In this document: piece after piece, positions 1 through 64,000 of the stretch
Layout: each line of letters opens with the position of its first letter
Numbering within the stretch: the stretch's first letter is position 1
From: Schmidtea polychroa
Taxonomy: Eukaryota
Length of the DNA stretch: 64,000 bases
Assembly (NCBI GenBank): GCA_044892525.1
Contig: CM097885.1
Coordinates: 28,894,001 to 28,958,000, forward strand
Direction: 5' to 3'
Position numbers and translations under genes: made by a program
Notes under the pieces: model-generated
Databases searched by the model: none
What the model was told of the DNA's origin: nothing
Seen by the model: the letters and a program-made list of their open reading frames with translations, nothing else

Positions 1-3000
1 ATTATAATATTATAATTTTATGTATTCTAAATTTATTAATAAATACAGTATAATTTTATATAATATTATAATATTATGTACACTTATATATCCTTCATTT
101 AATTTTTTAAATTCAAAATTTATAATGAAGATTCTTTGAATTAAAAAATATTCTGTTAGTATTTCCAGGCAGTAAACAACGAATTCAATAATTAAAATCT
201 TAATTTTCATGTTGTTAGGGTTATGGCCAGAATTTAATCGCCATCTAATCGTTTGTTCTCAATTTCGCTCATTTTTGTTCAAAACATTCAGGTGAGTTGT
301 TATCTGGAAAGTTTCTTTGAGCTCAGTTTTGTTAAAACACTCACGGTATTTTTGAGGGACGTGACACTGGGAATAAATTAACAATGGGTGGTCTTGCATA
401 CATGTTGTTGGTTTGAACTGTTGATTTATTTTAGAAATATGTATATTAAAAACATTTAAGGTATCATTCAGTAAAATAATATAGTATTTTTGAGTATTTT
501 TAGTTGATTTATAAATAACAGTATTTTGATATATCAATAAAGACCATATACTCCTAGTTTATCCGACAAAATATTCTGTCCCCCTATGGGTATTGCTAGC
601 AAGGGTACTGGTCACATTCAACATGTCGCAATATTAATCATTTAGAAATTCTTAGGTAATTTAGTGAGATGATCAGAAATTCGTGAATATTTTAAATGTA
701 ACTTTACACTTATGTCGAGCGACTAATTTATTGGTTAACTTTGTAGTCATTTAAAGCAAAAATTAATTTATTCATCTAATGTTCGTTACAATAGTTAATA
801 ATATGAGAAAAACATGGTCATTATTCATTGATAATTTTAAATTCTTTATCATTTGGAGTAAATTTGTTTGAGGCAAAAATAATTAAAGGAGTCATAATAG
901 AAATATGGTTATCATTTATCCAATTAAGGTGCTTATTAGTTAAAAATATATATTATAAAGTAACAATTCTTTTCTAATTTAATTAGATGATCATTAGACG
1001 TAATATATCTTTGCGAGAAATTTAAGATGTTTGAGTAACCAAAACATTGATATTTTGGGTCATCAATTTATGAATAGTGCTTAATTTTCTCATTTTTAGT
1101 GATTTAAAATAATATTTAGCAAAGGTAATTTGGCAAAATATCACTTATCCATCCGATAACAATATTCCTTCAATAGATATTCAACCGATTTAATTTCTAA
1201 TTAAAATCATAAAATTCCTTCAATAAAGATCAATTTTCTTTAGCCGTTGTCGATTTCCAACTTTTAAGTCAATATTTCTCAAGTTTTGTCACTGATGTCC
1301 CCACAATGAATAAAATAACTTCTTAAGTAAAATAATTTAAAGCAATAACCTTTGATATCAATCCCAATTAATTCTAAAGATTTCAAATATTTCATTGTGA
1401 AAACCAAGTAAATTGATCATTAACCCTAAACGACTTAATAAAACAGTGGATAATTAATATAAAACTGGTTCTAAAACATAAATCTAAATTACTGTGCAAT
1501 AACATTCATCACAACCTAATAAACCTCTAAAACGATATAATTTCACAGGAACTATTATTAATTCATAGCTAAATACTGACTATTTCCCTTTAAAATTTAC
1601 CAATAAGAACATTGTCGATTTAAATAGAGATTTTAAACATTTCCACCAAATATTTCTATCATTTTAATCACCTTAAAAATCATATATTACCATCTTAACC
1701 AACCGACTTTAATATATCAGACCTTTAATATATCAATTCTCTTAAAATCCATAGAAAATTCTTCAAAATATGAATTTTATTTATTTGTTACAGACATCCT
1801 TCCATTGAAATAATTTAGTATCTAAATTCAAAGAGTCCACTAAAAGATCAAAATTTACTAAAATCAATATTTTCTACAAATATTTCACCACATTTACCAT
1901 CAAATACCTAACTAGAAATGAAATATATCGATTGATCATAATTCTTCATCGATTCAGCTAATTATATAGCAATTATAACGTGATATATCTTTCAAAATCA
2001 CAAATTTCAGTATATTTTACAATAATTTTTACAAAAATTAAATAATAATAACTTGATTATTGTAAAAACTCTAATTATTAACCTAACTGTCATTAAAAAT
2101 ATTATTATTTAAAAGTAAATTTAAAAACAAGTCAATAAAATATAGCAAATTATCAAGAAATTAATTAAATTTGTCTTAGAATTAACACTAAAACGTTAAA
2201 TTTCAAAATATTCTTTCAATTATTCACAAAAAGGTTAGTATTAATGTTAGTAAAATCCCGCTAACTCTAAAAAATTACCAACGAATTTAATGCTAAATAA
2301 TAACCAAAAATTTGCCTAAATAAAACACACCAGTACCTTTACGACCAGTACCCTTACGAGCAGTACCAATTGTGAGCAGTACCCATAGAGGGAGAAAATA
2401 TCTTGTCGGATAAACTCAGAGTATATATAATAAAACGAATTAACAATAACTCCATCAAATTGAATCAGTCAAATTAACACAAATTTTGATAAAAAATCTT
2501 ATTCTAAAATGGTAAGAAGCGTAAAGTCGAAAGATAATTTTAATAACACCGAGATAAATTAACAATATTATTCTCAGGTGGTAAGAATCTTCATTAAAGT
2601 TAGGAAATTATAAGAACTACCAATTGCTATAAAATATTTAAACGAATATAGTTTTGTTGTTTTATAACTTTTGGTTATATTTGAGTGAGTTTTCGAGTAT
2701 ACCTTTTAACTTTCAGTGCTCATTTTCATTAAAAAGAGTAATGTATCTTAAATTATCTTTTGGAATATTTGTTTTTGAAATATTTAGTGTAAAATAGTAA
2801 ATTTAATAATAAATTGTTAATATTAAAGGACTTAATCAAAATTTAAAATCGGAATTTATCATAATTACTCTGTCAAATACAATTCACGGTTTCTTATGTA
2901 ATAAAATAATCATTTGGGGATTAAATACTTTATTAAATAAAAGTTTATCACATTATTAAAATATTTTAATTCGTTAGTAGCTCATATAATAGAAATAATT

Positions 3001-5915
3001 TTATATATCCTCATCACTTATAGCCGCCGACTCTCGATTTCCCACTAATTATTATCATTTATATTCTCCTGGCAAATATTTCTTTTAAAATTGTATTAAA
3101 TATTTTTTATTAAAGTGAACGTTTTTTATGAATTTATATGAAATTTATGAATTTTATGAAATAATTTTAAATAAATACAATTAATATATATCCATGCCAC
3201 TTCTCAGTAAATTTTCATTAACCTTCCATAATCCAATAATGAATTATTCTAACACTTATTTTAACCCCTTTGAAGTTTATTATTAATTTATCACAGAATA
3301 ATAAATAATTTCCTAACTTTAATGAAGATTCTTACCACCTGAGAATAATATTGTTAATTTATCTCGGTGTTATTAAAATTATCTTTCGACTTTACGCTTC
3401 TTACCATTTTAGAATAAGATTTTTTATCAAAATTTGTGTTAATTTGACTGATTCAATTTGATGGAGTTATTGTTAATTCGTTTTATTATATATACTCTGA
3501 GTTTATCCGACAAGATATTTTCTCCCTCTATGGGTACTGCTCACAATTGGTACTGCTCGTAAGGGTACTGGTCGTAAAGGTACTGGTGTGTTTTATTTAG
3601 GCAAATTTTTGGTTATTATTTAGCATTAAATTCGTTGGTAATTTTTTAGAGTTAGCGGGATTTTACTAACATTAATACTAACCTTTTTGTGAATAATTGA
3701 AAGAATATTTTGAAATTTAACGTTTTAGTGTTAATTCTAAGACAAATTTAATTAATTTCTTGATAATTTGCTATATTTTATTGACTTGTTTTTAAATTTA
3801 CTTTTAAATAATAATATTTTTAATGACAGTTAGGTTAATAATTAGAGTTTTTACAATAATCAAGTTATTATTATTTAATTTTTGTAAAAATTATTGTAAA
3901 ATATACTGAAATTTGTGATTTTGAAAGATATATCACGTTATAATTGCTATATAATTAGCTGAATCGATGAAGAATTATGATCAATCGATATATTTCATTT
4001 CTAGTTAGGTATTTGATGGTAAATGTGGTGAAATATTTGTAGAAAATATTGATTTTAGTAAATTTTGATCTTTTAGTGGACTCTTTGAATTTAGATACTA
4101 AATTATTTCAATGGAAGGATGTCTGTAACAAATAAATAAAATTCATATTTTGAAGAATTTTCTATGGATTTTAAGAGAATTGATATATTAAAGGTCTGAT
4201 ATATTAAAGTCGGTTGGTTAAGATGGTAATATATGATTTTTAAGGTGATTAAAATGATAGAAATATTTGGTGGAAATGTTTAAAATCTCTATTTAAATCG
4301 ACAATGTTCTTATTGGTAAATTTTAAAGGGAAATAGTCAGTATTTAGCTATGAATTAATAATAGTTCCTGTGAAATTATATCGTTTTAGAGGTTTATTAG
4401 GTTGTGATGAATGTTATTGCACAGTAATTTAGATTTATGTTTTAGAACCAGTTTTATATTAATTATCCACTGTTTTATTAAGTCGTTTAGGGTTAATGAT
4501 CAATTTACTTGGTTTTCACAATGAAATATTTGAAATCTTTAGAATTAATTGGGATTGATATCAAAGGTTATTGCTTTAAATTATTTTACTTAAGAAGTTA
4601 TTTTATTCATTGTGGGGACATCAGTGACAAAACTTGAGAAATATTGACTTAAAAGTTGGAAATCGACAACGGCTAAAGAAAATTGATCTTTATTGAAGGA
4701 ATTTTATGATTTTAATTAGAAATTAAATCGGTTGAATATCTATTGAAGGAATATTGTTATCGGATGGATAAGTGATATTTTGCCAAATTACCTTTGCTAA
4801 ATATTATTTTAAATCACTAAAAATGAGAAAATTAAGCACTATTCATAAATTGATGACCCAAAATATCAATGTTTTGGTTACTCAAACATCTTAAATTTCT
4901 CGCAAAGATATATTACGTCTAATGATCATCTAATTAAATTAGAAAAGAATTGTTACTTTATAATATATATTTTTAACTAATAAGCACCTTAATTGGATAA
5001 ATGATAACCATATTTCTATTATGACTCCTTTAATTATTTTTGCCTCAAACAAATTTACTCCAAATGATAAAGAATTTAAAATTATCAATGAATAATGACC
5101 ATGTTTTTCTCATATTATTAACTATTGTAACGAACATTAGATGAATAAATTAATTTTTGCTTTAAATGACTACAAAGTTAACCAATAAATTAGTCGCTCG
5201 ACATAAGTGTAAAGTTACATTTAAAATATTCACGAATTTCTGATCATCTCACTAAATTACCTAAGAATTTCTAAATGATTAATATTGCGACATGTTGAAT
5301 GTGACCAGTACCCTTGCTAGCAATACCCATAGGGGGACAGAATATTTTGTCGGATAAACTAGGAGTATATGGTCTTTATTGATATATCAAAATACTGTTA
5401 TTTATAAATCAACTAAAAATACTCAAAAACACTATATTATTTTACTGAATGATACCTTAAATGTTTTTAATATACATATTTCTAAAATAAATCAACAGTT
5501 CAAACCAACAACATGTATGCAAGACCACCCATTGTTAATTTATTCCCAGTGTCACGTCCCTCAAAAATACCGTGAGTGTTTTAACAAAACTGAGCTCAAA
5601 GAAACTTTCCAGATAACAACTCACCTGAATGTTTTGAACAAAAATGAGCGAAATTGAGAACAAACGATTAGATGGCGATTAAATTCTGGCCATAACCCTA
5701 ACAACATGAAAATTAAGATTTTAATTATTGAATTCGTTGTTTACTGCCTGGAAATACTAACAGAATATTTTTTAATTCAAAGAATCTTCATTATAAATTT
5801 TGAATTTAAAAAATTAAATGAAGGATATATAAGTGTACATAATATTATAATATTATATAAAATTATACTGTATTTATTAATAAATTTAGAATACATAAAA
5901 TTATAATATTATAAT
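1..5915. repeat. Giant inverted repeat: arms 1-2611 and 3305-5915 with a 693-bp spacer (left arm may extend beyond the window)
   Basis: Position n pairs with 5916-n. Mirrored ORFs 10..210/5706..5906 and 259..537/5379..5657 differ by one residue (KYY vs KHY). Complementarity stops at 2611/3305. Confidence 0.95.
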
Positions 5916-6130
5916 ATTTTATAAATACTATATAATAATGTTAATGTTTAAATATGCTTAAATAACTAAATTGTTTAAATATGATTAAATACTAAATTTA
6001 AATTATTAAAATTTAAATTAATTAAATATAATTATGATATAACTTTATTTCTTTCGTTTTAGTATCCATAAAGTAAGTAAATAAAGAATTTACTACAATA
6101 TTTTAATTATTTTACTTAGTAATGAAGAAA

Positions 6131-6372
6131 ATGAATTATATGATTATGAAGAAGATGAACAAAATGGTGAAACACTAAAAGACTTATGTTCTGGATTTAG
6201 AGATTTCTTATTAAAACATGAATTATAGAAGAAAATGAACCAGACAAAATGGTGAAACACTAAAGGAGTTATAGTTTTTAGATTTAGAGATTTCTTATTA
6301 AAACATGAATTATATGATTATGAGGAAGATGAACTAAATGGTGAAACACTAAAGGAGTTATGTTCTGGATTT
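6131..6372 (+). repeat. Three ~87-bp tandem copies of an acidic coding-like unit (YDYEEDEQNGETLKDLCSGFRDFLLKHEL); possibly a decayed exon
   Basis: Units begin atgaattata at 6131, 6218 and 6305. Short GT..AG intron-like segments flank them. Frames are disrupted. Confidence 0.6.
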
Positions 6373-6994
6373 TTTAAATGAATTAGCTGATTGTAGGTGT
6401 CCTTCAACATGAATTATCAGACTTAAATTATGTAAACTTTCAACGAATGTCAAGAAAAATGGGAAAACCGATGTTTTAACAATTAGATATTGTAAAGTAC
6501 TACCTGAAGAATATTATTATTAATGTAAGACATGAATTAATTCTTTAAAATAAATATATTATATTTAGGTATCTGTGTTTTATGGTGGGAAATGTCATTG
6601 AAAAAGTATACCACAAATAACAGTTGCCTAATTTATCAAGCCTGTGACGATAAAATGCTAGATAATGTAAGTTAATTGCTTTTAAATCAATATAAATTTT
6701 AGCAATGATAGTTGACACCGCATCAGAAACTAAGAAATATGTCCAATTTGCAAAATGTATTCCAAATGGCCTGATGGAGATGATAATTTTGAGATAGATT
6801 ACCAGCAGAAGAGCGAGAAAAATTTGTAAATTAAATATAATAGGGTTGGGTGGGTCCTCTTTATCCCTTAATTAATATATATTTACAAGCTGATCGTCGT
6901 GGTGGGCGGTTGTAATCTAACTAGTGGGAGGCCTCTGTAAATATATATTTGTGTTAGTGAAAACATTAATTAATTTGGTTATAGTGCCAATGAC

Positions 6995-7208
6995 GCATGT
7001 ATTTTGAAATTATACGTTTCGAATGTGCTGGTAGTTGACTACCCATGCTAGGCGTAATGTTCCGTACGGAAAGCTATAATGCCCAGGTTCTTCTGACCCC
7101 ACTTGAGGGAGGCACAGACGACCCTTGTGGACGCGAACAAATATCCACCGTGTCTTTCAGGCACAGATATTTGGTCACTGCTCATTAGGCCTGGCAATAC
7201 TAAATGCA
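6995..7208. ncRNA. Candidate structured RNA or structured DNA island inside putative element B
   Basis: Markedly more GC-rich than its surroundings, with no ORF. Stems seen by eye: GCAT.GTATT/AATAC..ATGC (closing), GGTAG-ttga-CTACC, TTCCGTACGGAA, TGCCCAGG/CCTGGCA, CAAATATC..GTGTCT-ttc-AGGCAC..GATATTTG. Confidence 0.3.
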
Positions 7209-7539
7209 TAAACTTTGCCTTGTCCTCTCTTGTCTTGATTTTTATCGTTTAAATATTATTAAAAATAGTAGGTGTTATAAGTTTTATTTACTAACCTTAA
7301 TAAACCATAATATGCTTTAAACTCGAAAACCCTTGCGACATGTTGAGTGTGAGTAGTACCTTTGTGAGCAATACCCATAGGGGGACAGAATATTTTGTCG
7401 GATAAACTCTGACTATATACACCCATGTTAAACAAGGTATGTGTATATGGAATGTATGTATAAAATTATTGTCAACTTCCCGTGAAGGCAAACACAGAAT
7501 ATTGCAAACATATAATAATTCTCTACCCCATAACTTAGT

Positions 7540-7570
7540 GTGTAAAAATTATTTTAGGTTTTTGACTAAT

Positions 7571-7630
<60 letters not shown>

Positions 7631-7955
7631 GTTTAATGGGTTGTATATGTGTGTAAAAAATATTTGAGGTGTTCACGAATATTGATAATAATAATGGTTT
7701 ATGAGTGTTTTTATGTTTTTGACTAATATTTGCAATAATAATAATGGTTAATGGGTTGTGTGTGTGTGTGTGTAGAAAATATTTTAGGTTTTTTGATAAT
7801 AATAATAACTCCCGCGCGTATTACTTTGAAATAATAAGGTATGTGTATATAGAATGTGTGTGGGGACAGAATATCTTGTCAGATAAACTCTGACTATATA
7901 TAATAATAATCATAATAATAATAACATCTTTCGCGCAGGTGTTAATATCTTTACC

Positions 7956-8043
<88 letters not shown>

Positions 8044-8989
8044 TCTTTACCAATTATAATAATAATAATAATAAGTTTAATGGGTTGTGTGAGTGTGTGT
8101 AAAAATATTTTAGGTTTTCACTAATATTGATAATAATAATGGTTAATGAGTTGTGTGTGTGTAAAAATATTTTAGGTTTTTAATATTGATAATAATAATA
8201 ATAATGGTTAATGGGTTGTGTGTGTGTAAAAAATATTTTATGTTTTCACTAATAATGATAATAATAATGGTTAATGGGTTGTGTGTGTGTGTGTGTGTGT
8301 AGAAAATATTTTAGGTTTTCACTAATATTGATAATAATAATTGTTAGTGGGTTGTGTGAGTGTAAATAATATTTTAGGTTTTTGACTAATATTTGCAATA
8401 ATAATAATAATAATAATTGTTAGTGGGTTGTGTGAGTGTGTGTAAAAATATTTTAGGTTTTTAATATTGATAATAATAATAATAATGGTTAATGGGTTGT
8501 GTGTGTGTGTAAAAAATATTTTATGTTTTCACTAATAATGATAATAATAATGGTTAATGAGTTGTGCATGTGTGTGTGTGTAGAAAATATTTTAGGTTTT
8601 TAATATTGATAATAATAATAATGGTTGAGGGGTTGTGTGTGTGTGTAGAAAATATTTTAGGTTTTCACTAATATTGATAATAATAATTGTTAATGGGTTG
8701 TGTGTGTGTAAAAAATATTTGAGGTTTTCACGAATATTGATAATAATAATGGTTTATGAGTGTTTTTATGTTTTTGACTAATATTTGCAATAATAATAAT
8801 GGTTAATGGGTTGTGTGTGTGTGTGTGTAAAAAATATTTTAGGTTTTCACTAATAATGATAATAATAATGGTTAATGAGTTGTGCATGTGTGTGTGTGTG
8901 TAGAAAATATTTTAGGTTTTTAATATTGATAATAATAATAATGGTTGAAGGGTTGTGTGTGTAAACCATATTTTAGATTTTTCATTAAC

Positions 8990-9040
<51 letters not shown>
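7540..9040. repeat. Compound satellite of ~60-bp units ((AAT)n-ggttaatgggttg-(TG)n-taaaaatattttaggtttt) with long (AAT)n tracts
   Basis: Many recurring copies seen directly. Confidence 0.95.
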
Positions 9041-9043
<3 letters not shown>

Positions 9044-9396
9044 TCCCGCGCGTGTTAATACTTTAAAAGAAAATATTGAAAATTTAAAAAATAATAATAT
9101 TTATGCAAAGCATGTGCAATAATTATGTCTTTGTTAATTAAGTAAACTTTAGTGTCAAAATAAGTTTTTAAAATATTTTTAAATTTAAAATACCGCAACT
9201 TAATATATTTTTGTTCTACCCCTTCATTGATTTAAGTTGGTCAGAATTTAATAATAATTATATTATACCCTTTGAGACATGTTGAATGTGAGTAGTACAC
9301 CTTTGACCATTACCCATATGAGCAATACCCATAAAGGGATAGAATATTTTGTCGGATAGATTAAGAGTATATATGATAATAATATTCCCCGTGCGC

Positions 9397-9474
<78 letters not shown>

Positions 9475-9479
9475 TGAAC

Positions 9480-9625
9480 TTGTATTTGAAATAATAATAA
9501 TAATAATTTACGACATGTTGAGTGTGACCAGTACCCTTGTGACTTGTTGAATGTGAGTAGTACATTTGTGAGCAGTACCCATAGGGGGACAGAATATTTT
9601 GTCGGATAGACTCGGTGTATATATG

Positions 9626-9682
<57 letters not shown>

Positions 9683-10780
9683 CTTAGAAAATAATAATAT
9701 GTAATCAACGATTTAAACAAAATTATATTATTACGTATTCTATAATTAAAACAAAAGAATTATATAATCAATGATTTAAACAAAATTATATAATCATCGA
9801 TAATTAAAACAAAATTATTAATTCTAAAAATATTAGGCATCGTTCTAAAAGTATGATGTAATCATTCTAAAAATATTTGGCATCGTTCTAAAAATATTTG
9901 GCTTCGTTCTAAAAGTATGACGTAATCGTTCTAAAAATATTAGGCATCGTTCTAAAAGTATTACGTAATCATTCTAAAAATATTAGGCATCGTTCTAAAA
10001 TTATGATGTAATCGTTCTAAAAATATTAGGCATCGTTCTAAAAATATTAGGCATCGTTCTAAAAGTATGACGTAATCGTTCTAAAAATATTAGGCATCGT
10101 TCTAAAAATATGACGTAATCATTCTAAAAATATTAGGCATCGTTCTAAAAATATTAGGCATCATTCTAAAATATTAGACATCATTCTAAAAATGTGATGA
10201 GTCATTGTCTTTGTTCTAAAAATGTGATGAGTCATCGTATGATAAAAAATCTATATCTCATTAGAAAGTTCTTGCACAGAGCTTTAAAATAAGCTATCGA
10301 TCAATATAATATGTTGGCGGGAACAATAATTTTTGGGATGAAAAAAAGTAGGTCCCCGCTGGATCACTTAATAATATTTTGAAAAATAATAATAATTTAA
10401 CGTTGAAAAGATGGTGGTCATCAATTGTTAATAACATTAAAACTATTAAAGATATATAAGATACCTATAGCTCATTCGAAAGGTCTTGGACTGAGCTTGA
10501 AGATGAGGTATCGGTTAATAAAATTTGTTGGCGGGAACATTACTTTTGGGAAGAAAAAAAGTAGGTCCCCGCTGGATCACTTAATTTAAAAAAAATTACG
10601 TAATAGTTCTAAAAATATTAGGCATCGTTCTAAAAATATTAGGCATTGATTACGTAATAGTTCTAAAAATATTAGGCATCGTTCTAAAAAAAAAAATAAA
10701 ATTTTTTCCCGGGGGGGGGGGGGGAGGGGGTATATGTGATCTGGAGGGGACATGGTCTGGGGAGCTCACATCCTACTACT
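9480..10780. mobile_element. Right terminal inverted repeat of Polinton element B (left end not seen in the window)
   Basis: Near-copy of element A right TIR: 21/22-bp arrays, GGCGGGAAC modules, poly-G tract. Ends CTACTACT at 10780, followed by GATCTG (predicted TSD). Confidence 0.85.
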
Positions 10781-11159
10781 GATCTGTGGTCTTTTTCATG
10801 TTCTATAAAATTATAATTTAAAGTCATATTCCTATTACGAATATTATCATTCCAAATCTGATTTTGTTTTTCTATATTTTTCAAATCGTTATAATATCGA
10901 TCCATTTTTAAATGATTTTTTCACATATAGCTTTCCTATTAGTATCCAAAGCAACATTATATCTTGTATTCCAATGATTTCTTAATCTATCAAAGTCTGG
11001 TTTTTCCATTGAGGTAGAAAATAAATCATGCTTTTACGCAAATCTGAGCTCTTTATATCTTTAGGGATTTCATCTTGATTTTTAAATATATTTAATATTG
11101 TTTGTTATGTTAGACTATTTTTAAAACCATGATATAATAATTGAAATTCTGGTTGAAAT

Positions 11160-11282
11160 ATTGTTTTATTAAAAATTATTAAATTATTATAATCTAAAAA
11201 CTTGGGGCATAATAACATTTTCAAAAGTAAAACACTTTTACCACAGCCACCAGAAGCTCCAACAATCAACATTCTAAATGAA
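11160..11282 (-). pseudogene. Packaging ATPase fragment of an older decayed Polinton
   Basis: Minus strand reads FRMLIVGASGGCGKSVLLLKMLLCPKFLDYNNLIIF, a Walker A region of an A32-like ATPase. Confidence 0.7.
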
Positions 11283-11741
11283 TTTAGTAATATGATTAAA
11301 TATAATTAAATTCATTGTAATTAAAGTTTGTTAAGTTATTATTCCAAACAGGTAATATTTCAGACATTTTTAGGATTTAAAAATATACCATGACCATTTG
11401 AACATATTTCAACATTTTCTCGTTTCCTTCGTTTTTCAAAATATTTTATCATCAGAAATCTCACGTAAATATTTTATAGTACTTTTTAGTTGATCTTTGT
11501 TTAATATTAAACCTTTTCCATCATATGGTTCAAGAAATATTCCAGAACCAGGAACTGTGCCGGTGTTTAAGAATCTATAAATTTTGTTTCTGCTGTAATT
11601 TAAGCTCGGGATTCATCAGCTAATTGGGATTCTTTAATATTTTTAAAAGCATTGATTATTCTTGTAGTTGCTCCCGTTGCTGCTGTTATACCTTCAAAGG
11701 TTAATGATAATAAAGCTGATAACAGAAGAATTCCTCCTTCA

Positions 11742-11939
11742 TTATAATTTATTAGGAAATATATTTGACGATTCAATCAAGTTTTCAAATGCGTCTTTAA
11801 TTAATTCTTCTTTCTTGTTTAATAATGGAATAGCCCAAGTATATCTAGTATACAAATCAATGATTGTTAGGATATATTTATAATTTTCATTATTTTTCGA
11901 ATTTACTGTTTCAATTAAATCTGCTGAGCAAATATCCAA
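11742..11939 (-). pseudogene. Polinton rve integrase fragment (older decayed element)
   Basis: SADL...NYKYILTIIDLYTRYTWAIPL parallels QMDL...GYKYILTCIDVFSRFARAIPV of the element A integrase. Confidence 0.85.
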
Positions 11940-12157
11940 TCAGCCTTGTAAAAACCTTTAATTTTAAAATATTTTTATTATTTCTATATACTTTGTGTAA
12001 TTGACTTGTTAAAACTTAGATTCACATCATTATCGATTTTACCACTTATGGCTGTTTTTGCAACTGATTTTGAAAATTTTGCTGCGAATGTAGGGTCCTG
12101 AATTTCATTAAGGTCTTGAATTAAATCAATGTCAGCTTTTTGTCGAGATCTTATATC

Positions 12158-12418
12158 TTAAGCATGGTATGCAATATCATGTTTTAAAGCTGCTTGATCA
12201 ACACTATTTATTGGTTCTTCGCCTGGTTTTGGAATATTATTTTCATCGTGTTTCCCTTTGTATTTAGCCCATCGAAAATCCGGAAGTTTAGAACTTGCTT
12301 GTTGCAGATCACTACCGAATTTTGTTTGTTGTATTTTAGTTTTTTTATGTTTTGGTTTGTGAGATTTTGAAATATATTTATTACAAGTTTCACAATAATA
12401 TTTTGGACGTTTATTCAT
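12158..12418 (-). pseudogene. Parvovirus VP1u-type phospholipase A2 fragment with an N-terminal CxxC motif
   Basis: PGEEPINSVDQAALKHDIAY matches the parvoviral PLA2 catalytic helix (P.N.VD.AA..HD.AY). The Ca-binding YxGPG loop is not seen. Confidence 0.75.
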
Positions 12419-14218
12419 TTTTATAATTAAAAATATTAAAAATAATAAACTGTAAAATTGCTCTGAAAGGACAGAGTGTTTTGTTTGTTTGTTTTTTTAT
12501 ACCACTGTCCACCCTGCAGTTTTATTTATTTATTTTTTATTTTTTTTGTTTTTTTATGATCCAGATTATCTTTTTTTAATTTTAACCTCTTTCGTTTATT
12601 GAATTAATTTTAATATACAAGGTGACCAGTCTCATACATCAGAATCAATTCAATACTTGTAATGAGGATTATTAACACTTCTCGTTCTCAAAGCCAATTT
12701 CAACGATGTTTTAAGCGCATTAACAAAAGACCGAAAGTTTCGAAGAGGATTCGAAAGAGCTCCGAAAAAATTCAAACAATTCAGGGATCGATCCCGGGTC
12801 TGTTGGAAAGACTTGTGGCGATGCTTCCCGGTTCACCATCATACCCGATTCAATAAATTATTTTTTCTAAAATTTTTATTTTTATGGAATTACAAATAAT
12901 ATTTTTCTTACAAAAATTTTTTGTTTAGAGAAGTAGTAAAAACGCATAATGAAGCCCGATCCTGAGTAATCTCACTTCTTGATGGTCGTTCGATTGTTCA
13001 GGATCGGGCTTCTTTAAGCCTTTTTACTACAACCGTTATTATGATGTTTCAATGATTTCCTGTGTTAATATTATTAATATTATGAGACTAATAAAGGTTT
13101 ATGGAGTTCAATTAAGAATATAAATCAAATATCATTAAATAATAAAACATAAACCATTAAAAACTTCATTTTTTTAATTTTTAAGAAATAATTTTCATAT
13201 ATTAGTATTCATTTTTTAGCCATGATTTTTATAAATGTTTAGATTTTATTTATGAATTTATATGTAGAATTATAATTTTAGTCTTGAATATCATAAAATT
13301 GGTTTATATTTTCTCTAGTGATTTTTTTGTGAATTTTTAATCATTTCCTTTCAGGACTTCCTTTCAAAGAAAGACAAAAAAATGACTGATCACTGTTGAT
13401 TTCTCTGCAGAATTCATCCGTTTTTGTAGAAGGTTTGATATAATTTAAATTCTTTCAATTTTTCATTAATTCTTGCAAAATCCTTTTCTGACATGTTGAC
13501 TTTTTAAAACATTTAATTAAAACAAAATTGAATTTAAAAAATTTCTTAAAAATAAATTAAACCATATGACTGTAAAGAAGAATTATCGGAATGAATAAAA
13601 TGCTGCAAAAACATATTTGTATGACATGCAAGGAAATGTATACTGGGTGGCTTTCTTACAATGTGCAGTGAACAACAGTTTAAAACACTTTAAAATCCAT
13701 TTATTTTTCAAAAGTAAAGATTTTTCATTCCTATATTTTATATTTTAAAAATGTCTTCAAATGTTTTATATTTATTGTGTGTGAAATATTATAATTAATC
13801 ATTTCATTAATCATTTCTATTTGGAAAACAAAATCGACGTTTTTTGCAGGCATGGTAGCAACCTGTTTAGCTGGGGTAGTGGAGTAAAATTTACATTTAT
13901 TATTTAGTGATATCACCGAAAATTGAGAAAGATTGTTTATTTAGTTCGCTGATCCAAAATGATTATTGTGAACGGAATTAAAGTTTTGTAAGTGGTAGTA
14001 ATCAAAAAAGTTCATATAAGTGCGTAATAGTTGAGATCTTTGAATTATTTGAAAATATTTGAAGTACCATCATCTACGAAACGAGAAATTTTTCTTTATT
14101 TAGAATTATTTAAAAGTGTGAAATAGATCAAAATCTTATATTATAGCATTTTTATTTTAAGAACGCGAGCAATCATATCAGAGCGGTGAAACTGTTAATT
14201 TATTCAAATCTTAGAAGG

Positions 14219-14635
14219 TTCCCATGTTATGTTTGTGTTTGTACATTCTTTCCATGTTATATTTGTGTTTGTACATTCTTTCCATGTTATACTTGTGTTT
14301 GTACATTCTTTCCATGTTATGTTTGTGTTTGTACATTATTTCCATGTTATGCTTATGTTTGTACATTATTTCCATGTTATGCTTATGTTTGTACATTCTT
14401 TCCATGTTATACTTGTGTTTGTACATTCTTTCCATGTTATGTTTGTGTTTGTACATTATTTCCATGTTATGCTTATGTTTGTACATTCTTTCCATGTTAT
14501 GTTTGTGTTTGTACATTCTTTCCATGTTATACTTGTGTTTGTACATTATTTCCATGTTATACTTGTGTTTGTACATTCTTTCCATGTTATACTTGGGTTT
14601 GTACATTCTTTCCATGTTATACTTGTGTTTGTACT
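14219..14635. repeat. 30-bp minisatellite (ttccatgttatrYttrtgtttgtacattmt), about 14 copies
   Basis: Direct tandem array. It produces repetitive ORFs in four frames. Confidence 0.95.
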
Positions 14636-14802
14636 ATATTTGTATATGTTATATTTGTGTGTTTGTAGTTATTTATCACGTTTTCAATGTTTCGATTAAT
14701 CGTCTAATTTTGTTTCGTTTTATTAACCTATATGAAATTGTTTGAAATCTTTGTCTAAAAGTGAAATCTTTGAATTATCTTTTTCAAATACAATTCAATT
14801 AT

Positions 14803-15778
14803 AGTAGTAGGATTGGAGCTCCCCAGACCAGGAGCTCCCCGCGCCACATATACCCCCTCCCCCCCCGGGAAAAAAATTTTTTTTTTTTAATTTTTTGTTT
14901 TAATTAATTGGTCCAGCGGTGACCTACTTTTTTCTTTCCAAAAGTAATGTTCCCGCCAACAAATTTTATTGACCGATACCTCATCTTAAAGCCCAGTCCA
15001 AGACCTTTCGAATGAGCTATAGGTATCATATATATCTTTAATAGTTTTAATGTTATTAACAATTGATGACCACCATCTTTTCAACGTTAAATTATTATTA
15101 TTTTCCAAAATATTATTAATTGGCCTGGCGGGCTCACACTTTTTTTCATCCCAAAAATTAATGTTCCCGCCAACATATTATATTGATCGATAGCTTATTT
15201 TAAAGCTCTGTGCAAGAACTTTCTAATGAGATATAGATTTTTATCATACGATGACTCATCACATTTTTAGAACAAAGACAATGACTCATCATATTTTTAG
15301 AACGATGTCTAATATTTTTAGATTGATTACGTCATATTTTTAGAACGATGCCTAATATTTTTAGAACTATTACGTAATCGATGTCTAATATTTTTAGAAC
15401 GGTTACGTCATACTTTTAGAACGATGTCTAATATTTTTAGAACGATGCCTAATATTTTTAGAACTATTACGTAATCGATGTCTAATATTTTTAGAACGAT
15501 GCCTAATATTTTTAGAACGATTACGTCATACTTTTAGAACGATGTCTAATATTTTTAGAACGATGCCTAATATTTTTAGAACTATTACGTAATCGATGTC
15601 TAATATTTTTAGAACGATGCCAAATATTTTTAGAACGATGCCTCTTATTTTTAGAATGATTACGTCATAATTTTAGAACGATGTCTAATATTTTTAGAAC
15701 GATGCTTAATATTTTTAGAACTAATAATTTTTGTTTTAATTATCGATTACATAATAATTTAATTTGTTTAAATCGTTG

Positions 15779-15834
<56 letters not shown>

Positions 15835-15930
15835 CTATCCGACAAGATATTCTTTCCCCTACGGGTAATGCACACAAATGTACTACTCACACTCAACAAG
15901 TCACAAGGGTACTGTTCACAAAGTTACTGG
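14803..15930. repeat. Left TIR of element A
   Basis: Reverse complement of 26320-27476 and 9480-10780. Contains a poly-C tract, 21/22-bp arrays and the palindromic box. Inner boundary approximate. Confidence 0.9.
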
Positions 15931-15986
15931 TAAAAATATTCAAGACAAAACTTTCTAAATTCTAAATATTATTCTTTAAATATACA

Positions 15987-16268
15987 CTAAAATTTATTAA
16001 CACATTCACATTCATCATCTCCACAGTTCATAAAATTTTCAACAACATGATCTATACAATCCCTATATACACACGGTTCAGTATCCGTAAATTCCTCCAT
16101 AGGTTCATCAATTTCTTGAATGTTTTCCTCATCATCTTGAGTGTTTTCTTCATCTGTTTCATCAAATTCCGAATCTTCACTCTCTGCTACCCAGTCTATA
16201 TTTAATGCGTTTGTAACAGATAATATATCCGCCTTTTTCACACCAGATATTTCTGCTAATTTTTCCAA
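15987..16268 (-). CDS. Small acidic protein with Cys-rich C-terminus, unknown function (probably the last exon of a spliced gene)
   Basis: 93-aa ORF with no ATG start. A closely similar copy lies at 51033-51314. Confidence 0.6.
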   Translation of the reverse strand: MEKLAEISGVKKADILSVTNALNIDWVAESEDSEFDETDEENTQDDEENIQEIDEPMEEFTDTEPCVYRDCIDHVVENFMNCGDDECECVNKF

Positions 16269-16441
16269 TAAAAAGTTTATTATAAATTCTAAATATTAAA
16301 TAATTCGATAATTAACTAATCATATTAACCTTTTTCTGTAGTCATTATTAGTATTTTAAAACTATAGTATATATTTGTTTATAGAAAATATAGAATATAA
16401 GCGAAAACAAATATGACTAAATACATTTATTAAATACAACA

Positions 16442-16861
16442 TTAAAATAACTGTGAAAGTCTAGCAGACATAATTTTCCAAATTGGAGAATACACATCAT
16501 TATTATCAACTTTATATCCTTGGATTGTAATTGTTATATACCAATTTTCGTTTTCTTTGAAACTGATTTCATCAAAGGAATCATAAAATTTTGCATATCG
16601 GTTGTTGAAAAATGCATTTTGATTGCATGATAGATTCGTATTCAACCTTTTGAAAACATCATCTATGGTTTTAATATCTAACATTGAAAGCGTGCCGGTT
16701 AAGAATTGAAATTGGGTAGGAATTAACTTGATCGGTGACACCAATTTCATATTGATTTCTTCTTTTAAAAAATACATTTTGTAGTTGTGGAACATTTGAA
16801 CAGGTTGTACAAGTTCTGGAACTACTTTTGGTTTTTCAGTGCTTGAAATTTTCTTGGTCAT
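16442..16861 (-). CDS. Polinton hypothetical protein, 139 aa
   Basis: ATG-started non-repetitive ORF, with TATAAAA about 35 nt upstream on the minus strand. Confidence 0.7.
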   Translation of the reverse strand: MTKKISSTEKPKVVPELVQPVQMFHNYKMYFLKEEINMKLVSPIKLIPTQFQFLTGTLSMLDIKTIDDVFKRLNTNLSCNQNAFFNNRYAKFYDSFDEISFKENENWYITITIQGYKVDNNDVYSPIWKIMSARLSQLF

Positions 16862-16969
16862 TGTGAATTATGATTAAAATGAAATGGTACAGGGTTTTTA
16901 TACCTATGACTATTGTTTATCATCCAATCAGATTGCAGTATGTTTTTGTTTTAATTGAATGATAAATAA

Positions 16970-17434
16970 TTAATTAAGTGATAATAAAAAATCTAAAAAT
17001 TCTTTTCCTTCAATTATTGATTTAATTTCAGATATGATATTATCAACTATACATTTGTAATCAATATTTTTTATTCCAAGAATTACTATCTTACGGCTAG
17101 CGAATATATTTACACACATAGGGTTATATTTTATATATCTCAAAGCTGGAAATAATTCTGGTTCATAAAAGCATGGTATTAATTTAGCTAATTTATTTAA
17201 ATTACAAGAAAAACCTATATCGGAAGTTACGGTTATCGATTGTATTTCTAAATCATAAACATTATATTCACTAGCTTTGATTATTTCCTTACACCCCATA
17301 ATTCTACATTTACCAGTTTTGAAATATATTATTGGATATTTATTACTTCTATTGATAAGTTGTTGTGGTTTCCCTATTGGAAATACCATTTTTGATACAT
17401 CAGTTTTTGCCCTGTAATTTATATTTGAAAGCAT
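16970..17434 (-). CDS. TATA-binding protein (TBP)-like protein encoded by the Polinton
   Basis: Two TBP-type repeats: LSNINYR..IIYFKTGKCRIMGCK and IQSITVTSDIGFSCNL..YEPELFPALRY..NIFASRKIVILGIK. Compare TBP LIFSSGKMVCTGAK, IQNMVGSCDVKFPIRL, YEPELFPGLIY, LIFVSGKVVLTGAK. Confidence 0.9.
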   Translation of the reverse strand: MLSNINYRAKTDVSKMVFPIGKPQQLINRSNKYPIIYFKTGKCRIMGCKEIIKASEYNVYDLEIQSITVTSDIGFSCNLNKLAKLIPCFYEPELFPALRYIKYNPMCVNIFASRKIVILGIKNIDYKCIVDNIISEIKSIIEGKEFLDFLLSLN

Positions 17435-17538
17435 TTTAATGAAATAATTTTAAAAACTTTGATATATATAGGTATTTAAAAACAGAGTTCATTTAAATTA
17501 TCAATATAAACAATAATTATATAGTTTAAATTTAAAAA

Positions 17539-18177
17539 ATGGAATTACGAAATGATGCAGTATACCAAATCGTTGGTCCAAGTGGTAGCGGGAAAACTTT
17601 ATTTGTTTGTAAATTACTAAAATCAAATTTGTTTAAAACAAAATTCAACAATATTTATTGGCATAGGGGCGCCGACGAAGAACACGGATTGACGCAATCA
17701 AGTTTCTGTCAGTTGAAAAACATGAAAATAGTAAAGGGCTTTGATAAAAACTGGTCAAGTCGTTTGAAGAAAGATGATGTCATCATTATCGATGATTTGT
17801 ATCAAGAAGCCAATAAAGAAAAGGACTTTAATAATTTATTCACAAAAATCAGCAGACATGTTGGTGTAACAGTTATTTTCATAACACAAAATCTATTTCA
17901 TCAAGGTGGTGCACATCGAACACGTAATTTAAATGTACAATATTTAGTTATTTTCAAGAATCCTAGAGATGCAACTGTCATTGATTTTCTTGGACGACAA
18001 GCATAACCTAATAACCGTAATTTTCTTATCAGTGCATTTCAAGATGCCACGAAAATACCGCATGGGTATATATTTCTCGATTTCACACAACAATGCCCTG
18101 ATGATATACGGGTAAAAACAGATATTTTCAAGCCAAAAGGTGCCATGGTATATAAACAAAGTTCAAAACAAAGTTGA
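17539..18177 (+). pseudogene. A32/FtsK-like packaging ATPase with an in-frame TAA at 18004-18006
   Basis: Walker A GPSGSGKT, Walker B IIIDD, SRH and ITQNLF motifs. The frame continues after the stop (PNNRNFLISAFQDATKIPHGYIFLDF..RVKTDIF) to TGA at 18177. Confidence 0.92.
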
Positions 18178-18190
18178 AAACATATAAATC

Positions 18191-18685
18191 ATGTTTTCAA
18201 AAACAAGGATATCGGGTAAAAAACAACCAAAAGTTCCACCAACAACTAGTTATACTCCATCTAAAGATCTTATTACAGAAAATTTTCCTGCAATGAATCT
18301 TATTTCGAAAAATCCTAAACCTAAACCTAAAAGTAAAACCACTAAGAAAGTAAAAGTTGTTAAAAATCATCGGAGTTTCCCGTTTTTCAATACATTGTTA
18401 AAGGCACCAAGTATGAAAAGAAACAGTATTTTGCAATCTTTTCCAAATTATGTTGTCGATGATTTACTCGATATTATACTTAAAGTAGTCAAAGGCAAGA
18501 TTAAAATCAGTAAATCTAAAAAGCAATTATTGAGTAAACATAGGAAACCTTTGCTATCATTAGTAAATAATAAAAATCGTCAACAAATGAGAAAAATTAT
18601 ATATAAACAACAAGGGGGATTTATCGGTGCATTGATACCTTTAGCAATATCATTATTAGGTGGAATAATAGGAAGTCGATCATAA
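18191..18685 (+). CDS. Basic virion protein with adenovirus pX-like C-terminus
   Basis: Lys-rich. Ends QQGG|FIGALIPLAISLLGGIIG, similar to the adenovirus pX GGFLPALIPII motif and an adenain cleavage site. Confidence 0.7.
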   Translation: MFSKTRISGKKQPKVPPTTSYTPSKDLITENFPAMNLISKNPKPKPKSKTTKKVKVVKNHRSFPFFNTLLKAPSMKRNSILQSFPNYVVDDLLDIILKVVKGKIKISKSKKQLLSKHRKPLLSLVNNKNRQQMRKIIYKQQGGFIGALIPLAISLLGGIIGSRS

Positions 18686-18746
18686 ATAATGGGTGCTAAT
18701 CCTTCATTACCAGACATTAAATTTAATATTAAATCTTCTTGTTGTA

Positions 18747-19802
18747 ATGGAGAAGATTTGGACGAACCCGGAAGACGAAGCCGGTTTTGGTGGAGTGGCA
18801 AAATTAAGGAAAAGAGTTCCGAATTCGAAAAAGGAAACTCAGAAGTGGTTATCAGACCAGCTTGCGTACAGTTTGAACAAACCAATGCGGAAACGATTCC
18901 CAACAAGAACATATAAAACATATGGAATAAATGATTTATGGCAAATGGATTTGATGGAGATGATACCCTATTCGAAAATTAACAATGGGTATAAATATAT
19001 TTTAACATGTATTGATGTATTCAGTCGGTTTGCCCGAGCAATACCCGTCAAGGCAAAATCTGCAGATGAAATGTCCAAAGCTGTTAATCATTTATTTAAA
19101 GATAGACATCCTAAAAACTTGCAAACTGATTTAGGTATTAATATTATTATTTTTATTATTATTATTATTATTTTAGGTAAAGAATTCTACAACAGTAAAG
19201 TCAAGCAAATCCTCAATAAATTGAAAATAAACCATTACTCAGTACATTCTCAATACAAAGCTGCTCATGTTGAAAGATTTAACCGAACTTTGAGAGATAG
19301 ATTAAAGAAATTATTCGTGCATCAAGGTAATAAAAAATGGGTATTGGTTTTACCAAAAATAATAACCAGTTATAATCACTCATCACATCAAGGACTGAAT
19401 GGATTAAGGCCGATTGATATCACGTCAAAAACAATCTATTCTAAAAAACCTGAAAAAATTACAAAACCGAAATATAAAGTAGGTGACCATGTTAGAATTA
19501 GTAAAATTAGTGCATCACCATTTATTAAAAATTTTGATACGAATTGGAGTGATGAAGTCTTTGTAATTTCAAAAATAAATACTAAACAGAATCCTGTAAT
19601 GTATGTCATCAAAGATAATGATAACAATATTGTACAAGGAAAATTTTATGAGCAGGAATTACAAGTTATTCCTCCCCCAAAAGTATTTAGAATTCAGAAG
19701 ATATTGAAAACTAAAAATAAAGGCAAGGATAAACAATACTATGTCAAATGGCATGGTTATCAAAACCCATCATGGATATCAGAAAAGGATCTAGTAAAGT
19801 GA
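18747..19802 (+). CDS. Polinton retroviral-like (rve) integrase with C-terminal chromodomain-like region; 42-nt intron at 19135-19176
   Basis: Motifs WQMDL, TD(LG)KEF after splicing, VERFNRTLR and YYVKWHGY. ATG at 18747 is the assumed start. Confidence 0.95.
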   Translation: MEKIWTNPEDEAGFGGVAKLRKRVPNSKKETQKWLSDQLAYSLNKPMRKRFPTRTYKTYGINDLWQMDLMEMIPYSKINNGYKYILTCIDVFSRFARAIPVKAKSADEMSKAVNHLFKDRHPKNLQTDLGINIIIFIIIIIILGKEFYNSKVKQILNKLKINHYSVHSQYKAAHVERFNRTLRDRLKKLFVHQGNKKWVLVLPKIITSYNHSSHQGLNGLRPIDITSKTIYSKKPEKITKPKYKVGDHVRISKISASPFIKNFDTNWSDEVFVISKINTKQNPVMYVIKDNDNNIVQGKFYEQELQVIPPPKVFRIQKILKTKNKGKDKQYYVKWHGYQNPSWISEKDLVK

Positions 19803-20815
19803 ATTTTTATACTATTTTACCAAGCAATAGTTGCCCGCTTATTCATCCAGATAATCAAGCCAGTAAATTCATGGTCAATCTCCAGAATCCGATTTCTTTA
19901 AATGGTGACTGGGAAGTTGCACTGCAAGATTTTACATTCGTGTACAATACATTCCCATTTTATAGTCAATGTAAGATTGATTTCAAAAGGAATGCTATGA
20001 AAACATGTAGTGGTATCTTTATTATCAGTAATTATGATAAAACATATCATATTCCGAATCAAATATTAGATCAGCATTGCACTATGTTTTACAAGGATGG
20101 ATTAAATATCAGTTGTGATTTTAAACCATTTACAATAACATTCGAATATATTGAAGATGCCAGACGAATGGGTTGCAATAAGTTGAAAAATGAAGTTATG
20201 GAAACAGAATATTTATTACGCTTTGATCTATTTGAAGCAAACAGTGTAATGAGAGAAGAAATCAAAATTTCAGTGTCGTATAATAATGAAGTTGAAGAAT
20301 CATTCACCTTCGCTGACGAATTATATATTGATAAACTTGATGTGTTACTTAAATATTTAAAGTATAATTGTTCACACATATTTAAAAGTTTGGATATTGT
20401 GAAAGATTTGTTATTTACCTTCAGTTTGAATGATGACATTTGCGAAGTTACATTTGATAAAAATTTGACAAATACACTTGGATTAGAGAAGCAGCAATAT
20501 CGGGAAAAATCGGCTGGTATACGTAAACCAAGAATACTTGAACATCATCAACAAATGTTCATATATACTAATATTATTGAGCCTATAATAGTTGGTGATT
20601 CCAGTGTTCCTCTATTGAAATCGGTGTGGATTGGAAAATATGAACATGATGAAGTTGTCAATATAAATATAGATAATCCCATGTATTTACCAATTTCAAG
20701 CTCATCTATAAACAATATAGAAATAAATATTCGTGACGATAGTGGAAAACTTATAAATTTCCCAAAAGACTCAAAAACTCATTTGACACTACATTTTCGT
20801 AAAGTAGATGGCTAA
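19748..20815 (+). CDS. Minor capsid protein (penton, Polinton PX)
   Basis: FYTILPSNS..N..S.F.V.L..PI.L.GDWEVAL at the N-terminus. FIYTNIIEP.IVGD..VPLL..Y.P..INNIEINIRD..G..I.F..TLHFRK at the C-terminus. Confidence 0.88.
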   Translation: MAWLSKPIMDIRKGSSKVNFYTILPSNSCPLIHPDNQASKFMVNLQNPISLNGDWEVALQDFTFVYNTFPFYSQCKIDFKRNAMKTCSGIFIISNYDKTYHIPNQILDQHCTMFYKDGLNISCDFKPFTITFEYIEDARRMGCNKLKNEVMETEYLLRFDLFEANSVMREEIKISVSYNNEVEESFTFADELYIDKLDVLLKYLKYNCSHIFKSLDIVKDLLFTFSLNDDICEVTFDKNLTNTLGLEKQQYREKSAGIRKPRILEHHQQMFIYTNIIEPIIVGDSSVPLLKSVWIGKYEHDEVVNINIDNPMYLPISSSSINNIEINIRDDSGKLINFPKDSKTHLTLHFRKVDG

Positions 20816-21170
20816 TTCCGATATTATTAGTATGTATAGTGATAGCCAATCTGGTGGTGAATTACCATATTTTATTGGTAAACAGTATGGATCAGGTTGG
20901 TTAAAAACAATAGGGAGATTTGCACTTCCCATTCTTAAACGTATTGGTAGTTTTGGCATGAAAACTGCAAAAGATGTGATTATGAATGAACAGAAAATAT
21001 TACCATCCCTAAAAACAAATGCTTTAGCTGAGTTTGGGAAGGTTCTACCTGGAGTTGCTGGTATGTTTCAAAAAGATACACCTCCAGTCCCAGCTCCAAA
21101 ACGTAAAGTACATGGAATATCGCGTATAAACAAACGAATGAAAGGACATGGAACTATATTTGCAAAATGA
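20808..21170 (+). CDS. Small basic virion core or membrane-active protein
   Basis: QSGG and QYGSG protease-site-like motifs followed by amphipathic WLKTIGRFALPILKR. It lies between penton and MCP and overlaps both. Confidence 0.7.
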   Translation: MANSDIISMYSDSQSGGELPYFIGKQYGSGWLKTIGRFALPILKRIGSFGMKTAKDVIMNEQKILPSLKTNALAEFGKVLPGVAGMFQKDTPPVPAPKRKVHGISRINKRMKGHGTIFAK

Positions 21171-22390
21171 TTTGTGGTAAATCCGAATTATGTATATTTG
21201 ATAGACCATCGCCCCAGGCTGTAATAGAATTTGGTGCCTTTGAGGAAGTTTTTCCTATGAATTCAATTACTGATAGTAGAAATGATATCGAGTTTTATAT
21301 TAATGGTTCGCAAACTGAATATTTAGATTTGAACGATACTTTATTGACTGTTCAGATCAAGGTTGTAGATAAAGATAGAAAGGTTTTGGATGCCAATGCG
21401 GATGTATTACCAAACAATTTCATGTTTCATACTCTGTTTAAAGATGCAGTGTTGGGATTTAATAATATCAAGATTGAGGGTGGAAATAATACATTCATTC
21501 ACAAGGCTTTGATAGAAACTATTTTAAATTACAATTCAGATACTAAAAATACCTGTCTTACACCTATGGGTTATGCAGCAGCAGATGATGAAAGAAAAAA
21601 GTGGGTTAAAGGTTCAAAAGTATTCACTATGTGCTCATCATTACAACTTGATTTTATGGATCAACCGAAATATTTACTACCGGGAGTTAATATACATATT
21701 AGACTGAAAAGATCTGATTCTTCATTGTCTCTTACTAGTGCAACTGGTGCACCAATATGTCAATTAGTTGATGCAAAATTATTGGTGAGAAGAGTTCGAG
21801 TAGACCCGTCAGTATTAGCTGGTCATCAATTGGGGCTCAATTCAAAACATGCAATTTATCCTTTAAAAACAAAGGAAATTGTACAATTTGCTATTGCAAA
21901 AGGTGCTTCATCATTCTATAAAGAACAAATATTTGGTGACAGAAGAATGCCTAATTTTATTCTGGTAACATTTCAAAGTGAAACGCAATATAATGGATCG
22001 TATACTGCTTCCAGCTCAATTTTCAAAAATTTTGGTGTTACTTCATTGACTTTATCGAAAAATACTGATTATAGAGAAACATATACTCAAGATTTCGAGA
22101 ATGATAATTACTGTGCGACATATATGCAGAGTATTGTTAGAAATCTGGGTTATTTAGATAAAAACTTGAATTGCGGAATAACTCTTGAAGAATTTAAAAG
22201 CAAATACCCATTTTTCACATTTGTTCTAGCTCCCGATTTTGATTTAAATCAGAGTCAATTACCACAAAACGGGAATTTACGACTGGATATAAAGTTTGCA
22301 AAGGCCATTACTGAACCAGTACATGTTATAATATATGGAGTATTTGAAAATGAAGTTCAAATTACTGCAAATAGAACCGTGCTAGTATAA
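21167..22390 (+). CDS. Major capsid protein (double jelly-roll, Polinton PY)
   Basis: 407 aa with KSEL.IF, IEFYI.G..EYLDLNDTLL, QPKYLLPGV.I.IRL and G.LRLDIKFA motifs typical of Polinton MCPs. Confidence 0.9.
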   Translation: MICGKSELCIFDRPSPQAVIEFGAFEEVFPMNSITDSRNDIEFYINGSQTEYLDLNDTLLTVQIKVVDKDRKVLDANADVLPNNFMFHTLFKDAVLGFNNIKIEGGNNTFIHKALIETILNYNSDTKNTCLTPMGYAAADDERKKWVKGSKVFTMCSSLQLDFMDQPKYLLPGVNIHIRLKRSDSSLSLTSATGAPICQLVDAKLLVRRVRVDPSVLAGHQLGLNSKHAIYPLKTKEIVQFAIAKGASSFYKEQIFGDRRMPNFILVTFQSETQYNGSYTASSSIFKNFGVTSLTLSKNTDYRETYTQDFENDNYCATYMQSIVRNLGYLDKNLNCGITLEEFKSKYPFFTFVLAPDFDLNQSQLPQNGNLRLDIKFAKAITEPVHVIIYGVFENEVQITANRTVLV

Positions 22391-22802
22391 ATGTATACAG
22401 AAACACCAAAAAGTTGTCATGGAGTAAGTTTTTCAATACTGTTTAATTTATTAAAGTAGTTCTGTTCAGGTCAATAGAATTGGAAAACAGATATTGGGAA
22501 ATGAATTTGTAGGAGTTTTTCCTCTCGATAAAATCCCATATTTGAGCAATAATCAAGCCATAATCGTCAATACTCAATCGTCTCATCTTGGTGGAGAACA
22601 TTGGATTGCTATATATGTGAAACCTAGTAATATATTCGTGTTCGATCCTATGGGTTTCTATTACCCTGCTTTGTTGGTATCAAAACTACAAACAATGGGG
22701 AAACCTATTGTATATAATAAAACAATGTTTCAAAATCCCTTGACACAAACATGCGGTCAACATTGTTTAGCTTGGTTGTTGTATAAAAAATTTGATGATT
22801 AA
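22391..22802 (+). CDS. Adenain-like cysteine protease (probable 46-nt intron at 22424-22469)
   Basis: FVGVFP.D, VNT, GEHW (His), FDPMG (Asp), Q..TCGQHC (Gln/Cys). ATG 22391 joins the frame through a phase-0 GTAAGT..TTCAG intron. Confidence 0.9.
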
Positions 22803-22832
22803 TAAATGTATTTTGTATCCTTTGTTGTTGTT

Positions 22833-22863
<31 letters not shown>

Positions 22864-22936
22864 TTATTTTATTATTATTATTATTTTATTATTATTATTA
22901 TTATTATTATTAATATTATTAATATTATTATTATTA

Positions 22937-23009
<73 letters not shown>

Positions 23010-23023
23010 ATTATTATTATTAT

Positions 23024-23054
<31 letters not shown>

Positions 23055-23154
23055 ATTATTATTTTTAATTAAATTTATTTTGAAAAATATTATTATCTAA
23101 CTACACAAACAATGTGCATGCACAAAGATATGCAATCCCATTTGATACCATTTG

Positions 23155-23238
23155 ATTGGCTGATAGAGGAAAAAGTATTCAGGAATGTGTCTTAATTCTG
23201 ATTGGTTGAGACATGGAAATATTCCTGTTCTATATAAA
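23155..23238 (+). promoter_or_regulatory. Putative Pol II promoter of the element A PolB gene: two inverted CCAAT boxes plus TATA
   Basis: ATTGG at 23155 and 23201, TATATAAA at 23231, ATG at 23297. The same layout precedes PolB in element C. Confidence 0.55.
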
Positions 23239-23296
23239 CATTGACAATTCTAAAATTCGTCATAATTATTCTTAAATTTACAAATTTTAAATTAAA

Positions 23297-25450
23297 ATGA
23301 ACGCTGATTTACACAAAATTTTGAATGCCATGTTGATGGGTGAAAATGGTAAATTATTTAGTTATTATTATTATTATTTTTATTTATTATTTTAGAGAAT
23401 TTATGGTACCAAGTGACTGAAGATGATTCAATTTTGAATGTTGATAGGATTTTCGGTAAATTTAAATATTTTAATTTTTATGAAATTATTATTTTATTTA
23501 GAACCTATTATAATTAGCGACGATGATGATGTCGTGTTTATTGGGCAAAATGATGCCCCGGATAATGATGCCTTATTTGTTAGGCAAAACAATGTTTTTA
23601 ATGAACAAAGTAAATTTATTTTATTTTAGTATATTATTTTTTAAAAATCATTTTAGTGTTTAATGTTGACATGGACGCTGAAATCGATGTTCCAATTAAT
23701 AATGATTCTATTGAGGAGATGAATAATGCACTGACTTCTATCGATGAGCTGAATTATGTGGATAATACAATCGAGGAGCTTGTTAATGTGGATAATGCCA
23801 TCACTTCTATTGAGGAGGTTGCTGATAATGAATCAGATTCCGACATGGAATCACGATGTTAGTATTTATTTATTTTTATATATTTATTTTTTTTTTTTAA
23901 AAACCTTGTAAATTTCTTAAATACTTTTTAAACATTTTCTTTAAAAACTTATTTATAAAAACTTATTATGAAAATGAAGAAAATATTATGTTGAAATTGA
24001 AAATGTTATGTTGACTAAATGATGAAAATATTATGATGAAGAAAATGATGAAAATATTATGATGAAGAAAATGATGAAAATATTATGATGAAGAAAATGA
24101 TGAAAATATTATGATGAAGAAAATGTTTAAAAAGTATTTAAGAAACAATAGTTTTAAAATATTCCTTGTAGTTTGCAATGAGCAACTACATTAGTTAAAA
24201 TAATAATAATAATAATAATAATATTAAAAATAGTAATAAAAATATATCTTGTAGTCTGCAGTGAGCATGCAGCTACATATCTCTTTTATTATGATTGCCC
24301 CAATAAATGTAGTCTGCAGTCAGCATGCAGCTACATATCTCTTTTATTATGATTGCCCCAATAAATGTAGTCTGCAGTCAGCATGCAGCTACATATCTCT
24401 TTTATTATGATTGCCCCAATAAATGTAGTCAGCTGTCAGCTGCATCAAATATTTATTACATAATAAATACCCTTTATTAAATGTAGTCTGCATGCAGCTG
24501 CATCAAACTATTTATTACGTAATAAATACAATCTTTAAATGTAGTCTGCATGCAGCTGCATCAAACTATTTATTACGTAATACATACCCTTTATTAAATG
24601 TGTCTAAATGCAGCTGCGTCAAACTAAATATTTATTACGTAATACATACAATCTTTAAATGTAATCTGCATGCAGCTGCATCAATAATGATAATAATGAT
24701 AATAATAATAATAATAATAATAATAAAATCACACATTTATAGTTTACAAGACTTTATTAATATAAATACAATTTCATGATTAATATTAATTGATAAATAT
24801 AATTAACAGGCAAATTATATCCACATTACTGCCAGGCTTCAACTGGTCACTCAAATTTATGTCACAAAGTGATGAAAAAATATTATGGTCGTAAATTTTA
24901 TGGCATCAAGTACTATATATGCCCAATATGCGAGACTTCCCATAGCATTAAATATTTAGAGTTTTACAGTATACATAAATCCCATTTAAATCAGTTCTCT
25001 TTAAATAAAAAGGATTTATTTAACAAACTACGAAATACTGCAAAACCTATAATTAAAACTAATGTAAATAATACAAAACCTGTAAATAATATTACAAAAC
25101 CTGTAAATAATAATACAAAACCTGTAAATAATATTACAAAACCTGTAAATAATATTACAAAACCTGTAAATAATAATACAAAACCTGTAAATAATATTAC
25201 AAAACCTGTAAATAATAATACAAAACCTGTAAATAATATTACAAAACCTGTAAATAATATTACAAAACCTGTAAATAATAATATAAAACATGTAAATAAT
25301 ATTACAAAACCTCTAATTAATAATGTTATTAATGTAAATAATAATTTAAAAAGACCTGCTGTTAGTATTGGGTCTGATGCTCCCTCTAAAATTAATAAAT
25401 TAGAACAAATAACTGTGGTTAATAATATTCAAGTAGGCGGTTCAGTATAA
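23297..25450 (+). CDS. Five-exon N-terminal part of the element A PolB gene: acidic domain, Cys/His domain, (NNxTKPV)n repeat
   Basis: Exons 23297-23348, 23396-23455, 23502-23609, 23657-23857 and 24810-25450. All introns are GT..AG phase 1 and give one open frame. The Cys domain aligns with the ORF at 43326 in element C. Confidence 0.75.
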
Positions 25451-25949
25451 GGAATGGGTTTTCTTAAGACCCAAGTGCTATAGTTTGTTAGGGGCTAAAG
25501 ATCATTTAAAGGCAAAAGGAGTTAGGTTAATAGGTACAGAAATTAGGCACGAATCATATTTAGAATGCTACAATAACGACGTAGTATTTTCTGTGCCACA
25601 AAGTAGGATAGGGACGCGGAACCACCAATTGTACACATTTAAAAACAATAAAATCGCGTTGACAAACAACGACGACAAGCGGTTTTGGGTGGGGAAAAAT
25701 TCCAGTCTCGCATTTGGTCATTATTTAGCACTAGATGATATAAATGATGATCAAATATTTGAAGAAGTTGGGCCACTATTCGGAGGATTAAGTCCAGATT
25801 TTGTTTCTGGTGATGAGGAAGTGGGTCCACTTTTCAATGGTTTAAGTCCAGATTTCGATTCTGGTGATGATCCTAATGATGAAATTGATATTGACGATGT
25901 ACAATTGAGTGACGAAATTGATATTGATGATGTACAATTGAGTGATTAA
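25443..25949 (+). pseudogene. C-terminal remnant of protein-primed PolB, fused out of frame after an internal deletion
   Basis: QYKEWVFLRPKCYSL..KAKGV..DDKR..LAFGHY, nearly identical at its start to element C PolB. Acidic repeated tail. Confidence 0.9.
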
Positions 25950-26319
25950 GCGATTTTAATATCTTTTTCCTGTGATAAATAAATATAACTTTGTAAAAAC
26001 ATTGATTTGTGTTGATTTTTATTAATGAAACGTTTTCGTATTTCTTTCTATGGATAAAAATCATTATATTGTGTAATATTATTAAACATTCCTTAAGTGT
26101 TTAAACATAGAAAGTATATTAAAATTTGTTTTATTATTGAAAACTAGTAATGTTGTCACTATGGAACAGGACTTTGTTTTGAGCCATTAAAAGAATTTAA
26201 ATTTTTATAAAGTTTTATTATTTTTATTTAATTTGATAATACTGTTCATATTTACTTTAGTTTACAGTGAGCATGTAACTAAATATCTTTGAAAAAATAA
26301 TAATAATAATAATATGAAC

Positions 26320-26430
26320 AGTACCCATGTGACTTGTTGAGTGTGAGTAGTACATTTGTGTGCAGTATCCATAGGGGGACAGAATATTTTGTCGGATAGA
26401 CTAGGAGTATATAATAATTATAAATATAAT

Positions 26431-26514
<84 letters not shown>

Positions 26515-26632
26515 TTACGACATATTGAGTGTGAGCAGTACCCTTGTGACTTGTTGAGTGTGAGTAGTACATTTGTGTGCAGTACCCTTAGGGGGACAGA
26601 ATATTTTGTCGGATAGACTCGGTGTATATATG

Positions 26633-26692
<60 letters not shown>

Positions 26693-27476
26693 TTAAAACT
26701 TAGAAAATAATAATATGTAATCAACGATTTAAACAAAATTATATTATTACGTATTCGATAATTAAAACAAAAATTATTAGTTCTAAAAATATTTGGCATC
26801 GTTCTAAAAATATTAGACATCGTTCTAAAAATATGACGTAATCGTTCTAAAAATATTAGGCATCGTTCTAAAAATATTAGGCATCGTTCTAAAAGTATGA
26901 CGTAATCATTCTAAAAATATTAGGCATCGTTCTAAAAATATTTGGCATCGTTCTAAAATTATGACGTAATCATTCTAAAAATATTAGGCATCATTCTAAA
27001 AATATTAGGCATCATTCTAAAAGTATGATGTAATCATTCTAAAAATAATAGACATCGTTCTAAAAATATTTGGCATCATTCTAAAATATTAGACATCATT
27101 CTAAAAATGTGATGAGTCATTGTCTTTGTTCTAAAAATGTGATGATTCATCGTATGATAAAAATCTATATCTCATTAGAAAGTTCTTGCACAGAGCTTTA
27201 AAATAAGCTATCGATCAATATAATATGTTGGCGGGAACAATAATTTTTGGGATGAAAAAAAGTAGGTCCCCGCTGGATCACTTAATTTAAAAAAAATTAC
27301 GTAATAGTTCTAAAAATATTAGGCATCGTTCTAAAAATATTAGGCATTGATTACGTAATAGTTCTAAAAATATTAGGCATCGTTCTAAAAAAAAATAAAA
27401 TTTTTTTTCCCGGGGGGGGGAGGGGGTATATGTGGCCGGGGGAGCTCCTGGCCGGGAGGGGACACATCATACTACT
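26320..27476. repeat. Right TIR of element A
   Basis: Inverted copy of the left TIR lacking one ~210-bp module. Inner boundary approximate. Confidence 0.9.
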
Positions 27477-27943
27477 AATTATCGCTGTAGTCTTCAAAGT
27501 ATTCTATATATAATTTTGTTTGGATGCTTTCTTTACGAAAATTAAATTCTCGCCATCTATGCTGTTGATGATTTGTCAATTGAATAAATTGATCATGAGT
27601 ATAAATCCCTTTTGTTTTGGTTTTTGACATACGACTAACGCATCAATGAATTTGGAATAGCTATCTTATAGGAAATTTAAATTTTTGGCTGTGTTTTTAG
27701 GTAAGTAAATCAATCGCATAATTTTGAAATTATAATCCAGCAGTTTTGTAGAGAATAAAATTCTATATAAAACTTCTTATTTTCAATTTTACATAATAAT
27801 TCTTTAAATGTTAAAAATTTGGTTGGGCAATTTCTTTGTTCCAGTGACCCCACTAAAAACCCATAAAAATTACATTGAGATACAACACATATTTTTAAAA
27901 TATCTTTGAGTTATTAATATAATGATTTTATTATTAAACGTAC

Positions 27944-28084
27944 CATAGCTCGTCTTGCTTTCAGTGCATCGCGTTCAGCCTTCTCATCTTGAAATTTTTC
28001 TTGAAGAGCTCTTAATCTGGCAATTTCATATTCTTTTTCTTTTTTTATTCGTTTTTGCTCATTTTCATATGCTTCTTCCTTATC
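27944..28084 (-). CDS. CFAP45: CFAP45 exon (DKEEAYENEQKRIKKEKEYEIARLRALQEKFQDEKAERDALKARRAM)
   Basis: AG/GT bounded, 141 nt. Matches CFAP45 EKEKEIARLRAMQEKAQD..EQDALRAKR. Confidence 0.9.
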
Positions 28085-28638
28085 CTTAATTACAAAGAAT
28101 ATTAAACAAATAAATTTGTATTTCAAATAATTCAATAATATTTATTAAAAATATTTAAATTAAGATTTGATAAAAAAAATATTTCAAACTTTTTTTAAAT
28201 TTTAGTCTGTGAAAAAAATTGTCTGTGTATGTGTGTGTTAGTTTATTTTTGGTGTTTGTGTGCATTTCCTATGTGTGCCATTTTCTGGAAATTCTTGATT
28301 GTTTTGGAGTTTTTTTACCGGTTTGCATCGCCTGGTTTCCATTTGTTATGGTAATAGCAATGGAAACTGAAAAATTTATGATAGTTATATTTTATGTTGA
28401 AAAACCTATATTTGTGATGTAAAAAATTTTATATTTTATGTAAAGGAATTTTTAATTAAATTAACTTAAAAATAAAAATGTGTTTAAATATTCCTTTACT
28501 TGTAATTTGATATTTTGTAAAAGCTAAAGTTTTGAATTTATGATTTTGGCTGAAAATAAAGCTTTTTGAAATTCTTTCAGTCTTCCAGTTAATTCGTTAT
28601 TTGGATATTATACTTTAATTAAATTTGAATTAAAAACA

Positions 28639-28885
28639 ATGGTTAAAATTGGTATCGTCAAGTTTGAAGTTCTGAAAAATCCAGACAAATTCTCTTCCAA
28701 ATTTAAATTTAAAATAACGTTCGAACGTCTTGAAAGCTTGGAATAAGATGTGGAATGGAAGTTAATTTATGTCAGCAGTGCATATAATGCAGATCTAGAT
28801 CAAGTCTTTGATACAGTATTAGTATCTCGTTGGTCGACATGATTTTGTTCTGGATCCAGCAAAATTCCCTGTTGATGATAGTGTC
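28639..28885 (+). pseudogene. ASF1: ASF1 histone chaperone pseudogene fragment (intronless)
   Basis: MVKIGIVKFEVLKNPDKFSSKFKFKITFERLESLE*DVEWKLIYVSSAYNADLDQVFDTVLV, then frameshifted VGRHDFV..DP.K.PVDD. Stop at 28744. Confidence 0.88.
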
Positions 28886-29109
28886 ATTCGACAAGTTATT
28901 TCGTCAGCTTGGAAGAATTAAAAGAAGACAGCCGAATTATTTTCAGTTCGTATATGAATTTCAGTCTCTCAAATTCTTCATTTTTCAGTCACTGAGACCG
29001 GTGGTTCAAATTTTACAACGTATTCAGACTCTAGTGACTACAAATGATACAATTCGGAAAATATTTAAACCAAAAGAATCTTATTTTTCTCTAAACCAAA
29101 ATAGCAAAT

Positions 29110-30430
29110 AAAGTTGGCACTATTCAAGATGAGACGTTGGCTGTACAATGGAAATATGTGCCGACCAAAGAGAATCCCGCAGATATGATATCAAGGGGAG
29201 TAACAGTGAAGGAATTACAAGAAAGAAGAGAATGGACGAGAGTATGGGCCGGGATTCCTAATGTTAAGGGAACAAGAATGGCTAAAAACTGATCTGAAAG
29301 GTATAACGGTAGAAAGAAAAGAGAAGATGAATGTTGTAATGATAATGAGTGAACGTATCTTAAAACCTCAAAATTTGAGATCACATGTGGATTGCTTTGC
29401 ACCTGAAACATTTTCAGATTGGATAGGATTGAGAAGGGTATATGCTTGGGTTCTCAGGTTTGCTGAGAATAGTAAGGTTCGCAGGGAAAGCCGGATGAAT
29501 AGTCAATTAAAGTTAGAGGAAATTGAAAATGTTGAAATTAAAATAATTAAGGAAGATCAAGAAAAATTCTTTAAGAATGAAATAAAACATTTTAAAAGAA
29601 AAGCAACCATAAATGAGAAAAGTAAGTTAGTAAGATTAAACCCAGTTATAAATGAATGTGGAATAATAAGATGCAACAGTCGACTGATTAATGCTGAATT
29701 TTTAACGTATAAAGCTAGATGCCCTATTATTTTATGTGATAAAAGCTGGGTTGCAGAATTAATTATAAAATACTATCACGAACAAAGAAACCACTATGCT
29801 GGTGTGAGTAATTTGTTGAGCTTAATATTAATCAAGAATTTTTGGTGTTGAGAATAAGGAAATTAATTAAAGAATGTGAGATATCTTTGAAATAGGAGAA
29901 AGGCAAAATGAATGCAACAAATAATGGCTCCGTTGCCTTCATTTAGATTCGAAGAACCATTACAGACGTTCGGTAGAATCGCAGTGTACTTCACAGGACC
30001 TTTTGGGACAATTCAAGGAAGAGGGAAGGCGAAACAGAAAAAATACGTTTGTCTGTTTACTTGCCTTCAGACCAGAGCTGTACATTGTGAAATGGCTTAC
30101 GCTTTGGATAAAGATGCATTCATTCGAGCCTTTCTACGCTTCATTGACAGAAGAGGGAAACCTTTAATGGTTCTATCGGATAATGGGACAAATTTTGTAG
30201 GAGCTACCGGAGAGGTTCAAGAATTTTTGGTAGATTCCTAAAAAATGGCTAAAGTGATGTTGGAAAATCAAGTTAGATGGATATAAGCGCCACATTTCAG
30301 AGGAGGTTTTGAGTCCTTAATGAAATCTGTGAAGAGCTAAGAAAATGGTTATTGGAGCAGCTGATATTTCTGACGAAGAATTAAAAACTATATTAATAAG
30401 AGTAGAAGGATTATTGAATTCTCGACCTAA
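29110..30430 (+). mobile_element. Decayed BEL/Pao LTR retrotransposon fragment (RNase H end and integrase)
   Basis: WKYVPTKENPADMISRG, RVYAWVLRF, QIMAPLP, FTGPF, LFTCLQTRAVH and SDNGTNFVGA, with stops and frameshifts. Confidence 0.92.
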
Positions 30431-31979
30431 TTATTACTGAAATTGAAATTCCTAAAAAACCTGAAAATTAATTAAAAATAATTTATAACACAAATATTGA
30501 CTAAAAGTAATTATTAAGAACTTTAATAATGATCTCATATCTATATGAATCAAAATTCAAGTCTCAAAATTTACTTAAATTAAACATCTTTCCTGAAAGC
30601 CATTTCAAAATTGGCTAAAATAAATTTCTAGAAAAATGAAATTTATTAAATTGGTTTACACACTAACCACCACTATAGAAAATGTATCTCATCGGTGTTT
30701 GGTGTATTGCGTGCTGTTTTATAATTTATGATCATTCGCATTTTTTTGTGAAACTATTGTTTGATTTCTGGATATTATAGTTCTAATCCATAGCTGTTAA
30801 TTACGTCAATTAAATGAAGATCTTTGTTGAAGAATTGAAATTTGATGAATTAATTTTATTAATTGAATGTACTAAATTAGCTAAACCACAATGAGGATTC
30901 TCGATTATAAGGAAACACTATTATGTTAAGAATAAATTGAAAATATAATATTTGTGCTGAGCAAACAGATTTCGTATTCCATATATATGAGCTAGAATCC
31001 CATAATGTAAGAAAAAGTATTGTATTATTTTTAGGTGCTCACCGACATTTGAATGGGAATATTATTGCCGTTTCGAATGGAAAAACTTTAACTCTGCAGT
31101 AAAGTAGCATTTATTAAATGTCCAGAAACAAATAAAATGAAATAATTTAAAATGTAATTTTCTTACATTGGAGCAAAGGACTGAATTAATTCAAACAAAC
31201 TTTTAGTAAAAAACGAATTAATTGTAACATTTAAAATATTATCCCTAAAACGTGTCTTCAAAATCTAAATATTTCAGAATCTATTGATGATTTTATTCCT
31301 AACCTGTACAAAATTTTGTTTAAATTTTCTATTTTAATTTCAATAATTTTTTGTAAACTAATCTTACAAATTTTAACAAATACTTTTTTATAATTATACA
31401 ATTTTTTTATCTAACCACTTGTGATGACAATTAAATAGCATAAGCACGTTGCGAGCCTGTCCAAAGCAACTGGCAGCGACTTGACATGTTATTTTAATTT
31501 ATACAATTAAATTAGATGCTATCCAATATATAACTTGTTGATAAAACGGATCAAAAGGATAACAAAGATTAAACGACATACTATGCGCGTCATATCGACA
31601 TTTGGTGCAGATAACAGTCGAATTTCATCACATATCCTTTCTACATAAGTGGTCAAAAACATTGTTTTGATATTTCATTTATTTTGACAAAAGATCAAAA
31701 ATTAATTTTATATGCAATACAAATTTTTTAATTTTGACATCAAGTGTAAACATTTATTAACTAAATGAAACTTATCTTAAATGAAAAACGTTGATGAGAA
31801 TTTGTTAAATGCTAGATATCGAAATTATGCACAATGTTTAAATAAATAATCAAAACAAGAAGGCAAAGTTTTAATAATTGAAAATCGCCAAATAAGTATG
31901 TTATAAACTTTATAATATAAAGTAATGTTATACAATATACTTAGTTGGCGATTTTCCAATATGTTGTCAAATTTTCATC

Positions 31980-33471
31980 AATATCAAATTCCGTCATAAA
32001 TAGATGTATTTCTTTTCGAAGTGTAAAAAATCTCTTAAGGCACTTTCCAGCACTTAACCAGTGAATATTACTATATTAAAGTAAATAGCCGTATTCTGCT
32101 TTCAGCCCTTCTAAAAAAGTTTTAAACTTTCTAAGCGATCGATTTCCTCCACGAATTAAATTTGTAATTTTGACAACCTTGTCCATTATGTCTTTTAGTT
32201 GCATCGAATTTCCACACAATGACTTCTGGTACACAATACAGTGAAACATTTGACAATTGACTCCTTTTTGTATGAGTCCTGCAAGCCCGATATTTTCGCC
32301 TGGCAGCTCTGGCGGCATCAGTTACAATATCAGTGAACTTATCGAATCCGCCATACTGGGCTACTACACATTTTACTTCCTTGTAAATATCTTCACCTTT
32401 TGTTGTTCCGTGTAATGATTGCAAATATAAGAGCTCTTCTGAACACTTATAATCTTCATTTAGAATTTTTATAAAAACAAGCATCAGAAATATCTGTGAT
32501 TTCATCCAAAGCTACAGAAAAATAGCTGCACTCGTTTACTTTATTTTTTAATTTATTGATTATATGTACACCGATCTCTTCTATACGTCAAGTTACAGTC
32601 TGATGTGCAAGTGAAACGGATTGAATTTTTTTGCATGATCTTCGTTTTCAAAATCTTTAACCATTTTTATAGCACGTTTTTATTAATTATCCATCCGAAA
32701 ATTTTTTTTTGTTTCTGCCATTTCGTTGCAAACTTCAAACGATGCTGCTATTGATGCTTCTTGGGATTTTGTTACATTGGTAAATAAATTAGTTTGATAA
32801 TTTCGCTGTTTTTTCAATATGTTTATTTGTGCTTTTCTCACATCTCCTGTGCATGAAGAATATTTTTTTCATGCATTGAAACGTAATGACGCTTTATGTT
32901 GTATTCTTTACACACGGCTACGGTTTGTAAACATTCTAAACACTGTGGTTTTCCTTTATTCATAATAAATAAATAGTCGAACTCCCAGCGATCTTGAAAC
33001 TCTCGATTTTCAGAATTGTGTTTTCTTTTGTTATTAGAAGTAATATTTATTGAATAATTTAATCGATCAATAAATGCTTAATTTTGTTAATTATTATGTG
33101 ATTGAACAACAGACACTTTATAAAATAGCAAGATAGACTTGACGAGCAGGTAATGATGGAGGTTTGACAACACACAGTGTTTTACTATTTGGTCGTAACA
33201 CCATTGAATCCGCACTATCACTAACGTTAATTTAAGAGACACTTGAACGGGTAGCTGATCGTATTTCTTAATTATAATTTGTAAAAATGTTATTTCTGTT
33301 TTCTTAGAACATTTAGTGTCTTCGATAATGTGAAGACGGTATTTTGACACCGAATTTGCTATATAAAAATTTAGATGAATTGCAGATATTTATTAAAAAC
33401 ATTATGTCAAAATTTGATTATTTTTGCGCGCCACAAAAATGACTTTGAGGGCCTCCAGTTGTGCAGAGCTG
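31980..33471 (-). mobile_element. Decayed hAT (Charlie/SPIN/GTF2IRD2-like) transposase with a probable 5' terminus CAGCTCTGCACAACTGG at 33471
   Basis: KRK..ENREFQDRW..YLF..KPQCLEC..KEYNIKRHY, LQSLHGTTKGEDIY and FHCIVYQKSLC, frameshifted. The 3' end was not located. Confidence 0.85.
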
Positions 33472-34177
33472 ATTTAAATAATATTTCTTGTTGACATAAA
33501 GTTTTTATTGAAAACGACATTGAAATTGATCATAGAAATATTTGTTCCAGCAGTTAATGTTCCCACTACAGCATCGGCACTTGATCTGGAGATTGTACTG
33601 GGATTGTTGATGAACTCGCATGTTGGCATGTAGACTCCAATATCGTACGATGTGAAAATATTGGAATCTTTATCTGGAATAACTTTGTTCATTAACTCCT
33701 TTTGGCAAACGAAGACGGATGGGTAACGTAACGCACTTTATCATGAGAATCACTAGAATCGCGAATTAGTATTCTAAGGAAAATTTCTTTGGTTGAATAG
33801 AAGGTGTTGGATGATAAAGCTCATCAACCGAGAAATCACAGATAGGTAAACAAAAGAATTAGCTTCTCGAATGTTTGGCACATTTTTTTACTGATTTTGA
33901 TGAGAATTAACGATTGGGATGTCGAATGATGCATGAATTGTTTTATAAAGTTTTTCGAATGAAAAGAATATTTTTAAACAATAATTTTAAATTAATTACT
34001 TTACTAATATATTTTAAATTTAATTATTAAGTTGATATTTTTATTAATGTGGAAGTCAGAGGCACTACATTCATATTCTTAAATTTATTTCCATTTGAAG
34101 TATAAGTATGATAAAATTAAATTAATAAAATTTTTATATATTTATTAATTTGAAATTTAGAGGCACTACATATATAC

Positions 34178-34273
<96 letters not shown>

Positions 34274-34282
34274 AAACTTTAC

Positions 34283-34567
34283 CGCTTTTTCTTGTTGAAT
34301 TTGTAAAACTCTTTTTGTAAGAGCTATATCTCGTTCAATGTCATAACGTCTTCGATCTTTAACTTCTGCATTTGCTTTGTCTAACTCTCTTCGAAGCTTT
34401 TCTTTAGCTGTTTCATTTTCGATTCGTTTTCTATGTTCTTCTTCCATCATTGTAATAAATAACTCTTGATATTGTTGATTTTCCCTGTCTTTCATTTCTA
34501 ATTCTAAAAGTTTCTCTTCTTCGTTTGCTTCAATTTGTTTAAGTATTTCATAAGCTCCAAGTTTTTC
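34283..34567 (-). CDS. CFAP45: CFAP45 exon ([27 protein letters not shown])
   Basis: AG/GT bounded, 285 nt, phase 0. Coiled-coil sequence in register with adjacent exons. Confidence 0.88.
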
Positions 34568-35827
34568 CTGTTAATGTTAAAACAAAGTTTTGGAACCAGA
34601 ATTATGGGTTTAATGGTATGGGAAATTTAGTAATCAAGATTCTATAATTGAAGCTCAAATTAGGTACACGACTATTTTTCTAGATTATTGTGAACTTTCT
34701 TATTCAATTAATCATTTTGTTTTAATGCTGCAAATATAATGGTAACGCCAAACAGCAAAAGAGGGAGAATAGCAATTATTTATAAAAGAAAACAATTATA
34801 AACAGCAGCATTCAAATATAAATAAAAATAAGCTTAAAGTTAGAACAAAATACAATCCGCCCTTGAAGGTATTTAGGTTGATGATAACAAGAAACAAAGA
34901 TAAAAAATGATCAAACTTCCTATTATTAATTTTTTAATATTTATTTTAAATTAATTTATTATTGAACTAACCAACGCAATTTGGCTTTAGACGTCAGTTA
35001 GCTTCTTCCGTGTCAGATGGGAAATAAATTCTCTGACAATTTTATATCGCTTGGGGTTTTGAATTTATAGTACTTAATAAGTGTGAAATGTCAACCTCTG
35101 TTTTGTAATATTCAATTAACTAAGAATTTAAAGAGCGATAAATGAGAACTGAAAAGTCATTTTTAGCAAAACACGAATTACGAAAGGAGGCAAAGTTGTT
35201 TTTGTTTTTAGAGCGCTTATAGTATAAAGATTATGAAATAAATCATAAATTCCATCGTCACTTAAATACTATGCAGAGGATCTGACTTATCAAACATTCC
35301 AGTGTTAAAGCCAATAACGGAACTCTACCTGACACAAACTTTAAACTTTTTTTCAAAAAATTAAGAATATTGTAAAATTTCAAGGTTTTAAAATGGTTCA
35401 AAGTATTTAATCTGAAAGTGGGTAAATTTTCTTCAGTGTCCTAACCGTTTATTACAGAGCGTGTGAGATTTACTCAAACAGAAACTTCAAACAATTAAAT
35501 AACCAACAGCAAATATTGGTGCTTGATTTTTATGATTATTCACGTAGGTCACATTGACGTCGTTCATACATTAATACAAGTTCACTAGTAAACTCATTAA
35601 TTTGTTCTCTTCGATTTCGAAATATAATTCTTTGCTCCTCTCGGTGCTGTTTGACAGATTTTACGACGGATAAAAATCTTTAATAAAGATATTTGTTTTA
35701 TGTCAGTTTTCTTGAACTCTCTCGTTATTTTATCTAAACTCTGAAAGCGAAGTAACTGTCCATTCTAATTTCAGCGAAAATTCAAAATTTTAACAAGCAT
35801 GAAATAAAAATTAACATAAAATTATAC

Positions 35828-36169
35828 TTCAGTAAATTTCTTTAAATCAATTTCCTCTTGAATCTTTATTTGATTTTGTCTTTCTATTTCCATCATTGTA
35901 TCAAGTCTCCTTTGCTCTTCCAACATTTCTTGTGCGATTTGACGTTTTTCTAATATTTGCGCATCACGAATAGCTTGAATTTCTGCGTTTTTAGCCAGAT
36001 TATTCATTGCCTTGATCTCCGGTTCTTGTTCTTCTCTTTGTTGCATTGCCTTTTCCAGGAGATATTGTGATTTTCTGTACGCTTCTTCTTCCAGGTCGGA
36101 AAGCTTTTCATTTCGATGGCGCTTTAAGTCCATATTTTGCATGAATGTACGCCTGTCCATTGAATCCAT
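35828..36169 (-). CDS. CFAP45: CFAP45 exon (MDSMDRR..KLSDLEEEA..AIRDAQILEK..KKFTE)
   Basis: AG/GT bounded, 342 nt. Contains the CFAP45 hallmarks KLSDLEE, AIRDAQILEK and RLD.MME.ERQ. Confidence 0.93.
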
Positions 36170-38706
36170 CTGAAAATTGTAACCATTTTTGCGTTATAAG
36201 GTTTCTCATTAATATTTTAGTAAATAATATTTGAATTTATATATTTTCCAATTTTAAACTGCAATTTAAAATGGTTAATAAAATGCGCTAAGATAAAGAT
36301 TTTGTGATATTATCAATAAATTTAAAGTTTTGCATCAACAAATTAGATAAAACCTTTAGTTGTTATTTGTGGAGTTTCTAGATATTCTATAAAGTGAGGA
36401 TTTCTTGGTAGCAGCATTAATTCAATGTTAAACAAATAAATGATAATATAAGATTCAGAATTATATTCATTAGAGTATAATTTTTGTAGGCCTCCTTTAA
36501 TATGCACACATAACATTTTAAGGACCGTGTCAAAAATACAGTAAACCTTTAATGTTTAAAAACGTATAAAAACAATATATTTGTTTAATAGTAAATAATA
36601 GAAACTGAGAACATGCCTGATTGATGCCGTTAAATCTCCGAACAAAATTGAAATACAACTGGATGTACTTTTCTAAGTGGTTGTGTTGAAAATGAATGTG
36701 AAATATCAAACTGTAACTATTGCATATTTGCAACAATGAGTTTTAGGTGCATGAGAAACACATAATTCAACTGAAAATTTTATTAACTTCATATCTTAAT
36801 AAATTTTGGAAACTTGTGTTGCATATGAGTAACTCGTGTTTAAACATGGATAAGAAACGTGAAAATATTTCTTACTTGAGAACTCTTTTAAAAACTTGTA
36901 TTTATTTAAAAATTATGAATAAGTAAATATATCAAATAAACATCGATTAATTTACTGATTCATAGTCAAGCATTTTAATAAATACAATGTCAATTGAAAA
37001 GAAATCAGTGGTGAAAATTGAAAAAAGTTCTTATAAATGATGAATAAAATGATATTAAATCCAATAATAAAATAAACAGTACAAGCTTTGTGATACCCAA
37101 TGCAAATCCCAATAGTAGACTAGTTTCATGCTTTTGGCTCTCATCAGTACTATGTAGGAGACACGAAGATTTCTCTTCGCGCCAGGTAAGTATACAATAT
37201 TGTTGATTCAACTCTATTGCATACTTTCCCCGGTACACTGGAAATAATGTAATAATGTTAGTATAAATCTTCAAAATGCATGTTAAAACAAAAGGTTTTA
37301 AAAATAAATAAATGACTAAATAAATAATAATAAATGTAGAAAAATAATCACAAGAAAATTGTTTTCAAATAAAAACTTTTATTTAAATATATTTTGATAT
37401 TAAATATATTGATATTATTGGTCTAATAGCCCAAAGTTATGTTTTTGGCATTTCTCTGAAATTAATTTAAATTATTCCTGGTACAATAATAAAATGTCAT
37501 TGAATGAATATGGTGAGACAAAAATTATTGCATCTCACAATTTTCCTTGAATTTCGATTTATTGTTGTATATTAATTTATAAGAGAAAATTACATGAAAT
37601 TAAATAAATTAATAATTTTAAAATCATTCTATTTTTAAATAAATATTAAATTAAAAAAATTATAATTATTATATAAGGTAGTTAATGGTCTCTGTTCAAT
37701 AACCACTTCTTTGTGGCAACCAATATTAATATGAATATTGCATTATAGTGAGAGGGTATTTTAGTCTCAGGCTTTTTCAATATCGATCAGACGGCCATTA
37801 CGGTTATGTCAATTTGAAGTGAGGCTTATTTTAGTTCTAAGGAATTTTCTATATGAGTAGGTGGGGGGGTTGCACTAAGATAAGTAAATTTGAAGAATTC
37901 ACCATAATAAGGGTTATTTTAATATCAGGGTTTTTCTATATGGATCAGGGGCTAACTTCGTAAAGTCTGTGTAAAGATCACATTTTACTGAAGCCTGTAT
38001 TGGTACTGATGATTTTTCTAAATCATTTATTTTATTGGATATTATGGTCTTATGTAAATTAGTTTGTCCTTGATAAGACTAACTTGTTTTCTAGCTATAG
38101 ATTTACAATTTTAAAAATGTTCATTAATGTGTTAACAGACTAGGGAGGAATCAAAAGTTTCATGGAAATATTCTTAGAAGAAAATATGAAGTGAATCAAT
38201 AACTCAATCAGGAAATCAAATCTGGATTGAAAAGATATTTAACAAAATTCATCTGCTATTGATATTTTCATTAAAAATATAATTTTAAAAATTTTCAACG
38301 ATCTTTTTTTTCTAAAATTTGTCTAAAATAAAGTTTATTATAGAAACGTATCTCATCGTTACATTTCAACGAATCAAAAGTTTGTATGTGTTTTTAGTAT
38401 GTGTTGCGTTTGTGTGCAGTTTTTAATTTTTTTCCACTTTTCAGTTTTCTATAATATAAGATGTATCTCACTGAGCTATAAATTAGAACATCAACGTGAA
38501 ATCAAAGTAAGAATGTATGTTTCTATAATGTAAGATTATTGATTTTTTTGTTATATTATATTATATTATATTATATCTCAGTGGTGTTTAGTGTAATGTT
38601 TCTGCTCTGTAATCAATAAATTACTTATAACAAAAAGTAATTGTAGATTTACATAAATAAAAATTAAGAAAATAAAATTAAAATAATTATATAAGTATTG
38701 TATTAC

Positions 38707-38851
38707 CATTTCCTTATCTTTAAGTCTTTTTTCTTCTTCTTCTAATCTTCGAAGTTCTTCTTCTGAGAGAACGTTAGCTTTCGTTTTTAAACGTACAAAT
38801 TCATGGGGTTTTAGCAGAAGTGATTTGGTTTTTACTTTCTCTTTTGGTACT
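38707..38851 (-). CDS. CFAP45: CFAP45 exon (VPKEKVKTKSLLLKPHEFVRLK..VLSEEEL..KEM), not in the ORF track
   Basis: TTCCAG acceptor and GTAATA donor, 145 nt. Phase-compatible with both neighbours. Matches SLIISPEEFERIK..VLTREEL. Confidence 0.88.
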
Positions 38852-40004
38852 CTGGAAAATTGAATTGACAGTTAAAAATTAAAAATCTTTTATTAAATAT
38901 TATTGGAATAAAAGGTTTGTACACCAAAGCGCATAAATTAATTTATATATAGAAAAAATAATTATTGAGGAGGTATTTATTATGGAAAATCAGAAAAATA
39001 ATATTGGTAAGAAAAATAAAATATAACACACACAAACATACACTACACACAACAACTCCATATGTAATATAAATACACACATGAAGACAAAAATACACCT
39101 AATTGCGAAAGTTAAAATAGCCTATAATCTAAAAAAATCAATAAATATATATTATAGGAACAAACAAACTTACCAGTGTGTAAAAATTTAATGCTGCGAA
39201 AGGTAACATATTTATTATAGAAATCTAAAAAGTGAGAGAAAATAATTAATCATACAAACACAGTACACATGATGAAAAATAGATACTAAATTAATAAAGT
39301 GTTTTTTTTCGAAATTAACATTGATCTTTAATATTTTCAAATTGTTTAAAAAGTTATGCACAAAAAAACTTTTGAATCATATTCCGACTGTTCTACCTTG
39401 AGCTTCAGAGAAAAAGAAGAAAATACATCGTAAGATTTAATTATAAAATAATTTAGAATATAAAATTTCTTTAGATTTACAGATATTGAAGAAGGTCCTT
39501 CGACATCTTTGAATTTGCAGAAAATAAATCGCAAAACGTAAATTTTTATAAATTATTTTAACAAATTAATATTTTCATAGAATTACAGAAAACGACAAAA
39601 TTCGAAAAAAGATTACAAAAACTTAAAAACTATTTTATCCATTCTTTCCTAAATGTCTTAAAAATAAATGTTTGGTGATTACTTTATTTATTTATAATTA
39701 TAAAAATATCTAACTTACATTTTTACGAAATAAATCCAAATAAATCCAAATAAAATGTCATAAAATTCCTAAAAAACTCCTGAAATTTAATTATTAATAT
39801 GTTATATTATAAATGCTGCCTAAAAGTAATATTTAAGAACTTGAATAATGATCTCATAATTATATAAAATCAAAATTCCAGTTCTAAAAATTACTTAAAT
39901 TCAAAAACGATTTTTGAAAAATTGAAAAAATGAAATTAAGTTAACATTGTCATATAAATGGTGACTCACCTCAACTGGTGTGCACACCAACGTATATTAT
40001 AGAC

Positions 40005-40217
40005 CAGTGTTTCTCAAACTATGGGTCGCGACCCATTTTTGGGTCGCGAAAGAATTTTTGGTGGGTCGCGATGACTTATGGAAAGATCTACAAATATAAA
40101 TTTTGGAAGTTTAAGCCTTTTAAATTTATTTAATCTTTGTCATGTGGGTCACAATAAAATTTTTGGCATGAAATGTCAAAAATTTGGGTCGTGATCAAAA
40201 AAGTTTGAGAACCACTG
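40005..40217. mobile_element. hAT MITE
   Basis: TIR CAGTGTTTCTCAAACT / AGTTTGAGAACCACTG with 8-bp TSD TTATAGAC on both sides. Confidence 0.95.
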
Positions 40218-40966
40218 TTATAGACAATGTTAACTTTCGCAATTAGGTGTAGAATAGGTACAGAATAATTTATTATGAGATTTTTGAATTATAAATATGC
40301 AATTTGAGAGTTTTACTACCGTTTTATCACATTCCAACTTTTCATGAGTAGTCGAGAGGGTATGAGGCGCAATGTAAATTATAATTTGATTTAAAAATTC
40401 CTACTAAAATCATTTTTAGAAATTTATAAAATGAAGAAAAGCATCGAAAAACGTAATTTATAATTGAAATATTACATTTAAAGTTAATTATTTTTATACT
40501 CAGAAATTGATAAAAAAAAAGATTGATCAAAGTTGCAGGACAAGGAGAAAATTATTGCAATCACAAAAAAATTGCCGGAAATTATTACTAATCTTTAAAA
40601 ATGTATTTAAATTAAAATTTAATAAATCTAACCGTTATCAAAAATTATATTCATATGACCTGAATTTCATATTAAAAACGAAATTTTAATTTTAAAAAAT
40701 ATATTAACATAAAAAGATTAAAGTTATTTTAAAAGCCTTTAGAATAATTTAAATTTAATAAAAATATATAACTATTAACTTACAATCTGCTTATAATTTT
40801 TATATTTGTTGCACAAAATATATACGCTTTGGTGTATCATTTTGCTTTAGTACATTTCAGTGGTGCGTGTTTGTATTTGTTCAATTCAGTTTATTCCGCG
40901 TTGCATTTGATAAAAACTTTACGGAGTGTGTTGGGAGAATTTTGCATACATAGACAAAAATGAGTA

Positions 40967-41185
40967 CCGTATATACTCGCGTATAAGTCGAGAAATTTAC
41001 ATCAAATTTTCAAGTCAAAATAGTCACTTCGACTTATACAAGGGTAAAAAAAACGTACAGATTTAATTTTTAATGAAATCATTAAACCTTTTTTTATTTT
41101 TGTTACTTCGACTTATACGCGGGTTTCCAATTTAGGACTTAAAAACCTCTTAAAATTTACTTGACTTATACGCGAGTATGTACAG
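40967..41185. mobile_element. Tc1/mariner-superfamily MITE
   Basis: TIR CCGTATATACTCGCGTATAAGTC / GACTTATACGCGAGTATGTACAG, flanked by TA. Confidence 0.9.
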
Positions 41186-41804
41186 TAATTACTCCATATA
41201 AATTATTGTCAAGAATTTATAACTAATTATAGAAGTATCACATTTTAAATTATGAAATTTATTGAATTGTTAAATAGACATTAGTAGTATATAATGAGGA
41301 CTACAGGACACTTTCAAGGTCATGGAATATCAAGATCAAATATAGGTCAATTGAATCATTTATTTATTATTTTTTTTAAATTAACCTTTGCATAGATCTC
41401 TTCAAGACCTTTCGAATGATACCCTGCTTTGAAAGTTTGACCTTAATAATTTTATTTTGTCAACTTTTTCGTCAAAATAAGTTTTGAAATTTAAATTTTA
41501 AAATACCGCAACGTAATATATTTAAAATACCGCAACGTAATATATTTTTAAAAAAAAATTTTAAAAAAAAATTTTAAAAAAAAATTTTAAAAAAAGAAAA
41601 AAAAGTACCCCCTCCCTCGGGGGGTGGGGTGGGGTATGACGTAATTTTATTTATGACGTCATCGATTACGTAATAGTTCTTTGTTCCCGGCTCCACACAT
41701 TACCCTACTCTACTGTTTTTTCTCTCTCTTTTTCACCCCTTTGTCTCTTTTCTCTAAGTGCGATTGGGATTTAAGTCTAACTATGTATAGGCAGAATTTA
41801 ATTC

Positions 41805-42540
41805 TCTACAACATGGCTCAATTAAAATTTTAGTTTGGTGTTTAGTGTGTAATACACACATGTTTTTACGATTAATTTGTATTTTTCGCGCGGTTAACGT
41901 AGTTTTCTTGGATTTTTATTCATATATTATATAGATAAAATTTAATTTTCTATAAAATGGCTCAATTACAATTTTAGTTTGTCGCTTTGTGTGTAATACA
42001 CATGTTTTTACGATAAATTTGTATTTTTCATACAGTTAACGTAATTTTCTTAGGATTTTATTCATATAATATATAGATAAAATTAAATTTTCTATAAAAT
42101 GGATTGATTAGAAATTATGTATCTTGTTCTGTGTGTAATACACACACATGTTTTATGATAAATTTGTATTTATTATACGTTAACGTAATTTCCTTGGATA
42201 TTTATTCATATATTATATAGATAAAATTTAATTTTCTATAAAATAGCTTGATTAAAAATTATGTCTCGTATGTTGTGTGTAATACACACATGTTTTTACG
42301 ATAAATTTGTATTTTTCATACAGTTAACGTAATTTTCTTGGATATATATTCATATAATATATAAATAAAATTTAATTTTCTATAAAATGGATTGATTAGA
42401 AATTATGTATCTTGTTTTGTGTGTAATACACACATGTTTTTACGATAAATTTGTATTTATTATACGTTAACGTAATTTCCTTGTATATTTATTCATATAT
42501 TATAGAGATAAAATTTAATTTTCTATAAAATGGATTGATC
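41805..42540. repeat. Five ~145-bp tandem repeats inside element C
   Basis: Recurring ctataaaatgg..gtgtaatacacacatgtttttacgataaatttgtattt..gttaacgtaattt unit. Confidence 0.9.
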
Positions 42541-43326
42541 TAGAGTTTAAAATGTTGTATTATTTTATTACTTTGTTGCAATATTTTTATAATCTTATAA
42601 CAATTTGCTTAAATATTTTACATCTGGTGAAATATTTCCGAAATATGTTATTACTTTGTTGTAATTTACTGAAAGACTTCACAATTTATTACAATATTCT
42701 TTTTAATTTGTTGTCCGTCTTCGAAATAATGTATTGATTTGTCCCAATTAACATCATTATTTTATTACTTTGTTGCAATATTTTTATTATTTTAGTTACA
42801 ATTTGATAAATATTTTACAACTTTGTTGAAATTTTCTGAAATATGTTACTACTTTGTTGTAATATTTTCTAATCTTGTTACAATTTGCTTAAATATTTTA
42901 CAACTGTTGAAAATTTATCTGAAATATGTTATTACTTTGTTACAATTTTATGAAAACGTTATTACTGTTTTGCAATTTGATGAAAAATGATATTACTTTG
43001 TGGGTTCATCACATTATTTTTTATTAAATTATTATGAAAATGTTAAATAAGTCAACTTTAGCATCAAAATGTGTTTTAAAATATATATAAGTTTTAAAAT
43101 ACTGCAACGTAATGCATTTATTTTTCATAACCCTTCCTTGATTTTGATTGGTCAGAATATATTTATTTTTCCTACCTCTTCCTTGATTTTGATTGGTCAG
43201 AATTTAATCATGTGTAATATATAAGCAGTAACTTTTCAAATGTTTGTCATTTAAACTTTTAATTTAACTTATATAAGTGAATAATTTTTTATTCTCTATC
43301 TAATATTAATGATTATTTTCTTTTAG

Positions 43327-46300
43327 TGAACGGATGCAGTTTATATAAATTTTGTATTGCCGAAAGTCATGAAGATGTGGAGAACTGTAAATCAGTTACA
43401 TCATATTTCAAGATAAATGACTGTACCTTATCGGGTTACATATGTCCGGAATGTCTCATTATATCACCAGGTTGGTGGTTAATGTTTGTACGACAACACG
43501 GACACCATCTTAGAAGATTCGAAGAAACGAAGAGCAGCATGATCACTAAAAGTAATACTCTTTCTACTATTAACAATTATTAATTTTTTTTTATAGTACA
43601 ATCGAAAATGAATACATCATACGATCCTAAGCAGATTAAAGAATATGTTACAAGTTATGTTATTTAAGTTGTTTAATATTAATTATAAATATAGTTAGAC
43701 AAAACTCTGGCACCACAAAACGAAAGTCAATATTTTACGGAAATGGAGACTCTAACATACAATTGTGTCCACGTCGGGAGTCTGACTTAAATGGTTCTCG
43801 TGTTGAATTAACAAGCGATGTATCTGCAATTAATTCTCCTGACATTGTTGTTCCAGATTGTCTCATCAAAAAAATAGAAGATCATATTCAACGAATGGGG
43901 ACAGTAAAAATCGAATTTGGACTTTGTGCAGAGTTTATCAAAGAGGATCGTGAAATTAAAAAATGGTGTTTGTCGAATAAAGCAATTACAATGTCATCTT
44001 CATTTATAAATGATGTAATTGAAAAATTAAAAGAAAAGTTGGAGAAATACACTCAACAAAGTAGTGGGTGGAGAATTCATAAAATATTAGAAGTTACTAT
44101 GATTTTAACTAAATTATCAGACATAATACATGTATCTGGTAAGTTTATTTACATTATTATATATATAAATCAAGATATTTACTTAGGTTCATGTTACATT
44201 AAAACGCCAAATTACCTGAAAAACTGCCAGGCTTTAGTTAATGTTCAAAATAATGATCAATTCTGCTTTTTATATAGCATACTGGCCGTATTACATTATG
44301 ATGACATAAAACACCACAGAGAAAGAGTAATGAAATATAACTTAAGTGGTAATATATATATTTATAAATGTCATAAATCATTGAATTTTGTTTTTAAGAC
44401 TTAAAATGGAAATTTGAATGGTTTCCGATGAGGTTGGTTAAAATTTGCCAATTTGAGGCAATGAATCCTAATCTAGCGATCAATGTTCTCAAATATAATA
44501 AAGATCCAATTAAACAAAAAACTAATGATATTTTCAAGAATCCGTTCGTTGACTTGGTATATAGAAGTACTTCGACGGGATCTCAATTATATCTCTTATT
44601 GATTGAAGAAGGTAATATTTCCTTTAATCATTAAAAATATTAACTAAATTTTAGAATTAAATTATCATTTTTTGGCTGTAACCAATCTCGATCGACTGCT
44701 GAATTACAGAGATAAAGTAGAAGGAGTCTGAATTCAATCACAATGGTGTCATACATGTCTTCATGGGTTTCGAAAACGTCCTGCTTTTGAAAGACATATA
44801 GGTCTTTGTAGGAAGAATGTGGAGCGGACGACTCTATACTCAATGCCAGAGAATAAATATATCGAATTTAAAGACTGAAGTAAAACTATAAAACAGCAGT
44901 TTGTTGTCTACGCGGACTTTGAATCAATATTACCTCTAGATGACAAGCACTTCCAAAAACATGAGCCGATTGCATCTGAATTTGTGCTTCTTCATCAAGG
45001 TTGTCCGATCCGAAATGAAACATTTGTTGGGAAAACCTGTATCATTCAGTTCATACAAGCATTGGATGATATAGCTACAGACATAGTTTATCCGTGGTAT
45101 AAAATTAATGGATCAAAGGAAATGATGGAACTCACTTGGGAACAGCAGGAAGAATTCACGACTCAAAAGATTATCAATATACCTGTTCGGGATCATGATC
45201 ATTTTACCGGTCAATATCTCGGAGCAGCGTGTCAAGATTGTAATTTGGCTAGAAGAATCAATCCGTCTTTACCTGTTGTATTTCATAATCTTCGTGGATA
45301 TGACATTCATCATATATTAAAATATGCAATTGGAAAATTCCCCGATTGGAATTTAAATGTTATTCCTCAATCAACAGAAAAGTTTCTCACACTTACAGCG
45401 ACATTGAAAGGCAGAAGATTTAGATTCATTGATTCTTTACAATTTTTAAATAGCAGCTTGGCAAATTTATCAAAAGATTTACCATGTCTTCCACTGACCT
45501 CAGATGTTTTTGAATCACAGATGATGACTTGTAAAACCATTTTTCCTTATGATATGGCTACATCAATGGATGTTTTACAGTCAATAACAGAATTACCACT
45601 GATTTTGGAGGGAGTTAGTGAAGAAGATTATATACATGCAAATCGAATCTGGCAACAATACTACTGTGAGACACTGCTAGATTACATGCTAGTATATCTC
45701 AAGCTGGATGTTTTTCTGTTGGCCGATGTTTTCGAAGCTTTCAGAGAAAAAAATTTGACGAAGATGGACATGAGGCTCTATCGTTTGTTTCCATACCCGG
45801 ATTAAGTTGGGCATCAGCTATTAAACAGTTACCTGAACCGGTAGAACTTATTCAAGATCCAGAGCTTTACCGTTTATTTGAAGCTGGTATTCGTGGTGGA
45901 ATGACATTTATCAAGAAACATCATGTTGAAGCTGATGAATCAACACAAATGTCATACCTAGATGTTAATAATTTATATGGATGGGCGCTGTCGCAAACAC
46001 TTCCTGTTGGTGAATTTAGATGGATAAATGATCAGACTGAAATGAATGGTATTGTTGAAAGATGTGCAAATGGGGATGAGTTTGATTGAGATCGTGGATA
46101 TGTTCTAGAGGTTGACATCGTCATTCCTGATAGTATACAAGATAAACTAGATGATTTACCTATAGCTCCTGAGCTTTGTTATCCGCCTGGTAGTAAAGTT
46201 GAAAAGCTGTTGTTAACTCATGAGCCTAAGAAAAACTATGTAGTTAATGGTAGAGTTTTGACAGAGTGGTTGAGTTACGGCGCAAAAGTCACAAAAGTTA

Positions 46301-47238
46301 ATCGTGCTGTAGAATTCAAACAAGTGGCAATTTTCAAATGATACATTGATTACAATACCAAAATGAGAGCAGCTAGTACGGATTCGTTTCAGCGAGATTA
46401 TTATAAGTTAAAGAACAACAGTTTATACGGTAAAACTGTGGAAAACTTGAAGAAACGTATAAATTTGAGATTATGCAACAAAAGCAAAAGATTGATAACT
46501 TATTGTAGTCATCCTATGTTTCGTCGTAGCATCAAGATTGCGGATGATCTCATTGCTGTTATACTCAATAAGGAAATTGTGTGTTTAGATAGACCAATGT
46601 ATATTGGACAAACCGTACTTGATTTATCCAAACTTCGCATGTACTAATTTCAATATAAAGAACTGCAGAGTTATAGAGAAGAATTCAATTGTCAAATTAA
46701 TATCGTAGCTGGTGACACAGATTCCTTCTTCTAAGAGTGTAAAAATGTAGATTTACGCTTACAACTATATCCAAAAATGATTGAAGATGGGCTCCTAGAT
46801 ACTTCAAATTATCCAGTGACCGATCCGTTGTCCTCTGATAAAATTTGTTCTGTAATCGGGAAAGTTAAGGATGAGAATAAAGGAAATCAATATAAAGAAT
46901 GGGTGTTTCTTCGACCCAAGTGCTACTCACTCCAAGGCGATAAAGACACTCTAAAAGCCAAAGGAATAAGTCTTACAAACTCTAATCTTACACATGAAGC
47001 CTATAAAAAAGTGTATACTGATGGTGGAACAGTGAGCATCCACCAAAAGAGAATAGGAAGTGTTAATCATCAGTTGTATACTTTCATTACAGAAAAATGA
47101 GCTCTCCAATGTTTGGACGATAAAAGGTATTGGTACAATTGTAATGAAAGTTATGCCTACGGTCATTATAAGATTCGTCAAATGCATATTGCAACTGCTA
47201 TGTCTAGAAATGAATGCAAATCGAAACAAGCACTTTAA
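43327..47238 (+). pseudogene. Intron-containing protein-primed family B DNA polymerase with several stops and frameshifts
   Basis: Motifs VNVQNNDQFCF, YADFES (ExoI), RDHDHFTG..ACQDCN, FHNLRGYD (ExoII), YLKLDV (ExoIII), YLDVNNLYG (A), KLKNNSLYGK (B), GDTDS (C), RPKCY and DDKR. Introns at 44139-44186, 44349-44398 and 44612-44654. Confidence 0.95.
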
Positions 47239-50200
47239 CAATTAAATTTATGTGAATAATAAAATATATATTGTGAATTGTTTGACTTAGTTAATTAAAA
47301 TGTGTTTTATCATTTAATTATTCATTTGTCCAATTAATTTAGATAATTAGTTTCAAGTAAGAAATATTATTTTTGTGTTTATTTTATTTATTTTTTCCGA
47401 AAAATTAATATCCGGTTTATCCAAAATTAACTCAGCCTTTTATTTTATAATAAATTAAATAATTTCTAATTAAAATTTTATTCAAATTGAATAATTACTA
47501 ATTAAAATTTTATTCAAATTGAAATATTATTGTTATAATTTACCTCTTGTTAGAATATAATGTAAATGTAAAATTAAAAAAAAATAATAATAATAATAAT
47601 AATAAATAAATAAAATAATACTAAAATAAAAACATAATAAAATAATTAATTAAGAAAATTAAAAAGAAAAAAAAATAAATAGAAGTAATTAAATAAAATT
47701 TAAATTAAAAAATAAATAAATTAATTAAAAAAAAATAAATAAAAATAAAAATAAATAATAATAAAGCGTAAGTAATTAAAATAAAATATTAATAAACTAA
47801 TAAATTAATTAAATGTAATAAATTAAAAATTAACTAAAGTAAGTAATTAAAATATAACATCATAAAATAATTAATTAATAAAATTAAAAAGAAAAAAAAA
47901 TAAATAGAAGTAATTAAATAAAATTTAAATTAAAAAATAAATAAATTAATTAAAAAAAAATAAATAAAAATAAAAATAAATAATAATAAAGCGTAAGTAA
48001 TTAAAATAAAATATTAATAAACTAATAAATTAATTAAATGTAATAAATTAAAAATTAAATAAAGTAAGTAATTAAAATATAACATCATAAAATAATTAAT
48101 TAATAAAATTAAAAAGAAAAAATTAAAAAGAAGTAATTAAATAAAATGTTAATTTAAAAAAAAATAAATAAATAAATGATTCAATTGACCTATATTTGAT
48201 CTTGATATTCCATGACCTTGAAAGTGTCCTGGAGTCCTCATTATATACTACTGACATTATCAATATTTTTAAAAATTAATGAATCCAATCACCCATAATT
48301 TATATAATTTACATATCATTATGTCAGTTGCAATAACTTTGAAATAATTAATTTAGGAAGTCGTGTTAAAAGTTAACAAGTACAATTTATTATGAACATG
48401 TGTTATCAGACAAATATAAGAGACTATTTTTATTTTAATAGTTTCATAATATTATTTTTTCGATATTTCATTAAATTTATTGAAAATTATAAAATAATGC
48501 AAAGTTACAAATAAAAAAGCAAGGCAATGTGAAACAATTTAAACGCAAATTGAAAATTGAGTGTCAACAATGTATGCTACACAAACGGAACCAATGCAAA
48601 GTTATGTATTTGTGTATTTTCCTATTTATTAATTAAAAAATTTCAATTTTTCCAATTACACTTTTCAATATTTGGAATTATAATTTTAACTGACTTTTAA
48701 TTTCCAACATTTCCAAATTTTGTTTTTTAACATTTAATATATTACCATTTGTAATTTTTGACATTTTACACAGTTTACATTCTCATAAAGTCTGGTAATT
48801 GAAATAATATTTTCTTATTTTTATGGTCGCTTGATTTTATTTCCAATGATTAAACATTAAAACAAGACAAATTAACTAATTATGAAATATAATTAATTTA
48901 TTAACTAAATCTTTACGTTTCTCTTGAAAAACTTAGAATTTTTTATTAACCAAATTAAACGCTTGACTAAAAATTTTGAGTAAAATTTTCAATAGAATTG
49001 CTCATTGATGCATTTATTTTTAACACGAAATTACAGCTTAAGAGTAAGAAAAGGAGAAATTCAAATCATACAAAAAACCTTTTAAGCAATTGTAAATTTC
49101 ATAATTTTTAATTACAAAAATTTGTTTTTCGATGTTTTAAACAAGTTATTAATTGATTAATTAAAATTAATTAATCTTTTAATTAATCTTTTAAAGCAGT
49201 CTTTCTCAATCTGATATGCGATAAGTGATGAATTATTAATGAAAACAATATTTTGTGTGATTTTCACATTTATGTTCGGCGTAAAGATTTCGTTTATTTG
49301 CTGGACAAAACTTTTAAGAAAAAAAATGACGAAATAAGGTCATTCCTTGAATATCTAGTAAGTTTTAAGGCCCGTTTTTTTAAAATATTTACCTCCTGGT
49401 GCACTACTGGTACGGTACACCACATTAAATAGATTGGGAACCTCTGTTTTAAAGAGTTAAAAACAAATTCCATTATATATGATCTAAAAGTACAAATAGT
49501 AAAGTTTAAATGACATTACTCAATTTTTATATTTGCATAAAATAAATATTTACAGTAAAAATAATGGTGTCACACAGTCCAATTATAATTATGTTGAGGA
49601 TACCTAAATAACAATTTATAAAGAAATAAATAAAATTACCTGGGGGGAAATCGCCATGACAAAAGGGACTCTAATGGAACTCAGAAAAGAAAACGGAAGT
49701 AAAAAGAAACTAAAAATGAGAAAGATAAAGGAAATAAAAGGAATCAAACAGGAAAATAAAAACTAAGGTCAGTACTAATTAATTAGTACAAAAAGGAAAA
49801 GGAATTTTGAAATCGGGGAAAAAGGAAAACAACAATATCCTTATCTCGACAGCTTGCCAGTGATAACAGAATTAATGGGAGAAGGCGGTCAAGCAAAAAA
49901 AAGGAAAATAACTTGACAGATGTCAGAGATAAAAATGGAACAGTCGGGGAAAGCAGGAGAAAGAAAATGGGAAAACAATTGATTATCTGGAGTGCCACAA
50001 GAGAAGCAAACTATATAAAGGAAAACTGGAGAACAAAATTAGAGACAAAAGTGACGCGAAATTGACACAATTTGGAAGACGATTTGAGTGACAATTTGTG
50101 AGATAATTTAGGAGATAATTTGTGAGAGAAAATTAGACAACGTCGGACGAAACGTTGTTGGAGAAACGATAGTGAAAAAGAATTGTAAAGAAAATAATTG

Positions 50201-51032
50201 TGAAGAATAATTGTTGGAGAAGATTTGAATAAAAGAATTTGTTGAAAAATTAAACGAAAAGAAGTTATTTGATTATTTGAATAAATTTGTGAAGAAGGTC
50301 AAAGAAAACAACCAGCTCAAAGTCCCAGTTGATATACCAATCAGTAATTTGTAATCTTTTTATCCGGTGTTATATACAAGTGCTATCCGAGTGTTGTAAT
50401 AAGCATTGTATATAGTCACCAAGCAGAGTGTTGAATTTATTGTCAGTGTAAAGAGAAATTTTATTTGTGATTATCAATAAACATTTCTGTTGTCAAGTGT
50501 TATTTGTGAATCGGTTAAAGACACGCTTGGAGTCAGAGTAACATATAAATTTATCACCAACTCAATAACCCAACAATAAACCAATTTAATGTTTGAACTG
50601 GTAATGCCATAACGACAGAGATTTTCAAGACTTTTGGAATCATAACAGACACTTAAGGCCACATGTTTGTGATGTAAATTTCTTGAATGAAGCGCCTTTG
50701 TTGGACTGTATACGAAGAATAAACCTTTGTTAGATTTTCATCTAGAGTGGAAAATCCTGAAAGTCAAAGATATGTTACCTTCATTAATGGAATTTGTTAA
50801 AGTCAATCAAAAGGAGATTATATTCATAAAATCTTTTCATCATTACAACATTTATGTTGTTATAAATGGAGAACAAAGCTGTTAAAAAATCTTTTAATGA
50901 ATACAATTTACCTGCAAACATTTGAATAACATATATAACTTCCGGTTTTCAAAAATATTTCTATCAATTTTCAATCTTCCACAAAATTTAGAGTTTTAGG
51001 TTTAGGTTTAGGATTTTTCGAAATAAGATTTA

Positions 51033-51500
51033 TTGGAAAAATTAGCAGAAATATCTGGTGTGAAAATGGAGGATATATTATCTGTTACAAATACCTTAAA
51101 TATAGACTGGGTAGCAAAGAGTGAAGATTCGGGATTTGATGAAACTGATGAAGAAAACACTCAAGATGATGAGGAAACCATTCAAGAAATTGATGGACCT
51201 ATGGAGGAATTTACAGATACTGAACCGCGTGTATATAGCGATTGTATAGATCATGTTATTGAAAATGTTATGAAATGTGGAGATGATGAATGTGAATGTG
51301 TTAATAAATTTTAGTTTGAGTGTATATTTAAAGTATAATATTTAGAATTTCTTTGTTAAAGTTTTGTCTTGAATATTTTTAGCAGTACCTTTACCTTGAA
51401 TATTTTTAATTATTGAATTCGTTGTTTTCTGCCTGGAAATACTAACAGAATATTTTTTAATTCAAAGAATCTTCATTATAAATTTTTGAATTTAAATTTT
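51033..51500 (+). mobile_element. Orphan Polinton fragment: copy of the 93-aa acidic ORF plus subterminal DNA, joined to sequence from the giant-IR arm
   Basis: The ORF is near-identical to 15987..16268. 51405-51500 matches ~5720-5810. Confidence 0.85.
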
Positions 51501-51509
51501 TAAAAATTC

Positions 51510-53860
51510 ACAATTCTGTGAGTTCGAGAAACTGGAAGAATCAAAAGATCCAGCAGAAGATATGATAAGGATATCAGTAACGGCCGGTCTTTACGACGAC
51601 AAAACGAAATTATACCTTGAAAAAATAGGACACAGCGAAGTATCGGTGCAACATATTCAAGAGATCATACAAGACATGGAACAGGTCAAGATATTTACTG
51701 CAAATTTCTAGAAAGCAAATGAAAATGAGCAAAATATAAACACATTTTATTCACGAAAAAAATTTATTCCAAGAGAGAACTTTCCAAAGAGAACGCATTG
51801 TGGTTCTGAACATAGGCACGGCAAATGCCTTGCATTTGGGAAAAGTTGCACCAAATATGGGAAACTAAATCATTTTGCTGGAGTATGTAGATCATCAAGT
51901 AGATCAAATAAACCGAGTATTCGCGTTATGAGCCAAGAAAGCATAAAATCAGATATTGGAACAATCATCGCATATAATTCGTATAGGAAGGAGCTAGTAA
52001 ATTGTAAAATAAACTCGTACGAGGTGCTTATGCAGGTTGACACGGGTGCAGATGTGTCCATAATATCGTCCAGAATGTGGGAGAATATAAGTAAACCTCA
52101 TTTAGCCCATTCGTAAGTTAGATTGTCAGTATACGATGATCATACGATGATGTGCCGAGGTCAGTTTCTTGCCGATATAGAAACTAAAAACAAGCATCAG
52201 GTCATAAAATTAGCGGTTATTGAATTAGATAAAATATATGGTCTTTTAGGCAGAAATCTTTTAAAAGCAGAAACCAGCAATCACAATGTCACGATGAAGA
52301 GTACATTTCTTCCCAAAATCAAAGTAATTCAAGCCACAATGATACCAATAAAAGAGGCCAGGAATGTATTCTGTAAGGCAAGAACCGTTCCGTTGGCAAT
52401 TAAAACAAGAATCAACGAGGAATTATCATGTCTTGAGGAAATGGGAGACATCTCACAATGCAAAAATCCAGTAATGAATTGTTCTCCCGTAGTATGAATA
52501 AAAAAGAGAATGAGATTTAGGGATGTGTGTGGATTTCAAAGTTCATATAAACCAGAAATTCAAGACGGAATCATATCCTCTATCCAAGATAGAAACTATA
52601 TTCGCACGCATGAAAAATGTGAAACATTTTGCCAAAGTAGACCTAAAATCGGCCTATTGGCAAATTGAGTCTGATAAAGAGGCACGACAACTATCAATTA
52701 TTAATATTTCAAAAGGTTTATATTATGTAAATCGCCTGCAGATGGGCATGAAAAATGCTTCACCGATATTTCAAAGAACCATGGAGGAAATTTTATGAGA
52801 TACAAAAGGTATCCTTATATACCAAGATGACGTTCTGGTTTTTGGAGACCATGATGTTTCGTTAAAAAACGGTTAGACACCTAAACGCCTAAAAGAAAAG
52901 AAAATCACTGTAAACAAAGAAAGGTCAATTGAGTAAGTCGATGAAATTACGTTTTTAGGGTTCAATATATCTAGTCGAGGTATTCAGCCGGATAATAAAT
53001 TAGTAAGAAAATTACAAGACATCATTGTTCCTACGAATAGAAAAGAAGTAGAAAGCTTTATCGGACTAACAAACTATTTTGGTAGACTCATTTCCAAATA
53101 CTCGGACAAAATTGCATCTTTGAACAACCTAAGAAAAATAGTATTTTTGTTTGGACGGAGAAATGTCAAGAAAGTTTCAACCCACTAAAGAAGGAATTAT
53201 CCGATCATCCGGTAGTGAAACCGTAGTCCCTTGAAAAAGAAGTGACTCTGACGATAGACGCATCCTTGAACGCCGTCGAAGCAGTTCTAACTCAAGAACG
53301 TTACCCAGTGATTTATGTTTCCAGAACTCTGAGCTAAGCAGAGCGTAATTATTCAAACATAGAAAAAGAAGCCTTAGCGATTGCATGGTCTGTAACCAGG
53401 TTGAGTCATTTCCTTCTAGGAAGAAAATTCATAATTCATACCGATCATTGACTATTGAAATATTTATTTGGAAGTCTTAGCACGGTAACAAAATGGGCAA
53501 TACAACTGATGAAATATGACTATGATATAACATATATTCCGGGAGCACAGATCCCACACGCAATGCCATGTCAAGACTTAAAGGAAAGTGTTAATTTCGA
53601 CACTATGAATGTGCCACAAATTTACAACGTCACATTCTGTAATGTTTTAGATCCAAAAGAAATTATAAATGAACTTGAGATTGATGAACGGTTGAAAGGA
53701 ATTATACAACGAGTGATAAGTGGAAGATGGTCCAAATGCAGTCAATTTGAAACATAATTTAAAAACAAATCATAAAAGTATCACAATCGACAACAAAATG
53801 CTGTAAAATGGCTATAGAATGATCCCGAGAGACTTCGTGAAAATCCCTTTAATTTAATCC
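51510..53860 (+). mobile_element. Decayed Gypsy retrotransposon (gag knuckle, protease, RT, RNase H)
   Basis: GKLNHFAGVC, QVDTGADVSI, CVDFK, VDLKSAYWQI, YQDDVLV and NYSNIEKEALAI, with many stops. Confidence 0.92.
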
Positions 53861-54286
53861 ACGAGAAAATTTAATTGTTTAATATTATCATTATAATATT
53901 TAATAATATTTATAATATATTATTAGCATTCTTTATATTGAAATGAATGGACTGCTTTTATAAAATTTGAGAGTTATATTAATTCATTATATACATAATT
54001 ATTATCTTATGAGAAATAATTCTAAATTCTACATTGAAGTACAATAAGTTTTGTTAAGATTTAAGGCTCAAATTGAAATTTATTTTGTAAAGTCTTCAAT
54101 CATGACAAAATCTTTGGTGCACACCTGTATATATATTTTATATAGAGTATTTATTAAAAAGCTTGACTATGAATCAGTAAATATATCAAAAGAGCATCGA
54201 TATATTTACTGATTCATAGTCAAGCTTTTTTAATAAATATAATTTCAATTGAAAATAAATCAGCGGTGAAATCTGAAAAAAGTTCT

Positions 54287-54337
<51 letters not shown>

Positions 54338-54497
54338 TTACAATACTTAGTCCAGACGTTTTGAAATCATTTACAATAATTTTATAATCATTTTGAGAGA
54401 CTGCATTTCATTCTTTACAAAGTGATGATATAAGCAGTGATTATGAAATGAAATCTTCACTTTTATGAATGTGTATGTTTAATTTAAATTCGTGTAC

Positions 54498-54694
54498 CTT
54501 AAATGTCTATACATGTCCTGGGTTAAAATTCTAACTGATTCCTCTTCCATCGGGCAAAGTATTCTCACGTCATTCGAATTGATGATTTGGTTTTTAGGGA
54601 CTGTTTCAACGCATTCTTTGGGAGAAACGATTGTATTTATTTCTACACCGGCACTATTATTATTTCTGTTTCGCCATTTGTCCTCAAGCATTTT
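54498..54694 (-). CDS. CFAP45: CFAP45 5'-most recognisable exon (MLEDKW..ESVRILTQDMYRHLR)
   Basis: ESVRILTQDMYRHL resembles CFAP45 ETIQLITRDMVREL. The phase-2 donor joins the 38851 exon. An acceptor just upstream suggests a further exon. Confidence 0.8.
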
Positions 54695-56019
54695 CTAATT
54701 AAATAAAATATTTTAAAAATTAAACAAAATTATATTTTTTATTTTTAACAAAAAAATATTCATTAATTGTTTTTAATTCAAAAGCTATTTTTAATGTCAG
54801 AATTTGATAATTTAATTGAAATCATCAAATATTAATATAACATATGCTGGAATTTAAAAGCACTTAACCCTATAAGTACCACAAAATGTAAAATGTCCCA
54901 ACTATTAAATTTTTAAAAAAACAGTTTAAATGTCAGAATTATTATAATTTACAAATTCTTCCTAGATGAAATCTGAATTATTATTATAATTCTCTACATA
55001 TGTAATAGGTAAATGAGATATACATATACATAATATATGTTGGATTTATAATAATTTCAGCAGTGTCCTTATTCAAAACTTCAAAACCTAACACAATTAA
55101 GTTTTATTTTCAACAAATAAGCTCTTCACAATTCAAATTTACTTTTTAGTTTCAACAACTAGTGATATCATTTATTTGAACACTTCAATAAGCAATTATA
55201 GTTTTGCATCTACGAATCTGAGTATTCATTAGCATTACACTACAGATTATATTGCAATATAAAACACTTGTAAAAATGTTTGATGTGTTTGTTACTTACA
55301 CTTACTGTTCTCGGTAAATCGTAATAGATGAATTAACATTTCATTTTTTCCACCTTTCCTAAAAGGCTAAAGTACCATTAATCAAATTCTTTTGTCACTC
55401 TTCCATTGGAATAAACACAATACATTTTAAAATATTTTATCGCCTTATGAAAGGTCGCTATTACGTTTGTCAAGATCAAGGATTTTGTTTAAATACTGTA
55501 ATTGAATATTCATCAAATAATGTTTTTAAGATTTTACATTGACTTTTTTAAGTTTTACCTACAAATTTGTGATTTATAAAGCTGAATGAACACTTTGGTA
55601 TTCATAATAACATTTGAAAATGAAATTCACCTTCATTATTTACTATTTTGTACTTTATTTTCTCAAAAACTCTAAAGTATTAAGATTGAATTCACTACCC
55701 TTCGACATTAAATTTAAAAATTTTAAATTTTATATTTTACTATTTTTTAAAATTTTAAAATTTTAATTTCTTTGTTTCCATTAAATATTTCTATATATCA
55801 AGAGATCTGTTAAATAAAACTAAAAGTCGAATTCAAATTATATTCAAAAATTATAACAATATCGGTTTGACTAAACAAATCATTAAATTGACGATTAAGC
55901 ATTTCTAAATAACAATAATAATTATGTACGCCATAATATAATACGAATATAATACTTTAATATATGTATATGTTAATTTCTTAATAGTAATAATTCAGAT
56001 GTAATTTATTATTATAATA

Positions 56020-59000
56020 TTATATTGTGCTAATAATTAAATCTTCCTCACATCCCCCCTGTTTAAAAGGCTTTAGCCATTCTACATTTCGAATCATTGT
56101 TTTACCTTCTTTATCCATAAGTTCGTAACTTCTATCATGTAGTTTTTTTATCACTCGAAAAGGTCCTCTGTATCTATCATCTTCTTTTTTTCTTGTGTCT
56201 ATCTTTACTAAAACGTTGTCATCTATTTTAAATTCTCTATTAATTCTATCTGCGTTTCTGTACTTAACATTTCTTTGCTTTTCTTGTATCTCTTCAATGA
56301 TTCTAATTCGGTCATTAGTAACTTCCTTTTTGTTTTGCCATTCTCTTGTTATTCGAAACCCAAATACTATTTCCGCTGGACTTTTCCCTAATGTACTTTG
56401 TACGGTTGCGTTCAAAGCAAATTCAATTTCTGGTAATACCTCTACCCAATTGCTTTTTAATCTATCTTTAATTGAGGTACTCATGAAATCTCTTATTGTT
56501 CGAAATTGCCGTTCTATTAATCCATTTGCACTATGATGGTATGGACTTGAAAATTGAAGCATTATGTTATGGGTTTTAGCTAATTCTTTCATCACACCTG
56601 ATTCAAATGTCTTCCCACAATCTACTTGAATTATCCTAGGAGAACCGTATTTTAGAATCCAAAATTTCATTATTGTGTCCGCTGTTGTTTTCTCATCTTG
56701 CTTAGAAACTGCTGTAAGAGAAATATATCGAGTGCACATATCAATAATTCCTAAAATATACTTTTTCCCATGTACACTTGTTTTCAAAGGTCCACAAAAA
56801 TCTATAGCAATTGTTTCAAACGGTTTCGACACTTCCGTTTTTAGTATAGTTTCCTTTGTTTTAGTTGTTAGTGTTTTTCTTTTTTGACATAATTCACAAT
56901 TTTGAATAATTTCTGTAGTTATCATTTGTAATTCATCCATGTCATAATTTACTTTTATGTAGTCAATCACTTTTTTGCAACCTGCGTGGCATAGGATTTT
57001 ATGCATTTCTTTGATAAATTTTTCGCGATTGTTTTTAGGAATCCAAATTTTATTTTCTTTTGTCATGATAACATCATCATCAATCTTAAATTTAGTTTTT
57101 ACATTTTTCATGATTAATTCTTTTTGATTTTCTATCTCAACATTACCCTTTTGCCAAATCACACCTTGCTTAACAGCTGTCATTGTTAAAAGTCTTGTTT
57201 TCATTTTTTCTGTTTTAGGATTTTCATGAACTTCCATACATTGAGTACATCGTCCACACTTATCTCGGGATAATGCATCTGCATTGGTATGTTCCATACC
57301 TTTTCTAAATGAAATATCCATATCCAAACTGCTAAGAAAATTTATCCAAGTTTGGAATTGTGCCGTGATTGGCTTTTTTGTTGCCATCATGAATGTTATT
57401 GCTTTATGGTCCGTTCTTAATTTAAATTTTTTCCCATACAAATAATGTTTAAAATGTTGAGTAAAATAATAAATGGCCAATAACTCCTTCCTTGTTATAC
57501 AATAACCTATTTCATGCTTATTCATTGAATGGAACCATATGCAATTACTCGCTCATGTCCCTGTTCGTCTAACTGTGATAAAACCGCACCAATTGTGTCA
57601 AAACTTGCATCAGTGTCCAAAATAAATTCTTTCTGAAAGTTAGGGTATATTAATACTGGTGTTTTCGATAATGCATTTTTTAATTCTTCAAATGCTTCTT
57701 CACATTTTTCTGACCATATAAGTTTTTCATTAGTAGTACCACATATAGACTCTAATATTCGTGAAAACATTGAATAATTTTTTATAAATTTTCTATAATA
57801 ATTACACAACCCCAAAAAACTTCTTAGTTGTTTCAAACATTGAGGTCTTACAAAATTTTTAATTGCTTCAATTTTATTTTCATCCACTTTCACACCTTCA
57901 TTATTAATTATATGGCCTAAAAATTTTGTCTCATTTGTTAAAAATATACATTTTTCTGGATTTACTCGTAATCCCGCTTCCTTAATTTTCATTAATACTT
58001 CATTTATTCTTTTAAAATGCTCTTCTTTATTTGTAGGAAATATTAATATGTCATCCAAATATACAATAGCTGTATTCCACAGAAGTTTTCCTAAAACCAT
58101 ATTCATTAGTTTTTGAAATGTAGCCGGTGCCGCAGCAATTCCAAAAGGCATTCTATTAAAACAGTACTGTCCGCTCCTTGTTGAAAATGCGGTTTTTTCT
58201 TGTGAATTATTTGTTAACTCCACTTGATAATATGCACTTCCAAGATCTATAGTACTAAAAAACTTGGATCCATTGAGTGAATCTAACATTTGTTCAATAT
58301 TAGTCATTGGAAATATTTGTCTTTCTGTTATTTTATTTAGGTTTCTAAAATCCAAACACAATCTGATGTCATTCTTTTCTTTTTTCCAAACACATACCAA
58401 TGGAGTATTCCAACTCGAATCACATTTCCTAATAATACCATTTTCTTCCAAATTTTTTATAGCTTCCTCAATTTTTTCTTCTAAATGAGCCGGTTGTCGT
58501 CTAGGGTTCATGTAAATTGGGCCCTCAGTAGTTTTGATTTCGTGCCATAATAAATCTGTTTTTCCAATGTCCCATTTATCAGCCATAAAAACTTCTTTAT
58601 TTTCATTAATTATCTGATACATTTTATCTCCTTTTTTTAAATCAAATAATTTTATTGCTCGACTAAATCTTTTCTCATCATTATATGAGTTGCTAAATCT
58701 TGCCTCAATATTACAAATTTCATTAAAATTATTTTCTATTTCCGTATTTTCAGTTATACTATCGTTTATTTTCATTAACTTGATGTTGAATTGACGAAGT
58801 AAATCTATCCCACCAATAATTGACGGTGAAACCTTTTTAACAACAACAAAAATCACATTCTCTTCTTTGTTACCGATTTGAATCTTCAATTTAACATTGC
58901 CAAATGTTTCCAATGGACTGCCATTTGCACACCAAATTCCTTCATTGTGAGGTTTAATATCTATCTCACCTATTTCTTTGATGATCGAGCTATCTATTAC

Positions 59001-59546
59001 ATTCATTCTAGCCCCCGTATCCAATAGACAATGTTTGAAATAAATCCTATTAATCCCAACTATTACGCTTGGTCTTCCACCCATCTTATCATATACAATT
59101 TCTAAATCGTCATTTAAAACAGAAATATTATTTATATGTTTATCCAATGTTTCGTCATAAACAAACCTTTTACTGCTATTTATTAATTTTGCCTCACAAA
59201 TACTTATTATCTTCTTACAATTCTGATCACATTTATTTTCAATTACATTAATTTTATCACGCATCCAATTACAATCATTAATATCAGTTTTATCTCGTAC
59301 GTCATATATAATCTTACTGTTACTCTGATTATCTTCCTTTATTACATCATATTTTTTTAATTTACTTTTCACGTTTTTAATACTATCTTCTAAAATTACA
59401 TCTGATTTAAATCTAATATTTTTTACCTTTAAATTTGATTTAGATATACTGTCTAAATTATTATTACTACTTTTAAAATTATACATACTGTCTAAATTAC
59501 TATTACTATTATTATTAAAAAATATACTATACTTATCTTGGCGCAC
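56020..59546 (-). CDS. pol: Pol (PR-RT-RNase H-IN), split by a 1-nt frameshift near 57530
   Basis: LLDTGA, YLDD, TDAS, RKELLAI, H..H..C..C, IDFCGP, QVDCG..FES, NGLIER and GPF motifs in Gypsy domain order. Confidence 0.95.
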
Positions 59547-59566
59547 ACAATCATCATTATTACCTT

Positions 59567-60730
59567 TTAATGCATGGCTCCTATCATCTCGCCTAATGAT
59601 GGAGCCCTCCCATTTGGGTGTCCATCACTTCGGGTAGACTGAGAATCCTCCGCTTCGTTTCCGCGGTCTTCCATAGCTGCCACTCTTCCATCGGCATATC
59701 TGTCTTGATATCGTCTGTTATCCTCGTAATTTCTAGATTGGTTTCTTCCTGATGATCGTGTGTCTGCTGTTCCCCAACATTGAAACCGCAAATGACCACG
59801 TTTTCCACATCCTGAGCATGAAATCGATGGACATTCTCCCCGGTGATGGCCAGATTCCTTACAAGCGTTGCATCTCAATTCTGAATTTATCTTGTTATTT
59901 TTACATTCTCTAATCATGTGTCCTTCTTTTCCACATCCATAACACTTCTTTTTTGGGCATTCTCGACTCGAATGTCCTAGTTCTTGACAATTCCAACATG
60001 TAACAACGCGACTTCCACTTGCTCTGTTGTCTCTATGGTAATACTGTTGATTAGTATTCCTTCCAGAATCGAAGCTTTGAGCGTGCGGAATAGAATTGAA
60101 TCTTGGTTCAAAATTTCGTCTTTCTTGAACATTCGAAAAATTGCGTTGTCGATCTTGTATATCGGCAAATCCTTGTCGTTTCTTTATTACGTTTGCGAAC
60201 GTTTCTTTTCTTTGCATAACTGCAATACTAGAAACTTCAATGTTGATAGCATCAACTTTACGAATTACGTCCTTGATCTCTTCGACTTTTAAAGCATCTC
60301 GCATCTTGATCTCTTTTTGGATTTCTTTGTCTTTGACACAATGTATCAAAAAATAAGCGACTAATTCGTTTTTATCCCACTTGTGTTTCAATACTTTGTC
60401 GACCATTTTCTCAATCTTTTCGAAAAACACTGGCGCTGCATCGTTATCTTTCTCATAATTGTATAAGTTCAGAAAATCGCCTATCAGTGTTGACGGCTTC
60501 TTGAAAGCTTCTCTGAGTCTATCTTCAAAATTAATAAATTTGACATCGACGGCTTCATAAATCGGTAAAATATCTCTTGAAATAAGGCATTTTATCATCA
60601 TATTTTGGTTATCTTGATCTAACCCACATAACTGAAAATATCGCTTACATTCTTCAATGAAAGTTTCGATTTCGTGTCTTCCGTCGTAAACATCCGGAAT
60701 CATCTTATTCACTATTGCCAGGGTCGCCAT
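59567..60730 (-). CDS. gag: Gag with multiple CCHC zinc knuckles
   Basis: CWNCQELGHSSREC, CYGCGKEGHMIREC, CNACKESGHHRGEC and CSGCGKRGHLRFQC. Confidence 0.95.
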   Translation of the reverse strand: MATLAIVNKMIPDVYDGRHEIETFIEECKRYFQLCGLDQDNQNMMIKCLISRDILPIYEAVDVKFINFEDRLREAFKKPSTLIGDFLNLYNYEKDNDAAPVFFEKIEKMVDKVLKHKWDKNELVAYFLIHCVKDKEIQKEIKMRDALKVEEIKDVIRKVDAINIEVSSIAVMQRKETFANVIKKRQGFADIQDRQRNFSNVQERRNFEPRFNSIPHAQSFDSGRNTNQQYYHRDNRASGSRVVTCWNCQELGHSSRECPKKKCYGCGKEGHMIRECKNNKINSELRCNACKESGHHRGECPSISCSGCGKRGHLRFQCWGTADTRSSGRNQSRNYEDNRRYQDRYADGRVAAMEDRGNEAEDSQSTRSDGHPNGRAPSLGEMIGAMH

Positions 60731-63038
60731 GTTAAATAAAACTAAAAGTCGAATTCAAATTATATTCAAAAATTATAACAATATCGGTTTGACTAAACAA
60801 ATCATTAAATTGACGATTAAGCATTTCTAAATAACAATAATAATTATGTACGCCATAATATAATACGAATATAATACTTTAATATATGTATATGTTAATT
60901 TCTTAATAGTAATAATTCAGATGTAATTTATTATTATAATATTATATTGTGCTAATAATTAAATCTTCCTCACAAGATCAAATGTATTTTTTACTATGTT
61001 TTGTTTGTTTGTCAAATTTAATTTTTCTAACCACTTTCTCAATTTCTATTTTGTTCTATATAACATGAATTCAGCACACAGATCAGTTTGTATGTTTCTA
61101 TAATATAAGTTTATTGATTTGTTTAATATTATGGGTGTTATTATTCCATGCAAACAAGTTTATATAATGTTTAATTATTTTTTTCATATGTGAACACATC
61201 TTGTTTCAATGACCCTCTTCATTTTATCGATTGAGGTTGAATAAAAAACTTGCAAATGTTCGTCATTACGAATCTCGCATATTCAAATATATATAATCAA
61301 TACAAGTGTGTAACTATTACTGAGATTTTATTTATCCATGATAATTATAATTATGCGTATATCTAATATTAAAATGTAATATTTAGATTAACATCAATTT
61401 CGCAAACATTAATACAAACATTAAATTTTCAAAACGACTAATGAAAATTATCCCAAAAATTATTTAAAATTATAATTATAATTTTTAAACACTTACAGTT
61501 AAATTATTAATTAGTAATAATTTATGTTAAAAATAGTACATTTGAATTCCATATTTATTAACCACAATAACCATAATTACTTTTAATTTTTCTTAAAACC
61601 TTATTACAATTTCAAACATTTTTATTTACCATATATAAACAAATCCAAGTCTTATTTTTTAACTTTACTTAATTATTAATTTTTCATAAAATCGAACATT
61701 TTTAAAATTTAAGATAGATCAGTAAAATATTATTTCCAGGATTATTTCCAATTTCTATTTCCTTCAATAAATTAAAATTTTTTAAAATTTTTTACAGCTT
61801 TAATTAAATATCATTAATAACAATAATAACACTTACTCTACCCATATATGGAATCGTAAAAATAAAAATGTAATTGAAAAAAAAACTTTGAATTGAATTC
61901 TTTTAATTCAGTAAAAATTGTTTTAAAAACCTATAATTTCACTTGAAACCGGCAGTGCCGAAAATTCGTGAATATCAAAATCATCGATATATTTACTGAT
62001 TTATGGTTTTCAAGCTTTTTTAATAAATACTAATTTACTCTGTTTTATGTATTTAATTTAGTTATTATAAGAATATACTATATATATTATATATATTATA
62101 ATATTATAAGAATTATATATTATAAGAATTATTATAAGAACATTTTTTTTAATTTTATTGATAAAAATTATTTTCTTAATTGAATAAAAGTTTACATATA
62201 TTAATCAAGTGGTTGACTGCTCCAATAAAAATGTTGGTAGAAGAAAGATTACAATTCAAAATCCCAAGTAATAAAAATGTTGACAAATATATACAACAAA
62301 ATTAAACAAGGAAATTAAGTCAAATGTTTAAATGAGAATTCATTTATTTTCTGAAAAGATTAAAACTTTTTTGAGAGTTTTTTGTAAATTATAGATGAGA
62401 AGAATTTTGTCTAAAAACCAAAAGATCAAAGAATTATTAATTACTTTGTCGAATTTCAAGTAAACTCAATCTCAGCAGTGTTTTTTGTACTTATAAATAT
62501 TATCTTATTTGCTGGTTATCATATTTTTATTAAACACTTATATATTTTTCAAAGAATAAATTATAATAGAGAAAATTATATATTTGAAATTATTTATAAG
62601 TGATAATTAATAAACAATATTCAAACAGGAAATATATGTATCTATATATATATATATATTAATACGTAAAGAGAAAACTTTCTAACCTTTTTTAAAGCAT
62701 ATAGTTAAAGTGTATATAGGCATAGTTAAAGTGTATATGGAGAAGGAGTGTAGAAAGGTAAAATTTATATGTAATGTTGGTTACAAATAAATTAAATTAA
62801 ATTAAACATTTCACAATAAACTATTGATCGACTTCAAATGTTTCTTTATGTATTCAACAAAGTGAGTAGTGAACTCAATTGTTACTTTTTATTTCATAAG
62901 TATTGCAGGAAATTAAGCCAAACAACTCACCTATTGACATATTTGTACACGCTCACAGTTGATGTAATAGAAATAAATTCAAAAAAATTATAAAACAATG
63001 TATATAGAGTATGCTCTTTGATAAAAAGACCTCAATAA

Positions 63039-63285
63039 CAGAGTCGTAGCTAGGGGGTGGTGAATAGGGCGACCACCCCGGGCGCCAAAACTGTGAAATG
63101 ATCATTTAAATTTTTTTGCATTTTCTTTCTTTTTTTCATATTAAATTTTTTTTTCTTAATTTGACTCTTCAAGACCAATTACATTCCTGTAAGTACATAA
63201 TTAATGGGAGCGGTGGATTCTTTTGGCACCAGGGGCGCCAAATTTCAATCTCGCCCGGGCGCCATTTTCCCTAGCTACTGCTCTG
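63039..63285. mobile_element. hAT MITE
   Basis: TIR CAGAGTCGTAGCTAGGG / CCCTAGCTACTGCTCTG with 8-bp TSD CTCAATAA. Confidence 0.92.
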
Positions 63286-64000
63286 CTCAATAACATTCAA
63301 ACTTACAAATTTAATGAATTACGGTCAAATTTCAACTACTGGGCGATCACTAGTATATATTAATTTCTGTTGTCATTAACTATTATAATTTCTGTTATAT
63401 TTTCTGTAGAAGTGCAAAACCGCAGTTTTTTTGAAACTATAATAACGTTGCTATTGGTATTTCATTATCATCACAAAAATGATCAACGGGTAAATTTAGT
63501 TCAACAGCTTCGGATGATGAATATAAATGTGTTAAATTCGCTTAAAAATTTGAAATAGAGTTGAGATGTGCATTTGAACAGCAACATCAGGATATATTCT
63601 CGAACCACTTGATAAGGTTTCATAAATTTTCATATTGTAAGATTTAGGATCACTAGAGTCCAGAATGAGACCCGAGGAACAATTTTAAGCGTACAGAGAA
63701 ATATCTGCTTGAATTGAAACATACATAATTGTTATTCCCGTAAACATTTTCATTGTCATTATCATCAAATCTTTCATTGGTGCAATAAATGTCTCCAACA
63801 TAATTTGAGCCATGGATCCTCTGTCAGTTTTGGGAACATTGAAAAGAAGAAATTGTCTCACCATATATGGTTAAGATACAAATACCGTGTCTCTCTTCAA
63901 AGTTGAACAGTCATTCATCATTTTCAACAAACTCTTCATTGCACCTCATTTGAACATGGATCTCCTTGGCCTTCAATTGAAGAATTTCATTTAAGACAAT

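Follow-up and report, generated by a model that had tools for sequence, protein, structure and literature searches.

A Polinton with a private polymerase deletion and a decayed one-armed copy of a PolB-only palindrome family in Schmidtea polychroa

Bidnaviruses have a bipartite genome: one segment carries PolB, the other has the same ends, and the two are obligate partners. A deletion derivative of pGKL1 is a hairpin plasmid form that has a palindromic dimer. Kapitonov and Jurka in 2006 reportedly described non-autonomous Polintons as simple gene-less deletions moved in trans. To our knowledge, the mode by which Polintons are copied has been modelled and not shown in animals.

Polintons (Mavericks) have TIRs with (AGT)2 ends and a 6-bp TSD, and the vertebrate elements are intronless, according to the available part of PMC8097293. 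In the accessible portion of PMC5499653 a Polinton by definition has both pPolB and integrase, and the available part of PMC4028283 reports nine Polintons without capsid, protease and ATPase. Among related linear replicons, the yeast cytoplasmic linear plasmids are Polinton-derived by loss of the capsid module and are copied by a pPolB fused to terminal protein (available part of PMC11071308). Transpovirons, in the same portion of PMC5499653, resemble the element C described below in being linear and ~7 kb in size, with inverted-repeat ends and no capsid genes; they are carried by a helper virus, a dependence that is likely for C too, parasitise mimiviruses and encode an SF1 helicase whose polymerase domain is inactivated. 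The snap-back defective genomes of AAV are mirror-image part-genomes that retain either the replication or the capsid end; they need the complete virus, from which they arise afresh (accessible part of PMC8235507).

We analyzed a window of 64,000 nucleotides of the S. polychroa genome (GCA_044892525.1, contig CM097885.1, positions 28,894,001 to 28,958,000), which contains two Polinton-like elements, A and C, at a distance of 14 kb that is probably due to chance. A sequence-only reading had proposed that the two are complementary halves, A with capsid and integrase genes and C with PolB only.

Element A and its Polinton family

Termini of the form AGTAGT..ACTACT and a TSD bound element A, and its gene block is 99.0–99.3% identical to those of other family copies. 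Its features, in window coordinates, are as follows.

14803..27476, + strand: element A, which belongs to an abundant and young Polinton family and has lost the PolB core in an internal deletion found in this copy only; TSD AATTAT
14803..15720, + strand: left terminal region, an imperfect TIR with short repeats that contains both motifs shared with C
15990..16867, − strand: a pair of short frames, of 102 and 141 codons, that are conserved in the A family and match no Pfam family
16973..17449, − strand: TBP-like gene (PF00352, 47.7 bits, cut-off 22.9)
17536..18003, + strand: A32-like packaging ATPase, first frame (PF04665, 32.6 bits, cut-off 22.8)
18690..19799, + strand: retrovirus-like integrase, frame unbroken (PF00665, rve, 36 bits, cut-off 32.6; chromodomain match weak)
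19733..20812, + strand: probable minor capsid protein, placed by position (no Pfam family; Atlas neighbours 0.97, mostly Preplasmiviricota, unnamed)
21107..22387, + strand: probable, inferred major capsid protein (Atlas neighbour 0.98, with the PF21738 DJR-like domain on 15% of its members)
22455..22799, + strand: adenovirus-type cysteine protease (PF00770, 28.8 bits, cut-off 21.3)
22820..23096, + strand: (ATT)n microsatellite, at other loci the point where recurrent PolB-less forms switch to a gene-less satellite arm
24803..25444, + strand: N-terminal remnant of A PolB, which extends into PolB frames of 1334–1370 codons in 11 of 20 other copies
25444..25445, + strand: deletion junction private to window A (out of frame, with a microhomology of 2 nt; 3,047 bp absent compared with a full-length copy that occurs naturally)
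25445..25949, + strand: C-terminal remnant of A PolB
26743..27476, + strand: right terminal region

The capsid labels are probable ones, based on gene order, size and the Atlas lead. The putative capsid proteins matched no Pfam family and no PDB sequence, and the single-sequence model of the putative major capsid protein had a pLDDT of 32, too low for use of the fold. A frame of 215 codons before the junction was considered as a separate gene and rejected, because it is the PolB N-terminus and is continuous in other copies.

The sequence-only reading was correct in that A lacks the PolB core, of which the two ends alone are left, and in placing an out-of-frame junction near 25443 (located here at 25444/25445). 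Its suggestion that this junction might recur at other loci was not borne out. The junction was found at 1 of 40 scored places, and a pattern search found it at 1 of the first 100 matches listed of 247 genomic places, with an uninterrupted polymerase at the other 99; the pattern admits four readings only. Full-length copies are common in the genome, PolB being present at 22 of the 40 places picked by MCP. When loci were picked by PolB instead, capsid-side genes lay upstream in 19/20 and the PolB frame was unbroken in 11/20, and all three complete copies checked end to end had matching TSDs. PF03175 scored 95–99 bits in two full-length copies and was absent from window A; this match surfaced after the repeat-rich N-terminus was left off, a whole-length scan giving no match. 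The A family has the same features as Polintons/Mavericks, namely pPolB, rve integrase, A32-like ATPase, adenovirus-type protease, (AGT)2 ends and 6-bp TSDs, and it has candidate genes for the double jelly-roll major and single jelly-roll minor capsid proteins. Window A is a one-off 3,047-bp deletion of this common, complete and recently active family.

Three PolB-only palindromes derived from the A family were also read, each with TSDs and with different centres, and their PolB is 95–97% identical to that of the co-existing A parent. From these three cases, fold-back is a live process in the A family.

The PolB-only palindromes of the C family

Element C has a simpler content.

41283..48252, + strand: element C, decayed one-armed copy of a PolB-only palindrome family; TSD GACATT
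41283..41389, + strand: residue of the left arm, which appears as a 107-nt TIR (95% over 109 columns; 3-nt microhomology at the joint to the spacer)
41383..41685, + strand: central spacer (loop) of the family palindrome, ~300 nt, containing motifs common to A's ends
41795..42976, + strand: tandem repeats with 144-bp and 83-bp units, in the right arm, upstream of PolB
43281..47238, + strand: C-family PolB gene (PF03175), whose last exon is broken by 7 stops and 1 frameshift; short introns probably interrupt the leader
47570..48252, + strand: right end of C, with AT-rich repeats in its subterminal part

The earlier description of C as PolB-only with its own 6-bp TSD stands. It has PolB pieces alone, and a profile search of its frames found PF03175 only and no SF1 helicase. 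This PolB has the most stops of 60 arms compared and, being broken, is predicted to be unable to complement anything. In four runs presumed to be RNA, contigs cover PolB and one 13-letter loose end spans a predicted intron, an observation to which no weight is given.

The C family consists of 13–14-kb palindromes with PolB as the sole gene, one per arm; this palindromic nature was missed in the first reading. The genome contains 553 exact C ends (0 in the control) and 209 exact, identical fold-back junctions, the same junction being common to 10/10 aligned two-armed copies. TSDs match in 32/33 elements with both ends called. PolB-only copies with intact frames, a point that the sequence-only reading had put forward for checking, do exist: the last exon is unbroken in 18/47 independent elements, and PF03175 scores 109 bits in an unbroken copy. 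The 7-kb structure recurs in part, as one-armed copies of 7.0–7.6 kb are found repeatedly with differing breakpoints; two of these, of 7,641 and 7,642 bp, were considered as the same form and rejected, their interiors being different.

All of these structures could be the outcome of decay after insertion or of misassembly, ordinary Polintons having been truncated or inverted in place. Consistent with this, the deletion of window A and the arm loss of window C are each private to that copy, the one-armed copies break at different points, and one locus (L129/L156) has mirror-image flanks, which points to in-place inversion or an artefact. However, the ten near-complete palindromes (12.6–14.2 kb) have direct TSDs and flanks that are not mirrored, and identical junctions are present at many loci. 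The fold-back junction is bridged by contigs in 2/4 public runs, these being short-read contigs from two studies; it was unbridged in contigs of runs from two other organisms, which does not show its absence there. PolB variants present in at least 5 elements comprise 53 N, 73 S and 0 stops (dN/dS ~0.19), and singleton variants 310 N, 111 S and 26 stops (dN/dS 0.72), indicating from these counts that the shared variants are under purifying selection. Decay or artefact is largely refuted at the family level and stands for the two window copies only; as an account of the whole it is very improbable.

The arms of a palindrome differ from each other by no more than from the nearest other element in 13/13 cases, and in four cases stops private to one palindrome occur in both arms. 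Such stops fit arm-to-arm conversion after insertion equally with symmetrisation before insertion. One symmetric deletion removing PolB is common to two loci with different TSDs. One junction is common to subfamilies differing by 3%, which points to a single origin and a long independent spread.

Neither capsid nor integrase was linked to C-type PolB at 71 C-family loci, among them 32 position-picked ends without a nearby partner end; the queries were A-family proteins, which detected relatives in flanks down to ~25–35% identity. No full-length element with C-type ends was present among the 71, whereas full-length copies with A-type ends exist, so that the singleton reading of both structures, with complete copies of each end type, applies to A and not to C. 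The statement that C would need an integrase in trans is upheld for the family, in which PolB-only elements insert with their own TSDs and with no linked integrase. Since 39 of the 71 loci come from the first half of one chromosome, there may still be a rare complete C-type parent. The C palindromes could then be fold-backs or dependants of this unseen C-ended Polinton, which would supply integrase and make A irrelevant. The A family forms such fold-backs today, so the C family very probably began in this way; the nearest relatives of C PolB (62–63%) are proteins of 1,158–1,207 aa from other samples, and most of the 553 C ends lie beyond the loci read. The lack of any join between C-type PolB and capsid or integrase genes at the 71 loci and the single junction across diverged subfamilies argue against such a parent, and we regard its involvement as unlikely.

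With (AGT)2 ends, a 6-bp TSD and a predicted pPolB, the C family shares the end type and TSD of Polintons, as do the other part-genomes described below. Having no integrase or capsid module, C lies outside the Polinton definition in the portion of PMC5499653 available, as does the recurrent A-derived form without PolB. Its PolB has predicted short introns, unlike the vertebrate elements in the available part of PMC8097293. In contrast to the yeast plasmids, C has a single gene with apparent spliceosomal introns and occupies hundreds of sites in nuclear chromosomes. It differs from transpovirons in its selected pPolB, and 7 kb is the size of a one-armed derivative only. The snap-back arrangement, in which one end is repeated in mirror image, is present in assembled contigs of the C family and of the three A-derived cases. 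Unlike AAV snap-backs as presented in the accessible part of PMC8235507, C is a heritable lineage with a diverged, selected polymerase, chromosomally inserted with TSDs and with no parent found at the 71 loci. Integrase-less two-armed PolB palindromes are not described in the available parts of PMC8097293, PMC5499653, PMC4028283 and PMC6431247, and the accessible part of 10.1101/2025.02.07.637071 has nothing on such elements. The literature searched yielded no description of Polintons that are palindromic and PolB-only, or PolB-less and recurrent; most subscription journals, Repbase and supplements were outside its scope, and repeat libraries or supplementary tables may contain such elements.

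PolB-less forms, hybrids and the relation of A to C

The sequence-only reading had considered the PolB remnants of A and C closely related. Their PolBs are 55% identical in amino acids and ~64% in nucleotides and fall in separate clades of a quick tree (53 rows, SH-aLRT only, 47/120 homologues), which shows separate placement and not the order of events. A third PolB lineage is present in the genome (L056). The motif YKEWxFLRPKCYS, previously taken as a mark of close kinship, is not exclusive, being found in 14/120 database homologues, and the Q of A's QYKEWVFLRPKCYSL was created by the deletion junction, the A family having GYKEW. The two motifs said to be common to A and C were recovered as exact matches of 17 and 21 nt (E 2e-5 and 6e-8) between the left 320 nt of C and the left end of A. 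The TIRs do differ as claimed; the ends, both AGTAGTA, agree over about the first 7–10 nt.

At the left of the window lies another element with an A-type end.

1..10780, no strand assigned: right part of a gene-less giant palindrome (arms 1–2611 and 3305–5915, 99.96%); its left end is beyond the window

An arm of this palindrome replaces PolB in recurrent PolB-less forms, which keep A-type ends and share one common junction at 15 places, different from that of window A. All 13 copies read lack PolB and retain the left gene block in full; TSDs match in 12/13, the 12 being different from each other, and the integrase frame is unbroken in 11/13. A PolB-less form with all of the A integrase and capsid-side genes is present as repeated, separate insertions. 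The PolB-less gene blocks are no closer to one another than to full-length copies, one copy differing at 6/3,600 sites from a full-length copy and at 12–34 from other PolB-less copies. Judging from these alignments, this pattern would fit recombination and also repeated origin at a hot spot.

Chimeras between the families were observed directly. One hybrid (L026/L037) has a C end, a C PolB arm, a satellite arm and an A end within one TSD. No matching far end was found for L086 and L087, two other loci where A-like genes are joined to a C end. Single cases had raised the suspicion that C is targeted into other Polintons, which did not hold up: a Polinton protein lay within 500 bp outside 2/57 C ends compared with 9/60 A ends, counts taken without a random background.

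The A and C families might form a true two-part system, in which C-type PolB copies the PolB-less A genomes and receives integrase and capsid, complete elements being unneeded. Each form was found inserted repeatedly, with TSDs that differ between sites, the PolB-less copies mostly keep their integrase frame, C PolB bears the signature of purifying selection, and the ends share AGTAGTA and the two motifs, with one hybrid carrying both end types. Nevertheless, complete A copies equal the PolB-less ones in abundance and bring a cognate polymerase with them, the ends of the PolB-less forms diverge from those of C after 8–10 nt, the PolBs are far apart, and window A and window C are not the circulating forms. 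We consider this system quite unlikely. Obligate bipartite complementation is not supported: a bipartite genome has no segment with all functions, and there are complete A elements, bounded on each side by their termini and TSDs. The abundance of complete helpers also distinguishes the situation here from that of bidnaviruses.

A probable population of part-genomes

Derivation of A and C as complementary halves of one ancestor was rejected, given the divergence of PolB, the decay of C and the private deletion of A, whose family has common full-length copies. The more general idea of circulating, probably trans-complementing derivatives holds for the families, where PolB-only and PolB-less forms recur with their own TSDs, and fails for these two copies. 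A is a one-off deletion and C a dead one-armed copy of a separate family; we think it likely that the part-genomes are helper-dependent, complete A-type elements probably supplying what each lacks.

On this interpretation, the PolB of the C palindrome, primed by protein, would start copying it at either end. The strand set free by displacement would fold back into a hairpin with the 300-nt loop, and copying round the loop would restore the palindrome. Insertion would be by an integrase in trans, most likely that of the A family, because both ends are AGTAGTA and both TSDs are 6 bp; the shared terminal bases and the one hybrid are the basis for this helper link. The PolB-less capsid/integrase forms and the gene-less palindromes may be copied by A PolB in trans, and chimeras may arise when the polymerase changes templates between genomes that are being replicated together.

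A more far-reaching possibility, which we offer tentatively and hold to be doubtful, is a Polinton population that has divided into part-genomes acting in co-operation. These would be a hairpin replicon with polymerase alone, which copies itself, has survived its parent virus and is now inserted by the integrase of another family; genomes with capsid and integrase genes but no PolB; and palindromes without genes. All would recombine with one another, and the C polymerase might copy the PolB-less genomes. If true, the genome would preserve, as they occur in nature, the steps by which a virus becomes a linear plasmid and a multipartite genome.

For annotation, a 7-kb PolB-only element with short TIRs may be all that is left of a giant palindrome, and adjacent broken elements are not necessarily partners. 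A selected polymerase-only palindrome of 13–14 kb with one conserved loop is the expected remnant of protein-primed strand displacement and fold-back, making the C family a direct test bed for Polinton replication. The recurrence of PolB-less genomes, together with the element that combines both types of end, points to Polinton functions acting in trans and between families, and to the replication of several genomes in each other's company.

Element A and its family

The genome is 781 Mb in size and AT-rich. The window holds three related elements, these being part of a gene-less palindrome, element A and element C. AGTAGT ends and 6-bp target duplications (TSDs) are Maverick hallmarks according to PMC8097293.

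Features of the window
1-10780: gene-less giant palindrome, right part only; the arms are 99.96% alike about a 693-nt centre, and the end is A-type
14215-14674: tandem repeat of ~30-bp units, directly left of A
14803-27476: element A; AGTAGT ends, 6-bp TSD AATTAT
16973-17449 (-): TBP-like gene of the A family, retained in 13/13 copies read of a recurrent PolB-less junction
28812-30238 (+): integrase fragment of a decayed retroelement, PF00665 under cut-off
34169-38871 (-): host-gene exons, trichohyalin-plectin-homology domain (PF13868)
41283-48252: element C, ~2.4 kb past the last frame seen of the host gene; AGTAGT ends and, as the sequence-only reading had it, its own 6-bp TSD, GACATT
51045-51504: orphan piece, A small-frame region (91%) fused to gene-less palindrome sequence (95%)
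51712-53754: retroelement fragments adjoining the orphan piece
55808-60974 (-): LTR retrotransposon, a very recent insertion judging by its two identical LTRs (245 bp each) and by long frames for gag, RT and integrase

The ATPase, integrase, protease and TBP-like genes of A all scored over the Pfam cut-offs, and two putative capsid genes are probable from Atlas leads. The A family has the PolB, integrase, ATPase, protease, terminal and TSD features of a Polinton, and its two putative capsid proteins are candidates for the capsid fold. The sequence-only reading asked whether the junction left by loss of the core of the family B DNA polymerase (PolB) from A recurs at other loci. A genome search found the junction nowhere else, 39 of 40 scored places matching its right side alone at 99–100%. 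A pattern ending at the junction was present at 247 genomic places; among the first 100 listed, PolB was uninterrupted in 99, and the joined form was that of the window alone. Twenty loci were retrieved through the 3′ end of PolB; all contained ~3 kb extra between the junction sides, with capsid-side genes upstream of PolB in 19 and an unbroken PolB frame of 1334–1370 codons in 11. Relative to one natural copy, A is missing 3,047 bp, out of frame, with a 2-nt microhomology. A is a one-off deletion copy, and the loss may have come before or after insertion.

Three A-derived PolB-only palindromes (loci L008 and L075–L080) have TSDs and differing centres, and two further head-to-head pairs occur among the first 100 listed places of the junction pattern. 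By analogy, such present-day A fold-backs are a likely model for the origin of C.

PolB-only palindromes of the C family

The polymerases of A and C had been read as closely related remnants. Between the A and C families, PolB identity is 55% over 847 residues, and a quick tree (53 rows) puts the two in separate clades, each closer to proteins of other samples. The peptide common to both is a clade-wide motif found in 14/120 homologues; in A, the deletion junction created the first residue of this peptide. The best database matches to C-family PolB were at 62–63%, setting aside a 96% fragment which probably belongs to the C family itself. A third PolB lineage, at ~27% to A, was seen with C copies within or adjoining it (L056:6359-10000, L047:7950-9998, L055:1004-5359).

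Window C is a dead copy, as indicated by 7 stops and 1 frameshift in its last PolB exon and by its 2.5% divergence from the nearest relative. With a dead C, a junction confined to the window and PolBs only 55% identical, A and C are not complementary halves. Pure decay or artefact would account for these two window copies only, and as an explanation of the recurrent forms below it is very improbable.

A C-end pattern had 553 exact matches in the genome (control, 0). We read 71 C-family loci, 14 chosen for similarity to the whole of C, 18 for similarity to its left part and 39 by position in the end list; C-type PolB was linked to an integrase or capsid gene in 0/71. C encodes no integrase, yet has Polinton-type TSDs, and so the expectation that C would need integrase in trans in order to move is upheld. 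Given these 71 loci, we consider an unseen complete C parent unlikely.

The full form of C consists of two ~6.5-kb arms, PolB facing outward in each, separated by a ~300-nt spacer. Ten full-form elements, 12.6–14.2 kb long, lie between direct TSDs in flanks that do not mirror each other. Both ends were called in 33 elements (one pair being a duplicate), and the TSDs agree in 32; the sole miss falls in a TA run. The fold-back junction occurs 209 times in the genome, was identical in 10/10 aligned two-armed copies (a biased sample, chosen by the spacer), and was spanned by contigs in 2/4 public runs. These two runs belong to different studies, one of which may have supplied the assembly itself. 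Window C is a full form with its left arm reduced to 107 nt and a 3-nt microhomology at the join; what was taken for its left end is really the central spacer, which carries both motifs common with A's ends. The 7-kb PolB-only structure does recur, as one-armed copies of 7.0–7.6 kb, but with breakpoints differing from those of window C.

Near the start of the contig, 21 C-type ends (G000:C1:381578-1220774, with L120) lie on a single strand, many 4.4–4.6 kb apart; this run is a tandem array of C fragments. Several 42–65-nt AT-rich GT..AG segments split the C PolB leader (L058:5526-6959; window 43281-44700), and the A integrase has a similar in-frame segment at window ~19135-19180; all are probably spliceosomal introns, as predicted from sequence.

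We compared PolB among 47 independent C elements, after removal of 13 sister arms from 60. The last exon was unbroken in 18/47. Variants found in at least five elements comprised 53 non-synonymous, 73 synonymous and 0 stops (dN/dS 0.19), and singletons 310, 111 and 26, respectively (dN/dS 0.72). Because subfamilies 3% apart have one common centre, this selection most likely post-dates the fold-back. Five loci form a young group, 99.5–99.9% alike. The two arms of one element differ by 0–0.7%, a distance that in 13/13 cases does not exceed the one to the nearest other element. L055 and L056, with different TSDs, have in common one symmetric deletion of PolB from both arms and are a gene-less subfamily dependent on C. 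In four palindromes, a stop seen nowhere else is present in each arm; post-insertion conversion would also give this, which counts against self-copying. We conclude that the C family copied itself in palindromic form.

Polymerase-less forms and hybrids

Forty places matching A's putative capsid gene comprised 22 with PolB downstream (established by reading for 15, and for 7 from their distance to places matching A's PolB junction region) and 18 without PolB (16 read, the window, and one mirror half). The 16 read go back to 11 independent events, one insertion (flank TCTTTT) being present six times (L122, L123, L143–L146). These six copies, at two distant C1 places, are a segmental duplication. 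At most PolB-less places the sequence past the protease becomes, within an (ATT)n run, the gene-less palindrome arm, and such copies terminate in an A-type end. One junction occurs at 15 genomic places. In all 13 read the whole left gene block is present and PolB absent; the integrase frame is unbroken in 11, and matching TSDs, all different, are found in 12, the 13th not being read to its end. Two copies with different TSDs are identical across 3.6 kb, and the gene blocks show no grouping apart from full-length copies. Two more PolB-less junctions recur, twice or three times. A polymerase-less form therefore circulates, and window A is not that form. The suggestion of circulating bipartite-like derivatives holds for PolB-only and PolB-less forms, which recur with TSDs, but not for the window's own A and C.

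The ~12.7-kb hybrid L026/L037 combines C parts (one end and a PolB arm) with a gene-less satellite arm and an A end. Both end types lie inside one TSD (CTTAGA), indicating that one insertion event took both. At two other loci a C end is attached to A-like genes, and a matching far end was sought there and not found. This hybrid and the selection on C PolB would suit a facultative two-part system with the C polymerase in use; complete A elements have a PolB of their own, and we regard that system as quite unlikely.

Probable helper dependence

As a Polinton is defined in PMC5499653, C, without integrase and capsid, is not a member; it behaves as a Polinton-derived satellite. The nearest analogies are AAV snap-back genomes (PMC8235507), linear plasmids arisen through capsid-module loss (PMC11071308) and capsid-less Polintons (PMC4028283). 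A literature search of partial coverage found no account of palindromic PolB-only or recurrent PolB-less Polintons.

The structures, recurrence, TSDs, selection and chimeras are direct observations. From protein-primed replication, in which the terminal protein is fused to pPolB (PMC11071308), we infer a replication cycle, template switching and supply in trans. Strand displacement from either C end would release a strand able to fold back on itself. The open end of the resulting hairpin would again be an origin, and copying around the loop would rebuild the palindrome. Template switches among genomes copied together could give fold-backs and chimeras. Kapitonov and Jurka reportedly put forward a panhandle model in 2006. 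Complete A elements would provide integrase for C, and polymerase for the PolB-less and gene-less forms.

The sequence-only reading was partly wrong as written, yet it leads to real helper-dependent Polinton part-genomes, for which complete A elements are probably the helper.

Follow-up and report, generated by a model that had tools for sequence, protein, structure and literature searches.

A short TATA-binding protein homologue and a TATAAAC(A/G) box ahead of virion genes in a clade of Polintons

Results

The locus and its genes

The stretch analysed here, termed the window, comprises 64,000 nucleotides of the AT-rich, 781-Mb genome of Schmidtea polychroa (contig CM097885.1, positions 28,894,001 to 28,958,000), and all positions are counted from its first letter. 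It contains a Polinton/Maverick copy whose parts are listed in Table 1. The Polinton features present are a 6-bp target-site duplication, inverted repeats, an rve integrase, a packaging ATPase and an adenain protease. The element ends in AGTAGT.../...ACTACT and has terminal inverted repeats with a similarity of about 80-94%; at about 9260-10781 there is a second terminal repeat, which resembles the right-hand one of this element.

Table 1. Features of the element and its surroundings, in window coordinates.
Feature	Position	Strand	Basis
Polinton/Maverick (Beta-adintovirus-like) copy, imperfect terminal inverted repeats, most of PolB deleted	14803..27476		Ends, target-site duplication, gene content
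Left target-site duplication AATTAT	14797..14802	+	Sequence
Right target-site duplication AATTAT	27477..27482	+	Sequence
Acidic ORF	15987-16295	-	Preceded by box at 16376..16383
TATAAACA box ahead of acidic ORF	16376..16383	-	Motif scan
ORF139, often neighbouring the TBP gene in relatives	16442..16861	-	Neighbourhood comparison
Mini-TBP gene, 154 aa	16970..17434	-	ORF, Pfam, AlphaFold2 model, alignment
Canonical TATA-like box TATATATA, 36 nt upstream of TBP start	17463..17470	-	Sequence
TATAAACA box, 34 nt before ATPase start	17505..17512	+	Unchanged in 28/28 copies with locatable start (of 30)
Packaging ATPase (Pox_A32-like), stop at 18004-18006 in window copy	17539..18177	+	Pox_A32, E 8.3e-8
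TATAAACA box inside ATPase end, 40 nt before ORF164	18151..18158	+	Motif scan
ORF164, basic conserved virion-block protein	18191..18685	+	Conservation
TATAAACA box, 87 nt before small Met-Gly ORF	18602..18609	+	Motif scan
Retroviral-type integrase with chromodomain	18747..19802	+	Pfam rve, E 7.6e-9; Chromo
Variant box GATAAACA ahead of putative penton gene	ends 19735	+	Sequence
Putative penton/minor capsid protein	19748..20815	+	Position; no match in Pfam
TATAAACA box inside penton gene, 101 nt before ORF120	20707..20714	+	Motif scan
ORF120, conserved small virion-block protein	20808..21170	+	Conservation
TATAAACA box inside ORF120, 42 nt before major capsid start	21125..21132	+	Motif scan
Putative major capsid protein	21167..22390	+	Size, position; no Pfam or PDB sequence match
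Adenain-like protease (Peptidase_C5), probably short intron near start	22392..22802	+	Peptidase_C5, E 1.2e-6
TATAAACA box, ~65 nt before unnamed, apparently multi-exon gene	23233..23240	+	Motif scan
PolB N-terminal and C-terminal remnants flanking internal deletion	24872..25949	+	Sister-copy comparison

The capsid-sized ORFs are conserved in their expected size and place, with no match to Pfam or to PDB sequences, and we assign penton and major capsid protein partly on presumed resemblance to known proteins. On the same kind of resemblance alone, we take ORF164 to be Cupiennin/core-protein-like. ORF139, which had no match in Pfam, no usable match in the Atlas and a single-sequence model of low quality (pLDDT 39.8), may be an OB-fold single-strand-binding protein. 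The window copy is defective. Its ATPase stop occurs in this copy alone of 33, and it lacks most of the PolB gene relative to three of four sister stretches, where a long ORF occupies the PolB place (53-58% identical to a DNA_pol_B_2-positive fragment; the partial sister ORF has no direct DNA_pol_B_2 match).

Several smaller features were also seen within the element. A candidate 42-nt, AT-rich, in-frame GT-AG intron is predicted in the integrase gene (19135-19176), and short AT-rich GT-AG intron-like stretches are predicted in the protease gene (22429-22457) and in the unnamed multi-exon gene (23298-23860). Contigs from a sequencing run that we guess to be RNA, and that may be DNA, match 16988-17332 and list no splice joints at the candidate introns, which is evidence neither way. 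A small ORF beginning with Met-Gly and carrying a Cys-Cys or Cys-x-Cys motif (18689-18916) overlaps the start of the integrase gene in another frame; it is conserved at the same place in six other elements (L036, L037, L041, L068, L100 and L104), and its product may, judged by this sequence, be myristoylated.

Elsewhere the window holds other repeats: a perfect 2611-nt inverted repeat with a 693-nt spacer (1-5915), related to a sequence inserted in another copy of the element (L087); a decayed minus-strand remnant of another Polinton type with many relatives in the genome, comprising ATPase, integrase and a PLA2-like piece (10782-13300); PolB remnants of a further Polinton family, 89-93% like the decayed PolB in L104 (43895-47100); and, by eye, a minus-strand Ty3/Gypsy-like retrotransposon with gag, RT and integrase ORFs (56020-60730).

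A short TBP that lacks the helices of its first lobe

The original prediction had described an intact, intronless ORF of 154 amino acids inside a TSD-bounded element, head-to-head with the ATPase gene, and had called its second repeat TBP-like and its first repeat shortened. This description held up throughout. The minus-strand ORF is a single open frame, 104 nt separate its start from that of the ATPase gene, and AATTAT flanks the element. Its product, here called mini-TBP, matched the TBP family PF00352 in one stretch (residues 62-125; E 1.4e-12, 47.7 bits against a cut-off of 22.9), and an archaeal TBP was the top PDB match by sequence (E 2.5e-14). An AlphaFold2 model built from a 55-sequence alignment (pLDDT 95.5, pTM 0.84) could be aligned with TBP over both lobes (141 residues, 1-141; Z 12.6, rmsd 2.5 A), and in this model the TBP fold accounts for the whole 154-residue protein. 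The model thereby confirms that mini-TBP has the two-lobed saddle fold of the TBP family.

The second repeat (residues 60-153) is complete, while the first (about residues 1-58) has lost both of its helices, H1 and H2, and not just length as previously noted. The modelled first lobe keeps its four strands and has no helix; none of four residues or more is seen in residues 1-78. Relative to plant TBP, the first lobe is shorter by ~10 residues over helix 1 and by ~13 over helix 2: the family median distance from the first Asn to the first Phe is 37 residues versus 47, and the helix-2 region measures 18 residues versus 31.

All 55 family sequences share the YEPELFP stirrup with E91, E93 and F95, as well as F38 and F111, and all 55 carry a proline (P23) in place of the stirrup Phe of repeat 1, so that three of the four intercalating Phe are kept, in agreement with the Phe positions originally read from the sequence. 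In yeast TBP numbering, F116, F190, F207, N69 and E186/E188 correspond to F38, F95, F111, N4, E91 and E93, whereas F99, V71, V122, T124, N159, I194, V203 and L205 are replaced by P23, N6, R44, M46, S66, R99, C107 and N109 (mapped through the plant TBP P0118, with the letters checked in the alignment). Each replaced DNA-facing residue is fixed in all 54-55 rows covering its position. The Arg at residue 114, suspected to be a copy-specific change from SGK to SRK, is indeed private to the window copy, since 29 of 29 other fetched copies differ at this codon, these being the best-scoring copies rather than a random sample. According to a passage in PMC7221094, the C-lobe glutamate pair of TBP contacts TFIIB, and a basic patch on N-lobe helix 2 binds TFIIA, TAF1, Brf1/2, Mot1 and NC2.

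The gene is conserved among Polintons and stands apart from host TBPs

From 4119 first-look candidates in the host genome, a figure that gives no copy number, 150 matches were scored, and all 150 were full length, 99-100% identical and stop-free. A divergent TBP query revealed further TBP-bearing families in the same genome (148 of 150 scored matches stop-free), in one of which the TBP gene lies ~9 kb after the capsid gene. At three places TBP genes stand in opposed pairs 5-10 kb apart (G000:C1:179572801-179583347, C1:210412201-210417251 and C2:116843638-116852166), an arrangement which suggests fold-back or palindromic derivatives of the element.

Outside this genome, 60 of 76 candidates proved to be homologues, 38-58% identical and mostly of 144-160 amino acids, except for one near-identical fragment. 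A profile search returned 59 clusters at E<=1e-30, and longer relatives that retain the helices exist as well (for example P0143, P0145 and P0161). A cluster look-up of ten relatives gave no informative names and no virus accessions, and no relative came up when IMG/VR was scanned with alignments of the TBP, of the ATPase, of the capsid and of distant TBPs, or with the capsid protein itself. A metagenome scan yielded 53 loci, or 52 after one weak match (L083) was dropped. A core Polinton gene was present in 19 of the 52, and, among the loci of at least 3 kb, in 14 of 20, or 18 of 20 if ORF139 is counted; the gene is thus shared across elements, including metagenome Polintons. In these relatives the TBP gene lies before the ATPase gene in either orientation, or after the protease gene. 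The head-to-head layout was therefore rejected as an essential feature, relatives also having TBP upstream of and co-directional with the ATPase. One relative, L036, additionally carries a ubiquitin-conjugating-enzyme-like ORF (225-722; E 1.7e-12) and two tandem penton-like genes (5610-7684).

Being intronless and shorter than host TBP, the ORF might in principle be a passenger, namely a recently captured host TBP retrocopy decaying in one element. Selection, origin and distribution all speak against this. For 54 loci, 46 of them with a complete coding sequence, 34 pairs had usable synonymous divergence, and dN/dS was 0.05-0.45 in all 34 (median about 0.2). The window gene itself was too distant to enter any pair, and within-genome copies were kept out because the fetched copies had been selected for protein identity. 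The host possesses a canonical, intron-bearing TBP (74% identical to plant TBP) and at least three paralogues. In a tree of 49 rows, the short family and its longer relatives formed one branch (100/100), apart from the seven cellular rows and not nested among the host TBP and its three paralogues; the tree was midpoint-rooted, and four of its few cellular rows came from the host, two of these being single exons. The gene moreover occurs in several families of the host genome and in many metagenome Polintons. A recent host retrocopy is refuted by the dN/dS values and the tree, and we regard the passenger reading as hardly conceivable. By these comparisons, the mini-TBP gene is conserved and under purifying selection in a clade of Polintons, and it is not a captured host gene or a recent retrocopy.

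A TATAAAC(A/G) box precedes the packaging and virion genes

In the window the box has no excess in number (11 found versus 16.9 expected), and the overall motif count was rejected as a test; the protease gene of this copy has no TATAAAC box ahead of it. The association becomes apparent when gene starts are compared across elements. For this we used 15 loci, one picked by eye from each near-identical group, and windows of 125 nt before the starts. TATAAAC(A/G) was present before 37 of 46 packaging and virion gene starts (ATPase 9/9, ORF164 6/7, penton 4/9, ORF120 7/7, major capsid protein 8/8, protease 3/6), versus 4.5 in windows drawn at random on the same strand (at most 12 over 2000 draws) and 0.12 on the opposite strand. 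It was also the top de novo 7-mer, although homologous positions are not independent and the significance is overstated. Windows before the integrase gene, which were excluded from the 46, contained the box in only 1 of 8 cases (38 of 54 in total when included), and it stands within 160 nt ahead of the small Met-Gly ORF in 4 of 8 loci. The 15 loci hold 79 boxes altogether, and 37 of these could not be assigned to any annotated start.

The box is strictly oriented. Over 96.8 kb, TATAAACR is split 76:3 between the strands, and this bias is confined to the full motif: TATAAAAR is split 23:18, TATAAATR 26:19, TATAAACY 6:3, (A/C/G)ATAAACR 31:26 and TGTAAACR 4:3. The distance from box to start is about 31-110 nt, with 32-37 nt for 7 of 9 ATPase genes and only 1 of 37 boxes nearer than 31 nt. 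Such a floor at ~31 nt is what would be expected if transcription begins ~30 nt downstream of the box.

The block is tightly packed, and most boxes fall within the closing stretch of the gene before. Of the Ile-Asn pairs in coding DNA, 17 of 31 are written ATA AAC when they lie among the final 45 codons, versus 8 of 74 elsewhere. The position of the boxes, together with the short A/T-rich late initiators that other large DNA viruses use, would fit a signal acting at the RNA level or as an initiator, marking start sites or translation re-initiation independently of TBP. We consider this very unlikely, because the block's first gene has the box as well, with no gene ending upstream of it, and because the distances stop near 31 nt and do not run to zero. 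That the box lies 40-100 nt before the upstream stop likewise speaks against its being a poly(A) signal.

A true promoter might also be read by a host protein, with the viral TBP acting elsewhere or as a helper. The host has its canonical TBP and the paralogues described above, cellular TBP has been crystallised on a C(-25) variant (title of PDB 1qn3), where a Hoogsteen pair could be used, and forkhead factors recognise RTAAAYA, a consensus that ATAAACA matches. The strand bias, however, needs the leading T (76:3 with it, 31:26 without) and is absent from TGTAAACR, which argues against a forkhead factor, and the strict orientation and spacing floor argue against a host reader more generally, as does the absence of the box from elements without mini-TBP, another family of this host among them. 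We therefore judge a host reader unlikely, albeit a serious possibility.

The evidence on elements without mini-TBP comes from a contrast set that is small and not independent, consisting of two related distant elements and 9.9 kb of one other family. Four stray Polinton contigs (L100, L101, L102 and L103), probably eukaryotic contaminants in bacterial MAGs, came to light when prokaryote assemblies were scanned for the ATPase. L100, which was thus picked out independently of TBP, has mini-TBP as well as ten boxes on the sense strand and none on the opposite strand. L101 is a distant element, its capsid being 25% identical, and its TBP has both repeats in full and retains the first stirrup Phe; L102 (7.9 kb) has no TBP that we could see, and L103 is a 3-kb fragment. 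None of six windows in L101 and L102 contained TATAAACR; instead, both elements carry a canonical TATAAAAG 38 nt before the ORF164-like gene, the same spacing as that of TATAAACR in elements with the short TBP. In a 9.9-kb stretch of a PLA2-bearing Polinton family from the host genome, no TBP match and no box before 12 ORFs were found. These controls agree with a model in which mini-TBP reads TATAAACR. Still, the link between protein and box is a co-occurrence within one clade, which shared ancestry could explain. As a separate observation, the L101 TBP returned only itself when used as a query, and the two ORFs flanking it (L101:10818-12713), which had only a weak DUF7290 match in Pfam, resemble, by eye, PC4-type single-strand-binding coactivators.

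The TBP genes themselves lack the box (0 of 45 upstream windows). A canonical TATAWAWR stands, as a raw count, before 19 of these 45 genes, but 11 of the 46 late windows contain one too; for this reason, the half of the model that concerns an early promoter is weak. The TATATATA sequence upstream of the window gene is accordingly no more than a candidate for an early, host-read promoter, as such a sequence is weak evidence in AT-rich DNA.

A model for late-gene activation

The original prediction offered two possible roles for the protein: redirection of host Pol II to late promoters of the element, or action as a TFIIB decoy. The TATAAAC(A/G) box lends strong, if indirect, support to the former. 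With moderate confidence, we propose from the sequences that mini-TBP is a late-gene TBP which reads a C7 variant of the TATA box that cellular TBP uses poorly, and which recruits host TFIIB and Pol II. The host TFIID would first transcribe the TBP gene as an early gene. Mini-TBP would then bind in the minor groove of TATAAACR, its remodelled first lobe covering the C at position 7, and would recruit host TFIIB and Pol II. It would escape TFIIA, TAF1, Brf1, Mot1 and NC2 because the helix-2 docking surface is absent. In this way, a single protein would switch the element from early to late expression by firing a series of overlapping internal promoters.

Passages in earlier structural and genetic work bear on this proposal. 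In cellular TBP it is the N-proximal lobe that sits on the 3' half of the box (PMC1636458), and the second pair of Phe is inserted between bases 7 and 8 (PMC1935006). A yeast HIS3 TR element with a C at position 7 is inactive, and this base imposes a Hoogsteen pair (PMC4457894, in a secondary passage). Base 7 is precisely where the box departs from the consensus, and it would be faced by the remodelled lobe. One counter-point is unexplained: the TBPm3 specificity positions I194, V203 and L205, which act on base 2, are replaced by the invariant R99, C107 and N109, yet the 5' half of the box is canonical. Moreover, the loss of one intercalating Phe and of both first-lobe helices could weaken DNA binding.

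Such weak or absent DNA binding is the premise of the other suggested role, in which mini-TBP would mainly be a TFIIB decoy or dominant-negative inhibitor of host transcription. The TFIIB stirrup is indeed invariant while the first lobe has eroded and one intercalating Phe is gone. However, the DNA-facing residues N6, R44, M46, S66, R99 and N109 are fixed in 54-55 of 54-55 sequences instead of drifting, three intercalating Phe remain, and a decoy explains a clade-specific TATA variant before virion genes less well. We consider a decoy distinctly unlikely.

In the late-gene reading, TFIIB would come from the host; TBP and TFIIB are a textbook pair that requires DNA. Among the element ORFs scanned as unspliced frames (12 in the window, plus those of relatives), none matched TFIIB. 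In the host genome, clusters of near-identical, apparently intronless TFIIB-family genes with ~304-aa frames were seen at G000:C1:23.85-24.19 Mb and C3:38.2-39.1 Mb. The best unspliced host TFIIB-family frame found (L109) looks Brf1-like by a motif.

Taken further, the sequences may point to a clade of animal Polintons with a self-contained, one-protein early-to-late cascade, in which a minimal, regulator-proof TBP and a TATA variant of its own have evolved together (a full-length TBP going with TATAAAAG in distant relatives, and mini-TBP with TATAAACR). This would be a natural orthogonal TBP-promoter pair that uses host TFIIB and Pol II and allows virion proteins to be made without a helper virus. 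We put this broader proposal forward tentatively, giving it slightly less than an even chance.

Discussion

How integrated animal Polintons activate their conserved capsid genes, and whether they possess a late programme of the viral kind, is a question that the factor and the 8-bp box named here make directly testable. If the model is true, the elements would also offer a natural experiment on TBP, with a core that lacks the first-lobe regulatory surface, keeps the TFIIB stirrup and may read a disfavoured TATA variant.

The original prediction was not aware of any description of such a TBP in Polintons, and the literature bears this out only in part. The legend to Fig. 5 of Starrett 2021 (PMC8502044; bioRxiv 10.1101/697771) labels a TBP-like gene in MELD viruses with an adintovirus-like PolB, so that the bare presence of TBP in the adintovirus-like group is, as far as this label goes, not wholly new. 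That gene likewise sits in a Polinton-related virus, and may or may not belong to the mini-TBP family. In the portion of the paper available to us, there is no text on the structure, distribution or promoter of TBP, and the word 'promoter' occurs 0 times. For the protein-plus-box pair we found no earlier account. A literature search on Polintons and on the motif (for the motif, the best 25 of 125 listings), with Repbase and subscription journals outside its scope, turned up neither a short family of TBPs nor a promoter box, and the Starrett legend was the only relevant item. The terms polinton, adintovirus, maverick and MELD were all absent from the text of four supplements of PMC7221094. Mentions of TATA in PMC10675990 (on mirusvirus-like elements) and PMC12220804 (an author name) were unrelated.

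The element agrees with the virion module of Polinton/Maverick Beta-adintoviruses (Terrapene-class) in its 6-bp target-site duplication, inverted repeats, ATPase, rve integrase with chromodomain, adenain and capsid-sized ORFs, and probably in PolB, of which the window copy has remnants. It differs in adding a TBP gene and per-gene TATAAACR boxes, for which we found no description in that group.

With cellular TBP, both eukaryotic and archaeal, mini-TBP shares the two-lobed saddle, the YEPELFP stirrup, three of four intercalating Phe and the first Asn. Canonical cellular TBP, in contrast, has two complete repeats with H1/H2 and four intercalating Phe, and mini-TBP has neither: at 154 residues, its first lobe is without H1, H2 and the stirrup Phe. 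It forms a separate clade, about ten of its DNA-facing positions are fixed as other residues, and it is associated with TATAAACR and not with TATAWAWR.

The TBPs of Nucleocytoviricota are likewise viral TBPs with a non-conserved N-lobe regulatory surface, which a passage in PMC7221094 proposes to permit escape from Mot1. According to the same source, their TFIIB-binding glutamates have mostly diverged and a viral TFIIB is often present, whereas mini-TBP keeps both glutamates. With its TFIIB contacts kept and its N-lobe regulatory surface deleted, mini-TBP is thus the opposite of the giant-virus TBPs. Its top match in BFVD was only 17% identical (E 5.1e-7).

The closest working analogy is the late system of beta- and gamma-herpesviruses, in which KSHV ORF24, EBV BcRF1 and HCMV UL87 act with a TATT box (as outlined in part of PMC6541308). 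In both cases a viral TBP-like protein would be paired with a modified TATA box ~30 bp ahead of late structural genes transcribed by host Pol II. The herpesvirus proteins, as described there, are large, bind Pol II directly and need a six-protein complex, and their box is changed at position 4. Mini-TBP, in contrast, is smaller than TBP and keeps the TFIIB stirrup, its box is changed at position 7 (to C), and its structural likeness to BcRF1 is weak (E 0.025). The mini-TBP/box pair would therefore work like ORF24 and TATT without being a member of that system and, if the model is true, would be a convergent and far simpler counterpart of it.
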